The notes beneath the pieces were generated by a model. It did not search any database, was not told the DNA's origin, and saw only the letters and a list, made by a program, of their open reading frames with translations. Both the position numbers and the translations under genes were made by a program. DNA of 63,999 nt, filler included, from Vicugna vicugna (Eukaryota), in NCBI GenBank assembly GCA_013265495.1. It is 75 parts of 72 records of this genome, joined end to end, with 100 filler letters (N's around TTAATTAATTAA, not from the genome) between each part and the next. Parts side by side here need not be neighbours in the genome. Positions count along the whole stretch, not along the records: positions 16,335 to 17,262 come from PNXW01010604.1; positions 17,363 to 18,144 come from MU059690.1; positions 18,245 to 19,049 come from MU059691.1; positions 19,150 to 19,501 come from PNXW01010611.1; positions 19,602 to 20,041 come from MU059692.1; positions 20,142 to 20,673 come from PNXW01010617.1; positions 20,774 to 21,644 come from MU059694.1; positions 21,745 to 22,720 come from MU059695.1; 67 more parts are not named here. One strand, given 5' to 3'. Position 1 is the stretch's first letter. Each line of letters starts with the position of its first letter. Of this stretch, positions 1-63,999 are shown one piece after another.

Positions 1-907
1 GTGTTCCCTGCTCGGGGAAGTCCGAGATATAACTTCCCTGACCTTCTGGAGGCAGCCTCGGTCACTGGGATTTCCTGCAACTCCCCCTAGCATTCCCTGG
101 CACAGAGACATGAGGAAAACCCTCAGGGGAGACAAGCACTGGCATACCTTTAGAATCCAAGCGCTGCCGACCGTTGGTGGAACCTAACAACGCTCAGTAT
201 TCCGGAAACATTGTCAATGAGTGGGGGAGCTCGAGAGACAACTCCACGCAGCTCTCTTCAGTCACAGGTGTTCCCTGCTCGGGGAAGTCCGAGAAATACC
301 TTCCCTGACCTTGGGGAGGCAGCCTCTGACACTGGGATATCCTGCAAACACCCCTAGCATTCCCTGGCACAGAGACATGTGGAAAAACCTCAGGGGAGAC
401 GAGAACAGGCATTCCCATAGAACCCACGCGCTGCCGACTGTTTGTGGAACCTCCCCATGCTCAGGATTCCGGAAACATTGTCATTGAGTGGGGGAGCTCG
501 AGAGACAACTCCACGCAGCTCTCTTCAGTCACAGGTGTTCCCTGCTCGGGGAAGTCCGAGAAATACCTTCCCTGACTTTGGGGAGGCATCCTCTGTCACT
601 GGGANNNNNNNNNNNNNNNNNNNNNNNNNNNNNNNNNNNNNNNNNNNNNNNNNNNNNNNNNNNNNGAACCCACGCGCTGCCGACCGTTGGTGGAACCTCC
701 CCACGCTCAGGATTCCAGAAACATTGTCATTGTGTGGGGGAGCTCGAGAGACAACTCCACGCAGCTCTCTTCACTCACATGTGTTCCTTGCTCGGGGAAT
801 TCCGAGAAATACCTTCCCTGACTTAGGGGAGGCATCCTTTGTCACTGGGATTTCCTAAAACACCCCTAGCATTCCCTGGCACAGAGACATGTGGAAAAAC
901 CTCAGGG
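1..907 (+). repeat. SatA, GC/CpG-rich 267-bp tandem satellite
   Basis: GTGTTCCCTGCTCGGGGAAGTCCGAG starts at 1, 268 and 535, a period of exactly 267. Strand is arbitrary and defined by this contig. Confidence 0.95.
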
Positions 908-1007
908 NNNNNNNNNNNNNNNNNNNNNNNNNNNNNNNNNNNNNNNNNNNNTTAATTAATTAANNNNNNNNNNNNNNNNNNNNNNNNNNNNNNNNNNNNN
1001 NNNNNNN
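908..1007. other. Artificial 100-bp contig-joining spacer (N44-TTAATTAATTAA-N44); first of about 74 in the window
   Basis: TTAATTAATTAA at 952-963 with 44 N on each side. The same block recurs throughout (e.g. 1839, 2408, 3966, 63732). The motif is palindromic and gives stops in all six frames. Confidence 0.98.
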
Positions 1008-1794
1008 TCAAACTTGAATTTCTGAGTTGTGAACATGTGCCTGACTGAATTTCAAACACCCAAGCAGTTACCTATGCACTTTGATATATTTATTTTTACT
1101 TCGTAGTTTCTGCCTATCACCAGTATCAAGAATCACACTTTGATTCCAAAAAAACACTCTTGGAGCGAATTCTACCCTAGAGATATATAATTTGAATAAA
1201 TTCCATCTACATTATATTCCGTGTCCCTTACATGCTACATAAATGACGGATTTGACAACCATGCATTCCTGAGTTGAGAGCATGTGGATTACTAATCTTT
1301 CATCCTCTATAAAAGGAATATTTTCATCNNNNNNNNNNNNNNNNNNNNNNNNNNNNNNNNNNNNNNNNNNNNNNNNNNNNNNNNNNNNNNNNNNNNNNNN
1401 NNNNNNNNNNNNNNNNNNNNNNNNNNNNNNNNNNNNNNNNNNNNNNNNNNNNNNNNNNNNNNNNNNNNNNNNNNNNNNNNNNNNNNNNNNNNNNNNNNNN
1501 NNNNNNNNNNNNNNNNNNNNNNNNNNNNNNNNNNNNNNNNNNNNNNNNNNNNNNNNNNAATGCGTATATTAGACATATTTACTCTGTCTTCATAGGTTTT
1601 ACCTATGACCAGGTTTTAAAATCGGATATTTGGCACCAGAGAACACTCTTTGAGCGAAATCTCACCAATACACATGTAATTTACATTGTTTACATAACCA
1701 TGGCATTCCGTATTATGAACATATTTTATGCATCACGCATTTCTCAAAGATGCATTTCTGAGTTGTGAACATGCGCATGACTAATGTTTCAACC
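1008..1794 (+). repeat. SatB, AT-rich 740-bp satellite (3 x ~247 bp)
   Basis: Shares CATGCATTCCTGAGTTGAGAGCATGTGGATT and other blocks with 47060-48238. Confidence 0.92.
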
Positions 1795-1894
1795 NNNNNN
1801 NNNNNNNNNNNNNNNNNNNNNNNNNNNNNNNNNNNNNNTTAATTAATTAANNNNNNNNNNNNNNNNNNNNNNNNNNNNNNNNNNNNNNNNNNNN

Positions 1895-2363
1895 GCACAA
1901 GACATCTTTCCATTTCTTTGAATCATTTTTAATTTCTAAGTAAATGTTTTTCTAATTTTCAGTGTGTAGATCTTTCATATATATGGTTACATTTATTCCA
2001 AGGTATTCGGGGGAAAGGGGTTTTAAATAATATTGTTTTCAACGTCCATTTTAGGGTATCTCATGATTAATGTGTAGAAATGCAAGAGACTACTTTACAT
2101 TAATCTTGCACCCTGCTCCCTTGTTGAAATTATTTATTGTTCATATTAATCTGTGTGGAGCCCTTAGGACTCTATGTAGATTGTTATGTCATGCCTACAG
2201 TAATGGTGAGAATTTTGCCTCTTTCTTTCCATTTTGTGTTTCTTTTTCTTCTTTTCCTTTTCCTTTTCCTTTCTTCTTTTAGTACTGAACAGAAATGGTG
2301 AGAGTAGGAATCATTGTCTTCACGAATTTACCCAGAAGGATTTCACCATTTCCCCTGAGTATT
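1895..2363 (-). mobile_element. Old degraded LINE-1 ORF2 fragment
   Basis: T-rich antisense L1 motifs (ATCTTTCCATTTCTTTG, TTTATTCCAAGGTATT, TGTAGAAATGCAA, GAAATGGTGAGAGT); no intact frame. Confidence 0.7.
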
Positions 2364-2463
2364 NNNNNNNNNNNNNNNNNNNNNNNNNNNNNNNNNNNNN
2401 NNNNNNNTTAATTAATTAANNNNNNNNNNNNNNNNNNNNNNNNNNNNNNNNNNNNNNNNNNNN

Positions 2464-3921
2464 GTTTTCTTTTATTGTTAATTCGATTTTATTCCTAGTG
2501 ATGGGTTTGTTCAAGTGGTCGGTTTCTTCTTCATTCAGTCTTGGTGGACTGTATGTTTCCAGAAACTTGTCCATCTCCTCTAGGTTATTCATTTTTTTCC
2601 ATGTAGTTTTTCATGATATTGTCATATGATATTCTGTATTTCTATGGTATTNNNNNNNNNNNNNNNNNNNNNNNNNNNNNNNNNNNNNNNNNNNNNNNNN
2701 NNNNNNNNNNNNNNNNNNNNNNNNNNNNNNNNNNNNNNNNNNNNNNNNNNNNNNNNNNNNNNNNNNNNNNNNNNNNNNNNNNNNNNNNNNNNNNNNNNNN
2801 NNNNNNNNNNNNNNNNNNNNNNNNNNNNNNNNNNNNNNNNNNNNNNNNNNNNNNNNNNNNNNNNNNNNNNNNNNNNNNNNNNNNNNNNNNNNNNNNNNNN
2901 NNNNNNNNNNNNNNNNNNNNNNNNNNNNNNNNNNNNNNNNNNNNNNNNNNNNNNNNNNNNNNNNNNNNNNNNNNNNNNNNNNNNNNNNNNNNNNNNNNNN
3001 NNNNNNNNNNNNNNNNNNNNNNNNNNNNNNNNNNNNNNNNNNNNNNNNNNNNNNNNNNNNNNNNNNNNNNNNNNNNNNNNNNNNNTTTTTTAATAGCATG
3101 TTGTTTAATCTCTATGCTTTCCTTTATTTCTCCTTTGTTTCTCTGTAGTTAATTTCTGGTTTCAATGGCTTTGTGGTCAATAAAGATTCTTGAGATAAAT
3201 TCTATCTTCTTAAAATTGTTGAGGCTTCTTTTGTGACCAAGTGCATGACCAATTTTAGAAAATGTTCCACGTGCACTTGAAAATAATGTATATCCTACTT
3301 TGGGGGGTTGTAATGCTCTCAAAAATATATACTAAATCTAATTTTTCTCTTGTATCATTTAATTTCTCTGTTACCTTATTTATTTTCTGTCTGGAAGATC
3401 TGTCTAGTGATGTTAATGTGGTGTTAAAATTTCTGACAATGATTGTATTCNNNNNNNNNNNNNNNNNNNNNNNNNNNNNNNNNNNNNNNNNNNNNNNNNN
3501 NNNNNNNNNNNNNNNNNNNNNNNNNNNNNNNNNNNNNNNNNNNNNNNNNNNNNNNNNNNNNNNNNNNNNNNNNNNNNNNNNNNNNNNNNNNNNNNNNNNN
3601 NNNNNNNNNNNNNNNNNNNNNNNNNNNNNNNNNNNNNNNNNNNNNNNNNNNNNNNNNNNNNNNNNNNNNNNNNNNNNNNNNNNNNNNNNNNNNNNNNNNN
3701 NNNNNNNNNNNNNNNNNNNNNNNNNNNNNNNNNNNNNNNNNNNNNNNNNNNNNNNNNNNNNNNNNNNNNNNNNNNNNNNNNNNNNNNNNNNNNNNNNNNN
3801 NNNNNNNNNNNNNNNNNNNNNNNNNNNNNNNNNNNNNNNNNNNNNNNNNNNNNNNNNNNNNNNNTTGAACCAGCCCTGTGTCCCTGGGATGAACCCCACT
3901 TGGTCATGACGTATAATCTTT
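2464..3921 (-). mobile_element. LINE-1 ORF2 fragments (endonuclease, linker, RT start), gapped
   Basis: Minus strand encodes NTIIVRNFNTTLTSLDRSSRQKINK (EN), an [16 protein letters not shown] linker and HDQVGFIPGTQGWF (RT region). Confidence 0.9.
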
Positions 3922-4021
3922 NNNNNNNNNNNNNNNNNNNNNNNNNNNNNNNNNNNNNNNNNNNNTTAATTAATTAANNNNNNNNNNNNNNNNNNNNNNN
4001 NNNNNNNNNNNNNNNNNNNNN

Positions 4022-5705
4022 TGTAGCATGTACGGAACCCGGAATACCATGTTGTTGGAATTCATGAAAATTACATACACATTACGAGGAAATCGCTCCA
4101 GAACTATTTTTCTGTGAAAAAACCACGAATTCGAAACTGGTTTTAGGGAAAGATTGTGAAAATGTATACACGAGTCTATATGATAATATTCATTTTATAG
4201 AGGATGAAAGATTAGTAATCCACATGCACTCAACTCAGTAATGCATGTTTGTCAAATCCATCATNNNNNNNNNNNNNNNNNNNNNNNNNNNNNNNNNNNN
4301 NNNNNNNNNNNNNNNNNNNNNNNNNNNNNNNNNNNNNNNNNNNNNNNNNNNNNNNNNNNNNNNNNNNNNNNNNNNNNNNNNNNNNNNNNNNNNNNNNNNN
4401 NNNNNNNNNNNNNGATAGGAAGACGAAGTCTAAGTTATTATTTTAGAGTGCTTATATAACATGTTTGCTTTTTGAAACATCAGTCATGCGCATGTTCNNN
4501 NNNNNNNNNNNNNNNNNNNNNNNNNNNNNNNNNNNNNNNNNTTAATTAATTAANNNNNNNNNNNNNNNNNNNNNNNNNNNNNNNNNNNNNNNNNNNNGAA
4601 GTCCAAGTAAATATTTCAAAGTGCATAGGTAACTTGTTTGTAGTTTGAAACATCTGTCATGCGCATGTTCACAACTGAGAAGTGCATGTTTGAGGAATCC
4701 GTGTTGCATGAAACATGTTCGGAATACGGAATGCCTTGGTTATGTAAATAATGTAAATTACATGTGTAATGGTGAGAATACGCACAAAGAGATTTTTCTG
4801 GTGCCAAATGTCCGATTTTAGAACCTGGTGATACAAAAAAACTATGAAGTCAGATTAAATATTTTAAAGTGTAATATGCTTTGTTTGGTGGATGAAAGGT
4901 CAGTAATCCACATGCTGAGAACTCCGAAACCCATGTTTGCCGAATCCGTCTTGCATGTAGCATGTACGGAACCCGAATGCCATGTTGATGGAATTCATTT
5001 AAATTAAATATTTATTCGGTGAAAAAAGCTCCAGAAGATTTTTCTGTGAAAAAGTCACGAATTCGAAACTGGTGTTAGGGAAAGAATGTGTTAATGTGTG
5101 CACGTGTCTAGATGAAAATATTTCTTTTATAGTGGATGAAACATCAGTAATCCACATGCTCTCAACTCAGGAATGCATGTTTATCGAATCCGTCATGCAT
5201 GTAGCATTTACGGAACACGGAATATCATATTGAAGGAATCTAATAAAATTACATATCTCTAGGGTAGAAATACAAAGAGGGTTAGGATCAAAGTTTGATT
5301 CTTGAAACTGGTGAAAGGAAGAAGCAACGAAGTCTAAGTAAATATTTCAAAGTGCATAGGTAACTTCTTATGGTTGAAACATCTGTCATGCGATGCGCNN
5401 NNNNNNNNNNNNNNNNNNNNNNNNNNNNNNNNNNNNNNNNNNTTAATTAATTAANNNNNNNNNNNNNNNNNNNNNNNNNNNNNNNNNNNNNNNNNNNNCA
5501 CTCTAAGATTTCTGGGATATAAGTGTGATTCTTGAACCTAGTGAAAGGTAGAAGCAACAAAGACAAAGTAATTATTTCAAATTGCATAGGTAACTTGTTA
5601 TGGTTGAAACATCAGTCAAGTCATAAGTGTGATTCTTGAACCTAGTGAAAGGTAGAAGCAACAAAGACAAAGTAATTATTTCAAATTGCATAGGTAACTT
5701 GTTAT
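4022..5705 (-). repeat. SatB, three separate contigs (4022-4497, 4598-5398, 5499-5705)
   Basis: Reverse-orientation SatB motifs, e.g. GTAATCCACATGCTCTCAACTCAGGAATGCATG and GAATTCGAAACTGG. Confidence 0.92.
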
Positions 5706-5864
5706 NNNNNNNNNNNNNNNNNNNNNNNNNNNNNNNNNNNNNNNNNNNNTTAATTAATTAANNNNNNNNNNNNNNNNNNNNNNNNNNNNNNNNNNNNNNN
5801 NNNNNTGCGATCAGTGTGCTGGGATGGCTGCAGCAGCAGCAGGAAATTGTCGCAAACCCCGCGA

Positions 5865-6320
5865 TCTCACAGGGCAGCCCCAATCCCGCCATCGCAGCCG
5901 CCGCCAATCCCTGACAGCACAGCACCCGCCTTCCAGGAGCCGGCTGACCTGTAACATGAGTTCCACGAACCTGGGGCAGCAGAGGCCAAGCTCAGGCCAT
6001 GCGTTGGGGAGTTTGAAGCAAATCCAGGGGCTCCCATGGGCAGACCCCATAACCCGCCACTGCCTTCGACCACACCGCTCCCTCCTCCCAGAAGCAGGCC
6101 GACCTGCGGACCGTGCCTGGAGCAGTAGAGGCCGAGCCCTGGACAGGCCGTGGGGGAGATGGGGGCAAGTCGACCAGCTTGCCAGGTCGCTGCCCATCTC
6201 CCTGCCGCTGCCCCAGGTTCGTGGATCACTTGTTTTCAAGTCAGTGGGTTCCTGAGAGGCAGGTGCGGTGCAGTCAGGTGGCGGGGGCTGCGGGGAGGGG
6301 TGCTGCCCCGAAGATGGGAG
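5865..6320. repeat. GC-rich diverged inverted repeat, arms ~5865-5980 and ~6207-6320
   Basis: CCACGAACCTGGGGCAGC at 5963-5980 is the exact reverse complement of 6207-6224. The flanking ~100 bp also align with mismatches. Confidence 0.8.
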
Positions 6321-6475
6321 CAAGTCCACCTGCTCCCATCTCCCCCAGGGCCAGACCTGGGGACGGCATCCGCTGNNNNNNNNNNNNNNNNNNNNNNNNN
6401 NNNNNNNNNNNNNNNNNNNTTAATTAATTAANNNNNNNNNNNNNNNNNNNNNNNNNNNNNNNNNNNNNNNNNNNN

Positions 6476-7428
6476 TTCGTAGCTTCTTCCTATCACCAGT
6501 TCAAGAATCAAACTTTGATCACAGAAAAATCCTCTTGGGCAGAATTCTACCCTAGAGCTATGTAATTTGAATAGATTCAATCTACGTGATATTCCGTGTT
6601 TCTTACATGATACATACATGACAGATTTGACAAAAATGCATTCCTGAGTTGTGAGCATGTGGATTACTAATCTTTCATCCTGTATAAAAGGAATATTTTC
6701 ATCTTGACATGTGTACACATTTTCACTAGCTCTCCCTAACACCAGTTTCGAATTCGTGCTTTTTTCACAGAAAAATTGTTGTGGAGCGATTTCACCTAAA
6801 AGATACATAATTTACATGAATTCCAACAACATGGCATTCGGGTTCCGTACATGCTACATGCATGACGGATTCGGCAATCATGCGTTTCTGACTTGTGTGC
6901 ATGTGGATTACTGACCTTTCATCCAACAAACAAGGCGTATATACACTAAGAAATATTTACTCTGACTTCATAGATTTTTCTATCACCAGGTTCTAAAATC
7001 GGACATTTGGCACCAAAAAACACTCTTTGAGCGAATTCTCACAAATACACATATAATTTACATTGTTTACATAACCATGGCATTCGGTATTACGAACATG
7101 ATTCATGCATCACGGATTCTTCAAACTTGAATTTCTGAGTTGTGCACATGTGCCTGACTGAAATTTCAAACACCCAACATGTTACCTATGCACTTTGATA
7201 TATTTATTTTGACTTCGTAATTTCTGCCTATAACCAGTTTAAAGAATCACACTTTGATCCCCAAAAAACCCTCTTGGAGCAAATTTTAACCTAGAGATAT
7301 GTAATTTGAATAGATTCCATCTACATGATATTCCATTTTCGTTACATTTTCGTTCTACATAAATGACTGACTTGAGAAACATGCATTCCTGAGTTGAGGG
7401 CATGTGGATTACTAACCTTTTCCTCTAT
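6476..7428 (+). repeat. SatB
   Basis: More than one full unit; the CCAGTT..AAGAATCA.ACTTTGATC block recurs at about 740 bp. Confidence 0.93.
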
Positions 7429-7528
7429 NNNNNNNNNNNNNNNNNNNNNNNNNNNNNNNNNNNNNNNNNNNNTTAATTAATTAANNNNNNNNNNNNNNNN
7501 NNNNNNNNNNNNNNNNNNNNNNNNNNNN

Positions 7529-8288
7529 CTAACCTACCACCTAAAACAATAACAAAAAGAAGAACAAATAAAATCTAAAGCTAGTAAAAGGAAAGAAATA
7601 ATAAAGGTCAGAGAGGAAATAAATAAAATAGAAAATAAAAAAATCAATCAAATCAAGAGCTGGTTTTTTTTAAAGACTAAACAAAATAAAAAACCTCTGG
7701 CCATGTTCACCAAGAAGAAAAGAGAAAGAGAAATCAAAAAACAAATTAAGAAATGAAAGGGGAAAATCCTCAACAAAATATTAGCAAACAGAATCCAAAA
7801 ACACATAAAAAAATTATACAACATTATCAAGTTGGGTTCATCTCAGGGACACAAGGATGGTTCAACATATGCAAATGAATCAANNNNNNNNNNNNNNNNN
7901 NNNNNNNNNNNNNNNNNNNNNNNNNNNNNNNNNNNNNNNNNNNNNNNNNNNNNNNNNNNNNNNNNNNNNNNNNNNNNNNNNNNNNNNNNNNNNNNNNNNN
8001 NNNNNNNNNNNNNNNNNNNNNNNNNNNNNNNNNNNNNNNNNNNNNNNNNNNNNNNNNNNNNNNNNNNNNNNNNNNNNNNNNNNNNNNNNNNNNNNNNNNN
8101 NNNNNNNNNNNNNNNNNNNNNNNNNNNNNNNNNNNNNNNNNNNNATAGTACTAGAAGTCCTAGCCATAGCAATTAGACAAGAAAAAGAAATAAAAGTGAT
8201 CAAAATTAGAAGAGAAGAGGTAAAACTGTCATTACATGCAGAAGACATGATACTATATATATATAAAACCCTAAAGGCTCCACACAGA
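7529..8288 (+). mobile_element. Degraded LINE-1 ORF2 with internal deletion
   Basis: KEIIKVREEINKIE...KSWFF joins directly to KILNKILANRIQKHIKKII..QVGFISGTQGWFN. After the gap, [17 protein letters not shown]...[12 protein letters not shown] shows a mutated FADD motif. Confidence 0.92.
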
Positions 8289-8388
8289 NNNNNNNNNNNN
8301 NNNNNNNNNNNNNNNNNNNNNNNNNNNNNNNNTTAATTAATTAANNNNNNNNNNNNNNNNNNNNNNNNNNNNNNNNNNNNNNNNNNNN

Positions 8389-9429
8389 GATATCCCAGTG
8401 ACAGAGGCTGCCTCCCCAAGTTAAGGGAAGATAATTCTCGGACTTCCCCGAACACGGAACCCCTGTGAACGAAGTGAGCTGCGTGGAGTTGTCTCTCGAG
8501 CTCCCCCACGCACTGACAATGGTTCCGGAATCCCGAGCGTGGGGAGCTTCCACCAACGGTCGGCAGCGCGTGGGTTCTAACGGAATGCATAAGCTCGTCT
8601 CCCCTGAGGGTTTTCCTTATGTCTCTGTGCAAGGGAATGCTAGGGGTGATTGCAGAATTTCCCAGTGACAGAGGCTACCTCCCCAAGATCAGAGAAGATA
8701 TTTCTCAGACTTCCCCGAACAGGGAACACCTGTGACTGAAGAGAGCTGCGTGGAGTTGTCTCTCGTGCTCCCCCTCGCACTGACAATGTTTCCGGAAACC
8801 TGATCTTTGCGAGGTTCCACCAGCGGTCGGCAGCACGTGGGTTCTAACGGAATGCATAAGCTCGTCTCCCGTGATGGTTTTCCTAATGTCTCTGTGCCAG
8901 GGAATTCCAGGGTGGTTTGCAGGATAACACAGTGACAGATGCTGCCTCCCCAAAGTCAGGGAAGTTTATTCCTCGGACTTCCCCGAACAGGGAACAACTG
9001 TGAATGAAGAGAGCTGAGTGGAGTTGTCTCTCGAGCTCCCCCACGCACTGACAATGGTTCCGGAATCCTGAGCGTGGGGAGGTTCCACCAACGGTCGGCA
9101 GCGCGTGGGTTCTAACGGAANNNNNNNNNNNNNNNNNNNNNNNNNNNNNNNNNNNNNNNNNNNNNNNNNNNNNNNNNNNNNNNNNNNNNNNNNNNNNNNN
9201 NNNNNNNNNNNNNNNNNNNNNNNNNNNNNNNNGCTGGTCTCCAGGTGTTCCTTATTTCTCGGTGCAAGGGAATGCTAGGTGTTATTGCAGAATATCCCAG
9301 TAACTGAGGCTGCCTCACCAAGGTCAGGGAATGTATTTCCCGGACTTACCCGAACAGGGAACACCTGTGATTTATAGAGTTGCCTTTAGTTTTATCTCGA
9401 GATCCCCTACGCACTGACAATGGTTCCGG
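8389..9429 (-). repeat. SatA
   Basis: Reverse-orientation 267-bp monomers. Confidence 0.95.
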
Positions 9430-9529
9430 NNNNNNNNNNNNNNNNNNNNNNNNNNNNNNNNNNNNNNNNNNNNTTAATTAATTAANNNNNNNNNNNNNNN
9501 NNNNNNNNNNNNNNNNNNNNNNNNNNNNN

Positions 9530-10459
9530 CTGACAGCAGCGCCTGGGTTCTAATTGAATCCCTTTGCTTTTCTTACCTGATGGAAAGGATAGGCGGGAGT
9601 GCGGGGGAAAGTGTGGTTTGGGCTCCGAAACCAAGTATTTGCGATGACCTCTCTATGGATTGTGAAGGTGTTTAAACTACAACCCTAACCTGGGAACACA
9701 TGTGCCCCCATAAAAATCCGTGGAGTGTGTTTCCACACCTCCAGCACACACACGAACACTTGCACAGTTTTCCTGAGAGTGGGCAGCCTCCTCCAACTGA
9801 GAGCAGGGCCTTGGTTCTTATAAAATCGCTTNNNNNNNNNNNNNNNNNNNNNNNNNNNNNNNNNNNNNNNNNNNNNNNNNNNNNNNNNNNNNNNNNNNNN
9901 NNNNNNNNNNNNNNNNNNNNNNNNNNNNNNNNNNNNNNNNNNNNNNNNNNNNNNNNNNNNNNNNNNNNNNNNNNNNNNNNNNNNNNNNNNNNNNNNNNNN
10001 NNNNNNNNNNNNNNNNNNNNNNNNNNNNNNNNNNNNNNNNNNNNNNNNNNNNNNNNNNNNNNNNNNNNNNNNNNNNNNNNNNNNNNNNNNNNNNNNNNNN
10101 NNNNNNNNNNNNNNNNNNNNNNNNNNNNNNNNNNNNNNNNNNNNNNNNNNNNNNNNNNNNNGAGGCCAAATAGTAGCGAGTGTCCCCGATGGACTGAGGA
10201 AGTATTTAGATGAATTCTCCATAAAGGGAAACACCTGAGCACCCATTCATCTGCGTGGAGTGGGGCTTCAAATCTCCCCACCACACAAGGTTGGGTTCTA
10301 GTATCCTGAGGTTGGGGTAGCTCCTCCAACTGACATCAGCGTCTAGGGTTTAATAGAATCCCTTTGCTTGTCGTCCCTGATGGTTTGCCTAGGCCAGTGC
10401 GTGGTTGAATGTGTGATTTGGGATCTAAAACTAAGTATTTGCGTGTGCCTCTCCATGGG
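9530..10459 (-). repeat. SatD, diverged SatA-related satellite
   Basis: CCTGAG..TGGG...CTCCTCCAACTGA.AGCAG...GGGTT.TAATAGAATCCCTT blocks are shared with 20142-20673. Confidence 0.85.
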
Positions 10460-10559
10460 NNNNNNNNNNNNNNNNNNNNNNNNNNNNNNNNNNNNNNNNN
10501 NNNTTAATTAATTAANNNNNNNNNNNNNNNNNNNNNNNNNNNNNNNNNNNNNNNNNNNN

Positions 10560-12400
10560 TATTCTATATTCTAAATTCTGTGTTGTGTATTCCATGTTCT
10601 AAATATTGTGTTCTATAATCTGTATTCTCTATTCTGCATTCCGTATTCTATATTATATATTCTGTGTTCTACATTCTATATTCTAAATTCTATATTCAAT
10701 ATTCTGTTTTCTATATTCTAAATTCTGTGTTCTACATTGTATATTCATATTCTATATTCAGTATTCGGTTCGGNNNNNNNNNNNNNNNNNNNNNNNNNNN
10801 NNNNNNNNNNNNNNNNNNNNNNNNNNNNNNNNNNNNNNNNNNNNNNNNNNNNNNNNNNNNNNNNNNNNNNNNNNNNNNNNNNNNNNNNNNNNNNNNNNNN
10901 NNNNNNNNNNNNNNNNNNNNNNNNNNNNNNNNNNNNNNNNNNNNNNNNNNNNNNNNNNNNNNNNNNNNNNNNNNNNNNNNNNNNNNNNNNNNNNNNNNNN
11001 NNNNNNNNNNNNNNNNNNNNNNNNNNNNNNNNNNNNNNNNNNNNNNNNNNNNNNNNNNNNNNNNNNNNNNNNNNNNNNNNNNNNNNNNNNNNNNNNNNNN
11101 NNNNNNNNNNNNNNNNNNNNNNNNNNNNNNNNNNNNNNNNNNNNTGTATTCTATATTCTAAATTCTGTGTTCTACAGTCTAAATTCTAAATTCTATATTC
11201 AGTAATCTGTATTCTATATTGTAAATACTGTGTTCTGCAATCCATGTTCTAAATTTTTGGTTTTGTATTCTTTTTTCCATATTCTATATTTTGTGCTCTA
11301 CATTCTGTATTCTGTATTCTATATTCTAAATTACGTATCCTATATTCTAAATTCTTTGCTCAGCATTCTTTATACTTAATTCTATATTCATTATTCTGCA
11401 TACTATATTCTAAATTCTGTGTTCTGCATTCTATATTCTGTATTGTACATTCTGCATGCCATATTCTATATTCTGTGTTCTACATTCTATATTCTAAATT
11501 CTATATTCAGTATTTTGTATTCTATATTCTAAATTCTGTGTTCTGCATTCCATGTTCTAAANNNNNNNNNNNNNNNNNNNNNNNNNNNNNNNNNNNNNNN
11601 NNNNNNNNNNNNNNNNNNNNNNNNNNNNNNNNNNNNNNNNNNNNNNNNTAAATTCTGTGTTCAACATTCTATATTTGAAATTCTATATTCAGTAGACTGT
11701 TTTCTATATTCTAAATTCTGTGTTTTCATTCCATGTTCTCAATTCTGGGTCTTGTATTCTATTTTCATATTATATATTTTGTGTTNNNNNNNNNNNNNNN
11801 NNNNNNNNNNNNNNNNNNNNNNNNNNNNNTTAATTAATTAANNNNNNNNNNNNNNNNNNNNNNNNNNNNNNNNNNNNNNNNNNNNCTATATTCAGTATTC
11901 TGTATTCTAAATTCTGTGTTCTGCATTTTATTACTAAATTCTATGTTCTATATTCCCTTTATATATATTCTCTAATTTGTGTTCTACATTCTATATTCTA
12001 AATTCTATATTCAGAATTCTGTATTCAATATTCTAAATTCTCTGTTCAGCATTTCATTTCTTAATTCAGGGTTCTATATTCTCTTTTATATATTCTATGT
12101 ATTGTGTTCTTAATTCTATATTCCAAATTCTTTATTATGCATTCCGTATTCCACAATCTATATTCGTTGTTCTACATTGTATATTCTAAATTTTATATTC
12201 AGTATTCTGTATTCTATATTCTAAATTCTGTGTTCTGCATTCCATGTTCTAATTTCTGGGTTCAATATTCTCTATTCTATATCCTATATTGGCTGTAATT
12301 CATTCTATATTCTACATAATATATTCTTCATTCTGTGTTAGTTCTATATTCTATATTGTGTGTTCTACATTGTACATTCTAAATTCTATATTCAGTATTC
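10560..12400 (+). repeat. SatC, TTCnnnn heptamer satellite (contigs 10560-11785 and 11886-12400)
   Basis: Tiled 7-mers TTCTATA, TTCTAAA, TTCTGTG, TTCTGCA, TTCCATG, TTCAGTA. Confidence 0.95.
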
Positions 12401-12500
12401 NNNNNNNNNNNNNNNNNNNNNNNNNNNNNNNNNNNNNNNNNNNNTTAATTAATTAANNNNNNNNNNNNNNNNNNNNNNNNNNNNNNNNNNNNNNNNNNNN

Positions 12501-14038
12501 CATGCGTTTCTGACTTGTGAGCACGTGGAATACTGACCTTTCATCCACCAAAAAAGGCATGTATAGACTTAGAAATATTTTCCCTGACTTCATAGGTTTT
12601 TCCTTTCACCAGGTTCTAAAATCGGACATTTGGCACCAGAAATAACTCTTTGAGCAAATTCTCACCAATACACATATAATTTAATTGTTTACATAACCAT
12701 TGCCTTCTGTATTATGTACATGATTCATGCATCACATTCCTCAAACATGCATTTCTGAGTTGTGAACATGCGCATGACTGATTTTTCAACCACCAAACAA
12801 GTTAACTTTGCACTCTGAAATATTTACTTTACTTCGTATTTTCTACCTATCACCAGTTTAAAGAATCACACTTTGATCCCACAAAAACACTATTGGAGCG
12901 AATTCTACCCTAGAGATATGTAATTTGAATAGATTCCGTCTACATGATATTCCGTGTTCCTTACATGCGACATACATGACTGATTTGACAAACATGCATT
13001 CCTGAATTGAGAACATGTGGATTACTAATCTTTCATCCTCTATAAAAGGAATATTTTCATCTAGACACGTGTACACATTTTCACAAGCTATCCCTAAAAC
13101 CAGGTTCGAATTCGTGCATTTTTCACAGAAAAATAGTTTTGAAGCGATTTCCACCTAACAGATATGTAATTTACATGTATTCCATCCACATGGCATTCCG
13201 GGTTCCGTACATGCTACATGCATGACGCTTTCGGCAATCATGCATTTCTGACTTGTGAGCATGTGGATTACAGANNNNNNNNNNNNNNNNNNNNNNNNNN
13301 NNNNNNNNNNNNNNNNNNNNNNNNNNNNNNNNNNNNNNNNNNNNNNNNNNNNNNNNNNNNNNNNNNNNNNNNNNNNNNNNNNNNNNNNNNNNNNNNNNNN
13401 NNNNNNNNNNNNNNNNNNNNNNNNNNNNNNNNNNNNNNNNNNNNNNNNNNNNNNNNNNNNNNNNNNNNNNNNNNNNNNNNNNNNNNNNNNNNNNNNNNNN
13501 NNNNNNNNNNNNNNNNNNNNNNNNNNNNNNNNNNNNNNNNNNNNNNNNNNNNNNNNNNNNNNNNNNNNNNNNNNNNNNNNNNNNNNNNNNNNNNNNNNNN
13601 NNNNNNNNNNNNNNNNNNNNNNNNNNNNNNNNNNNNNNNNNNNNNNNNNNNNNNNNNNNNNNNNNNNNNNNNNNNNNNNNNNNNNNNNNNNNNNNNNNNN
13701 NNNNNNNNNNNNNNNNNNNNNNNNNNNNNNNNNNNNNNNNNNNNNNNNNNNNNNNNNNNNNNNNNNNNNNNNNNNNNNNNNNNNNNNNNNNNNNNNNNNN
13801 NNNNNNNNNNNNNNNNNNNNNNNNNNNNNNNNNNNNNNCACGTGTACAGATTTTCACAAGCTTTCCCTATCACCAGGTTCGAATTCGTGCATTTTTCACA
13901 AAAAAAAAGTTCTGGAGCGATTTCCACCTAACAGATATGTAATTTAAATGTATTCCAACAACATGGCATTCCTAGTTCCGTACATGATACATCTATGACC
14001 GATTTGGCAATCATGCGTTTCTGACTTGTGAGCATGTG
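12501..14038 (+). repeat. SatB
   Basis: SatB motifs on both sides of an internal N gap. Confidence 0.93.
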
Positions 14039-14768
14039 NNNNNNNNNNNNNNNNNNNNNNNNNNNNNNNNNNNNNNNNNNNNTTAATTAATTAANNNNNN
14101 NNNNNNNNNNNNNNNNNNNNNNNNNNNNNNNNNNNNNNAAGAATAGACGTGGATATTTATGAGATTTTAGTAATATTATAAAATTGACACTTCAAATCAG
14201 TAGATTCAAGTACTGCAGTAATTAGCTAAATCATTGGAAGACCTGGCACTGTGTCCTCATTTATGACATTAAAATAAATTGCAGATAATTTTTTACTTAA
14301 AAAATAAAACACCAGAAATAACCCAACATGATTTAATCTGTTCAGATTTTCAAGCGAGAAGAACTTTCTTAAAAGCTTTTGGAAAAAAGAACAAAAAGAA
14401 CAAAGGCCTAGCAACTCAGGTAGGCCAGAAACGCCCACTGTAAAACAAAACTAACCCTCGCCCAACCCTCTCTCAAACCCTCTCTCCCGGCCCTGTATTG
14501 CTCTCTGATACTTTCTACACTTTCTTCTTCCCTTTAAAGTCCAGTTTCTTGGAGAAGTACCTGCGCTGAAGACTCCCCCATGTCTCAGAGCCCTGCATCT
14601 CCCACGGCCATCACCGCGGCACAGAGACAGGAGTTGCACTGCCAGTGGCTGCGTGTTTCAAACCAGTGNNNNNNNNNNNNNNNNNNNNNNNNNNNNNNNN
14701 NNNNNNNNNNNNTTAATTAATTAANNNNNNNNNNNNNNNNNNNNNNNNNNNNNNNNNNNNNNNNNNNN

Positions 14769-15647
14769 GAGGCTGCCTCCCCAATGTCAGGGAAGGTATT
14801 TCTCGGAGTTCCCGAAACAGGGAACACCTGTGACTAAAGAGAGCTGCGTGAAGTTGTCTCTCGAGCTCCCGCACGCGCTGACAATGTTTCTGGAATCCTG
14901 AGCGTGGGGAGGTTCCACCAACGGTCGGCAGCGCGTGGGTTCTAACGGAATGCTTTAGCTGGTCTCCCCTGAGGGTTTTCCTAATGTCTCTGTGCCAGGG
15001 AATGCTAGGGGATTTGAAAGATATCCCAGTGACAGAGGCTGCCTCCCCAATGTCAGGGAAGGTATTTCTCGGAGTTCCCGAAACAGGGAACACCTGTGAC
15101 TGACGAGAGCCACGTGGAGTTTCTCTCGAGCTCCCCCAAGCAATGACTATTGTTCCGGAATCCTGAGCGTTGTGAGGTTCCACCAACGGTCGGCAGCGCG
15201 TGGGTTCTAACGGAATGCTTTAGCTGGTCTCCCCTGAGGATTTTCCTAATGTCTCTGTGCCAGGGAATGCTAGGGGGGTTTTCAGGATATCCCAGNNNNN
15301 NNNNNNNNNNNNNNNNNNNNNNNNNNNNNNNNNNNNNNNNNNNNNNNNNNNNNNNNNNNNNNNNNNNNNNNNNNNNNNNNNNNNNNNNNNTCCCCCACGC
15401 GCTGACAATTTTTCCGGAATCCTGAGGGTGGGGAGGTTCCACCAACGGTCGGCAGCGCGTGGGTTCTAACGGAATGCCTTAGCTCGTCTCCCCTTAAGGT
15501 TTTCCTAATGTCTCTGTGCCAGGGAATGCAAGGGGTGTTTGCAGGATATCCCAGTAATAGAGGATGACTCCCCAAGTTCAGGGAAGTTATTTCTCGGACT
15601 TGCCCGATCAAGGAACACCTGTGACTGAAGAGAGCTGCGTGGAGTTG
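14769..15647 (-). repeat. SatA
   Basis: Reverse-orientation 267-bp monomers. Confidence 0.95.
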
Positions 15648-15747
15648 NNNNNNNNNNNNNNNNNNNNNNNNNNNNNNNNNNNNNNNNNNNNTTAATTAAT
15701 TAANNNNNNNNNNNNNNNNNNNNNNNNNNNNNNNNNNNNNNNNNNNN

Positions 15748-16234
15748 GACGCTGCTATCAGTTGGAGGAACTTCCCCACACTCAGTATTCCGCAAAAAAG
15801 CCTTGTGTGGGGGGAAGCTGGGTAGACCAACAGCAGGCAGAAGGCTGGGGGCACACTTGTTTCCAGTTATGTAGATGTCCGCTAATTACCTCCAGAGTCA
15901 ATCAGGGGGCACTCGCAGCTACTTGAATTCCAAGCCCAGCCAACAGCTTTCCCTTGCAGCCCGGCGTAGGAAAATACAAAGGGAAGACACGCTAATGGAT
16001 TCTATTTGAACCCAGGGGCAGCTGTCAGATGGAGGAGCCTGTCAACCCTCAGGATAACAGAGCACGACTTCGTGTGTGTGCTGGAGGTGAGAAAAGAGAG
16101 TACACACATATTTCTGGGGGCACAGTTATTCCCAGGTTGGGGGATGTAAGTTAAACACCTCCACATCCCATGGAGAGGCACACGCTAATACTAGGTTTTA
16201 GAGCCCAACCCCCACTTTCGCTCACAGCCCGGTG
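15748..16234 (+). repeat. SatD
   Basis: The GGAGGA..CTCAG block at 15764 recurs at 16031 (period 267); the two monomers are strongly diverged. Confidence 0.85.
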
Positions 16235-16976
16235 NNNNNNNNNNNNNNNNNNNNNNNNNNNNNNNNNNNNNNNNNNNNTTAATTAATTAANNNNNNNNNN
16301 NNNNNNNNNNNNNNNNNNNNNNNNNNNNNNNNNNAAGGGGAGGAGAGACGGGCCAGAGGGAGGGTGCTTGCTGGGACGCGCAGGGGCTCCCTGTGGCTGG
16401 GGCGGAGGGGGCAGAGAGCACGGGCGAGGTCAGCTGGGACAAGCCCTGTGGGGACAGAACTTTGAGACTCCAAAGGGATAAGGACTTTCATTACACTCCT
16501 CCTACCTGGCTAGCTGGAGCACTTCTTTCTGACTTTCTTTGAGAAATTATTATATAACATTATCAACTTCAAAATAGAATATTACCAACTTAAAAAAAGG
16601 AATAAAAAAATGCTTGTAATTTTATCATCTGACGTGGCCTTTTTTAGTTTCCAGTGTTCTTGCCCAGCCTTTTTTCACATCTACACGTATTTTTGTCTTT
16701 GTTTGTTTTCCTAAGCTTCAGATCACACTTGTTTCACAGGCTGATACAAAGTCTTCTGAATCATCAATCTAATGGTCGCAGTATGTCAAGTCAATGTCCT
16801 ACGTCTTCTTGGACACTTGGGTGACTTCCAATTGGTCCCCGTGACTGGTGATGCACAAACGTTTTTCTAGGCTTGGGTTCTTTGGGATCCCTTCCTCTTT
16901 GTAAATATTTACATAGTGACTTTGTGAGGTATTTCTTGGTAATCCCGACAGGTTCGCAGTTGTGAGACAAAATTAC

Positions 16977-17047
16977 CTGCTGATGGTGGTGGTCACCTTT
17001 TCAGAGTAGATGCCTTCCGGCACTGGTTCATACACCGCCTCCACGAT
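16977..17047 (-). CDS. NEK10: NEK10-like kinase-domain exon, copy 1 (71 bp, IVEAVYEPVPEGIYSEKVTTTISR); functional status unknown
   Basis: Minus strand reads tttggcag|ATC GTG GAG...ATC AGC AG|gtaatt. The peptide matches recalled NEK10 KIVEAVYEPVPEGIYSEKVTDTISRCL. Confidence 0.85.
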
Positions 17048-17362
17048 CTGCCAAACAAACACCGCCTCCACGATCTGCCAAACAGAGGAGAGTGACGGAC
17101 ATAAAGGACCTACGGTGCCTCTAGGGGGTGGTCCTTGGCCACAAAACTAGAGTTACTCAACAAGCATCATAACCTCGTGCACTCATTTTCATCAGAAACA
17201 AAACAGAAAAATTCATTTAAATTGAAAGTTTCTGAGCAAAAAATTGTATTTTTCAAGCTGACNNNNNNNNNNNNNNNNNNNNNNNNNNNNNNNNNNNNNN
17301 NNNNNNTTAATTAATTAANNNNNNNNNNNNNNNNNNNNNNNNNNNNNNNNNNNNNNNNNNNN

Positions 17363-18144
17363 CTGCAATCACCCCTAGCATTCCCTGGCACAGAGACATT
17401 ATCAAAAACCTCAGGGGAATCGAACTTATGAATTCCGTGAGAACCCACGCGCTGCCGACCGTTGGTGGAACCTCCCCACGCTCAGGATTCCGGAACCGTT
17501 GTCATAATGTGGGGGAGCCTGTGAGACATCTCCACGCAGCTCTCTTCAGTCACAGGTATTCCCTGTTCGGGGAAGTCCGAGAAATAACTTCACTGACCTT
17601 GGGGAGGCAGCCTCGGTCTCTGGGATATCCTGCAATCACCCCTAGCTTTCCCTGGCACAGAGACATNNNNNNNNNNNNNNNNNNNNNNNNNNNNNNNNNN
17701 NNNNNNNNNNNNNNNNNNNNNNNNNNNNNNNNNNNNNNNNNNNNNNNNNNNNNNNNNNNNNNNNNNNNNNNNNNNNNNNNNNNNNNNNNNNNNNNNNNNN
17801 NNNNNNNNNNNNNNNNNNNNNNNNNNNNNNNNNNNNNNNNNNNNNNNNNNNNNNNNNNNNNNNNNNNNNNNNNNNNNNNCTTGGGGAGGCAACCTCGGTC
17901 ACTGGGATATCCTGCAATCACCCCTGGCATTCCCTAGCACAGAGATATTAGGAAAGCCCTCAGGGGAGACGAGCTTAGGCATTCCGTTTGAACCCACGCG
18001 CTGCGGACAGTTGGTGGAACCTCCCCACGCTCAGGATTCCGGAACCGTTGTCAGTTCATGGGGTAGTTTGAGAGACATCTCCACGCAACACTCTTCATTC
18101 ATTGATTTCCCTGTTCGGGGAAGTCCGAGAAATAACTTCCCTGA
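17363..18144 (+). repeat. SatA
   Basis: SatA monomer motifs. Confidence 0.95.
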
Positions 18145-18244
18145 NNNNNNNNNNNNNNNNNNNNNNNNNNNNNNNNNNNNNNNNNNNNTTAATTAATTAA
18201 NNNNNNNNNNNNNNNNNNNNNNNNNNNNNNNNNNNNNNNNNNNN

Positions 18245-19049
18245 GAATAATTTCATCTAGACTCGTGTACACATTTACACATGCTTTCCGTAAAACCAGT
18301 TTCAACTCGTGCTTTTTTCACAGTAAAATAGTTCTGGAGCGATTTCAAACTAACAGATGTGTAATTTACATGAATTCCAACAACATGGAATTACGGGTTC
18401 CGTACATGCTACATGTATGACGGATTCGGCAATCATACGTTTCTNNNNNNNNNNNNNNNNNNNNNNNNNNNNNNNNNNNNNNNNNNNNNNNNNNNNNNNN
18501 NNNNNNNNNNNNNNNNNNNNNNNNNNNNNNNNNNNNNNNNNNNNNNNNNNNNNNNNNNNNNNNNNNNNNNNNNNNNNNNNNNNNNNNNNNNNNNNNNNNN
18601 NNNNNNNNNNNNNNNNNNNNNNNNNNNNNNNNNNNNNNNNNNNNNNNNNNNNNNNNNNNNNNNNNNNNNNNNNNNNNNNNNNNNNNNNNNNNNNNNNNNN
18701 NNNNNNNNNNNNNNNNNNNNNNNNNNNNNNNNNNNNNNNNNNNNNNNNNNNNNNNNNNNNNNNNNNNNNNNNNNNNNNNNNNNNNNNNNNNNNNNNNNNN
18801 NNNNNNNNNNNNNNNNNNNNNNNNNNNNNNNNNNNNNNNNNNNNNNNNNNNNNNNNNNNNNNNNNNNNNNNNNNNNNNNNNNNNNNNNNNNNNATCTAAA
18901 TAATATTCCGTGTTCCGTACATGCTACATAAATAACGGATTCGACAAACATGCCTTCCTGAGTTGAGGGCATCTGAATTATTCATCTTTCGTCCTGTACA
19001 AAAAGAATATTTTCATCTAGACACGTGTACAAATTTTAACATGCTTTCC
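18245..19049 (+). repeat. SatB
   Basis: SatB motifs. Confidence 0.92.
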
Positions 19050-19149
19050 NNNNNNNNNNNNNNNNNNNNNNNNNNNNNNNNNNNNNNNNNNNNTTAATTA
19101 ATTAANNNNNNNNNNNNNNNNNNNNNNNNNNNNNNNNNNNNNNNNNNNN

Positions 19150-19501
19150 TAGAATTCCCCATTGAAGCTGTACAGTCCTGGACTTTTATTTGTACGGAGT
19201 TTTTTTATTGTTAATTCAATTTCATTTCTAGTGATTGGTTTGTTCAAGTGGTTAGTTTCTTCTTGATTCAGTCTTGGTGGGCAGTATGTTTCCAGCAACT
19301 TGTCCATCTCCTCTAGGTTATCCATTTAGGTTCCATAGAGTTTTTCATGATATTCTCGTATGATATTCTGTATTTCTATGTTATTTGTTGTAATTTCTCC
19401 ATTTTCCTTTCTTATTTTGCATATTTGAATTTTGCATAGCTCTCACTTTTTCCTTCTTTGTGAGTTTGGCCAGAGGTCTGTTGATTTTATTTACTCTTTC
19501 A
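19150..19501 (-). mobile_element. LINE-1 ORF2 fragment (linker/Z-domain)
   Basis: [58 protein letters not shown]. Confidence 0.93.
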
Positions 19502-19601
19502 NNNNNNNNNNNNNNNNNNNNNNNNNNNNNNNNNNNNNNNNNNNNTTAATTAATTAANNNNNNNNNNNNNNNNNNNNNNNNNNNNNNNNNNNNNNNNNNN
19601 N

Positions 19602-20041
19602 ATGCCATGTTGATGGAATTTATGTAAATTACATATCTGTTTGGTGAAAATCGCTCCAGAAGAATTTTTCAGGGGAAAATGCACGAGTTCGAAACTGGTG
19701 TTAGGAAAAGATTGTGAAAATGGGTACACGTGTCTAGATGAAAATATTGTTTTTATAGAGGATGAAAGATCAGTAATCCACATGCTCTCAACTCAGGAAT
19801 GCATGTTTGTCGAATCCGTCATGCATGTANNNNNNNNNNNNNNNNNNNNNNNNNNNNNNNNNNNNNNNNNNNNNNNNNNNNNNNNNNNNNNNNNGGTAGA
19901 ATTCACTCCAAGAGGGTTTTTCTGGCATCAAATTGTGATTCTTGACACTGGTGAAAGGAAGAAGCAACGAAGTCTAAGTAAATATTTGAAAGTGCGTAGG
20001 TAACATTTTTGGTGGTTGAAATATCTGTCATGCGCATGTTC
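19602..20041 (-). repeat. SatB
   Basis: Reverse SatB motifs. Confidence 0.92.
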
Positions 20042-20141
20042 NNNNNNNNNNNNNNNNNNNNNNNNNNNNNNNNNNNNNNNNNNNNTTAATTAATTAANNN
20101 NNNNNNNNNNNNNNNNNNNNNNNNNNNNNNNNNNNNNNNNN

Positions 20142-20673
20142 TTGGAACACCTCTGCCCCCATTCATCTGCGTGGACTGGGTCTCCAAACCTCCCCCGCAC
20201 ACAAAAGATTCTCTGGAGTCCTGAGTGTTGGGAAGTTCCTCCAAGTGACAGCAGCACCCGGGTTCTATACAATTCCTTAGATTGTATTCCCTGATGGCTT
20301 GTCCTGCCAGGAGTGTGGGGGAAATTAGAGGTTGGGCTCTAAAACGAAGTATTAGCGAGTGCATATCCATGGGATGTGGAGGTGTTTAAGCTACATCCTC
20401 CAACCTAGGCATACACCCATGAAAAATGCGTGGACTCTGTTTCCACACCTCCAGCACACGTGCGAAGAAGTGTTCTGGTTTCCTGAGTGTGGGGAGGCTC
20501 CTCCAACTAAAAGCAGCACCAGGGATCTAATAGAATTCCTTAGCTTGACTTCCTAGAGTGTTCTCCTAGGCCGGTCTTTGAGAGAAGGAGGGGGTTGGGC
20601 TCTAAAGCCAAGTAATAGCCAGTGCCTTTCTATGGTCATTGAAGGTGTTTAAATTACATCATCTACCTGGGAA
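20142..20673 (-). repeat. SatD
   Basis: CCTGAGTGT..GG at 20220 and 20482 (period 262). Confidence 0.87.
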
Positions 20674-20773
20674 NNNNNNNNNNNNNNNNNNNNNNNNNNN
20701 NNNNNNNNNNNNNNNNNTTAATTAATTAANNNNNNNNNNNNNNNNNNNNNNNNNNNNNNNNNNNNNNNNNNNN

Positions 20774-21644
20774 ACGCGCTGCCGACCGTTGGTGGAACCT
20801 CCCCACACTCACTATTTCGGAAATATTGTCAGTGAGTGGTGGAGCTCGAGAGACAACTCCACGCAACTCTCTTCAGTCACAGGTGTTCCCTGTTCGGGGA
20901 AGACCGGGAAATAAGTTCCCTGACCTTGGGGNNNNNNNNNNNNNNNNNNNNNNNNNNNNNNNNNNNNNNNNNNNNNNNNNNNNNNNNNNNNNNNNNNNNN
21001 NNNNNNNNNNNNNNNNNNNNNNNNNNNNNNNNNNNNNNNNNNNNNNNNNNNNNNNNNNNNNNNNNNNNNNNNNNNNNNNNNNNNNNNNNNNNNNNNNNNN
21101 NNNNNNNNNNNNNNNNNNNNNNNNNNNNNNNNNNNNNNNNNNNNNNNNNNNNNNNNNNNNNNGGGAAGTCCGTAAGTTCCCTTACTTTGGGGAGGTAGCC
21201 ACGGTCACTGGGATATCCTGCAATCACCCCAAGCATTCCCTGGCACAGAGATATTAGAAAAAGCCTCAGGGAAGACGAGCTTAGTCATTTCGTTAGAACA
21301 CACGTGCTGTCGACCGTTGGTGGAACCTCCCCACGCTCAGGATTCCGGAACCATTGTCAGTGCGTGGGGGAGCTCGAGAGACATCTCCACGCATCTCTCT
21401 TCAGTCACAGGTGTTCCCTGTTCGGGGAAGTCCGGGAAATAAATTCCCTGACCTTGGGGAGGCAGCCTCGGTCACTGGGATATCCTGCAATCACCCCTAG
21501 CATTCCCTGGCACAGAGACATTAGGAAAACACTCAGGGGAAAATAGCTTAGGCATTCCGTTTGAACCCACGTGCTGCCGACAGTTGGTGGAATCTCCCAA
21601 CGATCAGGATCCCGGAACCATTGTCAGTGCGTGGGGGAGCTCGA
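20774..21644 (+). repeat. SatA
   Basis: 267-bp monomers. Confidence 0.95.
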
Positions 21645-21744
21645 NNNNNNNNNNNNNNNNNNNNNNNNNNNNNNNNNNNNNNNNNNNNTTAATTAATTAA
21701 NNNNNNNNNNNNNNNNNNNNNNNNNNNNNNNNNNNNNNNNNNNN

Positions 21745-22720
21745 CCATTCTGGTCCCCCAGAGAACTTGCTCCACAAAGACAAACAAGCTGCTGGGTCTT
21801 GGCTCAGAGCAGGGACTAGGCTGCCCCTCGGTCTTCCCCGAGCGCACTGGCGGAGCGCCGACCAAGGCGGAGCGCCGAACGGGGCGGAGCGCGCAGCCGC
21901 ACAGAGCAGCGGAGCTACCAGCGGCGCAGGCAGGGGGAGAGCGGCCCCCCCGCCTGTCGGGCAGGAACACAACCCCTGACCGAGGTGCTGGGAAGGGGCA
22001 CNNNNNNNNNNNNNNNNNNNNNNNNNNNNNNNNNNNNNNNNNNNNNNNNNNNNNNNNNNNNNNNNNNNNNNNNNNNNNNNNNNNNNNNNNNNNNNNNNNN
22101 NNNNNNNNNNNNNNNNNNNNNNNNNNNNNNNNNNNNNNNNNNNNNNNNNNNNNNNNNNNNNNNNNNNNNNNNNNNNNNNNNNNNNNNNNNNNNNNNNNNN
22201 NNNNNNNNNNNNNNNNNNNNNNNNNNNNNNNNNNNNNNNNNNNNNNNNNNNNNNNNNNNNNNNNNNNNNNNNNNNNNNNNNNNNNNNNNNNNNNNNNNNN
22301 NNNNNNNNNNNNNNNNNNNNNNNNNNNNNNNNNNNNNNNNNNNNNNNNNNNNNNNNNNNNNNNNNNNNNNNNNNNNNNNNNNNNNNNNNNNNNNNNNNNN
22401 NNNNNNNNNNNNNNNNNNNNNNNNNNNNNNNNNNNNNNNNNNNNNNNNNNNNNNNNNNNNNNNNNNNNNNNNNNNNNNNNNNNNNNNNNNNNNNNNNNNN
22501 NNNNNNNNNNNNNNNNNNNNNNNNNNNNNNNNNNNNNNNAAGGACGTCTCCACCCGATTAAAACTCTGCTTCAACCCACTCTTCTATTATTCATTATACA
22601 CTGTTTTCAAACCCTCTTTCGCCCTTCTTTTAAAAATCTTTCTCTCTCTTCTTTTTTTCTTTTTTTTCTTTTTTCTTTTTTTTTTCATAAGTTCTATTCC
22701 TAAATAGGCATTAGATAGAT
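21745..22720 (+). mobile_element. Probable young LINE-1 5' UTR
   Basis: CpG-dense 21745-22001 with a short internal repeat (GGCGGAGCGCCG), then a T/C-rich tract at 22540-22720. This resembles cetartiodactyl L1 5' UTR architecture; no coding sequence is present to confirm it. Confidence 0.5.
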
Positions 22721-23429
22721 NNNNNNNNNNNNNNNNNNNNNNNNNNNNNNNNNNNNNNNNNNNNTTAATTAATTAANNNNNNNNNNNNNNNNNNNNNNNN
22801 NNNNNNNNNNNNNNNNNNNNAACCCAAAATTTAATCATTTATTTAAAAAGTAGTTATATAAAGCCTACTTATTTTCATAAGTTGCATAAATAAAAGGGCT
22901 ATCAAAATCTACATTATTAAAGATTAAATTATACCAAATAGATCACCAAGGTTGATTGATTTTCATGATATTAATAATTTTTGAAAATATAACTTACATA
23001 TAACATATCCAAGCAGCCCTTCANNNNNNNNNNNNNNNNNNNNNNNNNNNNNNNNNNNNNNNNNNNNNNNNNNNNNNNNNNNNNNNNNNNNNNNNNNNNN
23101 NNNNNNNNNNNNNNNNNNNNNNNNNNNNNNNNNNNNNNNNNNNNNNNNNNNNNNNNNNNNNNNNNNNNNNNNNNNNNNNNNNNNNNNNNNNNNNNNNNNN
23201 NNNNNNNNNNNNNNNNNNNNNNNNNNNNNNNNNNNNNNNNNNNNNNNNNNNNNNNNNNNNNNNNNNNNNNNNNNNNNNNNNNNNNNNNNNNNNNNNNNNN
23301 NNNNNNNNNNNNNNNNNNNNNNNNNNNNNNNNNNNNNNNNNNNNNNNNNNNNNNNNNNNNNNNNNNNNNNNNNNNNNNNNNNNNNTTACTGTTTTAATAC
23401 CAACATAGGTCATTATAATTTCTTTCAAA

Positions 23430-23911
23430 TTCCATTTATGCTAGATGAACGAACGCCTCTCCACATGCTCAATTCTGACAGCTGAGTGTGTGTGAAAGCC
23501 GTCAATCACCTAGCTAGTTGGGAAAACATAGTTTCTTTTCAGTGGGAAAATACACGACATAAATATATATGGGGAGGTACTAGCTCCAATTCGGTTTAAC
23601 AGAGAAAAGTGCATGAACTTGAAACTGACACTAAGAAGCATACTGAGAAATCACATTAAGTGTTTCTATGGCTCCTCAATCCCTTTATGCTACATTAACG
23701 AATGCATCTCCACATGCTCAATTCTGAGAGTTGAATGTGCATGTAATTGGTCAATGACCTATCTTGTTGTGAACACACAGTTTCTTTAGAGTGTGGAACT
23801 AAACTAAATATATATATATATAGCTAGCTAGCTAGTAGCTCCAACACGATTTTACACTGAAAACTACATGAACTTCAAACCAGCACTAGAAAACATACGT
23901 ACAAATTGCAG
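23430..23911 (-). repeat. SatE, ~249-bp monomer distantly related to the SatB subunit
   Basis: CCACATGCTCAATTCTGA at 23461 and 23710 (period 249). The left boundary is approximate. Confidence 0.8.
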
Positions 23912-24011
23912 NNNNNNNNNNNNNNNNNNNNNNNNNNNNNNNNNNNNNNNNNNNNTTAATTAATTAANNNNNNNNNNNNNNNNNNNNNNNNNNNNNNNNN
24001 NNNNNNNNNNN

Positions 24012-24501
24012 AACGGTCGGCAGCGCGTGGTTTCTAACGGAATGCCTTTGCTCGTCCCCGCTGCGGGTTTTCCAAATGTCTCTTTGCCAGGTAATGCTAG
24101 GGGTGATTGCAGGATATCCCAGTGTCAGAGGCTGCCTCCCCAAGGTCAGGGAAGTTATTTCTCGGACTTCCCCGAACAGGGAACCCCTGTGACTGAAGAG
24201 AGCTGCGTGGAGTTGTCTCTCGAGCTCCCCNNNNNNNNNNNNNNNNNNNNNNNNNNNNNNNNNNNNNNNNNNNNTTAATTAATTAANNNNNNNNNNNNNN
24301 NNNNNNNNNNNNNNNNNNNNNNNNNNNNNNGTTCTAACGGAATGCCTAAGCTCGTCTCCCCTGAGGGTTTTCCTAATGTCTCTGGGCCAGGGAATGCTGG
24401 GGGTGATTGCAGGTTATCCCAGTGTCAGAGGCTGCCTCCCCAAGTTCGGGGAAAGATTTTCTCGGACTTCCCCGAACAGGGAACACCAGTGACTGAAGAG
24501 A
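24012..24501 (-). repeat. SatA (contigs 24012-24230 and 24331-24501)
   Basis: Reverse SatA motifs. Confidence 0.95.
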
Positions 24502-24601
24502 NNNNNNNNNNNNNNNNNNNNNNNNNNNNNNNNNNNNNNNNNNNNTTAATTAATTAANNNNNNNNNNNNNNNNNNNNNNNNNNNNNNNNNNNNNNNNNNN
24601 N

Positions 24602-25361
24602 TACGGATTAAAGAATTTAGAACATATAATGCAGAACACATAATTTCGAATATAGAATACAAAATACTCAATATACAATTTAGAATATACAATGTATGAT
24701 ACAGCATATAGTATATAGAATACGGAATGCAGTATATTGAGTGTAGAATATAGAATGAATAACACAAAATATAGAATATATGTAAGAGAATATAGAAGTC
24801 AGAATTTAGAACATGGAATGCAGAACACAGAATTTAGAATACTGAATACAGAATACTGAATATAGAATTTAGAATACAGAATATAGATCAAAGAATATAG
24901 AATATACAAAATGAATGCAGAATATAGAATGTGGGATATAGAATGTAGAACAAAAAATATTGAATATATAAAAAATTATATAAAACTTAGAATTTAGTAA
25001 TGGAATGCCGAACACAGAATTTAGAATATAGAATACGGAATACTGAATATAGAATTTAGAATATGTAATGCAGAACACAGAATATAGGATATAGAATACT
25101 GAATGCAGAATATAGAATACAGTATATAGAATGAAGAACACACAATATAGAATATAGAATAGAAAAAGGACTTTAGAACATGGAAAGCAGAATACAGAAT
25201 TTAGAATAGAAAATACAGAATACTGAATATAGTATTTAGAATATAGAACGCAGAACACAGAATTAAGAATATAGAATACATAATACTGAATTACAAATTA
25301 GAACATGGAATGAAGGACACAGAATTTAGAATAGAGAATAGAGAATACTGGAGATAGTATA
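24602..25361 (-). repeat. SatC
   Basis: TATAGAA, TTTAGAA, CATGGAA heptamers. Confidence 0.95.
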
Positions 25362-25461
25362 NNNNNNNNNNNNNNNNNNNNNNNNNNNNNNNNNNNNNNN
25401 NNNNNTTAATTAATTAANNNNNNNNNNNNNNNNNNNNNNNNNNNNNNNNNNNNNNNNNNNN

Positions 25462-26868
25462 GCCTGTGCTCGTCTCCCCTGAGGATTTTCCTCATTTCTC
25501 TGTGCCGGGGAATGCTAGGGGCCGTTGCAGGAAAACCCAGTGACAGAGGCTGCCTCCCCAAGGTCAGGGAAGTTATTTCTCGGACTTCCTAGAGCAGGGA
25601 ACACCTGTGAGTGAAGAGAGCTACGTGGAGTTGTCTCTCGAGCTCCCCCACTCAATGACAATGTTTCCGGAATCCGGAGAGTGGGAAGGTTCAACCAACT
25701 GTCGGCAGCGCGTGGGTTCTAAGGGAATGCCTGTTCTCGTCTCCCCTGAGGGTTTTCCTCATGTCTCTGTGCCAGGGAATGCTAGGGTGGGTTGCAGGAA
25801 TTCCCAGTGNNNNNNNNNNNNNNNNNNNNNNNNNNNNNNNNNNNNNNNNNNNNNNNNNNNNNNNNNNNNNNNNNNNNNNNNNNNNNNNNNNNNNNNNNNN
25901 NNNNNNNNNNNNNNNNNNNNNNNNNNNNNNNNNNNNNNNNNNNNNNNNNNNNNNNNNNNNNNNNNNNNNNNNNNNNNNNNNNNNNNNNNNNNNNNNNNNN
26001 NNNNNNNNNNNNNNNNNNNNNNNNNNNNNNNNNNNNNNNNNNNNNNNNNNNNNNNNNNNNNNNNNNNNNNNNNNNNNNNNNNNNNNNNNNNNNNNNNNNN
26101 NNNNNNNNNNNNNNNNNNNNNNNNNNNNNNNNNNNNNNNNNNNNNNNNNNNNNNNNNNNNNNNNNNNNNNNNNNNNNNNNNNNNNNNNNNNNNNNNNNNN
26201 NNNNNNNNNNNNNNNNNNNNNNNNNNNNNNNNNNNNNNNNNNNNNNNNNNNNNNNNNNNNNNNNNNNNNNNNNNNNNNNNNNNNNNNNNNNNNNNNNNNN
26301 NNNNNNNNNNNNNNNNNNNNNNNNNNNNNNNNNNNNNNNNNNNNNNNNNNNNNNNNNNNNNNNNNNNNNNNNNNNNNNNNNNNNNNNNNNNNNNNNNNNN
26401 NNNNNNNNNNNNNNNNNNNNNNNNNNNNNNNNNNNNNNNNNNNNNNNNNNNNNNNNNNNNNNNNNNNNNNNNNNNNNNNNNNNNNNNNNNNNNNNNNNNN
26501 NNNNNNNNNNNNNNNNNNNNNNNNNNNNNNNNNNNNNNNNNNNNNNNNNNNNNNNNNNNNNNNNNNNNNNNNNNNNNNNNNNNNNNNNNNNNNNNNNNNN
26601 NNNNNNNNNNNNNNNNNNNNNNNNNNNNNNNNNNNNNNNNNNNNNNNNNNNNNNNNNNNNNNNNNNNNNNNNNNNNNNNNNNNNNNNNNNNNNNNNNNNN
26701 NNNNNNNNNNNNNNNNNNNNNNNNNNNNNNNNNNNNNNNNNNNNNNNNNNNNNNNNNNNNNNNNNNNNNNNNNNNNNNNNNNNNNNNNNNNNNNNNNNNN
26801 NNNNNNTTTTCCTCATGTCCCTCTGCTAGGGAATGCTAGGGGTGGTTGCAGGTAATCCCAGTGACAGA
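25462..26868 (-). repeat. SatA (about 1-kb internal gap)
   Basis: Reverse SatA motifs. Confidence 0.93.
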
Positions 26869-26968
26869 NNNNNNNNNNNNNNNNNNNNNNNNNNNNNNNN
26901 NNNNNNNNNNNNTTAATTAATTAANNNNNNNNNNNNNNNNNNNNNNNNNNNNNNNNNNNNNNNNNNNN

Positions 26969-27185
26969 TTCTTACAGAAGCCCTCAGTGGAAAAAATGGG
27001 ACAACAAATATATGTTTGTTCATTGTAACTCAGTACTGTGCTCTATGCTGGGATTGGAGACAACTTTGTAAAATGACTGTAAATCAATAAAGAAAACTTA
27101 AAAAAATGTTATTAAGTATTACAGGTGTAAATATACATTAGAGAGAAAAAGAAAACTATGCAAAAGAGCAGTAAAACCAAAGATT
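26969..27185 (+). mobile_element. LINE-1 3' end with A-tail abutting older L1 ORF2 sequence
   Basis: GACAACTTTGTAAAATGACTGTAAATCAATAAA plus A-rich tail; near-identical to the reverse complement of 35051-35190. Confidence 0.6.
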
Positions 27186-27286
27186 NNNNNNNNNNNNNNN
27201 NNNNNNNNNNNNNNNNNNNNNNNNNNNNNTTAATTAATTAANNNNNNNNNNNNNNNNNNNNNNNNNNNNNNNNNNNNNNNNNNNNC

Positions 27287-27466
<180 letters not shown>

Positions 27467-27895
27467 GGCTGGCTGAAGGATACTGGGGAGAGGGCACTAG
27501 ACATCCTGGACAAACCATTCTCCCACGTAACTCCAAGTGTCTCTGAGCACGGGTCCTGCTGGCTAGGTAAGTGGGAGCCCTGCCGTCCTTCCTGCTTCCT
27601 CCTCATCCTCCTTGTGGGAGAAGCAACTGTTTAAGNNNNNNNNNNNNNNNNNNNNNNNNNNNNNNNNNNNNNNNNNNNNNNNNNNNNNNNNNNNNNNNNN
27701 NNNNNNNNNNNNNNNNNNNNNNNNNNNNNNNNNNNNNNNNNNNNNNNNNNNNNNNNNNNNNNNNNNNNNNNNNNNNNNNNNNNNNNNNNNNNNNNNNNNN
27801 NNNNNNNNNNNNNNNNNNNNNNNNNNNNNNNNNNNNNNNNNNNNNNNNNNNNNNNNNNNNNNNNNNNNNNNNNNNNNNNNNNNNNNNNNNNNNNN

Positions 27896-27924
<29 letters not shown>
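27896..27924. repeat. (TG)n microsatellite
   Basis: Perfect TG run at a gap edge. Confidence 0.95.
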
Positions 27925-27927
<3 letters not shown>

Positions 27928-28087
27928 GAGGAACGGGGCTAGCTCAAACTTATGCTATACTTAGTCAGTCCCTTCTTTTCAAGGCAACCATTGCGTTTTT
28001 CCAGGCTTCAGATTATTATTATTTCTATACATACTAGCTCTCACATTCTGCTCCCCACTGTGAGTCTCTGTGGTGAACACAGCCATC

Positions 28088-28190
28088 GTAGAGCACAGAG
28101 CTTAAGTGACAAAGTGTGGAGCCTGGGTTCAGACCCTGCCTCCTCCACTCACTAGCTGAGTGCCCAGAGCCATTTCTTTGTGCCTCAGGG
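28088..28190 (+). mobile_element. MIR SINE fragment
   Basis: CCTGGGTTCAGACCCTGCCTCCTCCACTCACTAGCTGAGTG...TGTGCCTCAG resembles the MIR core. Confidence 0.6.
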
Positions 28191-28639
28191 CTAGTGGTAG
28201 GACCTCCAGCTGTTTGGGGGTGTTTAGACAAGTTAATTCACAGAAGGTTAGTCTTACGATTATTAATGTTGATTCCCTTTCATACCTCTCATCAAGCAGT
28301 TTTATCTCCAGTCCTCAAATCTGACCTGGTCCAGTGCAAAATTACTGAGGACTCCTTGCAAAATTTACTTAGGTCCCAGGGGTCCGTGTTTCAGTCCCCC
28401 AGTACTACTTGCTGTCTTCTTGTCCCCTTATTAGATGTGTTTCCCTGCTCATTCATCTGTCACCACAATTTTGAATTAGTATCTCCATTGCATATATGTG
28501 TTTTTTATTAGTCTTCCCTTCCCCGAGCTCAGGGCAACCNNNNNNNNNNNNNNNNNNNNNNNNNNNNNNNNNNNNNNNNNNNNTTAATTAATTAANNNNN
28601 NNNNNNNNNNNNNNNNNNNNNNNNNNNNNNNNNNNNNNN

Positions 28640-29374
28640 CGCACAGACAATGGTTCCGGAATACTGAGTGTGGGGAGGTTCCACTAACGGTCGGCAGCGA
28701 TTTTTTTCTAACGGAATGCATAAGCTCGTCTCCCCTGAGGGTTTTCCTAATGTCTATGGGCCAGGGAATGCTAGGGGTGATTGCAGGATATCCCAGTGAC
28801 CGAGGCTGCCTCCCCAAGGACAGGAAAGATATTTCNNNNNNNNNNNNNNNNNNNNNNNNNNNNNNNNNNNNNNNNNNNNNNNNNNNNNNNNNNNNNNNNN
28901 NNNNNNNNNNNNNNNNNNNNNNNNNNNNNNNNNNNNNNNNNNNNNNNNNNNNNNNNNNNNNNNNNNNNNNNNNNNNNNNNNNNNNNNNNNNNNNNNNNNN
29001 NNNNNNNNNNNNNNNNNNNNNNNNNNNNNNNNNNNNNNNNNNNNNNNNNNNNNNNNNNNNNNNNNNNNNNNNNNNNNNNNNNNNNNNNNNNNNNNNNNNN
29101 NNNNNNNNNNNNNNNNNNNNNNNNNNNNNNNNNNNNNNNNNNNNNNNNNNNNNNNNNNNNNNNNNNNNNNNNNNNNNNNNNNNNNNNNNNNNNNNNNNNN
29201 NNNNNNNNNNNNNNNNNNNNNNNNNNNNNNNNNNNNNNNNNNNNNNNNNNNNNNNNNNNNNNNNNNNNNNNNNNNNNNNNNNNNNNNNNNNNNNNNNNNN
29301 NNNNNNNNNNNNNNNNNNNNNNNNGCTGTCTCCCCAAGTTCAGGGAAGGTATTTCCCGGACTTCCTCGAACAGG
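28640..29374 (-). repeat. SatA (gapped)
   Basis: Reverse SatA motifs. Confidence 0.93.
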
Positions 29375-30519
29375 NNNNNNNNNNNNNNNNNNNNNNNNNN
29401 NNNNNNNNNNNNNNNNNNTTAATTAATTAANNNNNNNNNNNNNNNNNNNNNNNNNNNNNNNNNNNNNNNNNNNNTCTTAGCTCAGCCAACATTTGGAACA
29501 GAAGAGCTAATTTCCAGTGAAGCCCAGGACTTTGTTGAACTCGTTCGAGTGAGATCTGATAGGATTTAGGTTTGTTTTCAGATCTGGATGTTTACTTAGC
29601 TAGAAACGTCCTGTCATTTCGATTTCCATAGTGGTTTTTATTCTTGATAAAGATTGCTTTCTTGCTGAGAGGAAATTTAATACAGCTGTTGTCTTTTTCA
29701 AAAAAAATCATATCTTTTAAGAACTTTAATATTCAAAAGAACAGGAATATATAAAATTGTTAAAGTAAGTGTTTGGTGTAGTTTCTTTGCTTTCTGAGCT
29801 AATGTGGAGTTAGAGCCTTTGCATTACTTAATAGCACATCCTTGTCAGTATTTAAAGAGCTGTTACTGAGTGCCCTAGGCCCCACCTCTCAAAGAATCAT
29901 TAAAGTTTGCTGTGAAATAGTGAGGTCATAAAGGTCTTGTTTGCAGAAATCAAAGAGTTGGTTTATAATACGCAGCATAACTCTATTTACAAAATAATAA
30001 TATGTTCAAAATTAACAAAGTGGAGGACAATTAATTTTTTTTAAAGCTGAAACATAAACTTTCTTGTGATAATGTTGCAACTGGAGATTTTGAAANNNNN
30101 NNNNNNNNNNNNNNNNNNNNNNNNNNNNNNNNNNNNNNNNNNNNNNNNNNNNNNNNNNNNNNNNNNNNNNAAAGTCAGGAGCATTCCAGCTCAGATACTG
30201 GCAGTGATGGTTGCTGGTTTTCAATGGTATAGCCTAAATTTGCCTTCTTAGCTTTTGTTTTTTTTTTGTAGTGAGCGGGTTGAGTAGTGCTTTGCCAGCA
30301 TGNNNNNNNNNNNNNNNNNNNNNNNNNNNNNNNNNNNNNNNNNNNNTTAATTAATTAANNNNNNNNNNNNNNNNNNNNNNNNNNNNNNNNNNNNNNNNNN
30401 NNGATGTTACTGACGCTAATGCCCTCACTCTCCTTGGCTGTACATTGCACCTGCATGGAACCGGGTAACAAATGGTCCATGTACCAACCTGTATTTTCAG
30501 CTTACAGGTGAATTCGGCC

Positions 30520-31169
30520 ACAATCTCCAACAAATAGCAGAAACCCTGGGAACTCTGCAAAATCAGATTGACTCTCTGGCCGAGGTGGTCTTACAAAACA
30601 GGAGGGGTCTATCCCTTACTCACGGCCAAAGAGGGGGGACTATGCCTCTTCCTAAAACAAAGAGTGCTGTTTTTATGCCAGTCCATCAGGAATTGTCAGA
30701 AGGATGGTTCAAGAGTTACAAGACCGAGTAAAAAGAGAAAACATATTTTAGATAAGAGCCCGTGAACAGGCCCCTGGGGCTGGACCTCCTGGCTGGCACC
30801 ATTCATAGGTCCCTTGCTAGTGAACAGGCCCCTGGGGCTGGACCTCCTGGCTGGCACCATTCATAGGTCCCTTGCTCCTGATTTTTGCAGTTCTGCTATT
30901 TGGGCCCTGTGTCCTAAACTTCCTGACCCGCTTTGTCAATGAGTGGATAGAGGCTATAAAACTTCAGATGCTAGCCTCCAATTATGAGCCCCTATAACAG
31001 ATAATGATGATGCTTACTCCAACTAGGGTTGTAAAAGCATCAAGAGAGGAGAATGTGAAGGAAAAGCTGGGCTGGGCTAACAAGATAACTCACAAATCTA
31101 AGTATCAGAATATGATCTGAGTTCTGCTGGACTACTCATAAATTTAAGTTAATTAGTGTTGGTTTGCTG
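30520..31169 (+). mobile_element. Decayed gamma-type (ERV1) env TM region, polypurine tract and start of 3' LTR
   Basis: LQNQIDSLAEVVLQNRRGL / LLTAKEGGLCLFL / ECCFY (immunosuppressive domain and CX6CC, split by frameshifts), TM segment PLLLIFAVLLFGPCVLNFL, PPT AAGAGAGGAGAA, then TG at 31054. Confidence 0.88.
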
Positions 31170-31269
31170 NNNNNNNNNNNNNNNNNNNNNNNNNNNNNNN
31201 NNNNNNNNNNNNNTTAATTAATTAANNNNNNNNNNNNNNNNNNNNNNNNNNNNNNNNNNNNNNNNNNNN

Positions 31270-31749
31270 ACTATGCTCTAAATTCTATATTCAGTATTCT
31301 GTTTTCTTTATTCTTAATTCTGTGTTCTGCATTCTTTTCTTAATTCTATATTCAGTATTCTGCATTCTATATATTAAAAATCTGTGTTCTGCATTCCTTT
31401 TTATAAACTGTTTATTCAGTATTCTGCATTCTATATTCTAATTTCTGTGCTCTGCATTCCATGTTCTCAATTCTGGGTTTGTATTCTGTTTCTCATATTC
31501 TATATACTGTGTTCTTCATTCTATATTCTGTATTCAATATTCTGCATTCCGTATTCTACATTCCATATTCTGTGTTCTACATTCTATTTTCTAAATTCGA
31601 TATTCAGTATTCTGTATTCTATATTCTGTGTTCCAAGTTCCACATGATCTAAATTAAGTTTCTATATCCTCTATTCTATAATTTGTGCTCATTATTCTAT
31701 ATTGTATAATCTATATTCTGTGTTCTACATTCTATATTCTAAATTCTAT
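31270..31749 (+). repeat. SatC
   Basis: TTCnnnn heptamers. Confidence 0.95.
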
Positions 31750-32327
31750 NNNNNNNNNNNNNNNNNNNNNNNNNNNNNNNNNNNNNNNNNNNNTTAATTA
31801 ATTAANNNNNNNNNNNNNNNNNNNNNNNNNNNNNNNNNNNNNNNNNNNNCACTTCTTTCTGACTTTCTTTGAGAAATTATTATATAACATTATCTACTTA
31901 AAAATAGAATATTCCCAACTTAAAAATAAGAATGAAAAAAATGCTTGTAATTTTATCATCTGACGTGGCCTTTTTTAATTCCTGTGTTGTTGTCCAGCCT
32001 TTTTTCATATCTACACCTATTTTAATGTCTTTTCTGATAGTTATAAACAGTTGCACATTTTGTTTTCCTAAGCTTCAGTTTGCACTTGTTTCACAGGCTG
32101 ATACAAAGTCTTCTGAATCATCAATCTAATGATCGCAGTATGTCAAGTCAATGTCCTACGTCTTCTTGGACACTTGGGTGACTTCCAATTGGTCCCCGTG
32201 ACTGGTGATGCACAAACGTTTTTCTAGGCTTGGGTTCTTTGGGATCACTTCCTCTTTGTAAATATTTACATAGTGACTTTGTGAGGTATTTCTTGGTAAT
32301 CCCGACAAGGTTGTGAGACAAAATTAC

Positions 32328-32398
32328 CTGCTGATGGTGGTGGTCACCTTTTCAGAGTAGACGCCTTCTGGTACTGGTTCATACACCGCCTCCACGAT
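32328..32398 (-). CDS. NEK10: NEK10-like exon, copy 2 (71 bp, IVEAVYEPVPEGVYSEKVTTTISR); functional status unknown
   Basis: ctctgtatggcag|ATC...AGC AG|gtaatt; flanking introns align with 16520-17215. Confidence 0.85.
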
Positions 32399-33769
32399 CT
32401 GCCATACAGAGGAGAGTGATGGATGTAAAGGACCTACGGTGCCTCTAGGGGGTGGTCCTTGGCCACAAAACTAGAGTTACTCAACAGGCATCGTAACCTC
32501 GTGCACACATTTTCATCAGAAACAAAACAGAAAAATTCNNNNNNNNNNNNNNNNNNNNNNNNNNNNNNNNNNNNNNNNNNNNTTAATTAATTAANNNNNN
32601 NNNNNNNNNNNNNNNNNNNNNNNNNNNNNNNNNNNNNNAGCTTCAGAGGGGGAGGTGGAAACTGAGTGCACTTTGTGTATTGTCACCACTGCTTCCATGG
32701 CCGTGGTGTGGGACGGCTGTGGCAGTCAAAGGCTAATGGGCCCCTCCTCTGTGATGGCACAGTGAATGAAGAAGCCATTTCTGAACAAAACCCGCTGCTA
32801 AAGATTACATCACAAATGGGAAAAATAGGTCACAAATGCCTCATTTAGGATTCAGACTAGGGACAAAGTGGCTTCTTTCTGCTCATGGAGAAGTATACAA
32901 ATGTNNNNNNNNNNNNNNNNNNNNNNNNNNNNNNNNNNNNNNNNNNNNNNNNNNNNNNNNNNNNNNNNNNNNNNNNNNNNNNNNNNNNNNNNNNNNNNNN
33001 NNNNNNNNNNNNNNNNNNNNNNNNNNNNNNNNNNNNNNNNNNNNNNNNNNNNNNNNNNNNNNNNNNNNNNNNNNNNNNNNNNNNNNNNNNNNNGAGTCTG
33101 TTTGAATGATGAGCTACTTAAAACAACAATAAGAGTGAAAACTCATAGAGAAAGGGGAGATTAATTCTGGATGAGGAAACAAAGTTTCAGTGAAGGAGCT
33201 AGTTAATATGTCAAGCAGAAGCTCTCTTTAGCTCACACGAGGCGAGGCCTGCCTCCATGATTGTAGGGTTTCATAAGGGCATAAACCACCATGGCTTAAA
33301 ATATCAAGGGGGCAGAGCATCCTTCAGCAGCTAAATGAACCTGACTTTCAGACAGGTTGAAAGCAAAGATGATCCTGTATTCCTACAGCTGTCAAACAGG
33401 ACAAAGGGACTTCTGTCACCAAGTTGTGATAATCAGAGATAAGCAAATTTCCTTCTGCCTAGTTGGTTTAAATTGCTGGTGAGTTAGTTTCCTTATTTAA
33501 GAATAGAAATATCTACCAGCACCCACAGTCTAGGAGACTGCAGAACGTCGATTATGGAAAGAACCTTAGAAATGGTTCATTGCATCCTCATAGCTGAGAA
33601 AAATCATGGCCTCAAATGTTAGCAGACTTGTTCCAAGTTGCAAAGCTCAACTCAGGGGTTTGTTGAAGANNNNNNNNNNNNNNNNNNNNNNNNNNNNNNN
33701 NNNNNNNNNNNNNTTAATTAATTAANNNNNNNNNNNNNNNNNNNNNNNNNNNNNNNNNNNNNNNNNNNN

Positions 33770-34638
33770 AATCACCCCTAGCATTCCCTGGCACAGAGAA
33801 ATTAGGAAAACACGGGGGGATAGATGAGCTTAGGCATTCAGTTAGAACCCACGCGCTGCCGACCGTTGGTGGAACCTCCACACGCTCAGGATTCCGGAAA
33901 CATTGTCAGTGCGTGGGGGAGCTCGAGAAACAACTCCACGCAGCTCTCTTCATTCACAGGTGTACCCAGTTCGGGGAAGTCCGGGAAATATCTTCCCTGA
34001 TCTTGGGGAGGCAGCGTATGTCACTGGGATATCCTGCAAGCCCCCCTACCATTCCCTGGCACATAGACATTAGGAAAACCCTCAGGGGAGACGAGCTTAG
34101 GCATTCCGTTAGAACCCACGCGCTTCCGACCGTTGGTGGAACCTCCCCACGCTCAGGATTCCGGAACCATTGTCAGTGCGTGGGGGAGCTCGAGAGACAA
34201 CTCCACGCAGCTCTCTTCATTCACAGGGGTTCCCAGGAAATACATTCCCTAACCTTGGGGATTCAGCGTATGTCACTGGGATATCCTGCAAACCCCCCTA
34301 CCATTCCCTGGCACAGCGACATTAGGAAAACCCTCAGGGGAGACGAGCTTAGGCATTCCGTTAGAACCCACGCGCTGCCGACCGTTGGTGGAACCTCCCC
34401 ACGCTCAGGATTCCGGAACCATTGTCAGTGCGTGGGGGAGCTCGAGAGACAACTCCACGCAGCTCTCTTCATTCACAGGGGTTCCCTGTTCGGGGAAGTG
34501 CGGGAAATACATTCCCTAACCTTGGGGATTCAGCGTATGTCACTGGGATATCCTGCAATCACCCCTAGCATTCCCTGGCACAGACATATTATTAAAATCC
34601 TCAGGGGAGACGAGCTTAGGCATTCCGTTACAACCCAC
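33770..34638 (+). repeat. SatA
   Basis: About three homogeneous monomers, one with a 15-bp net deletion near 34233. Confidence 0.95.
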
Positions 34639-34738
34639 NNNNNNNNNNNNNNNNNNNNNNNNNNNNNNNNNNNNNNNNNNNNTTAATTAATTAANNNNNN
34701 NNNNNNNNNNNNNNNNNNNNNNNNNNNNNNNNNNNNNN

Positions 34739-35190
34739 ATTTGTTTAAATCTGCACTTCTATTTAACGATTTTTTTAAATGCAAATTATTTCTTCTAGTA
34801 AACAGTTTGTTCAAATTATTTGTTTCTACTTATTTCTGTCCCTTTCTAGACATTTGTCTATTTCTTCTAAGTTGTCCAGTTTATTTGAATGTGTTGACAA
34901 AATGATCCCTTTTTTGTATATTTGAAGAAATTATTGTTATTTCTCTTCTTTTATTTCTTACTTTATTTCTTTGGGGTATCTCTCTATTCTTCATGATGCA
35001 CCTGGCTAGAGGTTTTTTGATTTTGCTTATCTTAAAAAGAAAACAAAAAAAATCTTTGGTTTTACTGCTCTTTTGCATAGTTTTCTTTTTCTCTCTAATG
35101 TAAATTACACCTGTAATACTTAATAACATTTTTTTAAGTTTTCTATATTGATTTACAGTCATTTTACAAAGTTGTCTCCAATCCCAGCAT
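34739..35190 (-). mobile_element. Old LINE-1 ORF2 fragment next to an L1 3' end
   Basis: Minus strand reads SKTKDFF..FKISKIKKPLARCIMKNRE..NKVRNKRREIT, a degenerate ORF2 linker. Confidence 0.75.
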
Positions 35191-35290
35191 NNNNNNNNNN
35201 NNNNNNNNNNNNNNNNNNNNNNNNNNNNNNNNNNTTAATTAATTAANNNNNNNNNNNNNNNNNNNNNNNNNNNNNNNNNNNNNNNNNNNN

Positions 35291-36358
35291 CACATGCTCA
35301 CAACTCAGAGACTCATGTTTTCGTATATGTCATGCTTAAAGCATGTACGAAACCCGAAATGCCATGTTGAGGGAATTCATGTAAATTACATATCTATTTC
35401 ATTGGAATCGCTCCAGAAGTATTTTTCTGTGAAAAATGCAAGAATTCGACACTGGTGTTAGGGAAAGCTTGTGAAAATTAGTACACGTGTCTAGATAAAA
35501 ATTTCCTTTTATAGAGGATGAAAGATCAGTAATGAACATGCTCTCAACTCAGGAATGCATGTTTGTCGAATCCGTCATTCATGTAGCATTTACTGAGCAC
35601 GGAATCTCATGTTNNNNNNNNNNNNNNNNNNNNNNNNNNNNNNNNNNNNNNNNNNNNNNNNNNNNNNNNNNNNNNNNNNNNNNNNNNNNNNNNNNNNNNN
35701 NNNNNNNNNNNNNNNNNNNNNNNNNNNNNNNNNNNNNNNNNNNNNNNNNNNNNNNNNNNNNNNNNNNNNNNNNNNNNNNNNNNNNNNNNNNNNNNNNNNN
35801 NNNNNNNNNNNNNNNNNNNNNNNNNNNNNNNNNNNNNNNNNNNNNNNNNNNNNNNNNNNNNNNNNNNNNNNNNNNNNNNNNNNNNNNNNNNNNNNNNNNN
35901 NNNNNNNNNNNNNNNNNNNNNNNNNNNNNNNNNNNNNNNNNNNNNNNNNNNNNNNNNNNNNNNNNNNNNNNNNNNNNNNNNNNNNNNNNNNNNNNNNNNN
36001 NNNNNNNNNNNNNNNNNNNNNNNNNNNNNNNNNNNNNNNNNNNNNNNNNNNNNNNNNNNNNNNNNNNNNNNNNNNNNNNNNNNNNNNNNNNNNNNNNNNN
36101 NNNNNNNAGCCCGGAATCCATGTTGACGGAATTCATGTAAATTACATATCTGTTAGGTGGAATTCGCTCTACAAGTATTTTTCTGTGAAAAAACAAGAGT
36201 TCAAAACTGGTGTTAGGGATAGCTTGTGAAAATGAGTACATGTGTCCAGATGAAAACATTCCATTTATAGAGAATGAAAGATCAGTAATGAACATGGTCT
36301 CAACTCAGGAATACATGTTTGTCGAATTCATCATGCCTGTAGCATGTACGGAACAATG
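35291..36358 (-). repeat. SatB
   Basis: Reverse SatB motifs. Confidence 0.92.
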
Positions 36359-37154
36359 NNNNNNNNNNNNNNNNNNNNNNNNNNNNNNNNNNNNNNNNNN
36401 NNTTAATTAATTAANNNNNNNNNNNNNNNNNNNNNNNNNNNNNNNNNNNNNNNNNNNNTTTTGTTTATTTACAGAGGTGGATTTTCCTATCACCTCTGAA
36501 TGCATTTTGTAATTAATACAGCAAATATCTGTTTTTGCAGTGCTTAATTATTTCATAAACTATTTATTGGCTTAAGCAGAAACAATGACAAAGAGTGATA
36601 ATAAAAAAGTATGAGAAACTTCCTTCCTTTGAAAAATAGAAATGAGGTGGTCAGCCTCACCCATGCTTTGTGCCTGACACACTCTCATGTCATTGTGTAT
36701 CTTGATTCTTAGATGGAGTTGCTTCAGGTTTGTAGATTATTGTTTGAACACTTTTGTTGAATCCTTTCTTGAGGCTGATGTATCCTGTTGGGTGTGTGGA
36801 AAGAGACGTAGAAGGGAAACAAATTCTTTTTTTTGTTTTCAGGAGGCCTGAGTTGATGAGAAAAGAGTTGAGGGTGGGCTGAAAAACAGAGTGACACTCC
36901 CTCTCCTCCCAGCTGAAATTGATACACAAAAAATCAATCAATTGTATAGGTAGTTGACCAACAGAAGTTAGTGTGCCCAAACTGTCTAGATATGCCCAAA
37001 GGAAAGTATTGAATTCAGCTGCAGAATTATGTGCTTTACCAAGATGAAGCAGCTNNNNNNNNNNNNNNNNNNNNNNNNNNNNNNNNNNNNNNNNNNNNTT
37101 AATTAATTAANNNNNNNNNNNNNNNNNNNNNNNNNNNNNNNNNNNNNNNNNNNN

Positions 37155-37390
37155 GCCATTGGCGGAGGCCGCTGCCTCTGGCTGTCAATCCCGCGGCCCT
37201 GCCCCGCCCCACCAGCCGAGCGTGGCAGGACGCAGAGCCGCGGGGACTGGCGGGACGGCTCCAAGATGGCCGCGCTTGGGGTCCGCACCTGCTGGCGTCC
37301 CCGAGCCCCGTTCACTGCCACCGCTGCTGACCGGAGCCGCCGGTCGGCCCGGCGACTCCGGGGGCTGTCCCCGCGTGGCGGGAGGCCGCC
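37155..37390 (+). promoter_or_regulatory. HTT: HTT-like CpG-island proximal promoter and 5' UTR with upstream ATG
   Basis: Blocks colinear with the recalled HTT 5' region: GCCATTGGC, GGCTGTCAATC, GC box GCCCCGCCCC (37201-37210), CCAAGATGG (uATG 37266), GAGCCCC.TTCA.TGCC, GTCGGCCCG, GGCGGGAGGCCGCC-ATG. Confidence 0.88.
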
Positions 37391-37431
37391 ATGGTGAACC
37401 TGGAAAAGCTGGCGAAGGCCTTCGAGTGCCT
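37391..37431 (+). CDS. HTT: Divergent huntingtin exon-1 start (MVNLEKLAKAFEC[L]), truncated by N gap; paralog or pseudogene
   Basis: ATG GTG AAC CTG GAA AAG CTG GCG AAG GCC TTC GAG TGC CT versus canonical MATLEKLMKAFESL; strong Kozak GCCGCCATGG. Confidence 0.85.
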
Positions 37432-38423
37432 NNNNNNNNNNNNNNNNNNNNNNNNNNNNNNNNNNNNNNNNNNNNNNNNNNNNNNNNNNNNNNNNNNNNN
37501 NNNNNNNNNNNNNNNNNNNNNNNNNNNNNNNNNNNNNNNNNNNNNNNNNNNNNNNNNNNNNNNNNNNNNNNNNNNNNNNNNNNNNNNNNNNNNNNNNNNN
37601 NNNNNNNNNNNNNNNNNNNNNNNNNNNNNNNNNNNNNNNNNNNNNNNNNNNNNNNNNNNNNNNNNNNNNNNNNNNNNNNNNNNNNNNNNNNNNNNNNNNN
37701 NNNNNNNNNNNNNNNNNNNNNNNNNNNNNNNNNNNNNNNNNNNNNNNNNNNNNNNNNNNNNNNNNNNNNNNNNNNNNNNNNNNNNNNNNNNNAAACAGTG
37801 TTTAACTGTCAAAACACTGTATATGCAAAATACTAGGTTAACTTAAGGGAAGGAGTAGGAGAGAAGGGGGAAAGGAGCGAAGTTCACCGGTTACTTCTGT
37901 GGGGGTGGGTTAGGTGGTCACAGCGGTGAACGCTTAACTGCTACATGGCCCCGTGCGCTTACCATCATAGTCATTACTGTTACTAACCCCAGACAGCCCT
38001 GGTATTAAGGAGGCATGACCACAGAACATGTGCTCATTGAGCTTAATTTTACACAAACAGTAAGATTTCCACGGAATCAAGACAGGNNNNNNNNNNNNNN
38101 NNNNNNNNNNNNNNNNNNNNNNNNNNNNNNNNNNNNNAGCATGGCATGATCAGAACTTTAGTTTGACTGGCTTGAAATGTAGAGGGAAAGGGAAACTTCA
38201 CACTGATGAATCAGAGAGGAGATAGCTGTTTTTTATTAAACTAAAATGATTGAATGAGCCTTGTTGATTAATGATTTACCTTAGCAATTTGAATTTGGAT
38301 TCTGCAAGTATTTTACAAGTTCTNNNNNNNNNNNNNNNNNNNNNNNNNNNNNNNNNNNNNNNNNNNNTTAATTAATTAANNNNNNNNNNNNNNNNNNNNN
38401 NNNNNNNNNNNNNNNNNNNNNNN

Positions 38424-39491
38424 TACATAATATTCCGTGTTCCGTACATACTGCATACATGACGGATTTGACAAACATGCATTCCCGAATTGACGGCATC
38501 TGGATTACTAGTCTTTCATCCTCTATAAAAGGAATATTTTCATCTAGACTCGTGTACATATTTTCACAAGCTTTCCCCAAAACCAGTTTCGAATTCGTGC
38601 TTTTTTCACAGAAAAATAGTTCTGGAGCGATTTCCACCTAACAGATATGTAATTTACATGAATTCCAACAACATGGCATTCCGGGTTCCGTACATGCTGC
38701 ATATATGACGGATTTGGCAATCATGCNNNNNNNNNNNNNNNNNNNNNNNNNNNNNNNNNNNNNNNNNNNNNNNNNNNNNNNNNNNNNNNNNNNNNNNNNN
38801 NNNNNNNNNNNNNNNNNNNNNNNNNNNNNNNNNNNNNNNNNNNNNNNNNNNNNNNNNNNNNNNNNNNNNNNNNNNNNNNNNNNNNNNNNNNNNNNNNNNN
38901 NNNNNNNNNNNNNNNNNNNNNNNNNNNNNNNNNNNNNNNNNNNNNNNNNNNNNNNNNNNNNNNNNNNNNNNNNNNNNNNNNNNNNNNNNNNNNNNNNNNN
39001 NNNNNNNNNNNNNNNNNNNNNNNNNNNNNNNNNNNNNNNNNNNNNNNNNNNNNNNNNNNNNNNNNNNNNNNNNNNNNNNNNNNNNNNNNNNNNNNNNNNN
39101 NNNNNNNNNNNNNNNNNNNNNNNNNNNNNNNNNNNNNNNNNNNNNNNNNNNNNNNNNNNNNNNNNNNNNNNNNNNNNNNNNNNNNNNNNNNNNNNNNNNN
39201 NNNNNNNNNNNNNNNNNNNNNNNNNNNNNNNNNNNNNNNNNNNNNNNNNNNNNNNNNNNNNNNNNNNNNNNNNNNNNNNNNNNNNNNNNNNNNNNNNNAC
39301 ACATTTTCACAAGCTTTTCCTAAAACCAGTTTCTAATTCGTGGTGTTTTCACAGAAAAAGAGTTCTGGAGCGATTTCAACCTAACAGATATGTAATTTAC
39401 ATGAATTCCAACAACTTGGCTTTCAGGGTTCCGTAATTGCTGCATATATGACGGATTTGGCAATCATGAGTTTCTGACTTCTGAGCATGTG
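38424..39491 (+). repeat. SatB
   Basis: SatB motifs. Confidence 0.93.
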
Positions 39492-39591
39492 NNNNNNNNN
39501 NNNNNNNNNNNNNNNNNNNNNNNNNNNNNNNNNNNTTAATTAATTAANNNNNNNNNNNNNNNNNNNNNNNNNNNNNNNNNNNNNNNNNNNN

Positions 39592-40134
39592 CACCTCCCC
39601 TCTCCCAACTAGTAACTGCTAGTTTTTTTTCTATATATGTGACTCTGTTTCAGTTCTTTTATATACATTTCTTTCTTTTATTTCTTAGCTCCCACATGTA
39701 ATTGATAACACAGAGTATTTGTTGTTCTCTGTCTGACTTATTTCACTAAGCATAATACCCTCTAGGTCCATCCACTTTGTTACGACTGGCAAGATTTCAT
39801 TCTTTTTTCATGGCTGAATAGCACTCCATTGTATTCCACATCTTCCTTATCCATTCATCTGTTGATGGACACTTAGGTTCCTTCCATATCTTGGCTATTA
39901 TAGATGATACTGTTATGAGCATTTGGCTGCATGCCTCTTTTCACATTCATGTTTCCATTTTCTTTGGCTATATACCTACACATTCATGTTTCCATTTTCT
40001 TTGGCTATATACCTGGCAGTGGAATTGTTGGACGATATGGTAGTTCTATTTTTATTGTTTTGCAGAACCTCCATATTACTTTCCATAGAGGTTGCACTTA
40101 TTTAGAATCACACAAACAGTGTGCAAGGGTTCCC
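39592..40134 (-). mobile_element. LINE-1 ORF2 C-terminus / 3' UTR fragment
   Basis: TCTGACTTATTTCACTAAGCATAATACCCTCTAGGTCCATCCA and CCATTCATCTGTTGATGGACACTTAGGTT are typical antisense L1 3' motifs. Confidence 0.9.
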
Positions 40135-40234
40135 NNNNNNNNNNNNNNNNNNNNNNNNNNNNNNNNNNNNNNNNNNNNTTAATTAATTAANNNNNNNNNN
40201 NNNNNNNNNNNNNNNNNNNNNNNNNNNNNNNNNN

Positions 40235-41021
40235 CCTAAGCTCGTCTCCCCTGAGGATTTTCCTAATGTCACTGTACCAAGGAATGCTAGGGGTGATTGC
40301 AGGATATCCAAGAGATTGAGGCTGCCTCCCCAAGGTCAGGGAAGTTATATCTCGGACTTCCCCGAACAGGGAACTCCTGTGACTGAAGAGAGCTGCGTGG
40401 AGTTGTCTCTCGAGCTCGCCCACGCACTGACAACGGTTCCGGAATCCTGAGCGTGGGGAGGATCCACCAACGGTCGTCCGCGCGTGGGTTCTTACAGAAT
40501 GCCTAAGCTCGTCTCCCCTGAGGGTTTTCCTAATGTCTCTGTGCCAGGGAATGCGAGCGGTGATTTCAGGATATCCCAGTGACCGAGGCTGTCTCCCCAA
40601 TGTCAGGGAAGGTATTTCTCGGACTTCCCCGAACAGGGAAATCCTGTGACTGAAGAGAGCTGCGTGGAGTTGTCTTTCGAGCTCCCTCACGCACTGACAA
40701 CTTTTCCGGAGTCCTGAGCGTGGGGAGGTTCCACCAACGTTCGGCAGAGCGTGGGTTCTAACGGAATGCCTATGCTCGTCTCCACTGAGTGTTTTAATAA
40801 TGTCTCTGTCCCAGGGAATGCTAGGGGTGATTGCAGGATATCCCAGTGACCGAGGCTGCCTCCTCAAGGTCAGGGAATTTATTTATCGGACTTCACCGAT
40901 CAGGGAACTCCTGTGACTGAAGAGAGCTGCGTGGAGTTGTCTCTCGAGCTCCCCCACGCACTGACAACGGTTCAATGAAGGTTCCACCAACGGTCGGAAG
41001 CGTGTGGGTGCTAACGGAATG
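40235..41021 (-). repeat. SatA
   Basis: About three reverse monomers. Confidence 0.95.
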
Positions 41022-41992
41022 NNNNNNNNNNNNNNNNNNNNNNNNNNNNNNNNNNNNNNNNNNNNTTAATTAATTAANNNNNNNNNNNNNNNNNNNNNNN
41101 NNNNNNNNNNNNNNNNNNNNNTGCAATGCTGTGTTGACCTCACGTGAATGGGCTTCCTACGGTGCTTGACAGTCCTTCAACCACGAACGAGAGACTCAGG
41201 AGAATCAAGATAGCTCCTGGAAGTCCCCAAGTTACTGCCCACCAGCATGCTGACCACCATCACATCTGCCAGGGTTAAATTCCAGAAAACAGACCAACTT
41301 CTGAAAGGCACAGGAAATGTTGACAAGGGAAGAAAAGGCTGCGGTCAGTCCTGGGACAGAGGCCCTGAGAGCAGAGGCCAGAAGGCTGCAGGTGAACTGG
41401 AGTGGCCCTGGGGCAGGAAGGGACCACGGGGAAGCAGATCTCAATTATCTTCTCTCTCTCCCTCGGGTAGGAGAGATAAANNNNNNNNNNNNNNNNNNNN
41501 NNNNNNNNNNNNNNNNNNNNNNNNNNNNNNNNNNNNNNNNNNNNNNNNNNNNNNNNNNNNNNNNNNNNNNNNNNNNNNNNNNNNNNNNNNNNNNNNNNNN
41601 NNNNNNNNNNNNNNNNNNNNNNNNNNNNNNNNNNNNNNNNNNNNNNNNNNNNNNNNNNNNNNNNNNNNNNNNNNNNNNNNNNNNNNNNNNNNNNNNNNNN
41701 NNNNNNNNNNNNNAGGCTTTGTTTATCTTTAGGGAAGTCATGTGGGGAGAGGAACAAGATACATTCTTTAGACATGTTCATTACACAGCAGACCACCAGA
41801 CCAGCCAGGTCCCTATTTTGGGGCTAATAGACTATCTAACACCACGAAGGCCCAGCGTTTATAGCTGAGGGCCTGGGTCATTGCTGTACAATNNNNNNNN
41901 NNNNNNNNNNNNNNNNNNNNNNNNNNNNNNNNNNNNTTAATTAATTAANNNNNNNNNNNNNNNNNNNNNNNNNNNNNNNNNNNNNNNNNNNN

Positions 41993-43079
41993 GCATAGGT
42001 ACTTGTTTGGTGGTTGTAACATCAGTCATGCCCATGTACTCAACTCAGAAATGCATGTTTGTTGAATCCGTGACGAATGAAACATGTTCGTAATACGGAA
42101 TGCCATGGTTATGTAAACAATGTAAATTAGCTGTGTATTGGTGAGAATTCGGTCAAAGAGTGTTTTCTGGTGCCAAATGTCCGATTTTATAACCTGGAGA
42201 TAGGAAAAACCTATGAAGTCACAGTAAATATTTCTAAGTCTATATACGCCTATTTCGGTAGATGAATGGTCATTAATCCACANNNNNNNNNNNNNNNNNN
42301 NNNNNNNNNNNNNNNNNNNNNNNNNNNNNNNNNNNNNNNNNNNNNNNNNNNNNNNNNNNNNNNNNNNNNNNNNNNNNNNNNNNNNNNNNNNNNNNNNNNN
42401 NNNNNNNNNNNNNNNNNNNNNNNNNNNNNNNNNNNNNNNNNNNNNNNNNNNNNNNNNNNNNNNNNNNNNNNNNNNNNNNNNNNNNNNNNNNNNNNNNNNN
42501 NNNNNNNNNNNNNNNNNNNNNNNNNNNNNNNNNNNNNNNNNNNNNNNNNNNNNNNNNNNNNNNNNNNNNNNNNNNNNNNNNNNNNNNNNNNNNNNNNNNN
42601 NNNNNNNNNNNNNNNNNNNNNNNNNNNNNNNNNNNNNNNNNNNNNNNNNNNNNNNNNNNNNNNNNNNNNNNNNNNNNNNNNNNNNNNNNNNNNNNNNNNN
42701 NNNNNNNNNNNNNNNNNNNNNNNNNNNNNNNNNNNNNNNNNNNNNNNNNNNNNNNNNNNNNNNNNNNNNNNNNNNNNNNNNNNNNNNNNNNNNNNNNNNN
42801 NNNNNNNNNNNNNNNNNNNNNNNNNNNNNNNNNNNNNNNNNNNNNNNNNNNNNNNNNNNNNNNNNNNNNNNNNNNNNNNNNNNNNNNNNNNNNNNNNNNN
42901 NNNNNNNNNNNNNNNNNNNNNNNNNNNNNNNNNNNNNNNNNNNNNNNNNNNNNNNNNNNNNNNNNNNNNNNNNNNNNNNNNNNNNNNNNNNNNNNNNNNN
43001 NNNNNNNNNNNNNNNNNNNNCCTTGTTCAGAGGGTGAAAGGTCAGTAATCCACATGCCCACAAGTCAGAAACACATGAT
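41993..43079 (-). repeat. SatB (gapped)
   Basis: Reverse SatB motifs. Confidence 0.9.
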
Positions 43080-43453
43080 NNNNNNNNNNNNNNNNNNNNN
43101 NNNNNNNNNNNNNNNNNNNNNNNTTAATTAATTAANNNNNNNNNNNNNNNNNNNNNNNNNNNNNNNNNNNNNNNNNNNNATAGTCCTCTTAACGTGGGGA
43201 GTTGCACTGAGCATAAGGGTAGCCCCAGCCATGACCCCAGGGTAAGAGACATTGCTCCAGAGAACGGCAGGTGCCTAGGAATCTTCCTTCTGAGTCTTGA
43301 TCTCTTGCAGTGGTTAATCAGACATCCTGAGATACTCTGGAATAAGTGAATGCTCATTGAAAATGGCTTTTGAAAATCCCTTGAATCTTTATCCCTGAAA
43401 CCTACAAAGAGTAAGAATTCAGATTCCTACTAGCCTCAATGTACTTACATTAA

Positions 43454-43483
43454 AAACAAACAAACAAACAAACAAACAAACAA
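43454..43483. repeat. (AAAC)n microsatellite
   Basis: About 7 copies at a gap edge. Confidence 0.9.
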
Positions 43484-43719
43484 NNNNNNNNNNNNNNNNN
43501 NNNNNNNNNNNNNNNNNNNNNNNNNNAAAAAAAATCTAAATACTGATGGACCAGTTTGGGAGTATCAGGCAAAGAACAGAATTACGTTGAGCAATACCTC
43601 AGAAGAGTCTGCTAATTATAAACCAAGAGGTTAAATGATTTGTCCAAAGCCACATGGCAACGGTGACTAAAAACTTCCTGAAAGTAATTTTCCTTTTATA
43701 ATGGAATGAAGGAACCCAT

Positions 43720-43945
43720 CATTATATTTTCTAGGTCAAGGTTCTTGTCGTGTAGTTTCACAGAGTCTTCACATTTTTTCTTTAATTTTATTCATGTCTT
43801 TTTCATTCAGCAGCTTAGCTGAAGAAGCATCTTGCTCCAGTTGTAAACGTCAGATCATTAGATCTAGGCTAGCTCTATCAAGATCCATGTTCAAAAGGCA
43901 TCTACTCAGTAAGTACATGAGGGCAGCTGCACAAAGGGAAGTATT
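43720..43945 (-). pseudogene. WAPL: Unprocessed WAPL pseudogene exon (226 bp)
   Basis: Minus strand [72 protein letters not shown] matches recalled WAPL. TGA stops at 43850-43852 and 43769-43771, a 2-bp frameshift, a poly-T...AG acceptor upstream and no GT at the expected donor. Confidence 0.92.
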
Positions 43946-44115
43946 CTTCAATGGACAAAAAAAAAAACACTCAGCAATTATTGGTAATTTCAGGAGATAT
44001 GATCATTTTGAAATTNNNNNNNNNNNNNNNNNNNNNNNNNNNNNNNNNNNNNNNNNNNNTTAATTAATTAANNNNNNNNNNNNNNNNNNNNNNNNNNNNN
44101 NNNNNNNNNNNNNNN

Positions 44116-44854
44116 CACATGCTCTCATCTCAGGAATGCATGTTTGTCGAATCCGTCATTTATGCAGCATGTTCCGACCACCGAATATCATGTAGATGGA
44201 ATCTTTTCAAATTATATCTCTCTAGGGTAGAATTCACTCCAAGAGGGTTTTTCTGGAATCAAAGTGTGATTCTTGAAACTGGTGATAGGAAGAAGCTACG
44301 AAGTCAAATTAAATATTTCAATGTGCATATGTAACTNNNNNNNNNNNNNNNNNNNNNNNNNNNNNNNNNNNNNNNNNNNNNNNNNNNNNNNNNNNNNNNN
44401 NNNNNNNNNNNNNNNNNNNNNNNNNNNNNNNNNNNNNNNNNNNNNNNNNNNNNNNNNNNNNNNNNNNNNNNNNNNNNNNNNNNNNNNNNNNNNNNNNNNN
44501 NNNNNNNNNNNNNNNNNNNNNNNNNNNNNNNNNNNNNNNNNNNNNNNNNNNNNNNNNNNNNNNNNNNNNNNNNNNNNNNNNNNNNNNNNNNNNNNNNNNN
44601 NNNNNNNNNNNNNNNNNNNNNNNNNNNNNNNNNNNNNNNNNNNCCAAATCTGTCATGCATGTAGCATGTACGAAACCGGGAATGCCATGTTGATGGAATA
44701 CATGAAAATTACATATCTATTAGGTGGAAATCGCTTCATAAGTATTTTTCAATGAAAAATGCACAAATTCGAAACTGGTGTTAAGGGAAGCTTGTGAAAA
44801 TGATTACAAGTGTCTAGATGAAACTGTTCCTTTTATAGAGGATGAAAGATCAGT
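44116..44854 (-). repeat. SatB
   Basis: Reverse SatB motifs. Confidence 0.92.
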
Positions 44855-44954
44855 NNNNNNNNNNNNNNNNNNNNNNNNNNNNNNNNNNNNNNNNNNNNTT
44901 AATTAATTAANNNNNNNNNNNNNNNNNNNNNNNNNNNNNNNNNNNNNNNNNNNN

Positions 44955-46391
44955 ATAAAATATAGAATAAAGAATATAGAATCCATAATTTAAAACACGA
45001 AATGCAGAACACAGTATTAAGAAAGTAGAATACAGAATACGGAATATAGAATTTAGAATAAAGAATGAAGAACACAGAATTTAGAATATAGAATATCGAA
45101 TACTGAATATATAATTGAGAATAAAGAATTTAGAACACAGAATATAAAATATAGAATAGAGAAAATAGAACACAGAATACAGAACATGGAATGCAGAACA
45201 CACAATTTAGAAAATAGAAAACAGAATATTGAATATAGAATTTACAGTATAGAATGTAGAACACAGAAAATAGAATATAGNNNNNNNNNNNNNNNNNNNN
45301 NNNNNNNNNNNNNNNNNNNNNNNNNNNNNNNNNNNNNNNNNNNNNNNNNNNNNNNNNNNNNNNNNNNNNNNNNNNNNNNNNNNNNNNNNNNNNNNNNNNN
45401 NNNNNNNNNNNNNNNNNNNNNNNNNNNNNNNNNNNNNNNNNNNNNNNNNNNNNNNNNNNNNNNNNNNNNNNNNNNNNNNNNNNNNNNNNNNNNNNNNNNN
45501 NNNNNGAATACAGAATACAGAAACCAGAATTTAGAACATGGAATGCAGAACACAGAATTTAGAATATAGAATACAGAATACTGAATATAGATTTAGAACA
45601 TGGAATGAAGAACACAGAATTTAGAATATAGAATACAATATACTGCATGTATAATTTATAACATGGAATGCATAACACAGAATTTCGAATATAGAATACA
45701 GAATAAAGAAAATAGAATTTCGAAAATACAATGAAAACACAGAATATAGAATATAGAATAAAGAAAATAGAACACAGAATTTAGAACATGGAATGCAGAA
45801 CACAGAATTTAGAGTATATANNNNNNNNNNNNNNNNNNNNNNNNNNNNNNNNNNNNNNNNNNNNNNNNNNNNNNNNNNNNNNNNNNNNNNNNNNNNNNNN
45901 NNNNNNNNNNNNNNNNNNNNNNNNNNNNNNNNNNNNNNNNNNNNNNNNNNNNNNNNNNNNNNNNNNNNNNNNNNNNNNNNNNNNNNNNNNNNNNNNNNNN
46001 NNNNNNNNNNNNNNNNNNNNNNNNNNNNNNNNNNNNNNNNNNNNNNNNNNNNNNNNNNNNNNNNNNNNNNNNNNNNNNNNNNNNNNNNNNNNNNNNNNNN
46101 NNNNNNNNNNNNNNNNNNNNNNNNNNNNNNNNNNNNNNNNNNNNNNNNNNNNNNNNNNNNNNNNNNNNNNNNNNNNNNNNNNNNNNNNNNNNNNNNNNNN
46201 NNNNNNNNNNNNNNNNNNNNNNNNNNTGTAGAACACATAGAATATAGAATACGGTATGCAGAATAAACAATGTAGAATATATAATGAAGAAGGGAAAATT
46301 TAGAATATAGAACAGAGTATATAGAACCCAGAAATTAAACATGGAGTGTAGAACACATAATTAAGACTATAGAATACAGAATACTGAAAAT
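44955..46391 (-). repeat. SatC (gapped)
   Basis: nnnnGAA heptamers. Confidence 0.95.
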
Positions 46392-47059
46392 NNNNNNNNN
46401 NNNNNNNNNNNNNNNNNNNNNNNNNNNNNNNNNNNTTAATTAATTAANNNNNNNNNNNNNNNNNNNNNNNNNNNNNNNNNNNNNNNNNNNNTGATTAATG
46501 CTGGGTGTCTTTTTATAGGTCATTTATTAAAAAAAACTAGGGGTTCTCTAAAGAGAATTTATTTAGTATGCCTAGAATATGATTCAGTTAAAAATGATTT
46601 TCCTTTAAATACTTTTCATAAATTTTCTGTGATATTTTTCTTGAATAGTAGTTGAAGATTTCTGAGGAGGTTTTACATTTAGAAAAGTTTATTCTTGTAG
46701 CAATTGACACATTAAATAAATGATTCATAACATGGACAGCATAAAGCCCTGTTTTTTTTTTTTAATATATATAATTTTGGTGGTTAGTTCTATGACATTT
46801 TATTGGGTAGAAATATCTCCCATTTCCATTTTACAGGCAGAGAAGATGAGTCATATGTTACTCAGTATACAAGAGCAGCAGAGTCTGATTAATTTGGGCA
46901 GAAGAGTAAAAGGCTGTGGAGAAAAAAATCCTTGATTCTCAAACTGGACACATTCTGCANNNNNNNNNNNNNNNNNNNNNNNNNNNNNNNNNNNNNNNNN
47001 NNNTTAATTAATTAANNNNNNNNNNNNNNNNNNNNNNNNNNNNNNNNNNNNNNNNNNNN

Positions 47060-48238
47060 TCGTGCATTTTTCACAGAAAAATTGTTCTGGAGCGATTTCA
47101 ACCTTACAGATGTGTAATTTACATGAATACCAACAACATGGCATTACGGGTTCCGTACATGCTAAATGTATGACGGATTCGGCAATCATACATTTCTGGC
47201 TTGTGTGCATGTGGATTACTGACCTTTCATCCACCAAACAAGGCGTATATAGGCTTATAAATATTTACACGGACTTCATAGTTTTTGCTATCACCAGGTT
47301 CTAAAATCGGACATTTGGCACCAGAAAACACTCTTTGAGCGAAATCTCACAAATACGCATGTAATTTGCATTGTTTACATAACCATGACATTCCGTATTA
47401 CGAACATGTTTCATGCATCACGGATTCCTCAAACATGCATTTCTGAGTTGTGAATATGCGCCTGACTGAAGTTTCAACCACCAAACAAGTTACAAATGCA
47501 CTTGAAATATTTACTTTGACTTCGTAACTTCTTCCTATCACCACTTTCAAGAATCACACTTTGGTCCCAAAAAAACCCTCTTGGAGCGAATTCCAACCTA
47601 GAGATATGTAATTTGAATAGATTCCATCTACATGATATTCCGTGTTCATTACATGCTTCATACATGACGGATTTGACAAACATGCATTCCTGAGTTGAGA
47701 GCATGTGGATTAATAATCTTTCATCCTCTATAAAAGGAATATTATCATCTAGACTCGTGTACACATTTTCACAAGCTTTCCCTAAAACCAGGTTCGAATT
47801 CGTGCTTTTTTCACAGAAAAATATTTCTGGAGCGATTTCAAACTAACAGATATGTAATTTACATGAATTCCAACAACATGGCATTCCGGGTTCCATACAT
47901 GCTACATGTATGACGGATTNNNNNNNNNNNNNNNNNNNNNNNNNNNNNNNNNNNNNNNNNNNNNNNNNNNNNNNNNNNNNNNNNNNNNNNNNNNNNNNNN
48001 NNNNNNNNNNNNNNNNNNNNNNNNNNNNNNNNNNNNNNNNNNNNNNNNNNNNNNNNNNNNNNNNNNNNNNNNNNNNNNNNNNNNNNNNNNNNNNNNNNNN
48101 NNNNNNNNNNNNNNNNNNNNNNNNNNNNNNNNNNNNNNNNNNNNNNNNNNNNNNNNNNNNNNNNNNNNNNNNNNNNNNNNNNNNTATCTGAGATGTGAAC
48201 ATGCGCATGACTGATATTTCAAACACGAAACAAGTTAC
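47060..48238 (+). repeat. SatB reference copy showing the full 740-bp unit
   Basis: TCGTGC.TTTTTCACAGAAAA at 47060 and 47800 (740 bp); homologous subunit anchors at 47187, 47434 and 47681 (247 bp). Confidence 0.95.
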
Positions 48239-48338
48239 NNNNNNNNNNNNNNNNNNNNNNNNNNNNNNNNNNNNNNNNNNNNTTAATTAATTAANNNNNN
48301 NNNNNNNNNNNNNNNNNNNNNNNNNNNNNNNNNNNNNN

Positions 48339-48868
48339 TTATTTCTCGGACTTCCCCGAACAAGGAACACCTGTGACTTAAGATAGCTGCGTGGACTTGT
48401 TTCTTGAGCTCCCCCACGCACTGACAAATGTTCCGGAATCCTGAGCGTGGGGAGGTACCACCAACGGTCGGCAGCGCGTGGGTTCTAACGGGATGCCTGA
48501 GCTCGTCTCCCCTGAGGGTTTTCCTAATTTCTCTGTGCCATGGAATGCTAGGGGCGGTTTGCAGGATATCCCAGTGATAGAACCAAGGTCAGGGAATATA
48601 TTTCTCGGACTTCCCTGAACAGGGAACACCTGTGACTGAAGAGAGCTGCGTGGAGTTGTCTTTTGAGTTCCCAAACGCAATGACAATGGTTCCGGACCTG
48701 AGCGTGGGGAGGTTCCACCAACGGTCGGCAGGGCCTGTGAACAAACGGGATGATTGAGCTCGTCTCCGCTGATTTTTTTCTTATGTCTCTATGCCAGGGA
48801 ATGCTAGGGGGCGTTTGAAGGAAATCCCAGTGACATACGCTGCCTCACCAAGGTCAGGGAATGTATTT
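48339..48868 (-). repeat. SatA
   Basis: Reverse SatA monomers. Confidence 0.93.
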
Positions 48869-48968
48869 NNNNNNNNNNNNNNNNNNNNNNNNNNNNNNNN
48901 NNNNNNNNNNNNTTAATTAATTAANNNNNNNNNNNNNNNNNNNNNNNNNNNNNNNNNNNNNNNNNNNN

Positions 48969-49484
48969 AGAACCCAGAATATACAATATAGAATACGGGA
49001 TACTGAATATAGAGTTTAGAATATAGAATTTAGATCACAGAATATAGAATATAGAGTATAGGGTATAGAATCCAGAATTTAGAACATGGAATGCAGAACA
49101 CAGAATTTAGAATATAGAATACAGAATACTGAATATAGAATTTCGAATAGACAATGATGTACTCAGAACATAGTATATAGAAAACAGAATACTGAATATA
49201 GAATTTAGAATATAGAATTTAGAACACCCAGAATAGAGAATACAGAATAGAGAATATAGAACCCAGAATATAGAACATGGAATGCAGAACACAGAATTTA
49301 GAATATAGAATACAGAATACTGAATATAGAATTTAGATTATAGAATGTAGTACACGGAATATAGAATGTACAATACGGAATGCAAAATATAGAATTCAGA
49401 ATATAGAAAGAAGAACACAGAATGTAGAATATGGAAAACAGAATACAGAAACGAAAATTTAGAACATGGAATGCACAACACAGA
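48969..49484 (-). repeat. SatC
   Basis: Heptamers; the AGAACATGGAATGCA block recurs at about 190 bp. Confidence 0.95.
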
Positions 49485-49584
49485 NNNNNNNNNNNNNNNN
49501 NNNNNNNNNNNNNNNNNNNNNNNNNNNNTTAATTAATTAANNNNNNNNNNNNNNNNNNNNNNNNNNNNNNNNNNNNNNNNNNNN

Positions 49585-50086
49585 CAAAACTACAATGAGG
49601 TACCACCTCACACCAGTCAGAATGGCCATAATTAAAAAGTCCACAAACGATTAATGCTGGAGAGGGTATGAAGAAAAGGGAACCCTCCTACACTGCTGGT
49701 GGGAATGTAGTTTGGTGCAGCCATTATGGAAAACAGTATGGAGATTCCTCAAAAGACTGAAAATAGACTTACCATTTGATCCGGCAATCCCACTCCTGGG
49801 CATGTATCTGAAGGAAACTAAACCTCTAATTTGAAAAGATACATGCACCCCAATGTTCACAGACACAATATTTGCAATAGCCAAGACATGAAAATAACCT
49901 AAATGTCCATTGACTAATGATTAGATAAAGCAATTGTGGGATATACGTAGGATAGACTACTACTCAGCCATAAAGAAGTATAAAATAATGCCACTCACAG
50001 ACATAGAAAACAAACTTATGATTATCAGGGGGGTGAGGGGGGAAAGGAGTGGGATAAATTGGGAGTTCAAGATTTCCAGACACTAA
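49585..50086 (+). mobile_element. LINE-1 ORF2 C-terminus and 3' UTR, internally deleted
   Basis: KTTMRYHLTPVRMAIIKKS...[18 protein letters not shown] zinc-knuckle region, then 3' UTR CAGACATAGAAAACAAACTTATG...GGGATAAATTGGGAGTT. Confidence 0.93.
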
Positions 50087-50186
50087 NNNNNNNNNNNNNN
50101 NNNNNNNNNNNNNNNNNNNNNNNNNNNNNNTTAATTAATTAANNNNNNNNNNNNNNNNNNNNNNNNNNNNNNNNNNNNNNNNNNNN

Positions 50187-52740
50187 AGAATGTAGAACAC
50201 AGAATATAGAATATAGTATAAGGAATGCATAGTAAAGAATACAGAATATAGAATGTAGAACACAGAATATAGAATGTAGGACACAGAATATAGAATATGG
50301 AATACAGAATACAGAACCCAGAATTTAGAACATGGAATGCAGAACACAGAATTTAGAATATAGAAAACAGAATACTGAAATTAGAATATAGAATGTAGAA
50401 TGAAGAACACAGAATATAGAATATAGAATATGGAAGGAAGAATATAGCATACAGAATATAGAATGTAGAACACAGAATATAGAATATGGAAAACAGAATC
50501 CAGAACTCAGAATATAAAACATGGAATGCAGAACACAGAATTTAGAATATAGAATACAGAATACTGAATGCAGAATTTAGAATAAGAATGTAGAATCTGA
50601 AGAATATAGATTAGAGAATATAGAAACCAGTATCTAGAACATGGAATGCAGAACACAGAATTTAGAATATAGAATACAGAATACTGAATGCAGAATTTAG
50701 AATATAGAATGTAGAACACAGTCTGAAGAATATAGATTAGAGAATATAGAAACCAGTATTTAGAACATGGAATGCAGTACACAGAATTTATAATATAGAA
50801 TACATTATACTGAATATTGAATCTAGAAAATTGAATATAGAACACAGAATATAGCATATACAATAGAGAATATAGAACCCAGAATTTAGAACATGGAATG
50901 NNNNNNNNNNNNNNNNNNNNNNNNNNNNNNNNNNNNNNNNNNNNTTAATTAATTAANNNNNNNNNNNNNNNNNNNNNNNNNNNNNNNNNNNNNNNNNNNN
51001 TTCTGTGTTCTACATTCTATATTCTAAATTTTATATTCAGCATTCCATATTCTATATTCTATTTTCTGTGTTCTACATTCCATATTCTAAATTCTATATT
51101 CAGCATTCCGTATGCTTTATTTTAAATTCTGTGTTCTGCATTCCATGTTCTAAATTCTGGGTTCTATATTCTCTGTTTTATATTATATATTATGTGTTCC
51201 GCATTCTATGTTCCAAATTGTATATTCAGTTTTCTGTGTTCTATACCCGAAATTCTATGTTCTGCATTCCATGATCTAAATTCTGTGTTCTGTATTCTGC
51301 TTTCCATATTCTATATTCTGTTTTCTACATTCTATATACTGTTTTCTATATTCTGTATTCCATATTGTATATTCGATATTCTGTGTTCTACATTCCATAT
51401 TCTAAATTTTATATGCAGTATTGTGTATTCTATATTCTAAATACTGTGTTCTTCATTCCATGTTCTAAATTTTGGGTGCTGTATTCTGTTTTCCGTATTC
51501 TATATTCTGCGTTCTATATTCAATATTCTGTATTCTATTTTCTACATTCCGTATCCTGTATTGTATATTCTGTGTTCTTCATTCTACATTCTAAATATTC
51601 TACATTCTAAATTCTATATTCAGTATTCTGTATTCTATATTCTAAATTCTGTGTTCTGCATTCCATGTTCTAATTTCTGGGTTCTATATTCTGTATTCTA
51701 TATTCTATATTTCGTGTTCTACTTTTTATATACTAAATTCTATATTCAATATACTGTNNNNNNNNNNNNNNNNNNNNNNNNNNNNNNNNNNNNNNNNNNN
51801 NTTAATTAATTAANNNNNNNNNNNNNNNNNNNNNNNNNNNNNNNNNNNNNNNNNNNNTATTCTAAATTCTATATTCAGTATTCTTTATTCTACATTCTAT
51901 ATACTGTGTTCTGCATTCAATGTTCATAATACTATATTCATTATTCTGTATACTATATTCTAAATTCTGTGTTCTGCATTCCATGTTCTCTGTTCTGGTT
52001 TCTGTATTCTCTTTTCCATATTCTAAATTCTGTGTTCTTAATGCTAAAATCTAAATTCTATATTCAGTATTCTGTTTTCTAACTTTTAAATTCTGCTTTC
52101 TGTAATCCATGTTCTATATACTTTTTTCAGTATACTATATTCTATATCCTAAATTCTGTGTTCTGCATTCTATGTTCTAAATTCTATATTCAGTATTCTG
52201 TATTATATATTCTAAATTCTGTGTCCTGCATTCTATGACCTAAATTCTGGATTCTATATTCTCTATTTTATATTCTGTGTTCTAAATTCTATATTCTAAA
52301 TTCTATATTTAGTATTCTGTATTCTATATTCTAAATTCTGTGTTCTGCATTTCGTGTTCTAAATTCTTGATTCTATATTCTATATTTATATCCTGTGTTC
52401 TAAACTCTATATTCTAAAATCTATATTAAGTATTCTGTTTTCTATATTCTAAATTGTGTGTTGTGCATTCCATGTTCTAATTTCTGGGTTCTATATCCTC
52501 TATTCTCTATTCTATATTGTTTGTTCTTCATTCTATACTCTACATACTATATTTTGTATTCCGTATTCTATATTCTAAATTCTGTGTTCTGCATTCTATA
52601 TTCTGAATTCTATAAATTATTCTGTATTCTATATACTAAATTTTGTGTTCTGCATCCATGTTATAAATTCTGGGTTCTGTATTCTGTATTCCATCTTCTA
52701 TATTCTGTGTTCTACATTCTATATTCTGTTTTCTATATTC
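50187..52740. repeat. SatC, three contigs (50187-50900 minus; 51001-51757 and 51858-52740 plus)
   Basis: Continuous TTCnnnn heptamer tiling. Confidence 0.95.
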
Positions 52741-52840
52741 NNNNNNNNNNNNNNNNNNNNNNNNNNNNNNNNNNNNNNNNNNNNTTAATTAATTAANNNN
52801 NNNNNNNNNNNNNNNNNNNNNNNNNNNNNNNNNNNNNNNN

Positions 52841-53528
52841 ACAGGTGTTCCCAGGTTTGGATGTAGTTTAAACACCTCCACTGAATATAGAGACGCACAC
52901 GCTAATACTTGGCTTTAGAGCCCAACCCCCACCTAGGCTCAGAGCCCGGCCTAGGGAAACACTGAATGATGCCAAACGTAGGGATTATATTAGATCCCAG
53001 GTGCTTCTGTCAGTTGGAGGAGTCTCCCCACACTCAGGATACCAGAACACCACATCGTGTGTGTGCTGAAGGTGGGGAAACAGTGTCCTTGCAACTTTCA
53101 GGGGGCACAGGTATTCCCAAATATTTGGTTGTAGNNNNNNNNNNNNNNNNNNNNNNNNNNNNNNNNNNNNNNNNNNNNNNNNNNNNNNNNNNNNNNNNNN
53201 NNNNNNNNNNNNNNNNNNNNNNNNNNNNNNNNNNNNNNNNNNNNNNNNNNNNNNNNNNNNNNNNNNNNNNNNNNNNNNNNNNNNNNNNNNNNNNNNNNNN
53301 NNNNNNNNNNNNNNNNNNNNNNNNNNNNNNNNNNNTGGGGAAAGATACGCATTTTTGGGGGGGCACAGTTGTTCCAAGTTTGGGGATGTATTTTAAACAC
53401 CTCCACTGCCCAGAGAGAGTCACTCGCTATTTCTAGTCATTAGTGCCCAGCACCCAACTTTGCTCACAGCCTGGCCAATGGATACACTCAGGGAAAGCAA
53501 GCCAAATGATATTATAAGTTCCCAGTTG
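52841..53528 (+). repeat. SatD
   Basis: TTAAACACCTCCAC..GCTAATACTT and GTCAGTTGGAGGAG..CCCACACTCAGGA blocks as in 15748-16234. Confidence 0.85.
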
Positions 53529-53737
53529 NNNNNNNNNNNNNNNNNNNNNNNNNNNNNNNNNNNNNNNNNNNNTTAATTAATTAANNNNNNNNNNNNNNNN
53601 NNNNNNNNNNNNNNNNNNNNNNNNNNNNGAATTTGGAGGGGGTCAGAATCCGTCTCCCGGGTGCTTTCTCAGACTTTCAGTGCTGCTCAGGTCTTCTCTA
53701 CGCAAGGCAGAGGATTTTCTCTGCATTCTAACTCAGT

Positions 53738-53818
53738 TAAGTCCACACCAGTATAACTTCTATGTGTGAATTTTGGCAAATGCCTGAGGCTCTCTGAGCT
53801 CCGTTTCTACAAAATGCA
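53738..53818 (+). mobile_element. Possible MIR fragment
   Basis: TATGTGTGAATTTTGGCAAATG...CTCTCTGAGCTCCGTTTC...AAAATG resembles the MIR core. Confidence 0.5.
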
Positions 53819-54411
53819 CTGGGAAACTCTCCATGTATTTTAAAACACTGTGAATGTACATGTCTTCAAGTTTATTTTGCTTCATAAAATGCCAGTTATA
53901 GAAGGGACTTTAATTGACAGTTGAGTTTACAGCTGCTCTGTTCCTCACATCTCAATGGGCTCTAATTTTAATGAATTTACTCTTCCTTTTAAAAGAAAGG
54001 GAAGAAAAAATTCATGTTTTTGTTTTGTANNNNNNNNNNNNNNNNNNNNNNNNNNNNNNNNNNNNNNNNNNNNNNNNNNNNNNNNNNNNNNNNNNNNNNN
54101 NNNNNNNNNNNNNNNNNNNNNNNNNNNNNNNNNNNNNNNNNNNNNNNNNNNNNNNNNNNNNNNNNNNNNNNNNNNNNNNNNNNNNCACTGGAGTCTGCAT
54201 GACTCTGACAGTTCCAAGAGTTCTTTCTTGACAATACTGCTGTGAGATTGCCCTGTGAGATTTCCCTGTGAGTGAGTGAGAATCAGCTATACCTTTCCAT
54301 TTCTTTTCTTTNNNNNNNNNNNNNNNNNNNNNNNNNNNNNNNNNNNNNNNNNNNNTTAATTAATTAANNNNNNNNNNNNNNNNNNNNNNNNNNNNNNNNN
54401 NNNNNNNNNNN

Positions 54412-55335
54412 AGGTTCTTTAGGAGCGGCTAGATCAGTAGGAGCAGCAGGCTCTTCAGGAGTGGCAGGCTCCTCACGAGCAGCAAGATCAGCAGGAGCTT
54501 CAGGCTCTTCAGGAGCGTCAGGCTCAACAGGAGTGGCAACATCAGCAGGAGCTGCAGGCTCTTCAGTAGTGGCAATATCAGCAGGCTTTTCAGGAGCGGC
54601 TAGGTCATTAGGAGCAGCAGGCTCTTCAAGAGCGGCAGGCTCTTCAGCAGCGGCAAGATCAGCAGGCTCTTCAGGAGCTACAGGCTCTTCAGTAGCGGCA
54701 AAATCAGCAGGCTTTTCAGGAGCGGCTAGGTCATTAGGAGCAGCAGGCTCTTCAAGAGCGGCAGGCTCTTGAGGAGTGGCTAGATCAGCAGGAGCAGCAG
54801 GCTCTTCAGGAGTGGCAGGCTCTTCAGCAGCGGCAAGATCAGGAGGCTCTTCCGGAGCGGCAGGCTCTTCAGGAGCGGCTTGATCAGCAGGAGCGTCAGG
54901 CTCTTCAGGAAGGGCAGGCTCTTCAGGANNNNNNNNNNNNNNNNNNNNNNNNNNNNNNNNNNNNNNNNNNNNNNNNNNNNNNNNNNNNNNNNNNNNNNNN
55001 NNNNNNNNNNNNNNNNNNNNNNNNNNNNNNNNNNGCGGCAGGCTCTTCAGGTGCGGCAGGCTCTTCAGGAGCGGCAGGCTCAACAGGAGTGGCAACATCA
55101 GCAGGAGCTGCAGGCTCTTCAGTAGTGGCAAAATCAGCAGGCTTTTCAGGAGCGGCTAGGTCATTAGGAGCAGCAGGCTCTTCAAGAGCGGCAGGCTCTT
55201 CAACAGCGGCAAGATCAGCAGGCTCTTCAGGAGCGGCTTGAGCAGCAGGAGCGTCAGGCTCTTCAGGAAGGGTAGGCTCTTCAGGAGCGTCAGGCTCTTC
55301 AGGTGCAGCAGGCTGTTCAAGACTGTCAGGCTCTT
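54412..55335 (-). CDS. Putative acidic Pro/Glu/Ala repeat coding segment (PEEPAA units); product unidentified
   Basis: 18-bp unit CCTGAAGAGCCTGCCGCT with 27-bp variants. The EEP frame is stop-free in both 54412-54928 and 55035-55335. No start, stop or splice site is visible. Confidence 0.55.
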
Positions 55336-55435
55336 NNNNNNNNNNNNNNNNNNNNNNNNNNNNNNNNNNNNNNNNNNNNTTAATTAATTAANNNNNNNNN
55401 NNNNNNNNNNNNNNNNNNNNNNNNNNNNNNNNNNN

Positions 55436-56571
55436 TGAAGAATCCGTGATGCATGAAACATGTTCGGAATACGGAATGCCTAGGTTATTTAAACAATGAA
55501 AATTACATGGGTATTGTTGAGAATTCACTCAAAGTGTTTTTCTGGTGCCTAATGTCCTATTTTAAGACATGCTGATAGAAAAAAACTATGATGTCAGAGT
55601 AAATATTACTAAGTGTTTATATGCCTTGTTGGTGGATGAAAGATCACTAATCCACATGCTCACAAGTCAGAAACGCATGTATGCTGAATCCGTCATGCAT
55701 ATAGCATGTACGGAACCCGGAATGCCATGTTGACGGAATTCATGTAAATTACATATCTGTTAGGTGGAAATCGCTCTAGAAGAATTTTTCTGTGAAAAAA
55801 GCAAGAATTCGAANNNNNNNNNNNNNNNNNNNNNNNNNNNNNNNNNNNNNNNNNNNNNNNNNNNNNNNNNNNNNNNNNNNNNNNNNNNNNNNNNNNNNNN
55901 NNNNNNNNNNNNNNNNNNNNNNNNNNNNNNNNNNNNNNNNNNNNNNNNNNNNNNNNNNNNNNNNNNNNNNNNNNNNNNNNNNNNNNNNNNNNNNNNNNNN
56001 NNNNNNNNNNNNNNNNNNNNNNNNNNNNNNNNNNNNNNNNNNNNNNNNNNNNNNNNNNNNNNNNNNNNNNNNNNNNNNNNNNNNNNNNNNNNNNNNNNNN
56101 NNNNNNNNNNNNNNNNNNNNNNNNNNNNNNNNNNNNNNNNNNNNNNNNNNNNNNNNNNNNNNNNNNNNNNNNNNNNNNNNNNNNNNNNNNNNNNNNNNNN
56201 NNNNNNNNNNNNNNNNNNNNNNNNNNNNNNNNNNNNNNNNNNNNNNNNNNNNNNNNNNNNNNNNNNNNNNNNNNNNNNNNNNNNNNNNNNNNNNNNNNNN
56301 NNNNNNNNNNNNNNNNNNNNNNNNNNNNNNNNNNNNNNNNNNNNNNNNNNNNNNNNNNNNNNNNNNNNNNNNNNNNNNNNNNNNNNNNNNNNNNNNNNNN
56401 NNNNNNNNNNNNNNNNNNNNNNNNNNNNNNNNNNNNNNNNNNNNNNNNNNNNNNNNNNNNNNNNNNNNNNNNNNNNNNNNNNNNNNNNNNNNATTGTTGA
56501 GAATTCGCTCAAAGAGTTTTTCTAGTACCTAATGTCCTATTTTAGGACCTGGTTATAGAAAAATCTATGAA
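55436..56571 (-). repeat. SatB (gapped)
   Basis: Reverse SatB motifs. Confidence 0.92.
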
Positions 56572-56671
56572 NNNNNNNNNNNNNNNNNNNNNNNNNNNNN
56601 NNNNNNNNNNNNNNNTTAATTAATTAANNNNNNNNNNNNNNNNNNNNNNNNNNNNNNNNNNNNNNNNNNNN

Positions 56672-57329
56672 TCTAAATTCTGTGTTCTGCATTCCTTGTT
56701 CTAAATTCTGGGGTCTATATTCTCTACTCTATTCTATATTGTGTGTTTTTAATTCTATAGTCTACAAAATATAGTCTGCATTCCATATACTATATTCTAT
56801 ATTATGTGTGCTACATTCTGTATTCTAAATTCTATATTCTGCATTCCGTATTCTATATTATATATTCTGTGTTTTACATTCTATATTCGAAATTATATAT
56901 TCAGTATTCAGTATTATATATATTCAGTATTCAGTATTCTATAATCTAAACTCTGTGTTCTGCATTCCTTGTTCTAATTTCTGGGTTCTATATTCTCTAC
57001 TCTATTCTATATTGTATGTTTTTCATTCTATATTCTACAAAATATAGTCTTCATTCCATATACTATATTCTATATTATGTGTTCTACAATCTATATTCTA
57101 AATTCTATATTCTGTATTCTGTATTCTTTATTCTATATTTTGTGTTCTGCATTCAATATTCTAAATTCTGGGTTCTATATTCTCTATTCTATATTCTATA
57201 TTGTGTGTTCTGCATTCTATATTCTAAATTCTATATTCAGTTTTATTTATTATATATTTAATTTCTGTGTTCTGCATTCGTTGATCTAAATTCTATATTC
57301 AGTGTTTTGTATTCTATATTCTACATTCT
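56672..57329 (+). repeat. SatC
   Basis: Heptamers. Confidence 0.95.
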
Positions 57330-57429
57330 NNNNNNNNNNNNNNNNNNNNNNNNNNNNNNNNNNNNNNNNNNNNTTAATTAATTAANNNNNNNNNNNNNNN
57401 NNNNNNNNNNNNNNNNNNNNNNNNNNNNN

Positions 57430-58384
57430 TGCATGATGGATTCCGGATACATGTGTTTCTGAGTTGTGAGCATGAGAATTACTGATCTTTCATCCACAAA
57501 ACAAGGCATATATATACTTCGAAATATTTATTCTGACTTCATAGGTTTTTCCTATCACCAGGTTCTAAAATCGGACATTTGGCACCAGAATACACTCTTT
57601 GAGCGAATACTCACCAATACACATGTAATTNNNNNNNNNNNNNNNNNNNNNNNNNNNNNNNNNNNNNNNNNNNNNNNNNNNNNNNNNNNNNNNNNNNNNN
57701 NNNNNNNNNNNNNNNNNNNNNNNNNNNNNNNNNNNNNNNNNNNNNNNNNNNNNNNNNNNNNNNNNNNNNNNNNNNNNNNNNNNNNNNNNNNNNNNNNNNN
57801 NNNNNNNNNNNNNNNNNNNNNNNNNNNNNNNNNNNNNNNNNNNNNNNNNNNNNNNNNNNNNNNNNNNNNNNNNNNNNNNNNNNNNNNNNNNNNNNNNNNN
57901 NNNNNNNNNNNNNNNNNNNNNNNNNNNNNNNNNNNNNNNNNNNNNNNNNNNNNNNNNNNNNNNNNNNNNNNNNNNNNNNNNNNNNNNNNNNNNNNNNNNN
58001 NNNNNNNNNNNNNNNNNNNNNNNNNNNNNNNNNNNNNNNNNNNNNNNNNNNNNNNNNNNNNNNNNNNNNNNNNNNNNNNNNNNNNNNNNNNNNNNNNNNN
58101 NNNNNNNNNNNNNNNNNNNNNNNNNNNNNNNNNNNNNNNNNNNNNNNNNNNNNNNNNNNNNNNNNNNNNNNNNNNNNNNNNNNNNNNNNNNNNNNNNNNN
58201 TCATGCATTTTTCACAGAAAAATAGTTCTGTAGCGATTTCCACCTAACAGATATGTAATTTACATGAATTCCCACTACGTGGCATTCCGGGTTCCGTACA
58301 TGCTACATGTATAACGGTTTCGGCAATCATACGTTTCTCACTTGTTAGCATGTGGATTACTGACCTTTCATCCCCCAAAAAATG
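57430..58384 (+). repeat. SatB (gapped)
   Basis: SatB motifs. Confidence 0.92.
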
Positions 58385-58751
58385 NNNNNNNNNNNNNNNN
58401 NNNNNNNNNNNNNNNNNNNNNNNNNNNNTTAATTAATTAANNNNNNNNNNNNNNNNNNNNNNNNNNNNNNNNNNNNNNNNNNNNCAGCAGTGTAGGAGGG
58501 TTCCCCTTTCTCCACAGCCTCTCCAGCCTAGCTACAATTCTTAACTTCAGTTTAAAAAAAGATGCTTTCATTGTCTGTTTTACTATTTTATTAAATTAAT
58601 GATAAAATCATATTCACCCAGTGACAGTCAGGGAACTTACTAATCATTAATGCTCTCCAATTATTTCTGCACTAATTCCCTCTCCCTCCTCCCACATACA
58701 CTTACACACTATGAACTTTAGCACGTGGAATCGCTTTGCAGGCTTAAGCTA

Positions 58752-59065
58752 CAGTTGTCCCACAGCATCTGTGGCGGATTTGTTCCAGGACCCCCTCAGA
58801 TATCAAAATCTGCAGATGCTAAGTCCCTTATATCAAATGGCTTAGTATTTGCATATTACCTATACGCATCCTCCCTTATACTTTAAATCATCTCTGGATT
58901 ACTTATAATACCCAATACAATGCAAATGCTCTGTAAATAGTTGCTGGACCCAGCAAATTAAAGTTTTGCTTTTTGGAACTTTCTGGATTTTTTGTTTTTA
59001 ATTTTTGACCTGCTGTTGGTTGAACTGGTGGATACAGAGAACCTGTAGATACAAAGGGCCGACTA
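58752..59065 (+). mobile_element. MER2/MER2B-type non-autonomous TcMar-Tigger DNA transposon, near full length
   Basis: TA|CAGTTGTCCC...GGGCCGACTA|TA (degenerate TIRs with TA target duplication); internal GTATTTGCATAT.ACCTA..CATCCTCCC.TATACTTTAAATCATCTCT matches the recalled MER2 consensus. Confidence 0.85.
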
Positions 59066-59212
59066 TATCTATATCTATAAATACTCCTCTAGCACTGGTA
59101 AGCAAACATCACNNNNNNNNNNNNNNNNNNNNNNNNNNNNNNNNNNNNNNNNNNNNTTAATTAATTAANNNNNNNNNNNNNNNNNNNNNNNNNNNNNNNN
59201 NNNNNNNNNNNN

Positions 59213-59769
59213 TGCAGGATATCCCAGTGTCAGAAGCTGCCTCCCCAAGTTCAGGGAGGCTATTTCTCGGACTTCTCCGAACAGGGAACACAAGTGACTG
59301 AAGAGAGCTGCGTGAAGTTTTCTCTCGAGCTCCCCCACGCACTGATAATGGTTCCGGAATCCTGAGCGTATGGAGGTTCCACCAAAGGTCGGCATCGCGT
59401 GGGTTCTAACGGAATGCCTAAGCTCGTCTCCCCTGAGGGTTTTCCTAATGTCNNNNNNNNNNNNNNNNNNNNNNNNNNNNNNNNNNNNNNNNNNNNNNNN
59501 NNNNNNNNNNNNNNNNNNNNNNNNNNNNNNNNNNNNNNNNNNNNNNNNNNNNNNNNNNNNNNNNNNNNNNNNNNNNNNNNNNNNNNNNNNNNNNNNNNNN
59601 NNNNNNNNNNNNNNNNNNNNNNNNNNNNNNNNNNNNNNNNNNNNNNNNNNNNNNNNNGGCAGCGCGTATAACGGAATGCATTAGCTCGTCTCCGCTGAGG
59701 CTTTTCCTTATGTCTCTGTGCCATGGAATGCTAGGGATGATTGCAGGGTATCCCAGTGTCAGAGGCTGC
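59213..59769 (-). repeat. SatA
   Basis: Reverse SatA motifs. Confidence 0.93.
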
Positions 59770-59869
59770 NNNNNNNNNNNNNNNNNNNNNNNNNNNNNNN
59801 NNNNNNNNNNNNNTTAATTAATTAANNNNNNNNNNNNNNNNNNNNNNNNNNNNNNNNNNNNNNNNNNNN

Positions 59870-60686
59870 TAAATTCTGTGTTCTATAATCTCTATTCTAT
59901 ATTCTATATTCTGTTTTCTACATTCTATAAAATAAATTATATTTTCAGTATTCTGTATTCTGTATTCTAAATTATGTGTTCTGCATTCCATGTTCTAAAT
60001 TCTGGGTTCTATATTCTCTATTCAATATTCTATATTCTGTGTACGACATTCTATATTCTAAATTCTATATTCAGTATTCTGTATTCTACATTCTAAATTC
60101 TGTGTTCTGTATGCTATGTTCTTAATACTAAATTCATTATTCTGTATTCGATATTCTAAATTCTGTGTTCTGCATTCTATCTTCTAAATTCTATATTCAT
60201 AATTCTGTATTCTGTATTCTATATTCTAAATTCTGTCTTCTGCATTCCATGTTCAAAATTCTGGGTTCTGTATTCTCTATTCTCTATTCTATATTCTGTG
60301 TTCTACATTCTATATTCTAAATCCTATATTCAGTATTATTATTATAAATTCTGTTTCTGCATTCCATTTTCTAAATTCTGTTTTCTGTATTTTGTTATCC
60401 ATATTCTATATTCTGTGTTCTACATTCCATGTTCTAAATTTTGGATTCTGTATTCTGTTTTCCATATTCTATATTCTGTGTTCTACATTCTATAATTTAA
60501 ATCCTATATTCAGTATACTTTACACTATATTCTAAATTCTGTGTTCTACATTCCATGTTCTAAATTCTGGGTTCTGCATTCTATATTCTATATTCTAAAT
60601 TCTGTATTCAGTATTCTCTATTCTATATTCTAATTTCTGATTTCTGCATTCCATGTTCTAAATTCTGGGTTGTCTATTCTCTATTC
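59870..60686 (+). repeat. SatC
   Basis: Heptamers. Confidence 0.95.
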
Positions 60687-61361
60687 NNNNNNNNNNNNNN
60701 NNNNNNNNNNNNNNNNNNNNNNNNNNNNNNTTAATTAATTAANNNNNNNNNNNNNNNNNNNNNNNNNNNNNNNNNNNNNNNNNNNNTTGATTCTCAGACT
60801 GGACACATTCTGTGGTGCTGTGCAGCTGAAATGGTTTAGAATTTGTTTCTGGGTTGTCCTAGTTTTCAGCGCATGTGCCTGGAAAGCTCTCTTAGGCAAA
60901 CATGCTAATTTAAGAAGGTTGTCATTATAAATGCTCTTAAGAGGATTAAACAAATTCCACAGCAAATAAATGAACATGTTTGGAAGGTTTTCCACCCTCA
61001 TGTAATTTCCAGAAAACAGACAATATTCACTTGCTAAACCAAAGACACAGGTATATTAATGAGCCTGGCTTACATGACTGGACAGCACGGAGGGAGCCTC
61101 ATCTATTGGCGTGGGTTCTGCTGCAGGAACCGCATCTGAAGATAATTAGAATTCCAGCGAGTGCTGCTCCCGCCTTTCTCTCCCCAAAGTAAGGAAGAGC
61201 CCTCCTTGCCTGGCCATTAGTGTGCAGAGCCCTGCGGCTCACACACTCCACTGCTCATCAGNNNNNNNNNNNNNNNNNNNNNNNNNNNNNNNNNNNNNNN
61301 NNNNNTTAATTAATTAANNNNNNNNNNNNNNNNNNNNNNNNNNNNNNNNNNNNNNNNNNNN

Positions 61362-62042
61362 CAGTCTGTTTCCTAGTGCCGGTTTGAAGTTCATGCTCTT
61401 TTCACTTTAAAACCGAGTTGGAGTTTGTACCCTCTGAGATATATGTATGTGGTGGGTTTTGCAACTGAATAGAAACTTTGTGTTCCCAAAAACCTAGTTG
61501 AAGTACGGCTTTCACACACGCTTAATTCTCAAAACTGAGCATGTTTATAGACGTTGGTTCATCTAGCACAAAGGAAAAATTTGCAGTAGAAATAATTTCT
61601 TTGGTTTCTCTGTTTCCTAGTGCAGGTTTGAAGATCCTGCAGTTTTCCCTGTAAAACTGAGTTGGAGCTAGCACCTCCCCATATATATGTATGTGGTGGG
61701 GTTTGCAACTGAAGAAGAACTTTGTGTTCCCAACAAACTACTTGAAGGATGGCATTCACACACGCTTATCTCTCAAAAGTGAGCATGTGGAGAGAAGTTC
61801 GTTTATTTAACTCAAAGGGAACAGGTTGCAGGAGAAGCACTTTCTCTGGTTTCTCAATCTGTTTCCTGGTGTCGGTTTGAAATTCCTTCAGTTTTCACTG
61901 TCAAAATGAGTTGGAGTTTGTACCTCCCTTTATATAATTATGTATTGGTGTTTGCAACTGAAGAGGAACTTTGTGTTCCCTACAAGCTAAGTGAAGGATA
62001 TGTAGAGACGTTCGTTCATCTAGCACAAAGGAAACACTTTGC
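61362..62042 (+). repeat. SatE, 244-249-bp monomers
   Basis: CTGTTTCCT.GTG..GGTTTGAA at 61366, 61610 and 61859; reverse complement of the 23430-23911 family. Confidence 0.85.
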
Positions 62043-62142
62043 NNNNNNNNNNNNNNNNNNNNNNNNNNNNNNNNNNNNNNNNNNNNTTAATTAATTAANN
62101 NNNNNNNNNNNNNNNNNNNNNNNNNNNNNNNNNNNNNNNNNN

Positions 62143-62904
62143 AGCGTGGGGAGATTCCACCAACGGTCGGTAGCACGTGGGATCTAAAGGAATGCCTAAG
62201 CTCGAATCCCCTGAAAGTTTTCCTAATGTCTCTGTACCACGGAATGCTAGGGGTGATTGCATTATATCCCAGTGTCAGAGGCGGCCTCCCCAAGGTAAGG
62301 GAAGGTATTTCTCGCACTTCACCGAACAAGGAACACCTGTGACTGAAGAGAGCTGCGTGGAGTTGTCCCTCGAGGTCCCCCACGCACTGACAATGGTTCC
62401 GGAATCCTGAGCGTGGGGAGGTTCCNNNNNNNNNNNNNNNNNNNNNNNNNNNNNNNNNNNNNNNNNNNNNNNNNNNNNNNNNNNNNNNNNNNNNNNNNNN
62501 NNNNNNNNNNNNNNNNNNNNNNNNNNNNNNNNNNNNNNNNNNNNNNNNNNNNNNNNNNNNNNNNNNNNNNNNNNNNNNNNNNNCAGGGAATCCCTGTGAC
62601 TGAAGAGAGCTGCGTGGAGTTGTCTCTCGAGCTCCCCCACGCACTGACAATGGTTCCGGAATCCTGAGCGTGGGGAGGTTCCACCAACGGTCGGCAGTGC
62701 GTGGGTTCTAACGGAATGCATAATCTCGTCTCCCCTGAGGGCTTTCCTAATGTCTATGTGCCAGGGAATGCTAGGGGTGATTGCAGGATATCCCAGTATA
62801 AGAGGCTGCCTCCCAAAGGTCAGGGAAGATATTTCTCGGACTTCCCCAAACATGGAACTCCTGTGACTGAAGGAGCTGCGTGGAGTTGTCTCTCGATTTC
62901 CCCA
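62143..62904 (-). repeat. SatA
   Basis: Reverse SatA monomers. Confidence 0.95.
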
Positions 62905-63004
62905 NNNNNNNNNNNNNNNNNNNNNNNNNNNNNNNNNNNNNNNNNNNNTTAATTAATTAANNNNNNNNNNNNNNNNNNNNNNNNNNNNNNNNNNNNNNNN
63001 NNNN

Positions 63005-63531
63005 ATATACATACATATATATAAATAGTATATATACATGTATACATATATATATACACATGCATATATACACATGAACACACACAAAAATGGAATACTG
63101 TTCAGCCATTAAAAAATAAAATAATGCCATTTTCAATAACATGGATGGACCTACAGGGTATTATGCTAAGTGAAATAAGTCAGAGAAAGATAAACAAATA
63201 TTCTATGTATTAACTTATATGTATATCTAAAAAATAAAACAAATTAATGACTATAATAAAACAGAAATAGACTCACAGGTACACAGAACAGACTTGTGGT
63301 TACCAATGGGGAGAAGGAGAAGAGGGGAGGCAGGAAGGGGTTAGGGGATTGAGAGGTAAAAAGTACTACGTATAAAATGGATAGGTTACAGGGCTGTATC
63401 ATACAGCACAGGGAAATATAGCCATTATTTTATGGTGACTTTAAATGGAATATAATCTATGAAAATGTTGAGCCTCATATGATGTAAAACTAATATGATG
63501 TAAATCAACTACTCAATTACAAAATATTTAA
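63005..63531 (+). mobile_element. Older LINE-1 3' end preceded by TA/CA-rich microsatellite
   Basis: ATGGAATACTGTTCAGCCATTAAAAA...ACATGGATGGACCTA..ATTATGCTAAGTGAAATAAGTCAGA, ending TAAATCAACTACT. Confidence 0.88.
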
Positions 63532-63631
63532 NNNNNNNNNNNNNNNNNNNNNNNNNNNNNNNNNNNNNNNNNNNNTTAATTAATTAANNNNNNNNNNNNN
63601 NNNNNNNNNNNNNNNNNNNNNNNNNNNNNNN

Positions 63632-63687
63632 TCCAACGGAGCGCCTGAGCTGGTTTTCCCTGAGGGTTTTCCTAATTTCTCTGTGCC
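63632..63687 (-). repeat. SatA fragment
   Basis: CCCTGAGGGTTTTCCTAATTTCTCTGTGCC. Confidence 0.8.
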
Positions 63688-63787
63688 NNNNNNNNNNNNN
63701 NNNNNNNNNNNNNNNNNNNNNNNNNNNNNNNTTAATTAATTAANNNNNNNNNNNNNNNNNNNNNNNNNNNNNNNNNNNNNNNNNNNN

Positions 63788-63999
63788 GTGTACACATTTT
63801 CACAAGCTTTCCCTAAAACAAGGTTCGAATTCTTGCATTTTTCACCGAAAAATATTTCTGGAGCGATTTCCTCCTAATAGGTATGTAATTTACATGAATT
63901 CCATCAACATGGCATTCCGGGTTCCGTACATGCTACATGCATGACTGATTCGGCAATCATGCATTTCTGACTTGTGAGCATGTGGATTACTGACTTTCA
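63788..63999 (+). repeat. SatB
   Basis: SatB motifs to the window end. Confidence 0.92.

What the first reader, a model, noticed from the sequence alone, without database searches (positions are those of the whole stretch)
16520..60812. Recurrent paralogous non-satellite contigs suggest a high-copy duplicon carrying gene fragments
Seen: three pairs among fewer than 30 non-satellite contigs. They are the NEK10 pair (16520-17215 / 31850-32538), an L1-tail/old-L1 junction (27046-27185 / reverse complement of 35051-35190) and a 25/26-bp end overlap (46932-46957 / 60787-60812). The same pool holds genomic-type HTT and WAPL copies. Inference: one or more mosaic segmental duplications amplified in satellite-rich regions, a possible source of chimeric genes such as an HTT promoter driving captured exons. 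Physical linkage is not shown, because the joins are artificial.
Basis: partly seen in the sequence, partly recalled or inferred. Interest (0 to 1): 0.7.

Follow-up and report, generated by a model that had tools for sequence, protein, structure and literature searches.

The report
Amplified NEK10 and HTT gene fragments
These short leftover contigs of a camelid genome are pieces of several multi-copy blocks of broken gene fragments: the NEK10 block is already published for alpaca, while tens of copies of the huntingtin gene's promoter and first exon, some still transcribed, appear not to have been described.

Summary
The three pairs are real. The window is 75 linker-joined short scaffolds of a camelid; 26 are not tandem repeats. 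The NEK10 pair differs by 4.2%, so it is paralogous. It belongs to a published block: 18 NEK10-like copies among satellites on alpaca chromosome 17 (PMC13751797). Ten RefSeq NEK10-like models share the parent's 55.6-Mb sequence and lack the catalytic motifs. A third contig (32639-33669) matches one of them. The HTT exon-1 contig is also high-copy: window-like contigs are 8-66 times, or 18-110 times, deeper than the candidate single-copy classes in two DNA runs. Annotated HTT exon-1 copies lie on a different alpaca sequence and on two Bactrian camel scaffolds, so one shared duplicon is not supported. The multi-copy HTT class gives capped-type 5' reads at 37251-37260, but no fusion partner was seen. 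The WAPL exon is dead; its copy number is untested, as is the origin of the L1-junction and 26-bp pairs. The scan noted similar camelid fragment families on other DNA. Verdict: ordinary mosaic segmental duplication, largely known; the transcribed HTT exon-1 family is the new part.

The parts
16520..17214 (-). NEK10 genomic fragment, copy 1 (intron, 71-nt exon at 16977-17047, intron); the exon carries the Ile variant seen in a subset of NEK10-like models; 27-bp exact tandem copy at 17032-17084 repeats the acceptor
31850..32538 (-). NEK10 genomic fragment, copy 2 (71-nt exon at 32328-32398, AG and GT intact, peptide identical to the parent NEK10); parent locus or a close copy
32639..33669 (-).
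27045..27185 (+). L1-tail / old-L1 junction, copy 1 (repeat labels by eye and recall)
35051..35190 (-). Same junction, copy 2 (138 of 141 identical)
37155..37431 (+). HTT promoter, 5'UTR and start of exon 1 (ATG at 37391; GC 74%, CpG o/e 0.84); 5' read ends at 37251-37260; member of a high-copy family
37793..38323 (+). Intron-1-type sequence scaffolded to the HTT exon across a 361-N gap; also high depth in DNA runs
43720..43945 (-). WAPL exon with upstream polypyrimidine tract and AG; two in-frame TGA and a frameshift near its 3' end; dead genomic copy (3' limit approximate)
46932..46957 (+). End of a contig that overlaps the start of another, 25 of 26
60787..60812 (+). Partner of the 26-bp overlap

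Best explanation
The window is the leftover bin of a short-read assembly of a South American camelid: satellites plus scraps of multi-copy segmental duplications that could not be placed. The scraps come from at least two separate families. (1) The chromosome 17 block, in which the 3' half of NEK10 was copied about 18 times between satellite arrays next to the parent gene; the copies lack the N-lobe, HRD and DFG motifs and drift like pseudogenes. (2) An older family of HTT promoter / exon-1 / intron-1 copies, tens of copies strong, present in camels too; some copies keep their CpG island and still start capped transcripts at the inherited start site. WAPL is a further dead fragment of unknown home. 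Likely mechanism (inferred): DNA-level duplication of gene pieces into satellite-rich, low-recombination domains, then amplification by unequal crossing-over and conversion among satellite-flanked units. Transcription is a by-product of a copied promoter.
For: Shown: 4.2% divergence of the NEK10 pair with introns. Ten alpaca NEK10-like proteins, 9 distinct over a 136-residue core, all on the parent's 55,628,672-bp sequence, all joining NEK10 at about residue 699, after HRD (653) and DFG (673). Their 1-10 differences in 136 residues are about what neutral drift would give beside 4.2% DNA divergence (rough inference). PMC13751797 (results and discussion read): 18 copies in a ~4-Mb discontinuous satellite block, single copy in dromedary and Bactrian assemblies, similar blocks on chromosomes 11 and 36. 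Three overlaps among 325 pairs imply an effective source pool near 120 kb (95% range 42-600 kb) against 0.0002 overlaps expected from a 2.2-Gb genome (size assumed). HTT: contigs close to the window have depth 575-1219 in run X2 and 149-787 in X1; more distant classes have 51-74 and 11 in X2, 12-20 (one at 34) and 8 in X1. Three annotated exon-1 copies in alpaca and Bactrian camel. RNA: in X24, 206 of 275 laid reads have loose 5' ends at 37251-37260 that look like a template-switch tail (label recalled); 130 of 238 reads (30 starts) carry the insertion that marks the high-copy DNA class. In X17 depth is about 1730-1760 over 37272-37388 against 48 upstream and 64-470 in the intron.
Against: No genome was held, so no contig was mapped. 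The tool states that contig depth is not a copy number, and which class is the single-copy parent is inferred. Only 1 of 275 X24 reads is at least 99% like this contig, so siblings, not this copy, are transcribed; the largest 5' pile (118 reads, 0.87 agreement) is partly PCR copies. X24 is only guessed to be RNA and no silent control stretch was laid. Only three HTT copies are annotated, so HTT copies inside the NEK10 block are not excluded. A NEK10-like model exists in wild camel (P0029), which blurs the reported absence from camels. The two short pairs and WAPL have no copy-number data.
Confidence: 0.8

Rival explanations
1. One mosaic duplicon carries NEK10, HTT, WAPL and the two short pairs together and is amplified as a unit.
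For: The effective pool of about 120 kb is the size of one unit. Two NEK10-like models start with a MAPK1-exon-1-like stretch (12 of 16 residues; E 0.26, 55 of 56 PDB hits named MAPK1/ERK2), so the NEK10 block is itself mosaic.
Against: NEK10-like models are confined to one 55.6-Mb sequence; the one annotated alpaca HTT copy is on a 99.4-Mb sequence and two more are in Bactrian camel. The paper on the block names neither huntingtin nor WAPL. The three fragments differ in decay: NEK10 exon intact, WAPL with two stops and a frameshift.
Confidence: 0.1
2. The two short pairs are not duplications but redundant assembly (alleles, errors, k-mer-end overlap) or an unrecognised interspersed repeat; only NEK10 and HTT are truly amplified.
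For: Pair 2 differs at only 3 of 141 positions and is wholly L1-derived; pair 3 is a 26-bp end-to-start overlap. The contigs show assembly flaws: exact tandem copies of 27, 58 and 37 bp, and window letters that no laid contig shares at several HTT positions. No repeat library was available.
Against: Two pieces of one single-copy locus in a 64-kb sample of the bin is itself unlikely (0.0002 expected genome-wide); pair 2 spans a locus-specific junction. This rival is compatible with the best explanation for NEK10 and HTT.
Confidence: 0.25
3. HTT promoter copies are functional gene starters: they drive spliced chimeric mRNAs or an exon-1-like peptide that selection keeps.
For: CpG island retained; 5' ends cluster at one site in both allele classes; exon depth exceeds intron depth in RNA; the window copy keeps its ATG and an open frame up to the gap; five X24 reads run on into sequence matching the annotated alpaca copy P0159.
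Against: No splice partner among the 22 loose ends shown (8 not shown). The RefSeq models read the exon in another frame and place it at or near their 3' end, not as a first exon. Four of 13 N-terminal residues are changed in the window copy. Tens of copies give about as many reads as one low-copy class, so most copies are quiet.
Confidence: 0.12

Closest known systems
Pseudogene-rich repetitive block of alpaca chromosome 17 with 18 NEK10-like copies (PMC13751797; abstract, results, discussion and the spreadsheet supplement read; slide supplement and figures not readable)
   Same: Same gene, genomic (intron-containing) partial copies, satellite neighbourhood, multi-copy; three window contigs fit it.
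   Different: The paper does not mention HTT or WAPL fragments or transcription of copies, and reports a single NEK10 in camels, whereas a wild-camel NEK10-like model exists.
Primate mosaic segmental duplications and fusion genes, e.g. HYDIN2 (PMC5345166; abstract read) and core duplicons such as LCR16a/NPIP (PMC7419210; search listing only)
   Same: Partial gene copies with introns, mosaics of unrelated donors, transcription from a promoter that lies in a duplication.
   Different: No fusion transcript, selection signal or shared core was shown here; copies sit among large satellite arrays.
Human HTT exon 1 (N17 sequence as printed in PMC6779701; one passage read)
   Same: 5'UTR, start codon and N17-like frame followed by a CAG/CCG-type run; CpG island.
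   Different: Four of 13 residues changed in the window copy, tens of copies, and no evidence that the rest of the gene was copied beyond early intron 1.

Membership tests
Segmental duplication (low-copy repeat) | Copies at least 90% identical | tested here: met
   NEK10 pair 95.8% over aligned bases; HTT window-like contigs 96-100%
Segmental duplication (low-copy repeat) | DNA-level copy with introns, not a retrocopy | tested here: met
   AG/GT-bounded NEK10 exon with flanking introns, WAPL acceptor, HTT promoter plus intron
Segmental duplication (low-copy repeat) | Duplicated unit of at least 1 kb | tested here: inconclusive
   Contigs are under 1.5 kb; NEK10-like models span many exons, which implies long units, but no unit was mapped
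Alpaca chr17 NEK10-like block | 3' NEK10 fragment matching annotated copies | tested here: met
   Exon variant shared with P0001, P0002, P0028; contig 32639-33669 matches the tail of P0032
Alpaca chr17 NEK10-like block | Position within 2.5-7.5 Mb of chromosome 17 | not testable with these tools
   No genome held; only the shared 55.6-Mb sequence length is known
Single mosaic duplicon (NEK10+HTT+WAPL) | Fragments physically linked in one repeated unit | tested here: inconclusive
   Annotated copies lie on different sequences and differ in species range, which argues against; unannotated copies cannot be seen
Core duplicon / fusion gene (HYDIN2, NPIP type) | Transcription from the duplicated segment | tested here: met
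   5' read ends and class-specific alleles in X24; exon-over-intron depth in X17, with the caveats given
Core duplicon / fusion gene (HYDIN2, NPIP type) | Spliced fusion transcript joining exons of different donors | tested here: inconclusive
   None seen for HTT (the exon's 3' end lies in an N gap); MAPK1-like start on NEK10 exons exists only as predicted models
Core duplicon / fusion gene (HYDIN2, NPIP type) | Open frame under selection | not tested
   No copy DNA available for dN/dS; NEK10-like protein divergence is compatible with drift

The most novel reading that the evidence does not exclude
Camelids carry tens (perhaps 50-100) of copies of the huntingtin promoter and repeat-bearing exon 1. 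A subset are active promoters that make HTT-exon-1-like RNAs or peptides, or splice into captured exons, and so act as a camelid core duplicon. That would be a natural multi-copy source of the fragment that is toxic when expanded in Huntington disease, tolerated since before camels and alpacas split.
Probability: 0.15. Interest if true: 0.7.

Novelty: new member of a known kind. Interest (0 to 1): 0.36.

Why it matters
The NEK10 part confirms a 2026 paper from an independent, fragmentary assembly and explains why such contigs stay unplaced. The HTT part adds an amplified, partly transcribed promoter/exon-1 family that I did not find in print. It matters in practice for camelid RNA-seq, copy-number calling and annotation, where these copies appear as uncharacterised genes or inflate HTT. 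It would matter more if the copies make fusion mRNAs or exon-1 peptides, since promoter capture is how several primate genes arose and HTT exon 1 has a central place in Huntington disease.

Tried and rejected
No whole genome was held, so direct mapping failed. The repeat finder was swamped by N runs; I split contigs and used BLAST instead. New splice donor at the HTT start codon: two RNA contigs of X17 stop matching at 37394, where the window has GT; rejected, because the ancestral base at 37395 explains a 3-base clip and DNA depth falls there too. I first took the depth-51 contig class as the parent HTT; this is unproven, since a rarer, about 82%-identical class with long contigs fits a single-copy locus at least as well, so both baselines are given. 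PDB searches with the HTT piece and with an exon-like stretch at 27287-27463 found nothing. Pfam on 95 stop-free stretches of 40 or more residues, drawn from 14 of the 26 non-tandem contigs, gave 3 hits, all below cut-off. The WAPL search listed 120 of 358 hits with no camelid WAPL-like model among them, so it says nothing on copy number. Earlier-finding look-ups by sequence for the NEK10 and WAPL contigs were empty. The camelid CNV preprint (10.1101/2025.08.28.672513; term search only) names neither NEK10, WAPL nor huntingtin; its supplement was not seen. Paper searches for a 267-bp alpaca satellite and for camelid HTT copies found nothing relevant; the VicPac4 genome paper itself (Genomics 2026, seen only in a reference list) was not read and may mention these families.
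Full report
What the window is. It holds 75 short scaffolds joined by a 44N-linker-44N spacer, so neighbours are not linked. 49 of 75 are tandem repeats: 19 of a 267-bp family, 16 of a second family, 11 of a 7-mer family and 3 others; 26 of 75 (15,464 called bases) are not. No whole genome was held. The closest named proteins are alpaca and camel, so the source is a camelid, most likely South American.

The observation. All three pairs are there. The NEK10 pair aligns over 16520-17214 and 31850-32538 with 633 matches and 28 substitutions (4.2%), two larger gaps, and an exact 27-bp tandem copy in the first contig. That is too distant for alleles (inference). The L1 junction pair is 138 of 141, and the end overlap 25 of 26. 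Of 325 pairs among the 26 contigs, 6 share a 26-mer with at most one mismatch: these three and three plain L1 pairs. 60 Markov resamples gave none, though that control ignores interspersed repeats. Three overlaps imply an effective source pool of about 120 kb (95% range 42-600 kb); random draws from a 2.2-Gb genome (size assumed) would give 0.0002.

NEK10. Both contigs carry one 71-nt exon with AG and GT intact. A search with it returned 27 proteins among 34 candidates, all named NEK10 or NEK10-like, six of them alpaca 'Nek10-like' clusters. Cluster look-up gave ten alpaca NEK10-like proteins, all on the same 55,628,672-bp sequence as the true NEK10, and one wild-camel model. All ten join NEK10 at about residue 699, downstream of HRD (653) and DFG (673), so they cannot be kinases; they differ from the parent at 1-10 of 136 residues. 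The first contig carries a variant shared with three of the models; the second equals the parent peptide. PMC13751797 (results and discussion read) describes this block: 18 NEK10-like copies in about 4 Mb of discontinuous satellite on alpaca chromosome 17, one NEK10 in two camel assemblies, and similar blocks on chromosomes 11 and 36. The NEK10 amplification is therefore known. Two models, P0032 (alpaca) and P0029 (wild camel), begin with a stretch like MAPK1 exon 1 (12 of 16 residues for P0032; weak E of 0.26, but 55 of 56 hits are named MAPK1/ERK2). This suggests the block is a mosaic with a captured first exon, but these are predictions.

HTT. The contig 37155-38323 has a CpG island (GC 74%, o/e 0.84), an ATG at 37391 and a frame that matches 9 of 13 residues of the human N-terminus as printed in PMC6779701; an N gap hides the rest of the exon. 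Laid on two DNA runs, contigs close to the window have depths of 575, 945 and 1219 (X2) and 149, 287 and 787 (X1). An about 89%-identical class has 51-74 and 12-20; an about 82%-identical class with long contigs has 11 and 8. Against the first baseline the window class is 8-66 times deeper, against the second 18-110 times. The tool warns that such depth is not a copy number, and I could not prove which class is the parent; tens of copies is the fair reading. A protein search found three uncharacterised models that read an HTT exon-1 copy in a shifted frame: one alpaca, on a 99,448,167-bp sequence, and two Bactrian camel, on 7.1- and 14.4-Mb scaffolds. So this family is on another chromosome than the NEK10 models, at least for the copy seen, and predates or parallels the camel-alpaca split.

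Transcription. In raw reads of X24 (single-cell library, about 1 in 100 read, RNA by guess) 275 reads were laid. 206 have loose 5' ends at 37251-37260 that end in what I recall as a template-switch tail, which marks capped 5' ends. 130 of 238 reads carry the two-base insertion of the high-copy DNA class and 105 of 245 the insertion of the depth-51 class, each from about 30 starts. Against this: the largest pile is partly PCR copies, only 1 of 275 reads is 99% or more like this contig, and no silent control was laid. In RNA run X17 two contigs of the high-copy type cover 37271-37394 at depths 842 and 888, against 48 upstream and 64-470 in the intron. Five X24 reads run on into letters that match the alpaca model P0159. 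No splice partner appears among the 22 loose ends shown (8 hidden). The promoter copies are thus active in part, and fusion is untested.

WAPL and the short pairs. The WAPL exon is confirmed, has a genomic acceptor, two in-frame stops and a frameshift: a dead DNA-level copy, with no count. The two short pairs fit a multi-copy source, but redundant assembly or an unrecognised repeat is not excluded; exact tandem copies inside three contigs show that the assembly is rough.

Mechanism. Shown: intron-containing partial copies, many of them, in a bin dominated by satellites; a retained and partly active HTT promoter. From the paper: the NEK10 copies alternate with satellite arrays beside the parent gene. 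Inferred: gene pieces were copied into satellite-rich domains and amplified there by unequal crossing-over and conversion; most decay; transcription follows from a copied CpG-island promoter. I put 0.8 on several separate blocks, 0.1 on one shared unit and 0.12 on a selected HTT-driven product; the last is not exclusive of the first.

Comparison and novelty. It works like primate mosaic segmental duplications (HYDIN2, PMC5345166, abstract read). It meets the identity and intron tests; unit length, linkage, fusion splicing and selection are open. Earlier notes of this scan report the same pattern for PADI3, ANO6, ADCY1, KIF21A and USP3/COL12A1/MAPK1 in this genome; I did not check them, and they are not counted as support. 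I found no paper on camelid HTT copies, but the library lacks most subscription papers, I did not read the VicPac4 paper, and the slide supplement of PMC13751797 could not be read. Verdict: a new member of a known kind; interest 0.36.

Noticed in passing
P0032 and P0029 (RefSeq models; not in the window): A MAPK1-exon-1-like start is joined to NEK10 3' exons in one alpaca and one wild-camel model: a candidate promoter-capture fusion at the seed of the chromosome 17 block.
   Followed up: partly
window 61362-62042 and 22821-23911: A further tandem repeat of about 244 bp; the two contigs are 71% identical over 469 bp. Not matched to a named satellite.
   Followed up: no
window 54412-55335: GC-rich 9/18-bp repeat with a long Pro/Glu/Ala frame on the minus strand; by eye it matches the visible start of the VpaSat05-8550 monomer in the supplement of PMC13751797.
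   Followed up: partly
window 9530-10459, 15748-16234, 20142-20673, 52841-53528: Diverged relatives (72-80%) of the 267-bp satellite; by eye like VpaSat15/16 of the same supplement.
   Followed up: partly
window 30403-31169: Fragment of an endogenous retrovirus env end with frame breaks and an exact 58-bp tandem copy (label from recalled motifs). Described only.
   Followed up: no
window 5806-6375: GC-rich (65%) partly decayed CpG island (o/e 0.49) with a short CAG run; probably another copied gene start; no Pfam hit above cut-off.
   Followed up: partly
window 27286-27635: Exon-like stretch ending at a GTAAGT donor, with an in-frame stop; unidentified.
   Followed up: partly
window 17032-17084, 30762-30876, 39942-40014: Exact tandem copies of 27, 58 and 37 bp inside contigs, likely assembly artefacts.
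   Followed up: no

What the first reader, a model, noticed from the sequence alone, without database searches (positions are those of the whole stretch)
37155..37431. Huntingtin exon-1 copy with a rewritten N17 domain and retained promoter
Seen: HTT-type promoter, 5' UTR and Kozak, then MVNLEKLAKAFEC. Against the recalled human sequence, all 5 differences in 41 nt are non-synonymous (A2V, T3N, M8A, S13C) and none is silent. Established: HTT is single-copy, N17 is essentially invariant in mammals, T3 and S13 are phosphosites, M8 is the oxidation-sensitive residue, and the export-signal residues L4, L7 and F11 are retained here. CpGs remain dense, and upstream promoter sequence argues for a genomic duplicate over a retrocopy. 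Inference: a lineage-specific HTT paralog under relaxed or positive selection, possibly still transcribed. The polyQ/polyP tract would lie in the gap at 37432-37792. The sample is tiny.
Basis: partly seen in the sequence, partly recalled or inferred. Interest (0 to 1): 0.85.

Follow-up and report, generated by a model that had tools for sequence, protein, structure and literature searches.

The report
Amplified camelid huntingtin–NAALAD2 fusion family
This is one of many copies of a camel- and alpaca-family hybrid gene in which the promoter and first exon of the Huntington's disease gene are joined to a broken piece of the NAALAD2 enzyme gene; it looks like a transcribed, decaying duplicate rather than a new huntingtin, and I found no paper that describes it.

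Summary
In detail: an HTT promoter, uORF, 5'UTR and codons 1-13 with five non-synonymous changes and no silent one. The setting changes its meaning. The window is a string of 75 unplaced scaffolds from a South American camelid, and the locus is a 1.2-kb scaffold. Contigs from three DNA runs of related animals cover it at 640-1390x, 12-27 times the next sequence class, so it belongs to a high-copy family. Alpaca, dromedary, Bactrian and wild-camel gene models of the family splice HTT exon 1 to a few internal NAALAD2 (GCPIII) exons, never to HTT exon 2. None is named huntingtin. Different copies are modelled in all three reading frames, N17 changes differ among copies, polyQ shrinks to two or becomes a minisatellite, and the peptidase EE motif is EK. 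Five of five non-synonymous changes fit neutrality (P 0.09-0.30). The M8A-type change is shared by alpaca and Bactrian camel copies, so it is old. Best reading: a segmental-duplication fusion that captured the HTT promoter, was amplified, is still transcribed and is drifting (0.65). A selected young gene family is not excluded. My searches found no paper on it.

The parts
37055..37154 (.). Artificial scaffold linker (44 N + 12-nt spacer + 44 N); left end of the true scaffold
   Evidence: the same linker separates 75 scaffolds
37155..37265 (+). HTT promoter / 5' flank, CpG-rich, with a GC-box-like element at 37204-37209
   Evidence: collinear with genomic HTT of another mammal (P0012); high-depth contigs run past the scaffold end; GC-box label is recalled
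37266..37397 (+). Upstream ORF from the ATG at 37266. In this copy it is 43 codons and ends at a TGA created by the A2V base. Most copies carry 2 extra nt after 37270, which puts this ATG into the long poly-Ala frame used by most gene models
   Evidence: ORF and stop; table 4 (insertion in X1, X2, X8, X15); models start here
37269..37390 (+). HTT-derived 5'UTR with strong Kozak context; 37299-37394 identical to the major family contigs
   Evidence: table 8 (X1 record 2 at 686x, X2 record 18 at 698x, 0 differences in 96 nt); its translation matches alpaca model P0013 over residues 4-29
37391..37431 (+). N17 codons 1-13 plus 2 nt: A2V, T3N, M8A, S13C
   Evidence: A2V and T3N polymorphic among copies (table 3); M8A-compatible in alpaca P0001 and P0011 and Bactrian P0044
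37432..37792 (+). Gap. By relatives it should hold the rest of exon 1 (L14-F17, short polyQ, polyP-derived repeats, one-base loss near the exon end), the splice donor and at least 232 nt of family intron
   Evidence: inferred from loose ends and 329-nt contigs and from models; not read in this copy
37793..38086 (+). Non-coding, CpG-poor sequence of the amplified unit (first intron of the fusion, inferred)
   Evidence: stops in all three + frames; contigs at 760-1270x; no match to any model protein
38138..38323 (+). Further non-coding sequence of the amplified unit
   Evidence: single contigs of 404-489 nt at 1305x, 1357x and 1389x in X1, X2, X8, 3 differences in 144-148 nt
38324..38423 (.). 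Artificial linker; right end of the scaffold

Best explanation
Before camels and South American camelids split, a DNA-level duplication joined the HTT promoter, exon 1 and its splice donor to an internal, intron-containing piece of NAALAD2 (GCPIII). The unit was then copied to tens to hundreds of places on several chromosomes. The captured CpG-island promoter still drives RNA that splices from the exon-1 donor into the NAALAD2 exons and cryptic exons. No reading frame is held constant, so N17, the CAG/CCG tract and the peptidase motif drift. The window holds one such copy. Shown: homology, high copy number, the fusion structure in relatives, loss of constraint on N17. Inferred: that this copy is itself joined to NAALAD2, that the family is transcribed, the timing, and the lack of a selected protein.
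For: Copy number: single contigs at 640-1390x over all three pieces in three DNA runs of three organisms, against a second class at 51-110x and weak matches at 3-15x (ratios 12-27 and 88-408). Identity: 8 of 9 hits to the exon-1 frame are camelid models. Their C-terminal part is closest to GCPIII (3fec, E 1.5e-18 and 3.7e-29). 15 of 17 hits to the NAALAD2-derived part are camelid, on 5 alpaca, 4 current dromedary, 4 Bactrian and 1 wild-camel contigs. Genomic origin: models read through or splice at internal NAALAD2 positions and carry optional cassette exons. No fixed frame: poly-Ala frame (P0001, P0002, P0008, P0011), N17 frame (P0026, P0053, P0054), third frame (P0044; P0013 and P0051 in part). 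N17 differs by copy: M8 is impossible in all 5 poly-Ala-frame models tested, F11 in 3 of 5, K6 in 1 of 5; P0026 has M8L, F11L, S16F, F17L and two Q. The second E of the WDAEE motif is K. Neutral test P 0.09-0.30. One of two deep RNA contigs has a stop in the poly-Ala frame.
Against: No DNA of the annotated loci could be fetched, so no dN/dS was run. The downstream frame stays open in more than 20 models of four species, and its 44-residue NAALAD2 segment is identical in 6 models from alpaca, dromedary, Bactrian and wild camel; this could mean constraint, though annotation only lists copies with open frames. The two one-base losses that join the uORF frame to the NAALAD2 frame appear in both subfamilies, and M8 is lost by at least two routes (A and L). 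The link of this copy to NAALAD2 lies outside the scaffold. Contig depth is a rough measure and the single-copy depth of the runs is unknown. RNA evidence is gene models plus one contig set that cannot show strand or level.
Confidence: 0.65

Rival explanations
1. A young, selected protein-coding family. The extended HTT uORF (or, in some copies, the N17 ATG) makes a 130-380-residue protein of HTT 5'UTR, poly-Ala-frame exon 1 and NAALAD2-derived residues, and copy number was favoured, for example in the reproductive tract.
For: Long open frames from the uORF ATG in alpaca, dromedary and wild camel; shared frame-joining one-base losses; little change in the NAALAD2 segment across species; many splice isoforms; two contigs at about 1050x over the 5'UTR against 42-106x elsewhere in an RNA run labelled reproductive system (a weak hint).
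Against: Copies are modelled in three frames; this copy lacks the 2-nt insertion and closes its uORF at 37397; one deep RNA contig has a stop in that frame; no Pfam family in 10 of 10 models; GC-rich frames stay open by composition (P0012, a normal HTT, is open for 237 codons in the same frame).
Confidence: 0.2
2. The RNA or the locus, not a protein, is what matters: a multi-copy non-coding transcript sharing the HTT 5'UTR that competes with or silences HTT or NAALAD2, or a promoter island that keeps heterochromatic blocks open.
For: CpG density kept (o/e 0.84); 96 nt of 5'UTR identical between this copy and the major contigs of two other organisms; spliced isoforms in four species.
Against: No direct evidence. 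Recent amplification or homogenisation explains the identity, and an unmethylated island keeps its CpGs without selection.
Confidence: 0.1
3. One reading: a full or near-full HTT paralog whose N17 was remodelled by positive selection.
For: Five of five changes are non-synonymous and hit known modification sites (T3 and S13 phosphorylation: passages of PMC7459410).
Against: Not significant; no family model contains HTT sequence beyond exon 1; the changes are not shared as a set.
Confidence: 0.03
4. A mis-assembled or error-laden piece of the single true HTT.
For: 277-nt contig in a fragmented assembly; several of its bases differ from all laid runs, and S13C is unseen elsewhere.
Against: A2V and T3N occur at hundreds-fold depth in independent runs; an M8A-type change is in alpaca and Bactrian models; the UTR frame matches alpaca model P0013.
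Confidence: 0.02

Closest known systems
Marmoset HTT pseudogene pHTT (Iennaco et al. 2022, PMC8817008; passages and supplement 25 parts 1-3 read)
   Same: An extra HTT exon 1 freed from selection, with decay of the CAG and proline tracts.
   Different: pHTT is a processed copy of the first nine exons at one described site in a CNTNAP3 intron. This family is a genomic duplicate with promoter, holds exon 1 only, is fused to NAALAD2, is multi-copy and appears spliced.
Pseudogene-rich repetitive blocks of alpaca chromosomes 11, 17 and 36 (Mendoza-Cerna et al. 2026, PMC13751797; abstract, parts 2-4 of 8 and one supplement read)
   Same: Multi-copy, fragmented gene-derived sequences (NEK10, ATF5, FMN2-like, ABHD17A, ACTB, uS3m) in repeat-rich camelid DNA, read by the authors as duplication followed by decay.
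   Different: The paper names neither HTT nor NAALAD2 in what I read, and reports its blocks as absent or reduced in camels; this family has copies in all three camel species.
Primate fusion genes born in segmental duplications, such as CHRFAM7A, USP6 and the POTE-actin genes (recalled, not from a call)
   Same: A mosaic of two donor genes, intron-containing, amplified, transcribed from a captured promoter.
   Different: Those have a defined protein frame; here copies use three frames and no protein has been shown.
NAALAD2 / glutamate carboxypeptidase III (PDB 3fec)
   Same: Donor of about 75 residues of the fusion.
   Different: About a tenth of the 707-residue chain, frameshifted in the middle, EE motif changed to EK; it cannot be the enzyme.

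Membership tests
Huntingtin (orthologue or full paralog) | Invariant N17 start | tested here: not met
   4 of 13 residues differ; 43 of 43 therian sequences are invariant
Huntingtin (orthologue or full paralog) | Exon 1 spliced to exon 2 and HEAT-repeat body | tested here: not met
   in relatives exon 1 joins NAALAD2-derived or cryptic exons; not readable in this copy
Huntingtin (orthologue or full paralog) | Single copy (PMC1636649 passage) | tested here: not met
   models on many contigs
Huntingtin (orthologue or full paralog) | A separate canonical HTT exists in this genome | not testable with these tools
   no whole genome held; human-like contigs are filtered; no camelid among the mammalian HTT rows read
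Processed HTT pseudogene (marmoset type) | No promoter, spliced HTT exons joined | tested here: not met
   upstream flank collinear with genomic HTT; no HTT exon 2 in any model
Segmental-duplication fusion gene family | Mosaic of two donor genes | tested here: met
   HTT exon 1 + NAALAD2 in models of four species
Segmental-duplication fusion gene family | Multiple dispersed copies | tested here: met
Segmental-duplication fusion gene family | Donor introns retained | tested here: met
   alternative ends and cassette exons at internal NAALAD2 positions (P0007, P0017, P0030, P0047); inferred from proteins, DNA not seen
Segmental-duplication fusion gene family | Spliced transcripts made | tested here: inconclusive
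   multi-isoform models and RNA contigs of run X15; no reads, strand or junction seen
Segmental-duplication fusion gene family | Selected protein product | not testable with these tools
   no DNA of the annotated loci, no ribosome or peptide data
M28 peptidase NAALAD2/GCPIII | Full-length chain with intact EE motif (catalytic and zinc-binding glutamates; roles recalled) | tested here: not met
   about 75 of 707 residues, EE to EK; no Pfam hit

The most novel reading that the evidence does not exclude
Camelids built a new multi-copy gene family from the HTT promoter and uORF. It naturally expresses exon-1 products in the poly-Ala and N17 frames, fused to NAALAD2-derived residues, under selection (possibly in reproductive tissue), with loss of Met8 favoured. 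It would be a healthy mammal making abundant HTT exon-1-type peptides from about a hundred loci whose CAG/CCG tract has become an expandable minisatellite.
Probability: 0.2. Interest if true: 0.85.

Novelty: new member of a known kind. Interest (0 to 1): 0.55.

Why it matters
HTT is treated as single-copy with a nearly invariant exon 1. Camelids seem to carry tens to hundreds of extra promoter-plus-exon-1 copies, hidden in annotation under names such as PHOX2B-like, FAM71B-like, EspK-like and NAALAD2-like. Even if neutral, they are a replicated natural experiment on how the CAG/CCG tract, the uORF and N17 mutate without selection; the marmoset pseudogene gave one such data point. They also matter in practice for HTT PCR, read mapping and expression estimates in camels, alpacas and llamas. 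If a product is made and selected, this is a gene family born from a disease gene's uORF and shifted frame.

Tried and rejected
No whole genome is held, so copies could not be counted directly and canonical HTT was not located. A PDB search with the 33-residue N17-frame peptide found nothing at E 10, and it was too short for the homolog search. Two 30-nt patterns found nothing in metagenome contigs. Four published alpaca satellite primers did not match the window; a VpaSat05 motif did. No tRNA genes. No Pfam family in 10 of 10 models. Weak tblastn matches of the poly-Ala models to 54412-55335 are low-complexity noise. The fall in contig depth after 37394 and the lack of cover in the gap are not findings: human-like contigs are filtered. 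Positive selection on N17 was rejected as unsupported. A retrocopy origin was rejected. Literature: no description found; some searches sought satellite or assembly papers and the uORF. Passages of PMC7830431, PMC6598621, PMC9484127 and bioRxiv 2025.08.28.672513 hold no HTT duplication. The original uORF paper is not held. Subscription journals, the VicPac4 assembly paper, bioRxiv supplements, 12 of 25 supplements of PMC8817008 and the figure supplements of PMC13751797 were not seen and could mention the family; satellite monomers there were cut at 400 letters. Earlier scan findings: none on HTT.

Full report
Setting. The window is not a chromosome stretch. It is 75 small scaffolds joined by a fixed 100-base linker, mostly satellites: a 267-bp family (19 scaffolds), a second family (16) and a 7/63-bp family (11). 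The finding lies on scaffold 37155-38323, made of three contigs (37155-37431, 37793-38086, 38138-38323), with no match to any other scaffold. No whole genome is held. A motif of the alpaca satellite VpaSat05, reported as restricted to South American camelids (PMC13751797), matches three times in scaffold 54412-55335 against none in 100 shuffles, and the closest protein model is alpaca. The source is therefore most likely a South American camelid.

Observation. The sequence is as described: MVNLEKLAKAFEC, five substitutions in 41 nt against human, cow, sheep, orca, dog and horse HTT, all non-synonymous, while 43 of 43 therian sequences with complete codons 1-13 are invariant (PMC8817008 supplement 25, parts 1-3; compared by eye). 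T3 and S13 are phosphorylation sites and N17 holds an export signal (passages of PMC7459410); the roles of M8, L4, L7 and F11 individually are recalled. The upstream part is HTT promoter and 5'UTR: its open frame aligns end to end with a genomic HTT of another mammal (P0012). There are two ATGs, the uORF start at 37266 and the main start at 37391; a conserved inhibitory uORF in mammalian HTT is stated in PMC1636649 (passage).

Selection. From the window's own codons, 21-38% of random changes would be silent, depending on transition and CpG bias; the chance of none among five is 0.09-0.30. The pattern shows loss of constraint, not positive selection.

Copy number. Of 24 listed runs, 14 from five organisms held 44-52% of the sampled words. 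I laid four. In the three DNA runs, single contigs cover all three pieces at 640-1390x with 0-5% difference. A second class, 6-15% different, stands at 51-110x, and weak matches of about 82% identity at 3-15x, one of them a 2.7-kb contig at 15.5x. The ratios are 12-27 and 88-408. The single-copy depth is unknown and the tool warns that depth is no copy number, so I read this as at least a dozen and plausibly about a hundred copies. The family is polymorphic: at 37395 the A2 base has 420 of 654 depth in X1, 110 of 1156 in X2 and 0 of 337 in X8; at 37398 the T3 base has 654 of 654 in X1 and 816 of 1156 in X2. These shares are biased, because human-like contigs are filtered out. One loose end continues as canonical L-K-S-F; another reads S13, H14, K, S, F, two Q, then prolines. 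Nearly all depth carries two extra bases after 37270 that this copy lacks.

What the family is. The 92-codon frame found 2 hits among 104 candidates and 7 among 4335. Eight of the nine are alpaca, dromedary or wild-camel models; the ninth is P0012. None is named huntingtin. They start at the uORF ATG, read exon 1 in the poly-Ala frame, regain the HTT frame at the last residues of exon 1 through a one-base loss, and splice to other exons. Those exons are NAALAD2: the best structure match is GCPIII. Dromedary LOC116151677 isoform X3 (P0026) shows the N17 frame directly: an N17 with M8L, F11L, S16F and F17L, two Q, a proline tract, then the GCPIII active-site segment with EE changed to EK. A search with the NAALAD2-derived part gave 17 hits among 19 candidates, 15 camelid, one frog and one unnamed plain peptidase fragment. 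Cluster members lie on 5 alpaca contigs (35.8-99.4 Mb), 4 of the current dromedary assembly, 4 Bactrian and 1 wild-camel contig. Many of these models begin in the NAALAD2 part, so I cannot show that each carries HTT exon 1; those that do are at least five alpaca loci and one in each camel species. Optional cassette exons and read-through ends at internal positions indicate that NAALAD2 introns came along. The duplication was thus at DNA level on both sides.

State of the copies. Models use the poly-Ala frame, the N17 frame and the third frame. From the ATG to the end of exon 1 they span about 150 to 516 nt, the long ones being tandem expansions of the polyQ/polyP-coding tract (P0011, P0036, P0044). 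Reading the N17 frame back from the other frames, M8 is impossible in 5 of 5 poly-Ala models (two of them probably one locus), F11 in 3 of 5 and K6 in 1 of 5. Bactrian P0044 allows only A or E at position 8 and is otherwise compatible with canonical N17. So the M8A-type change is shared across a split that PMC13751797 puts at more than 11 million years; A2V and T3N vary among copies; S13C is unseen elsewhere. In this copy the uORF closes at a TGA made by the A2V base, so the long poly-Ala product cannot be made here, while the N17 frame is open to the gap.

Expression. The models have up to five or more splice isoforms per locus in four species, which as a rule reflects RNA-seq support (my knowledge, not checked). 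In RNA run X15 two contigs of 1071x and 1030x cover 37271-37394, against 106x upstream and 42-71x on the 3' pieces. They differ from each other at nine or more of 124 positions, too many for alleles, and one has a stop in the poly-Ala frame. Contigs cannot show strand, start or level, so this is a hint only.

Against my reading. The NAALAD2-derived 44 residues are identical in six models from four species and differ by one to three residues elsewhere. The frame-joining one-base losses are common to both subfamilies, and M8 was lost by two routes. Without DNA I could not test selection, and annotation lists only copies with open frames. The link between this scaffold and NAALAD2 is inferred from relatives.

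Mechanism. Most likely (0.65): a stem-camelid segmental duplication fused the HTT promoter and exon 1 to an internal NAALAD2 segment; the unit spread with repeat-rich DNA; the promoter keeps it transcribed; nothing holds a reading frame. Rivals: a selected young protein family (0.2), a functional RNA or locus (0.1), a true HTT paralog with selected N17 (0.03), assembly error (0.02).

Known and new. It works like the fusion duplicons of primates (recalled) and the pseudogene-rich blocks described in alpaca (PMC13751797), and is not a member of huntingtin, of the processed marmoset pHTT type or of the M28 peptidases. Searches for HTT duplication, HTT with Camelus, huntingtin-like multicopy genes and NAALAD2 with camel found no description. 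The library lacks most subscription journals and several supplements were not seen. The loci are in RefSeq under misleading names. Verdict: real, more extensive than first reported, probably neutral; new member of a known kind; interest 0.55.

Noticed in passing
window 54412-55335: Short-period repeat array matching the start of alpaca satellite VpaSat05-8550 (three motif matches); open for 130-260 codons in several frames.
   Followed up: partly
window-wide: 19 scaffolds such as 1-907, 8389-9429, 33770-34638: 267-bp satellite at 85-90% identity between copies, with a diverged branch (9530-10459, 15748-16234, 20142-20673, 52841-53528); resembles VpaSat16 by eye. Probably the centromeric repeat; no paper with this monomer was found.
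   Followed up: partly
window-wide: 16 scaffolds such as 6476-7428, 38424-39491; 11 scaffolds such as 50187-52740: A second satellite family (about 36% GC, CpG o/e up to 0.9) and a 7-bp-based AT-rich satellite with 63- and 125-bp higher periods.
   Followed up: no
window 30420-30731 +: Open frame resembling a fragment of an endogenous retrovirus envelope transmembrane subunit (resemblance recalled).
   Followed up: no
window 3255-3965, 7757-8332, 34881-35234: L1 ORF2-like fragments on five related scaffolds (label recalled).
   Followed up: no
window 37954-38082 (run X2 record 23): A 2.7-kb contig at 15.5x, about 82% identical, extends about 2.4 kb towards the exon without a listed match to HTT exon 1; possibly the single-copy donor of the unit's intron, which would date the fusion well before the camelid split.
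   Followed up: no
proteins P0001, P0005, P0008, P0011, P0056: Database names PHOX2B-like, IF-2-like, EspK-like, FAM71B-like and SEC14-like are low-complexity misnomers for HTT exon 1 read in the poly-Ala frame. The 'formin-2-like' copies on alpaca chromosome 11 in PMC13751797 might be the same units read in the proline frame (untested).
   Followed up: partly
protein P0031 (dromedary, named USP32): Carries the same NAALAD2-derived exons joined to unrelated sequence; may mark a further fusion of the unit or a mis-joined model.
   Followed up: no
proteins P0027, P0029, P0056, P0057: A second subfamily keeps S where the major one has Y in the NAALAD2 segment; it may match the 51-110x contig class.
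   Followed up: partly
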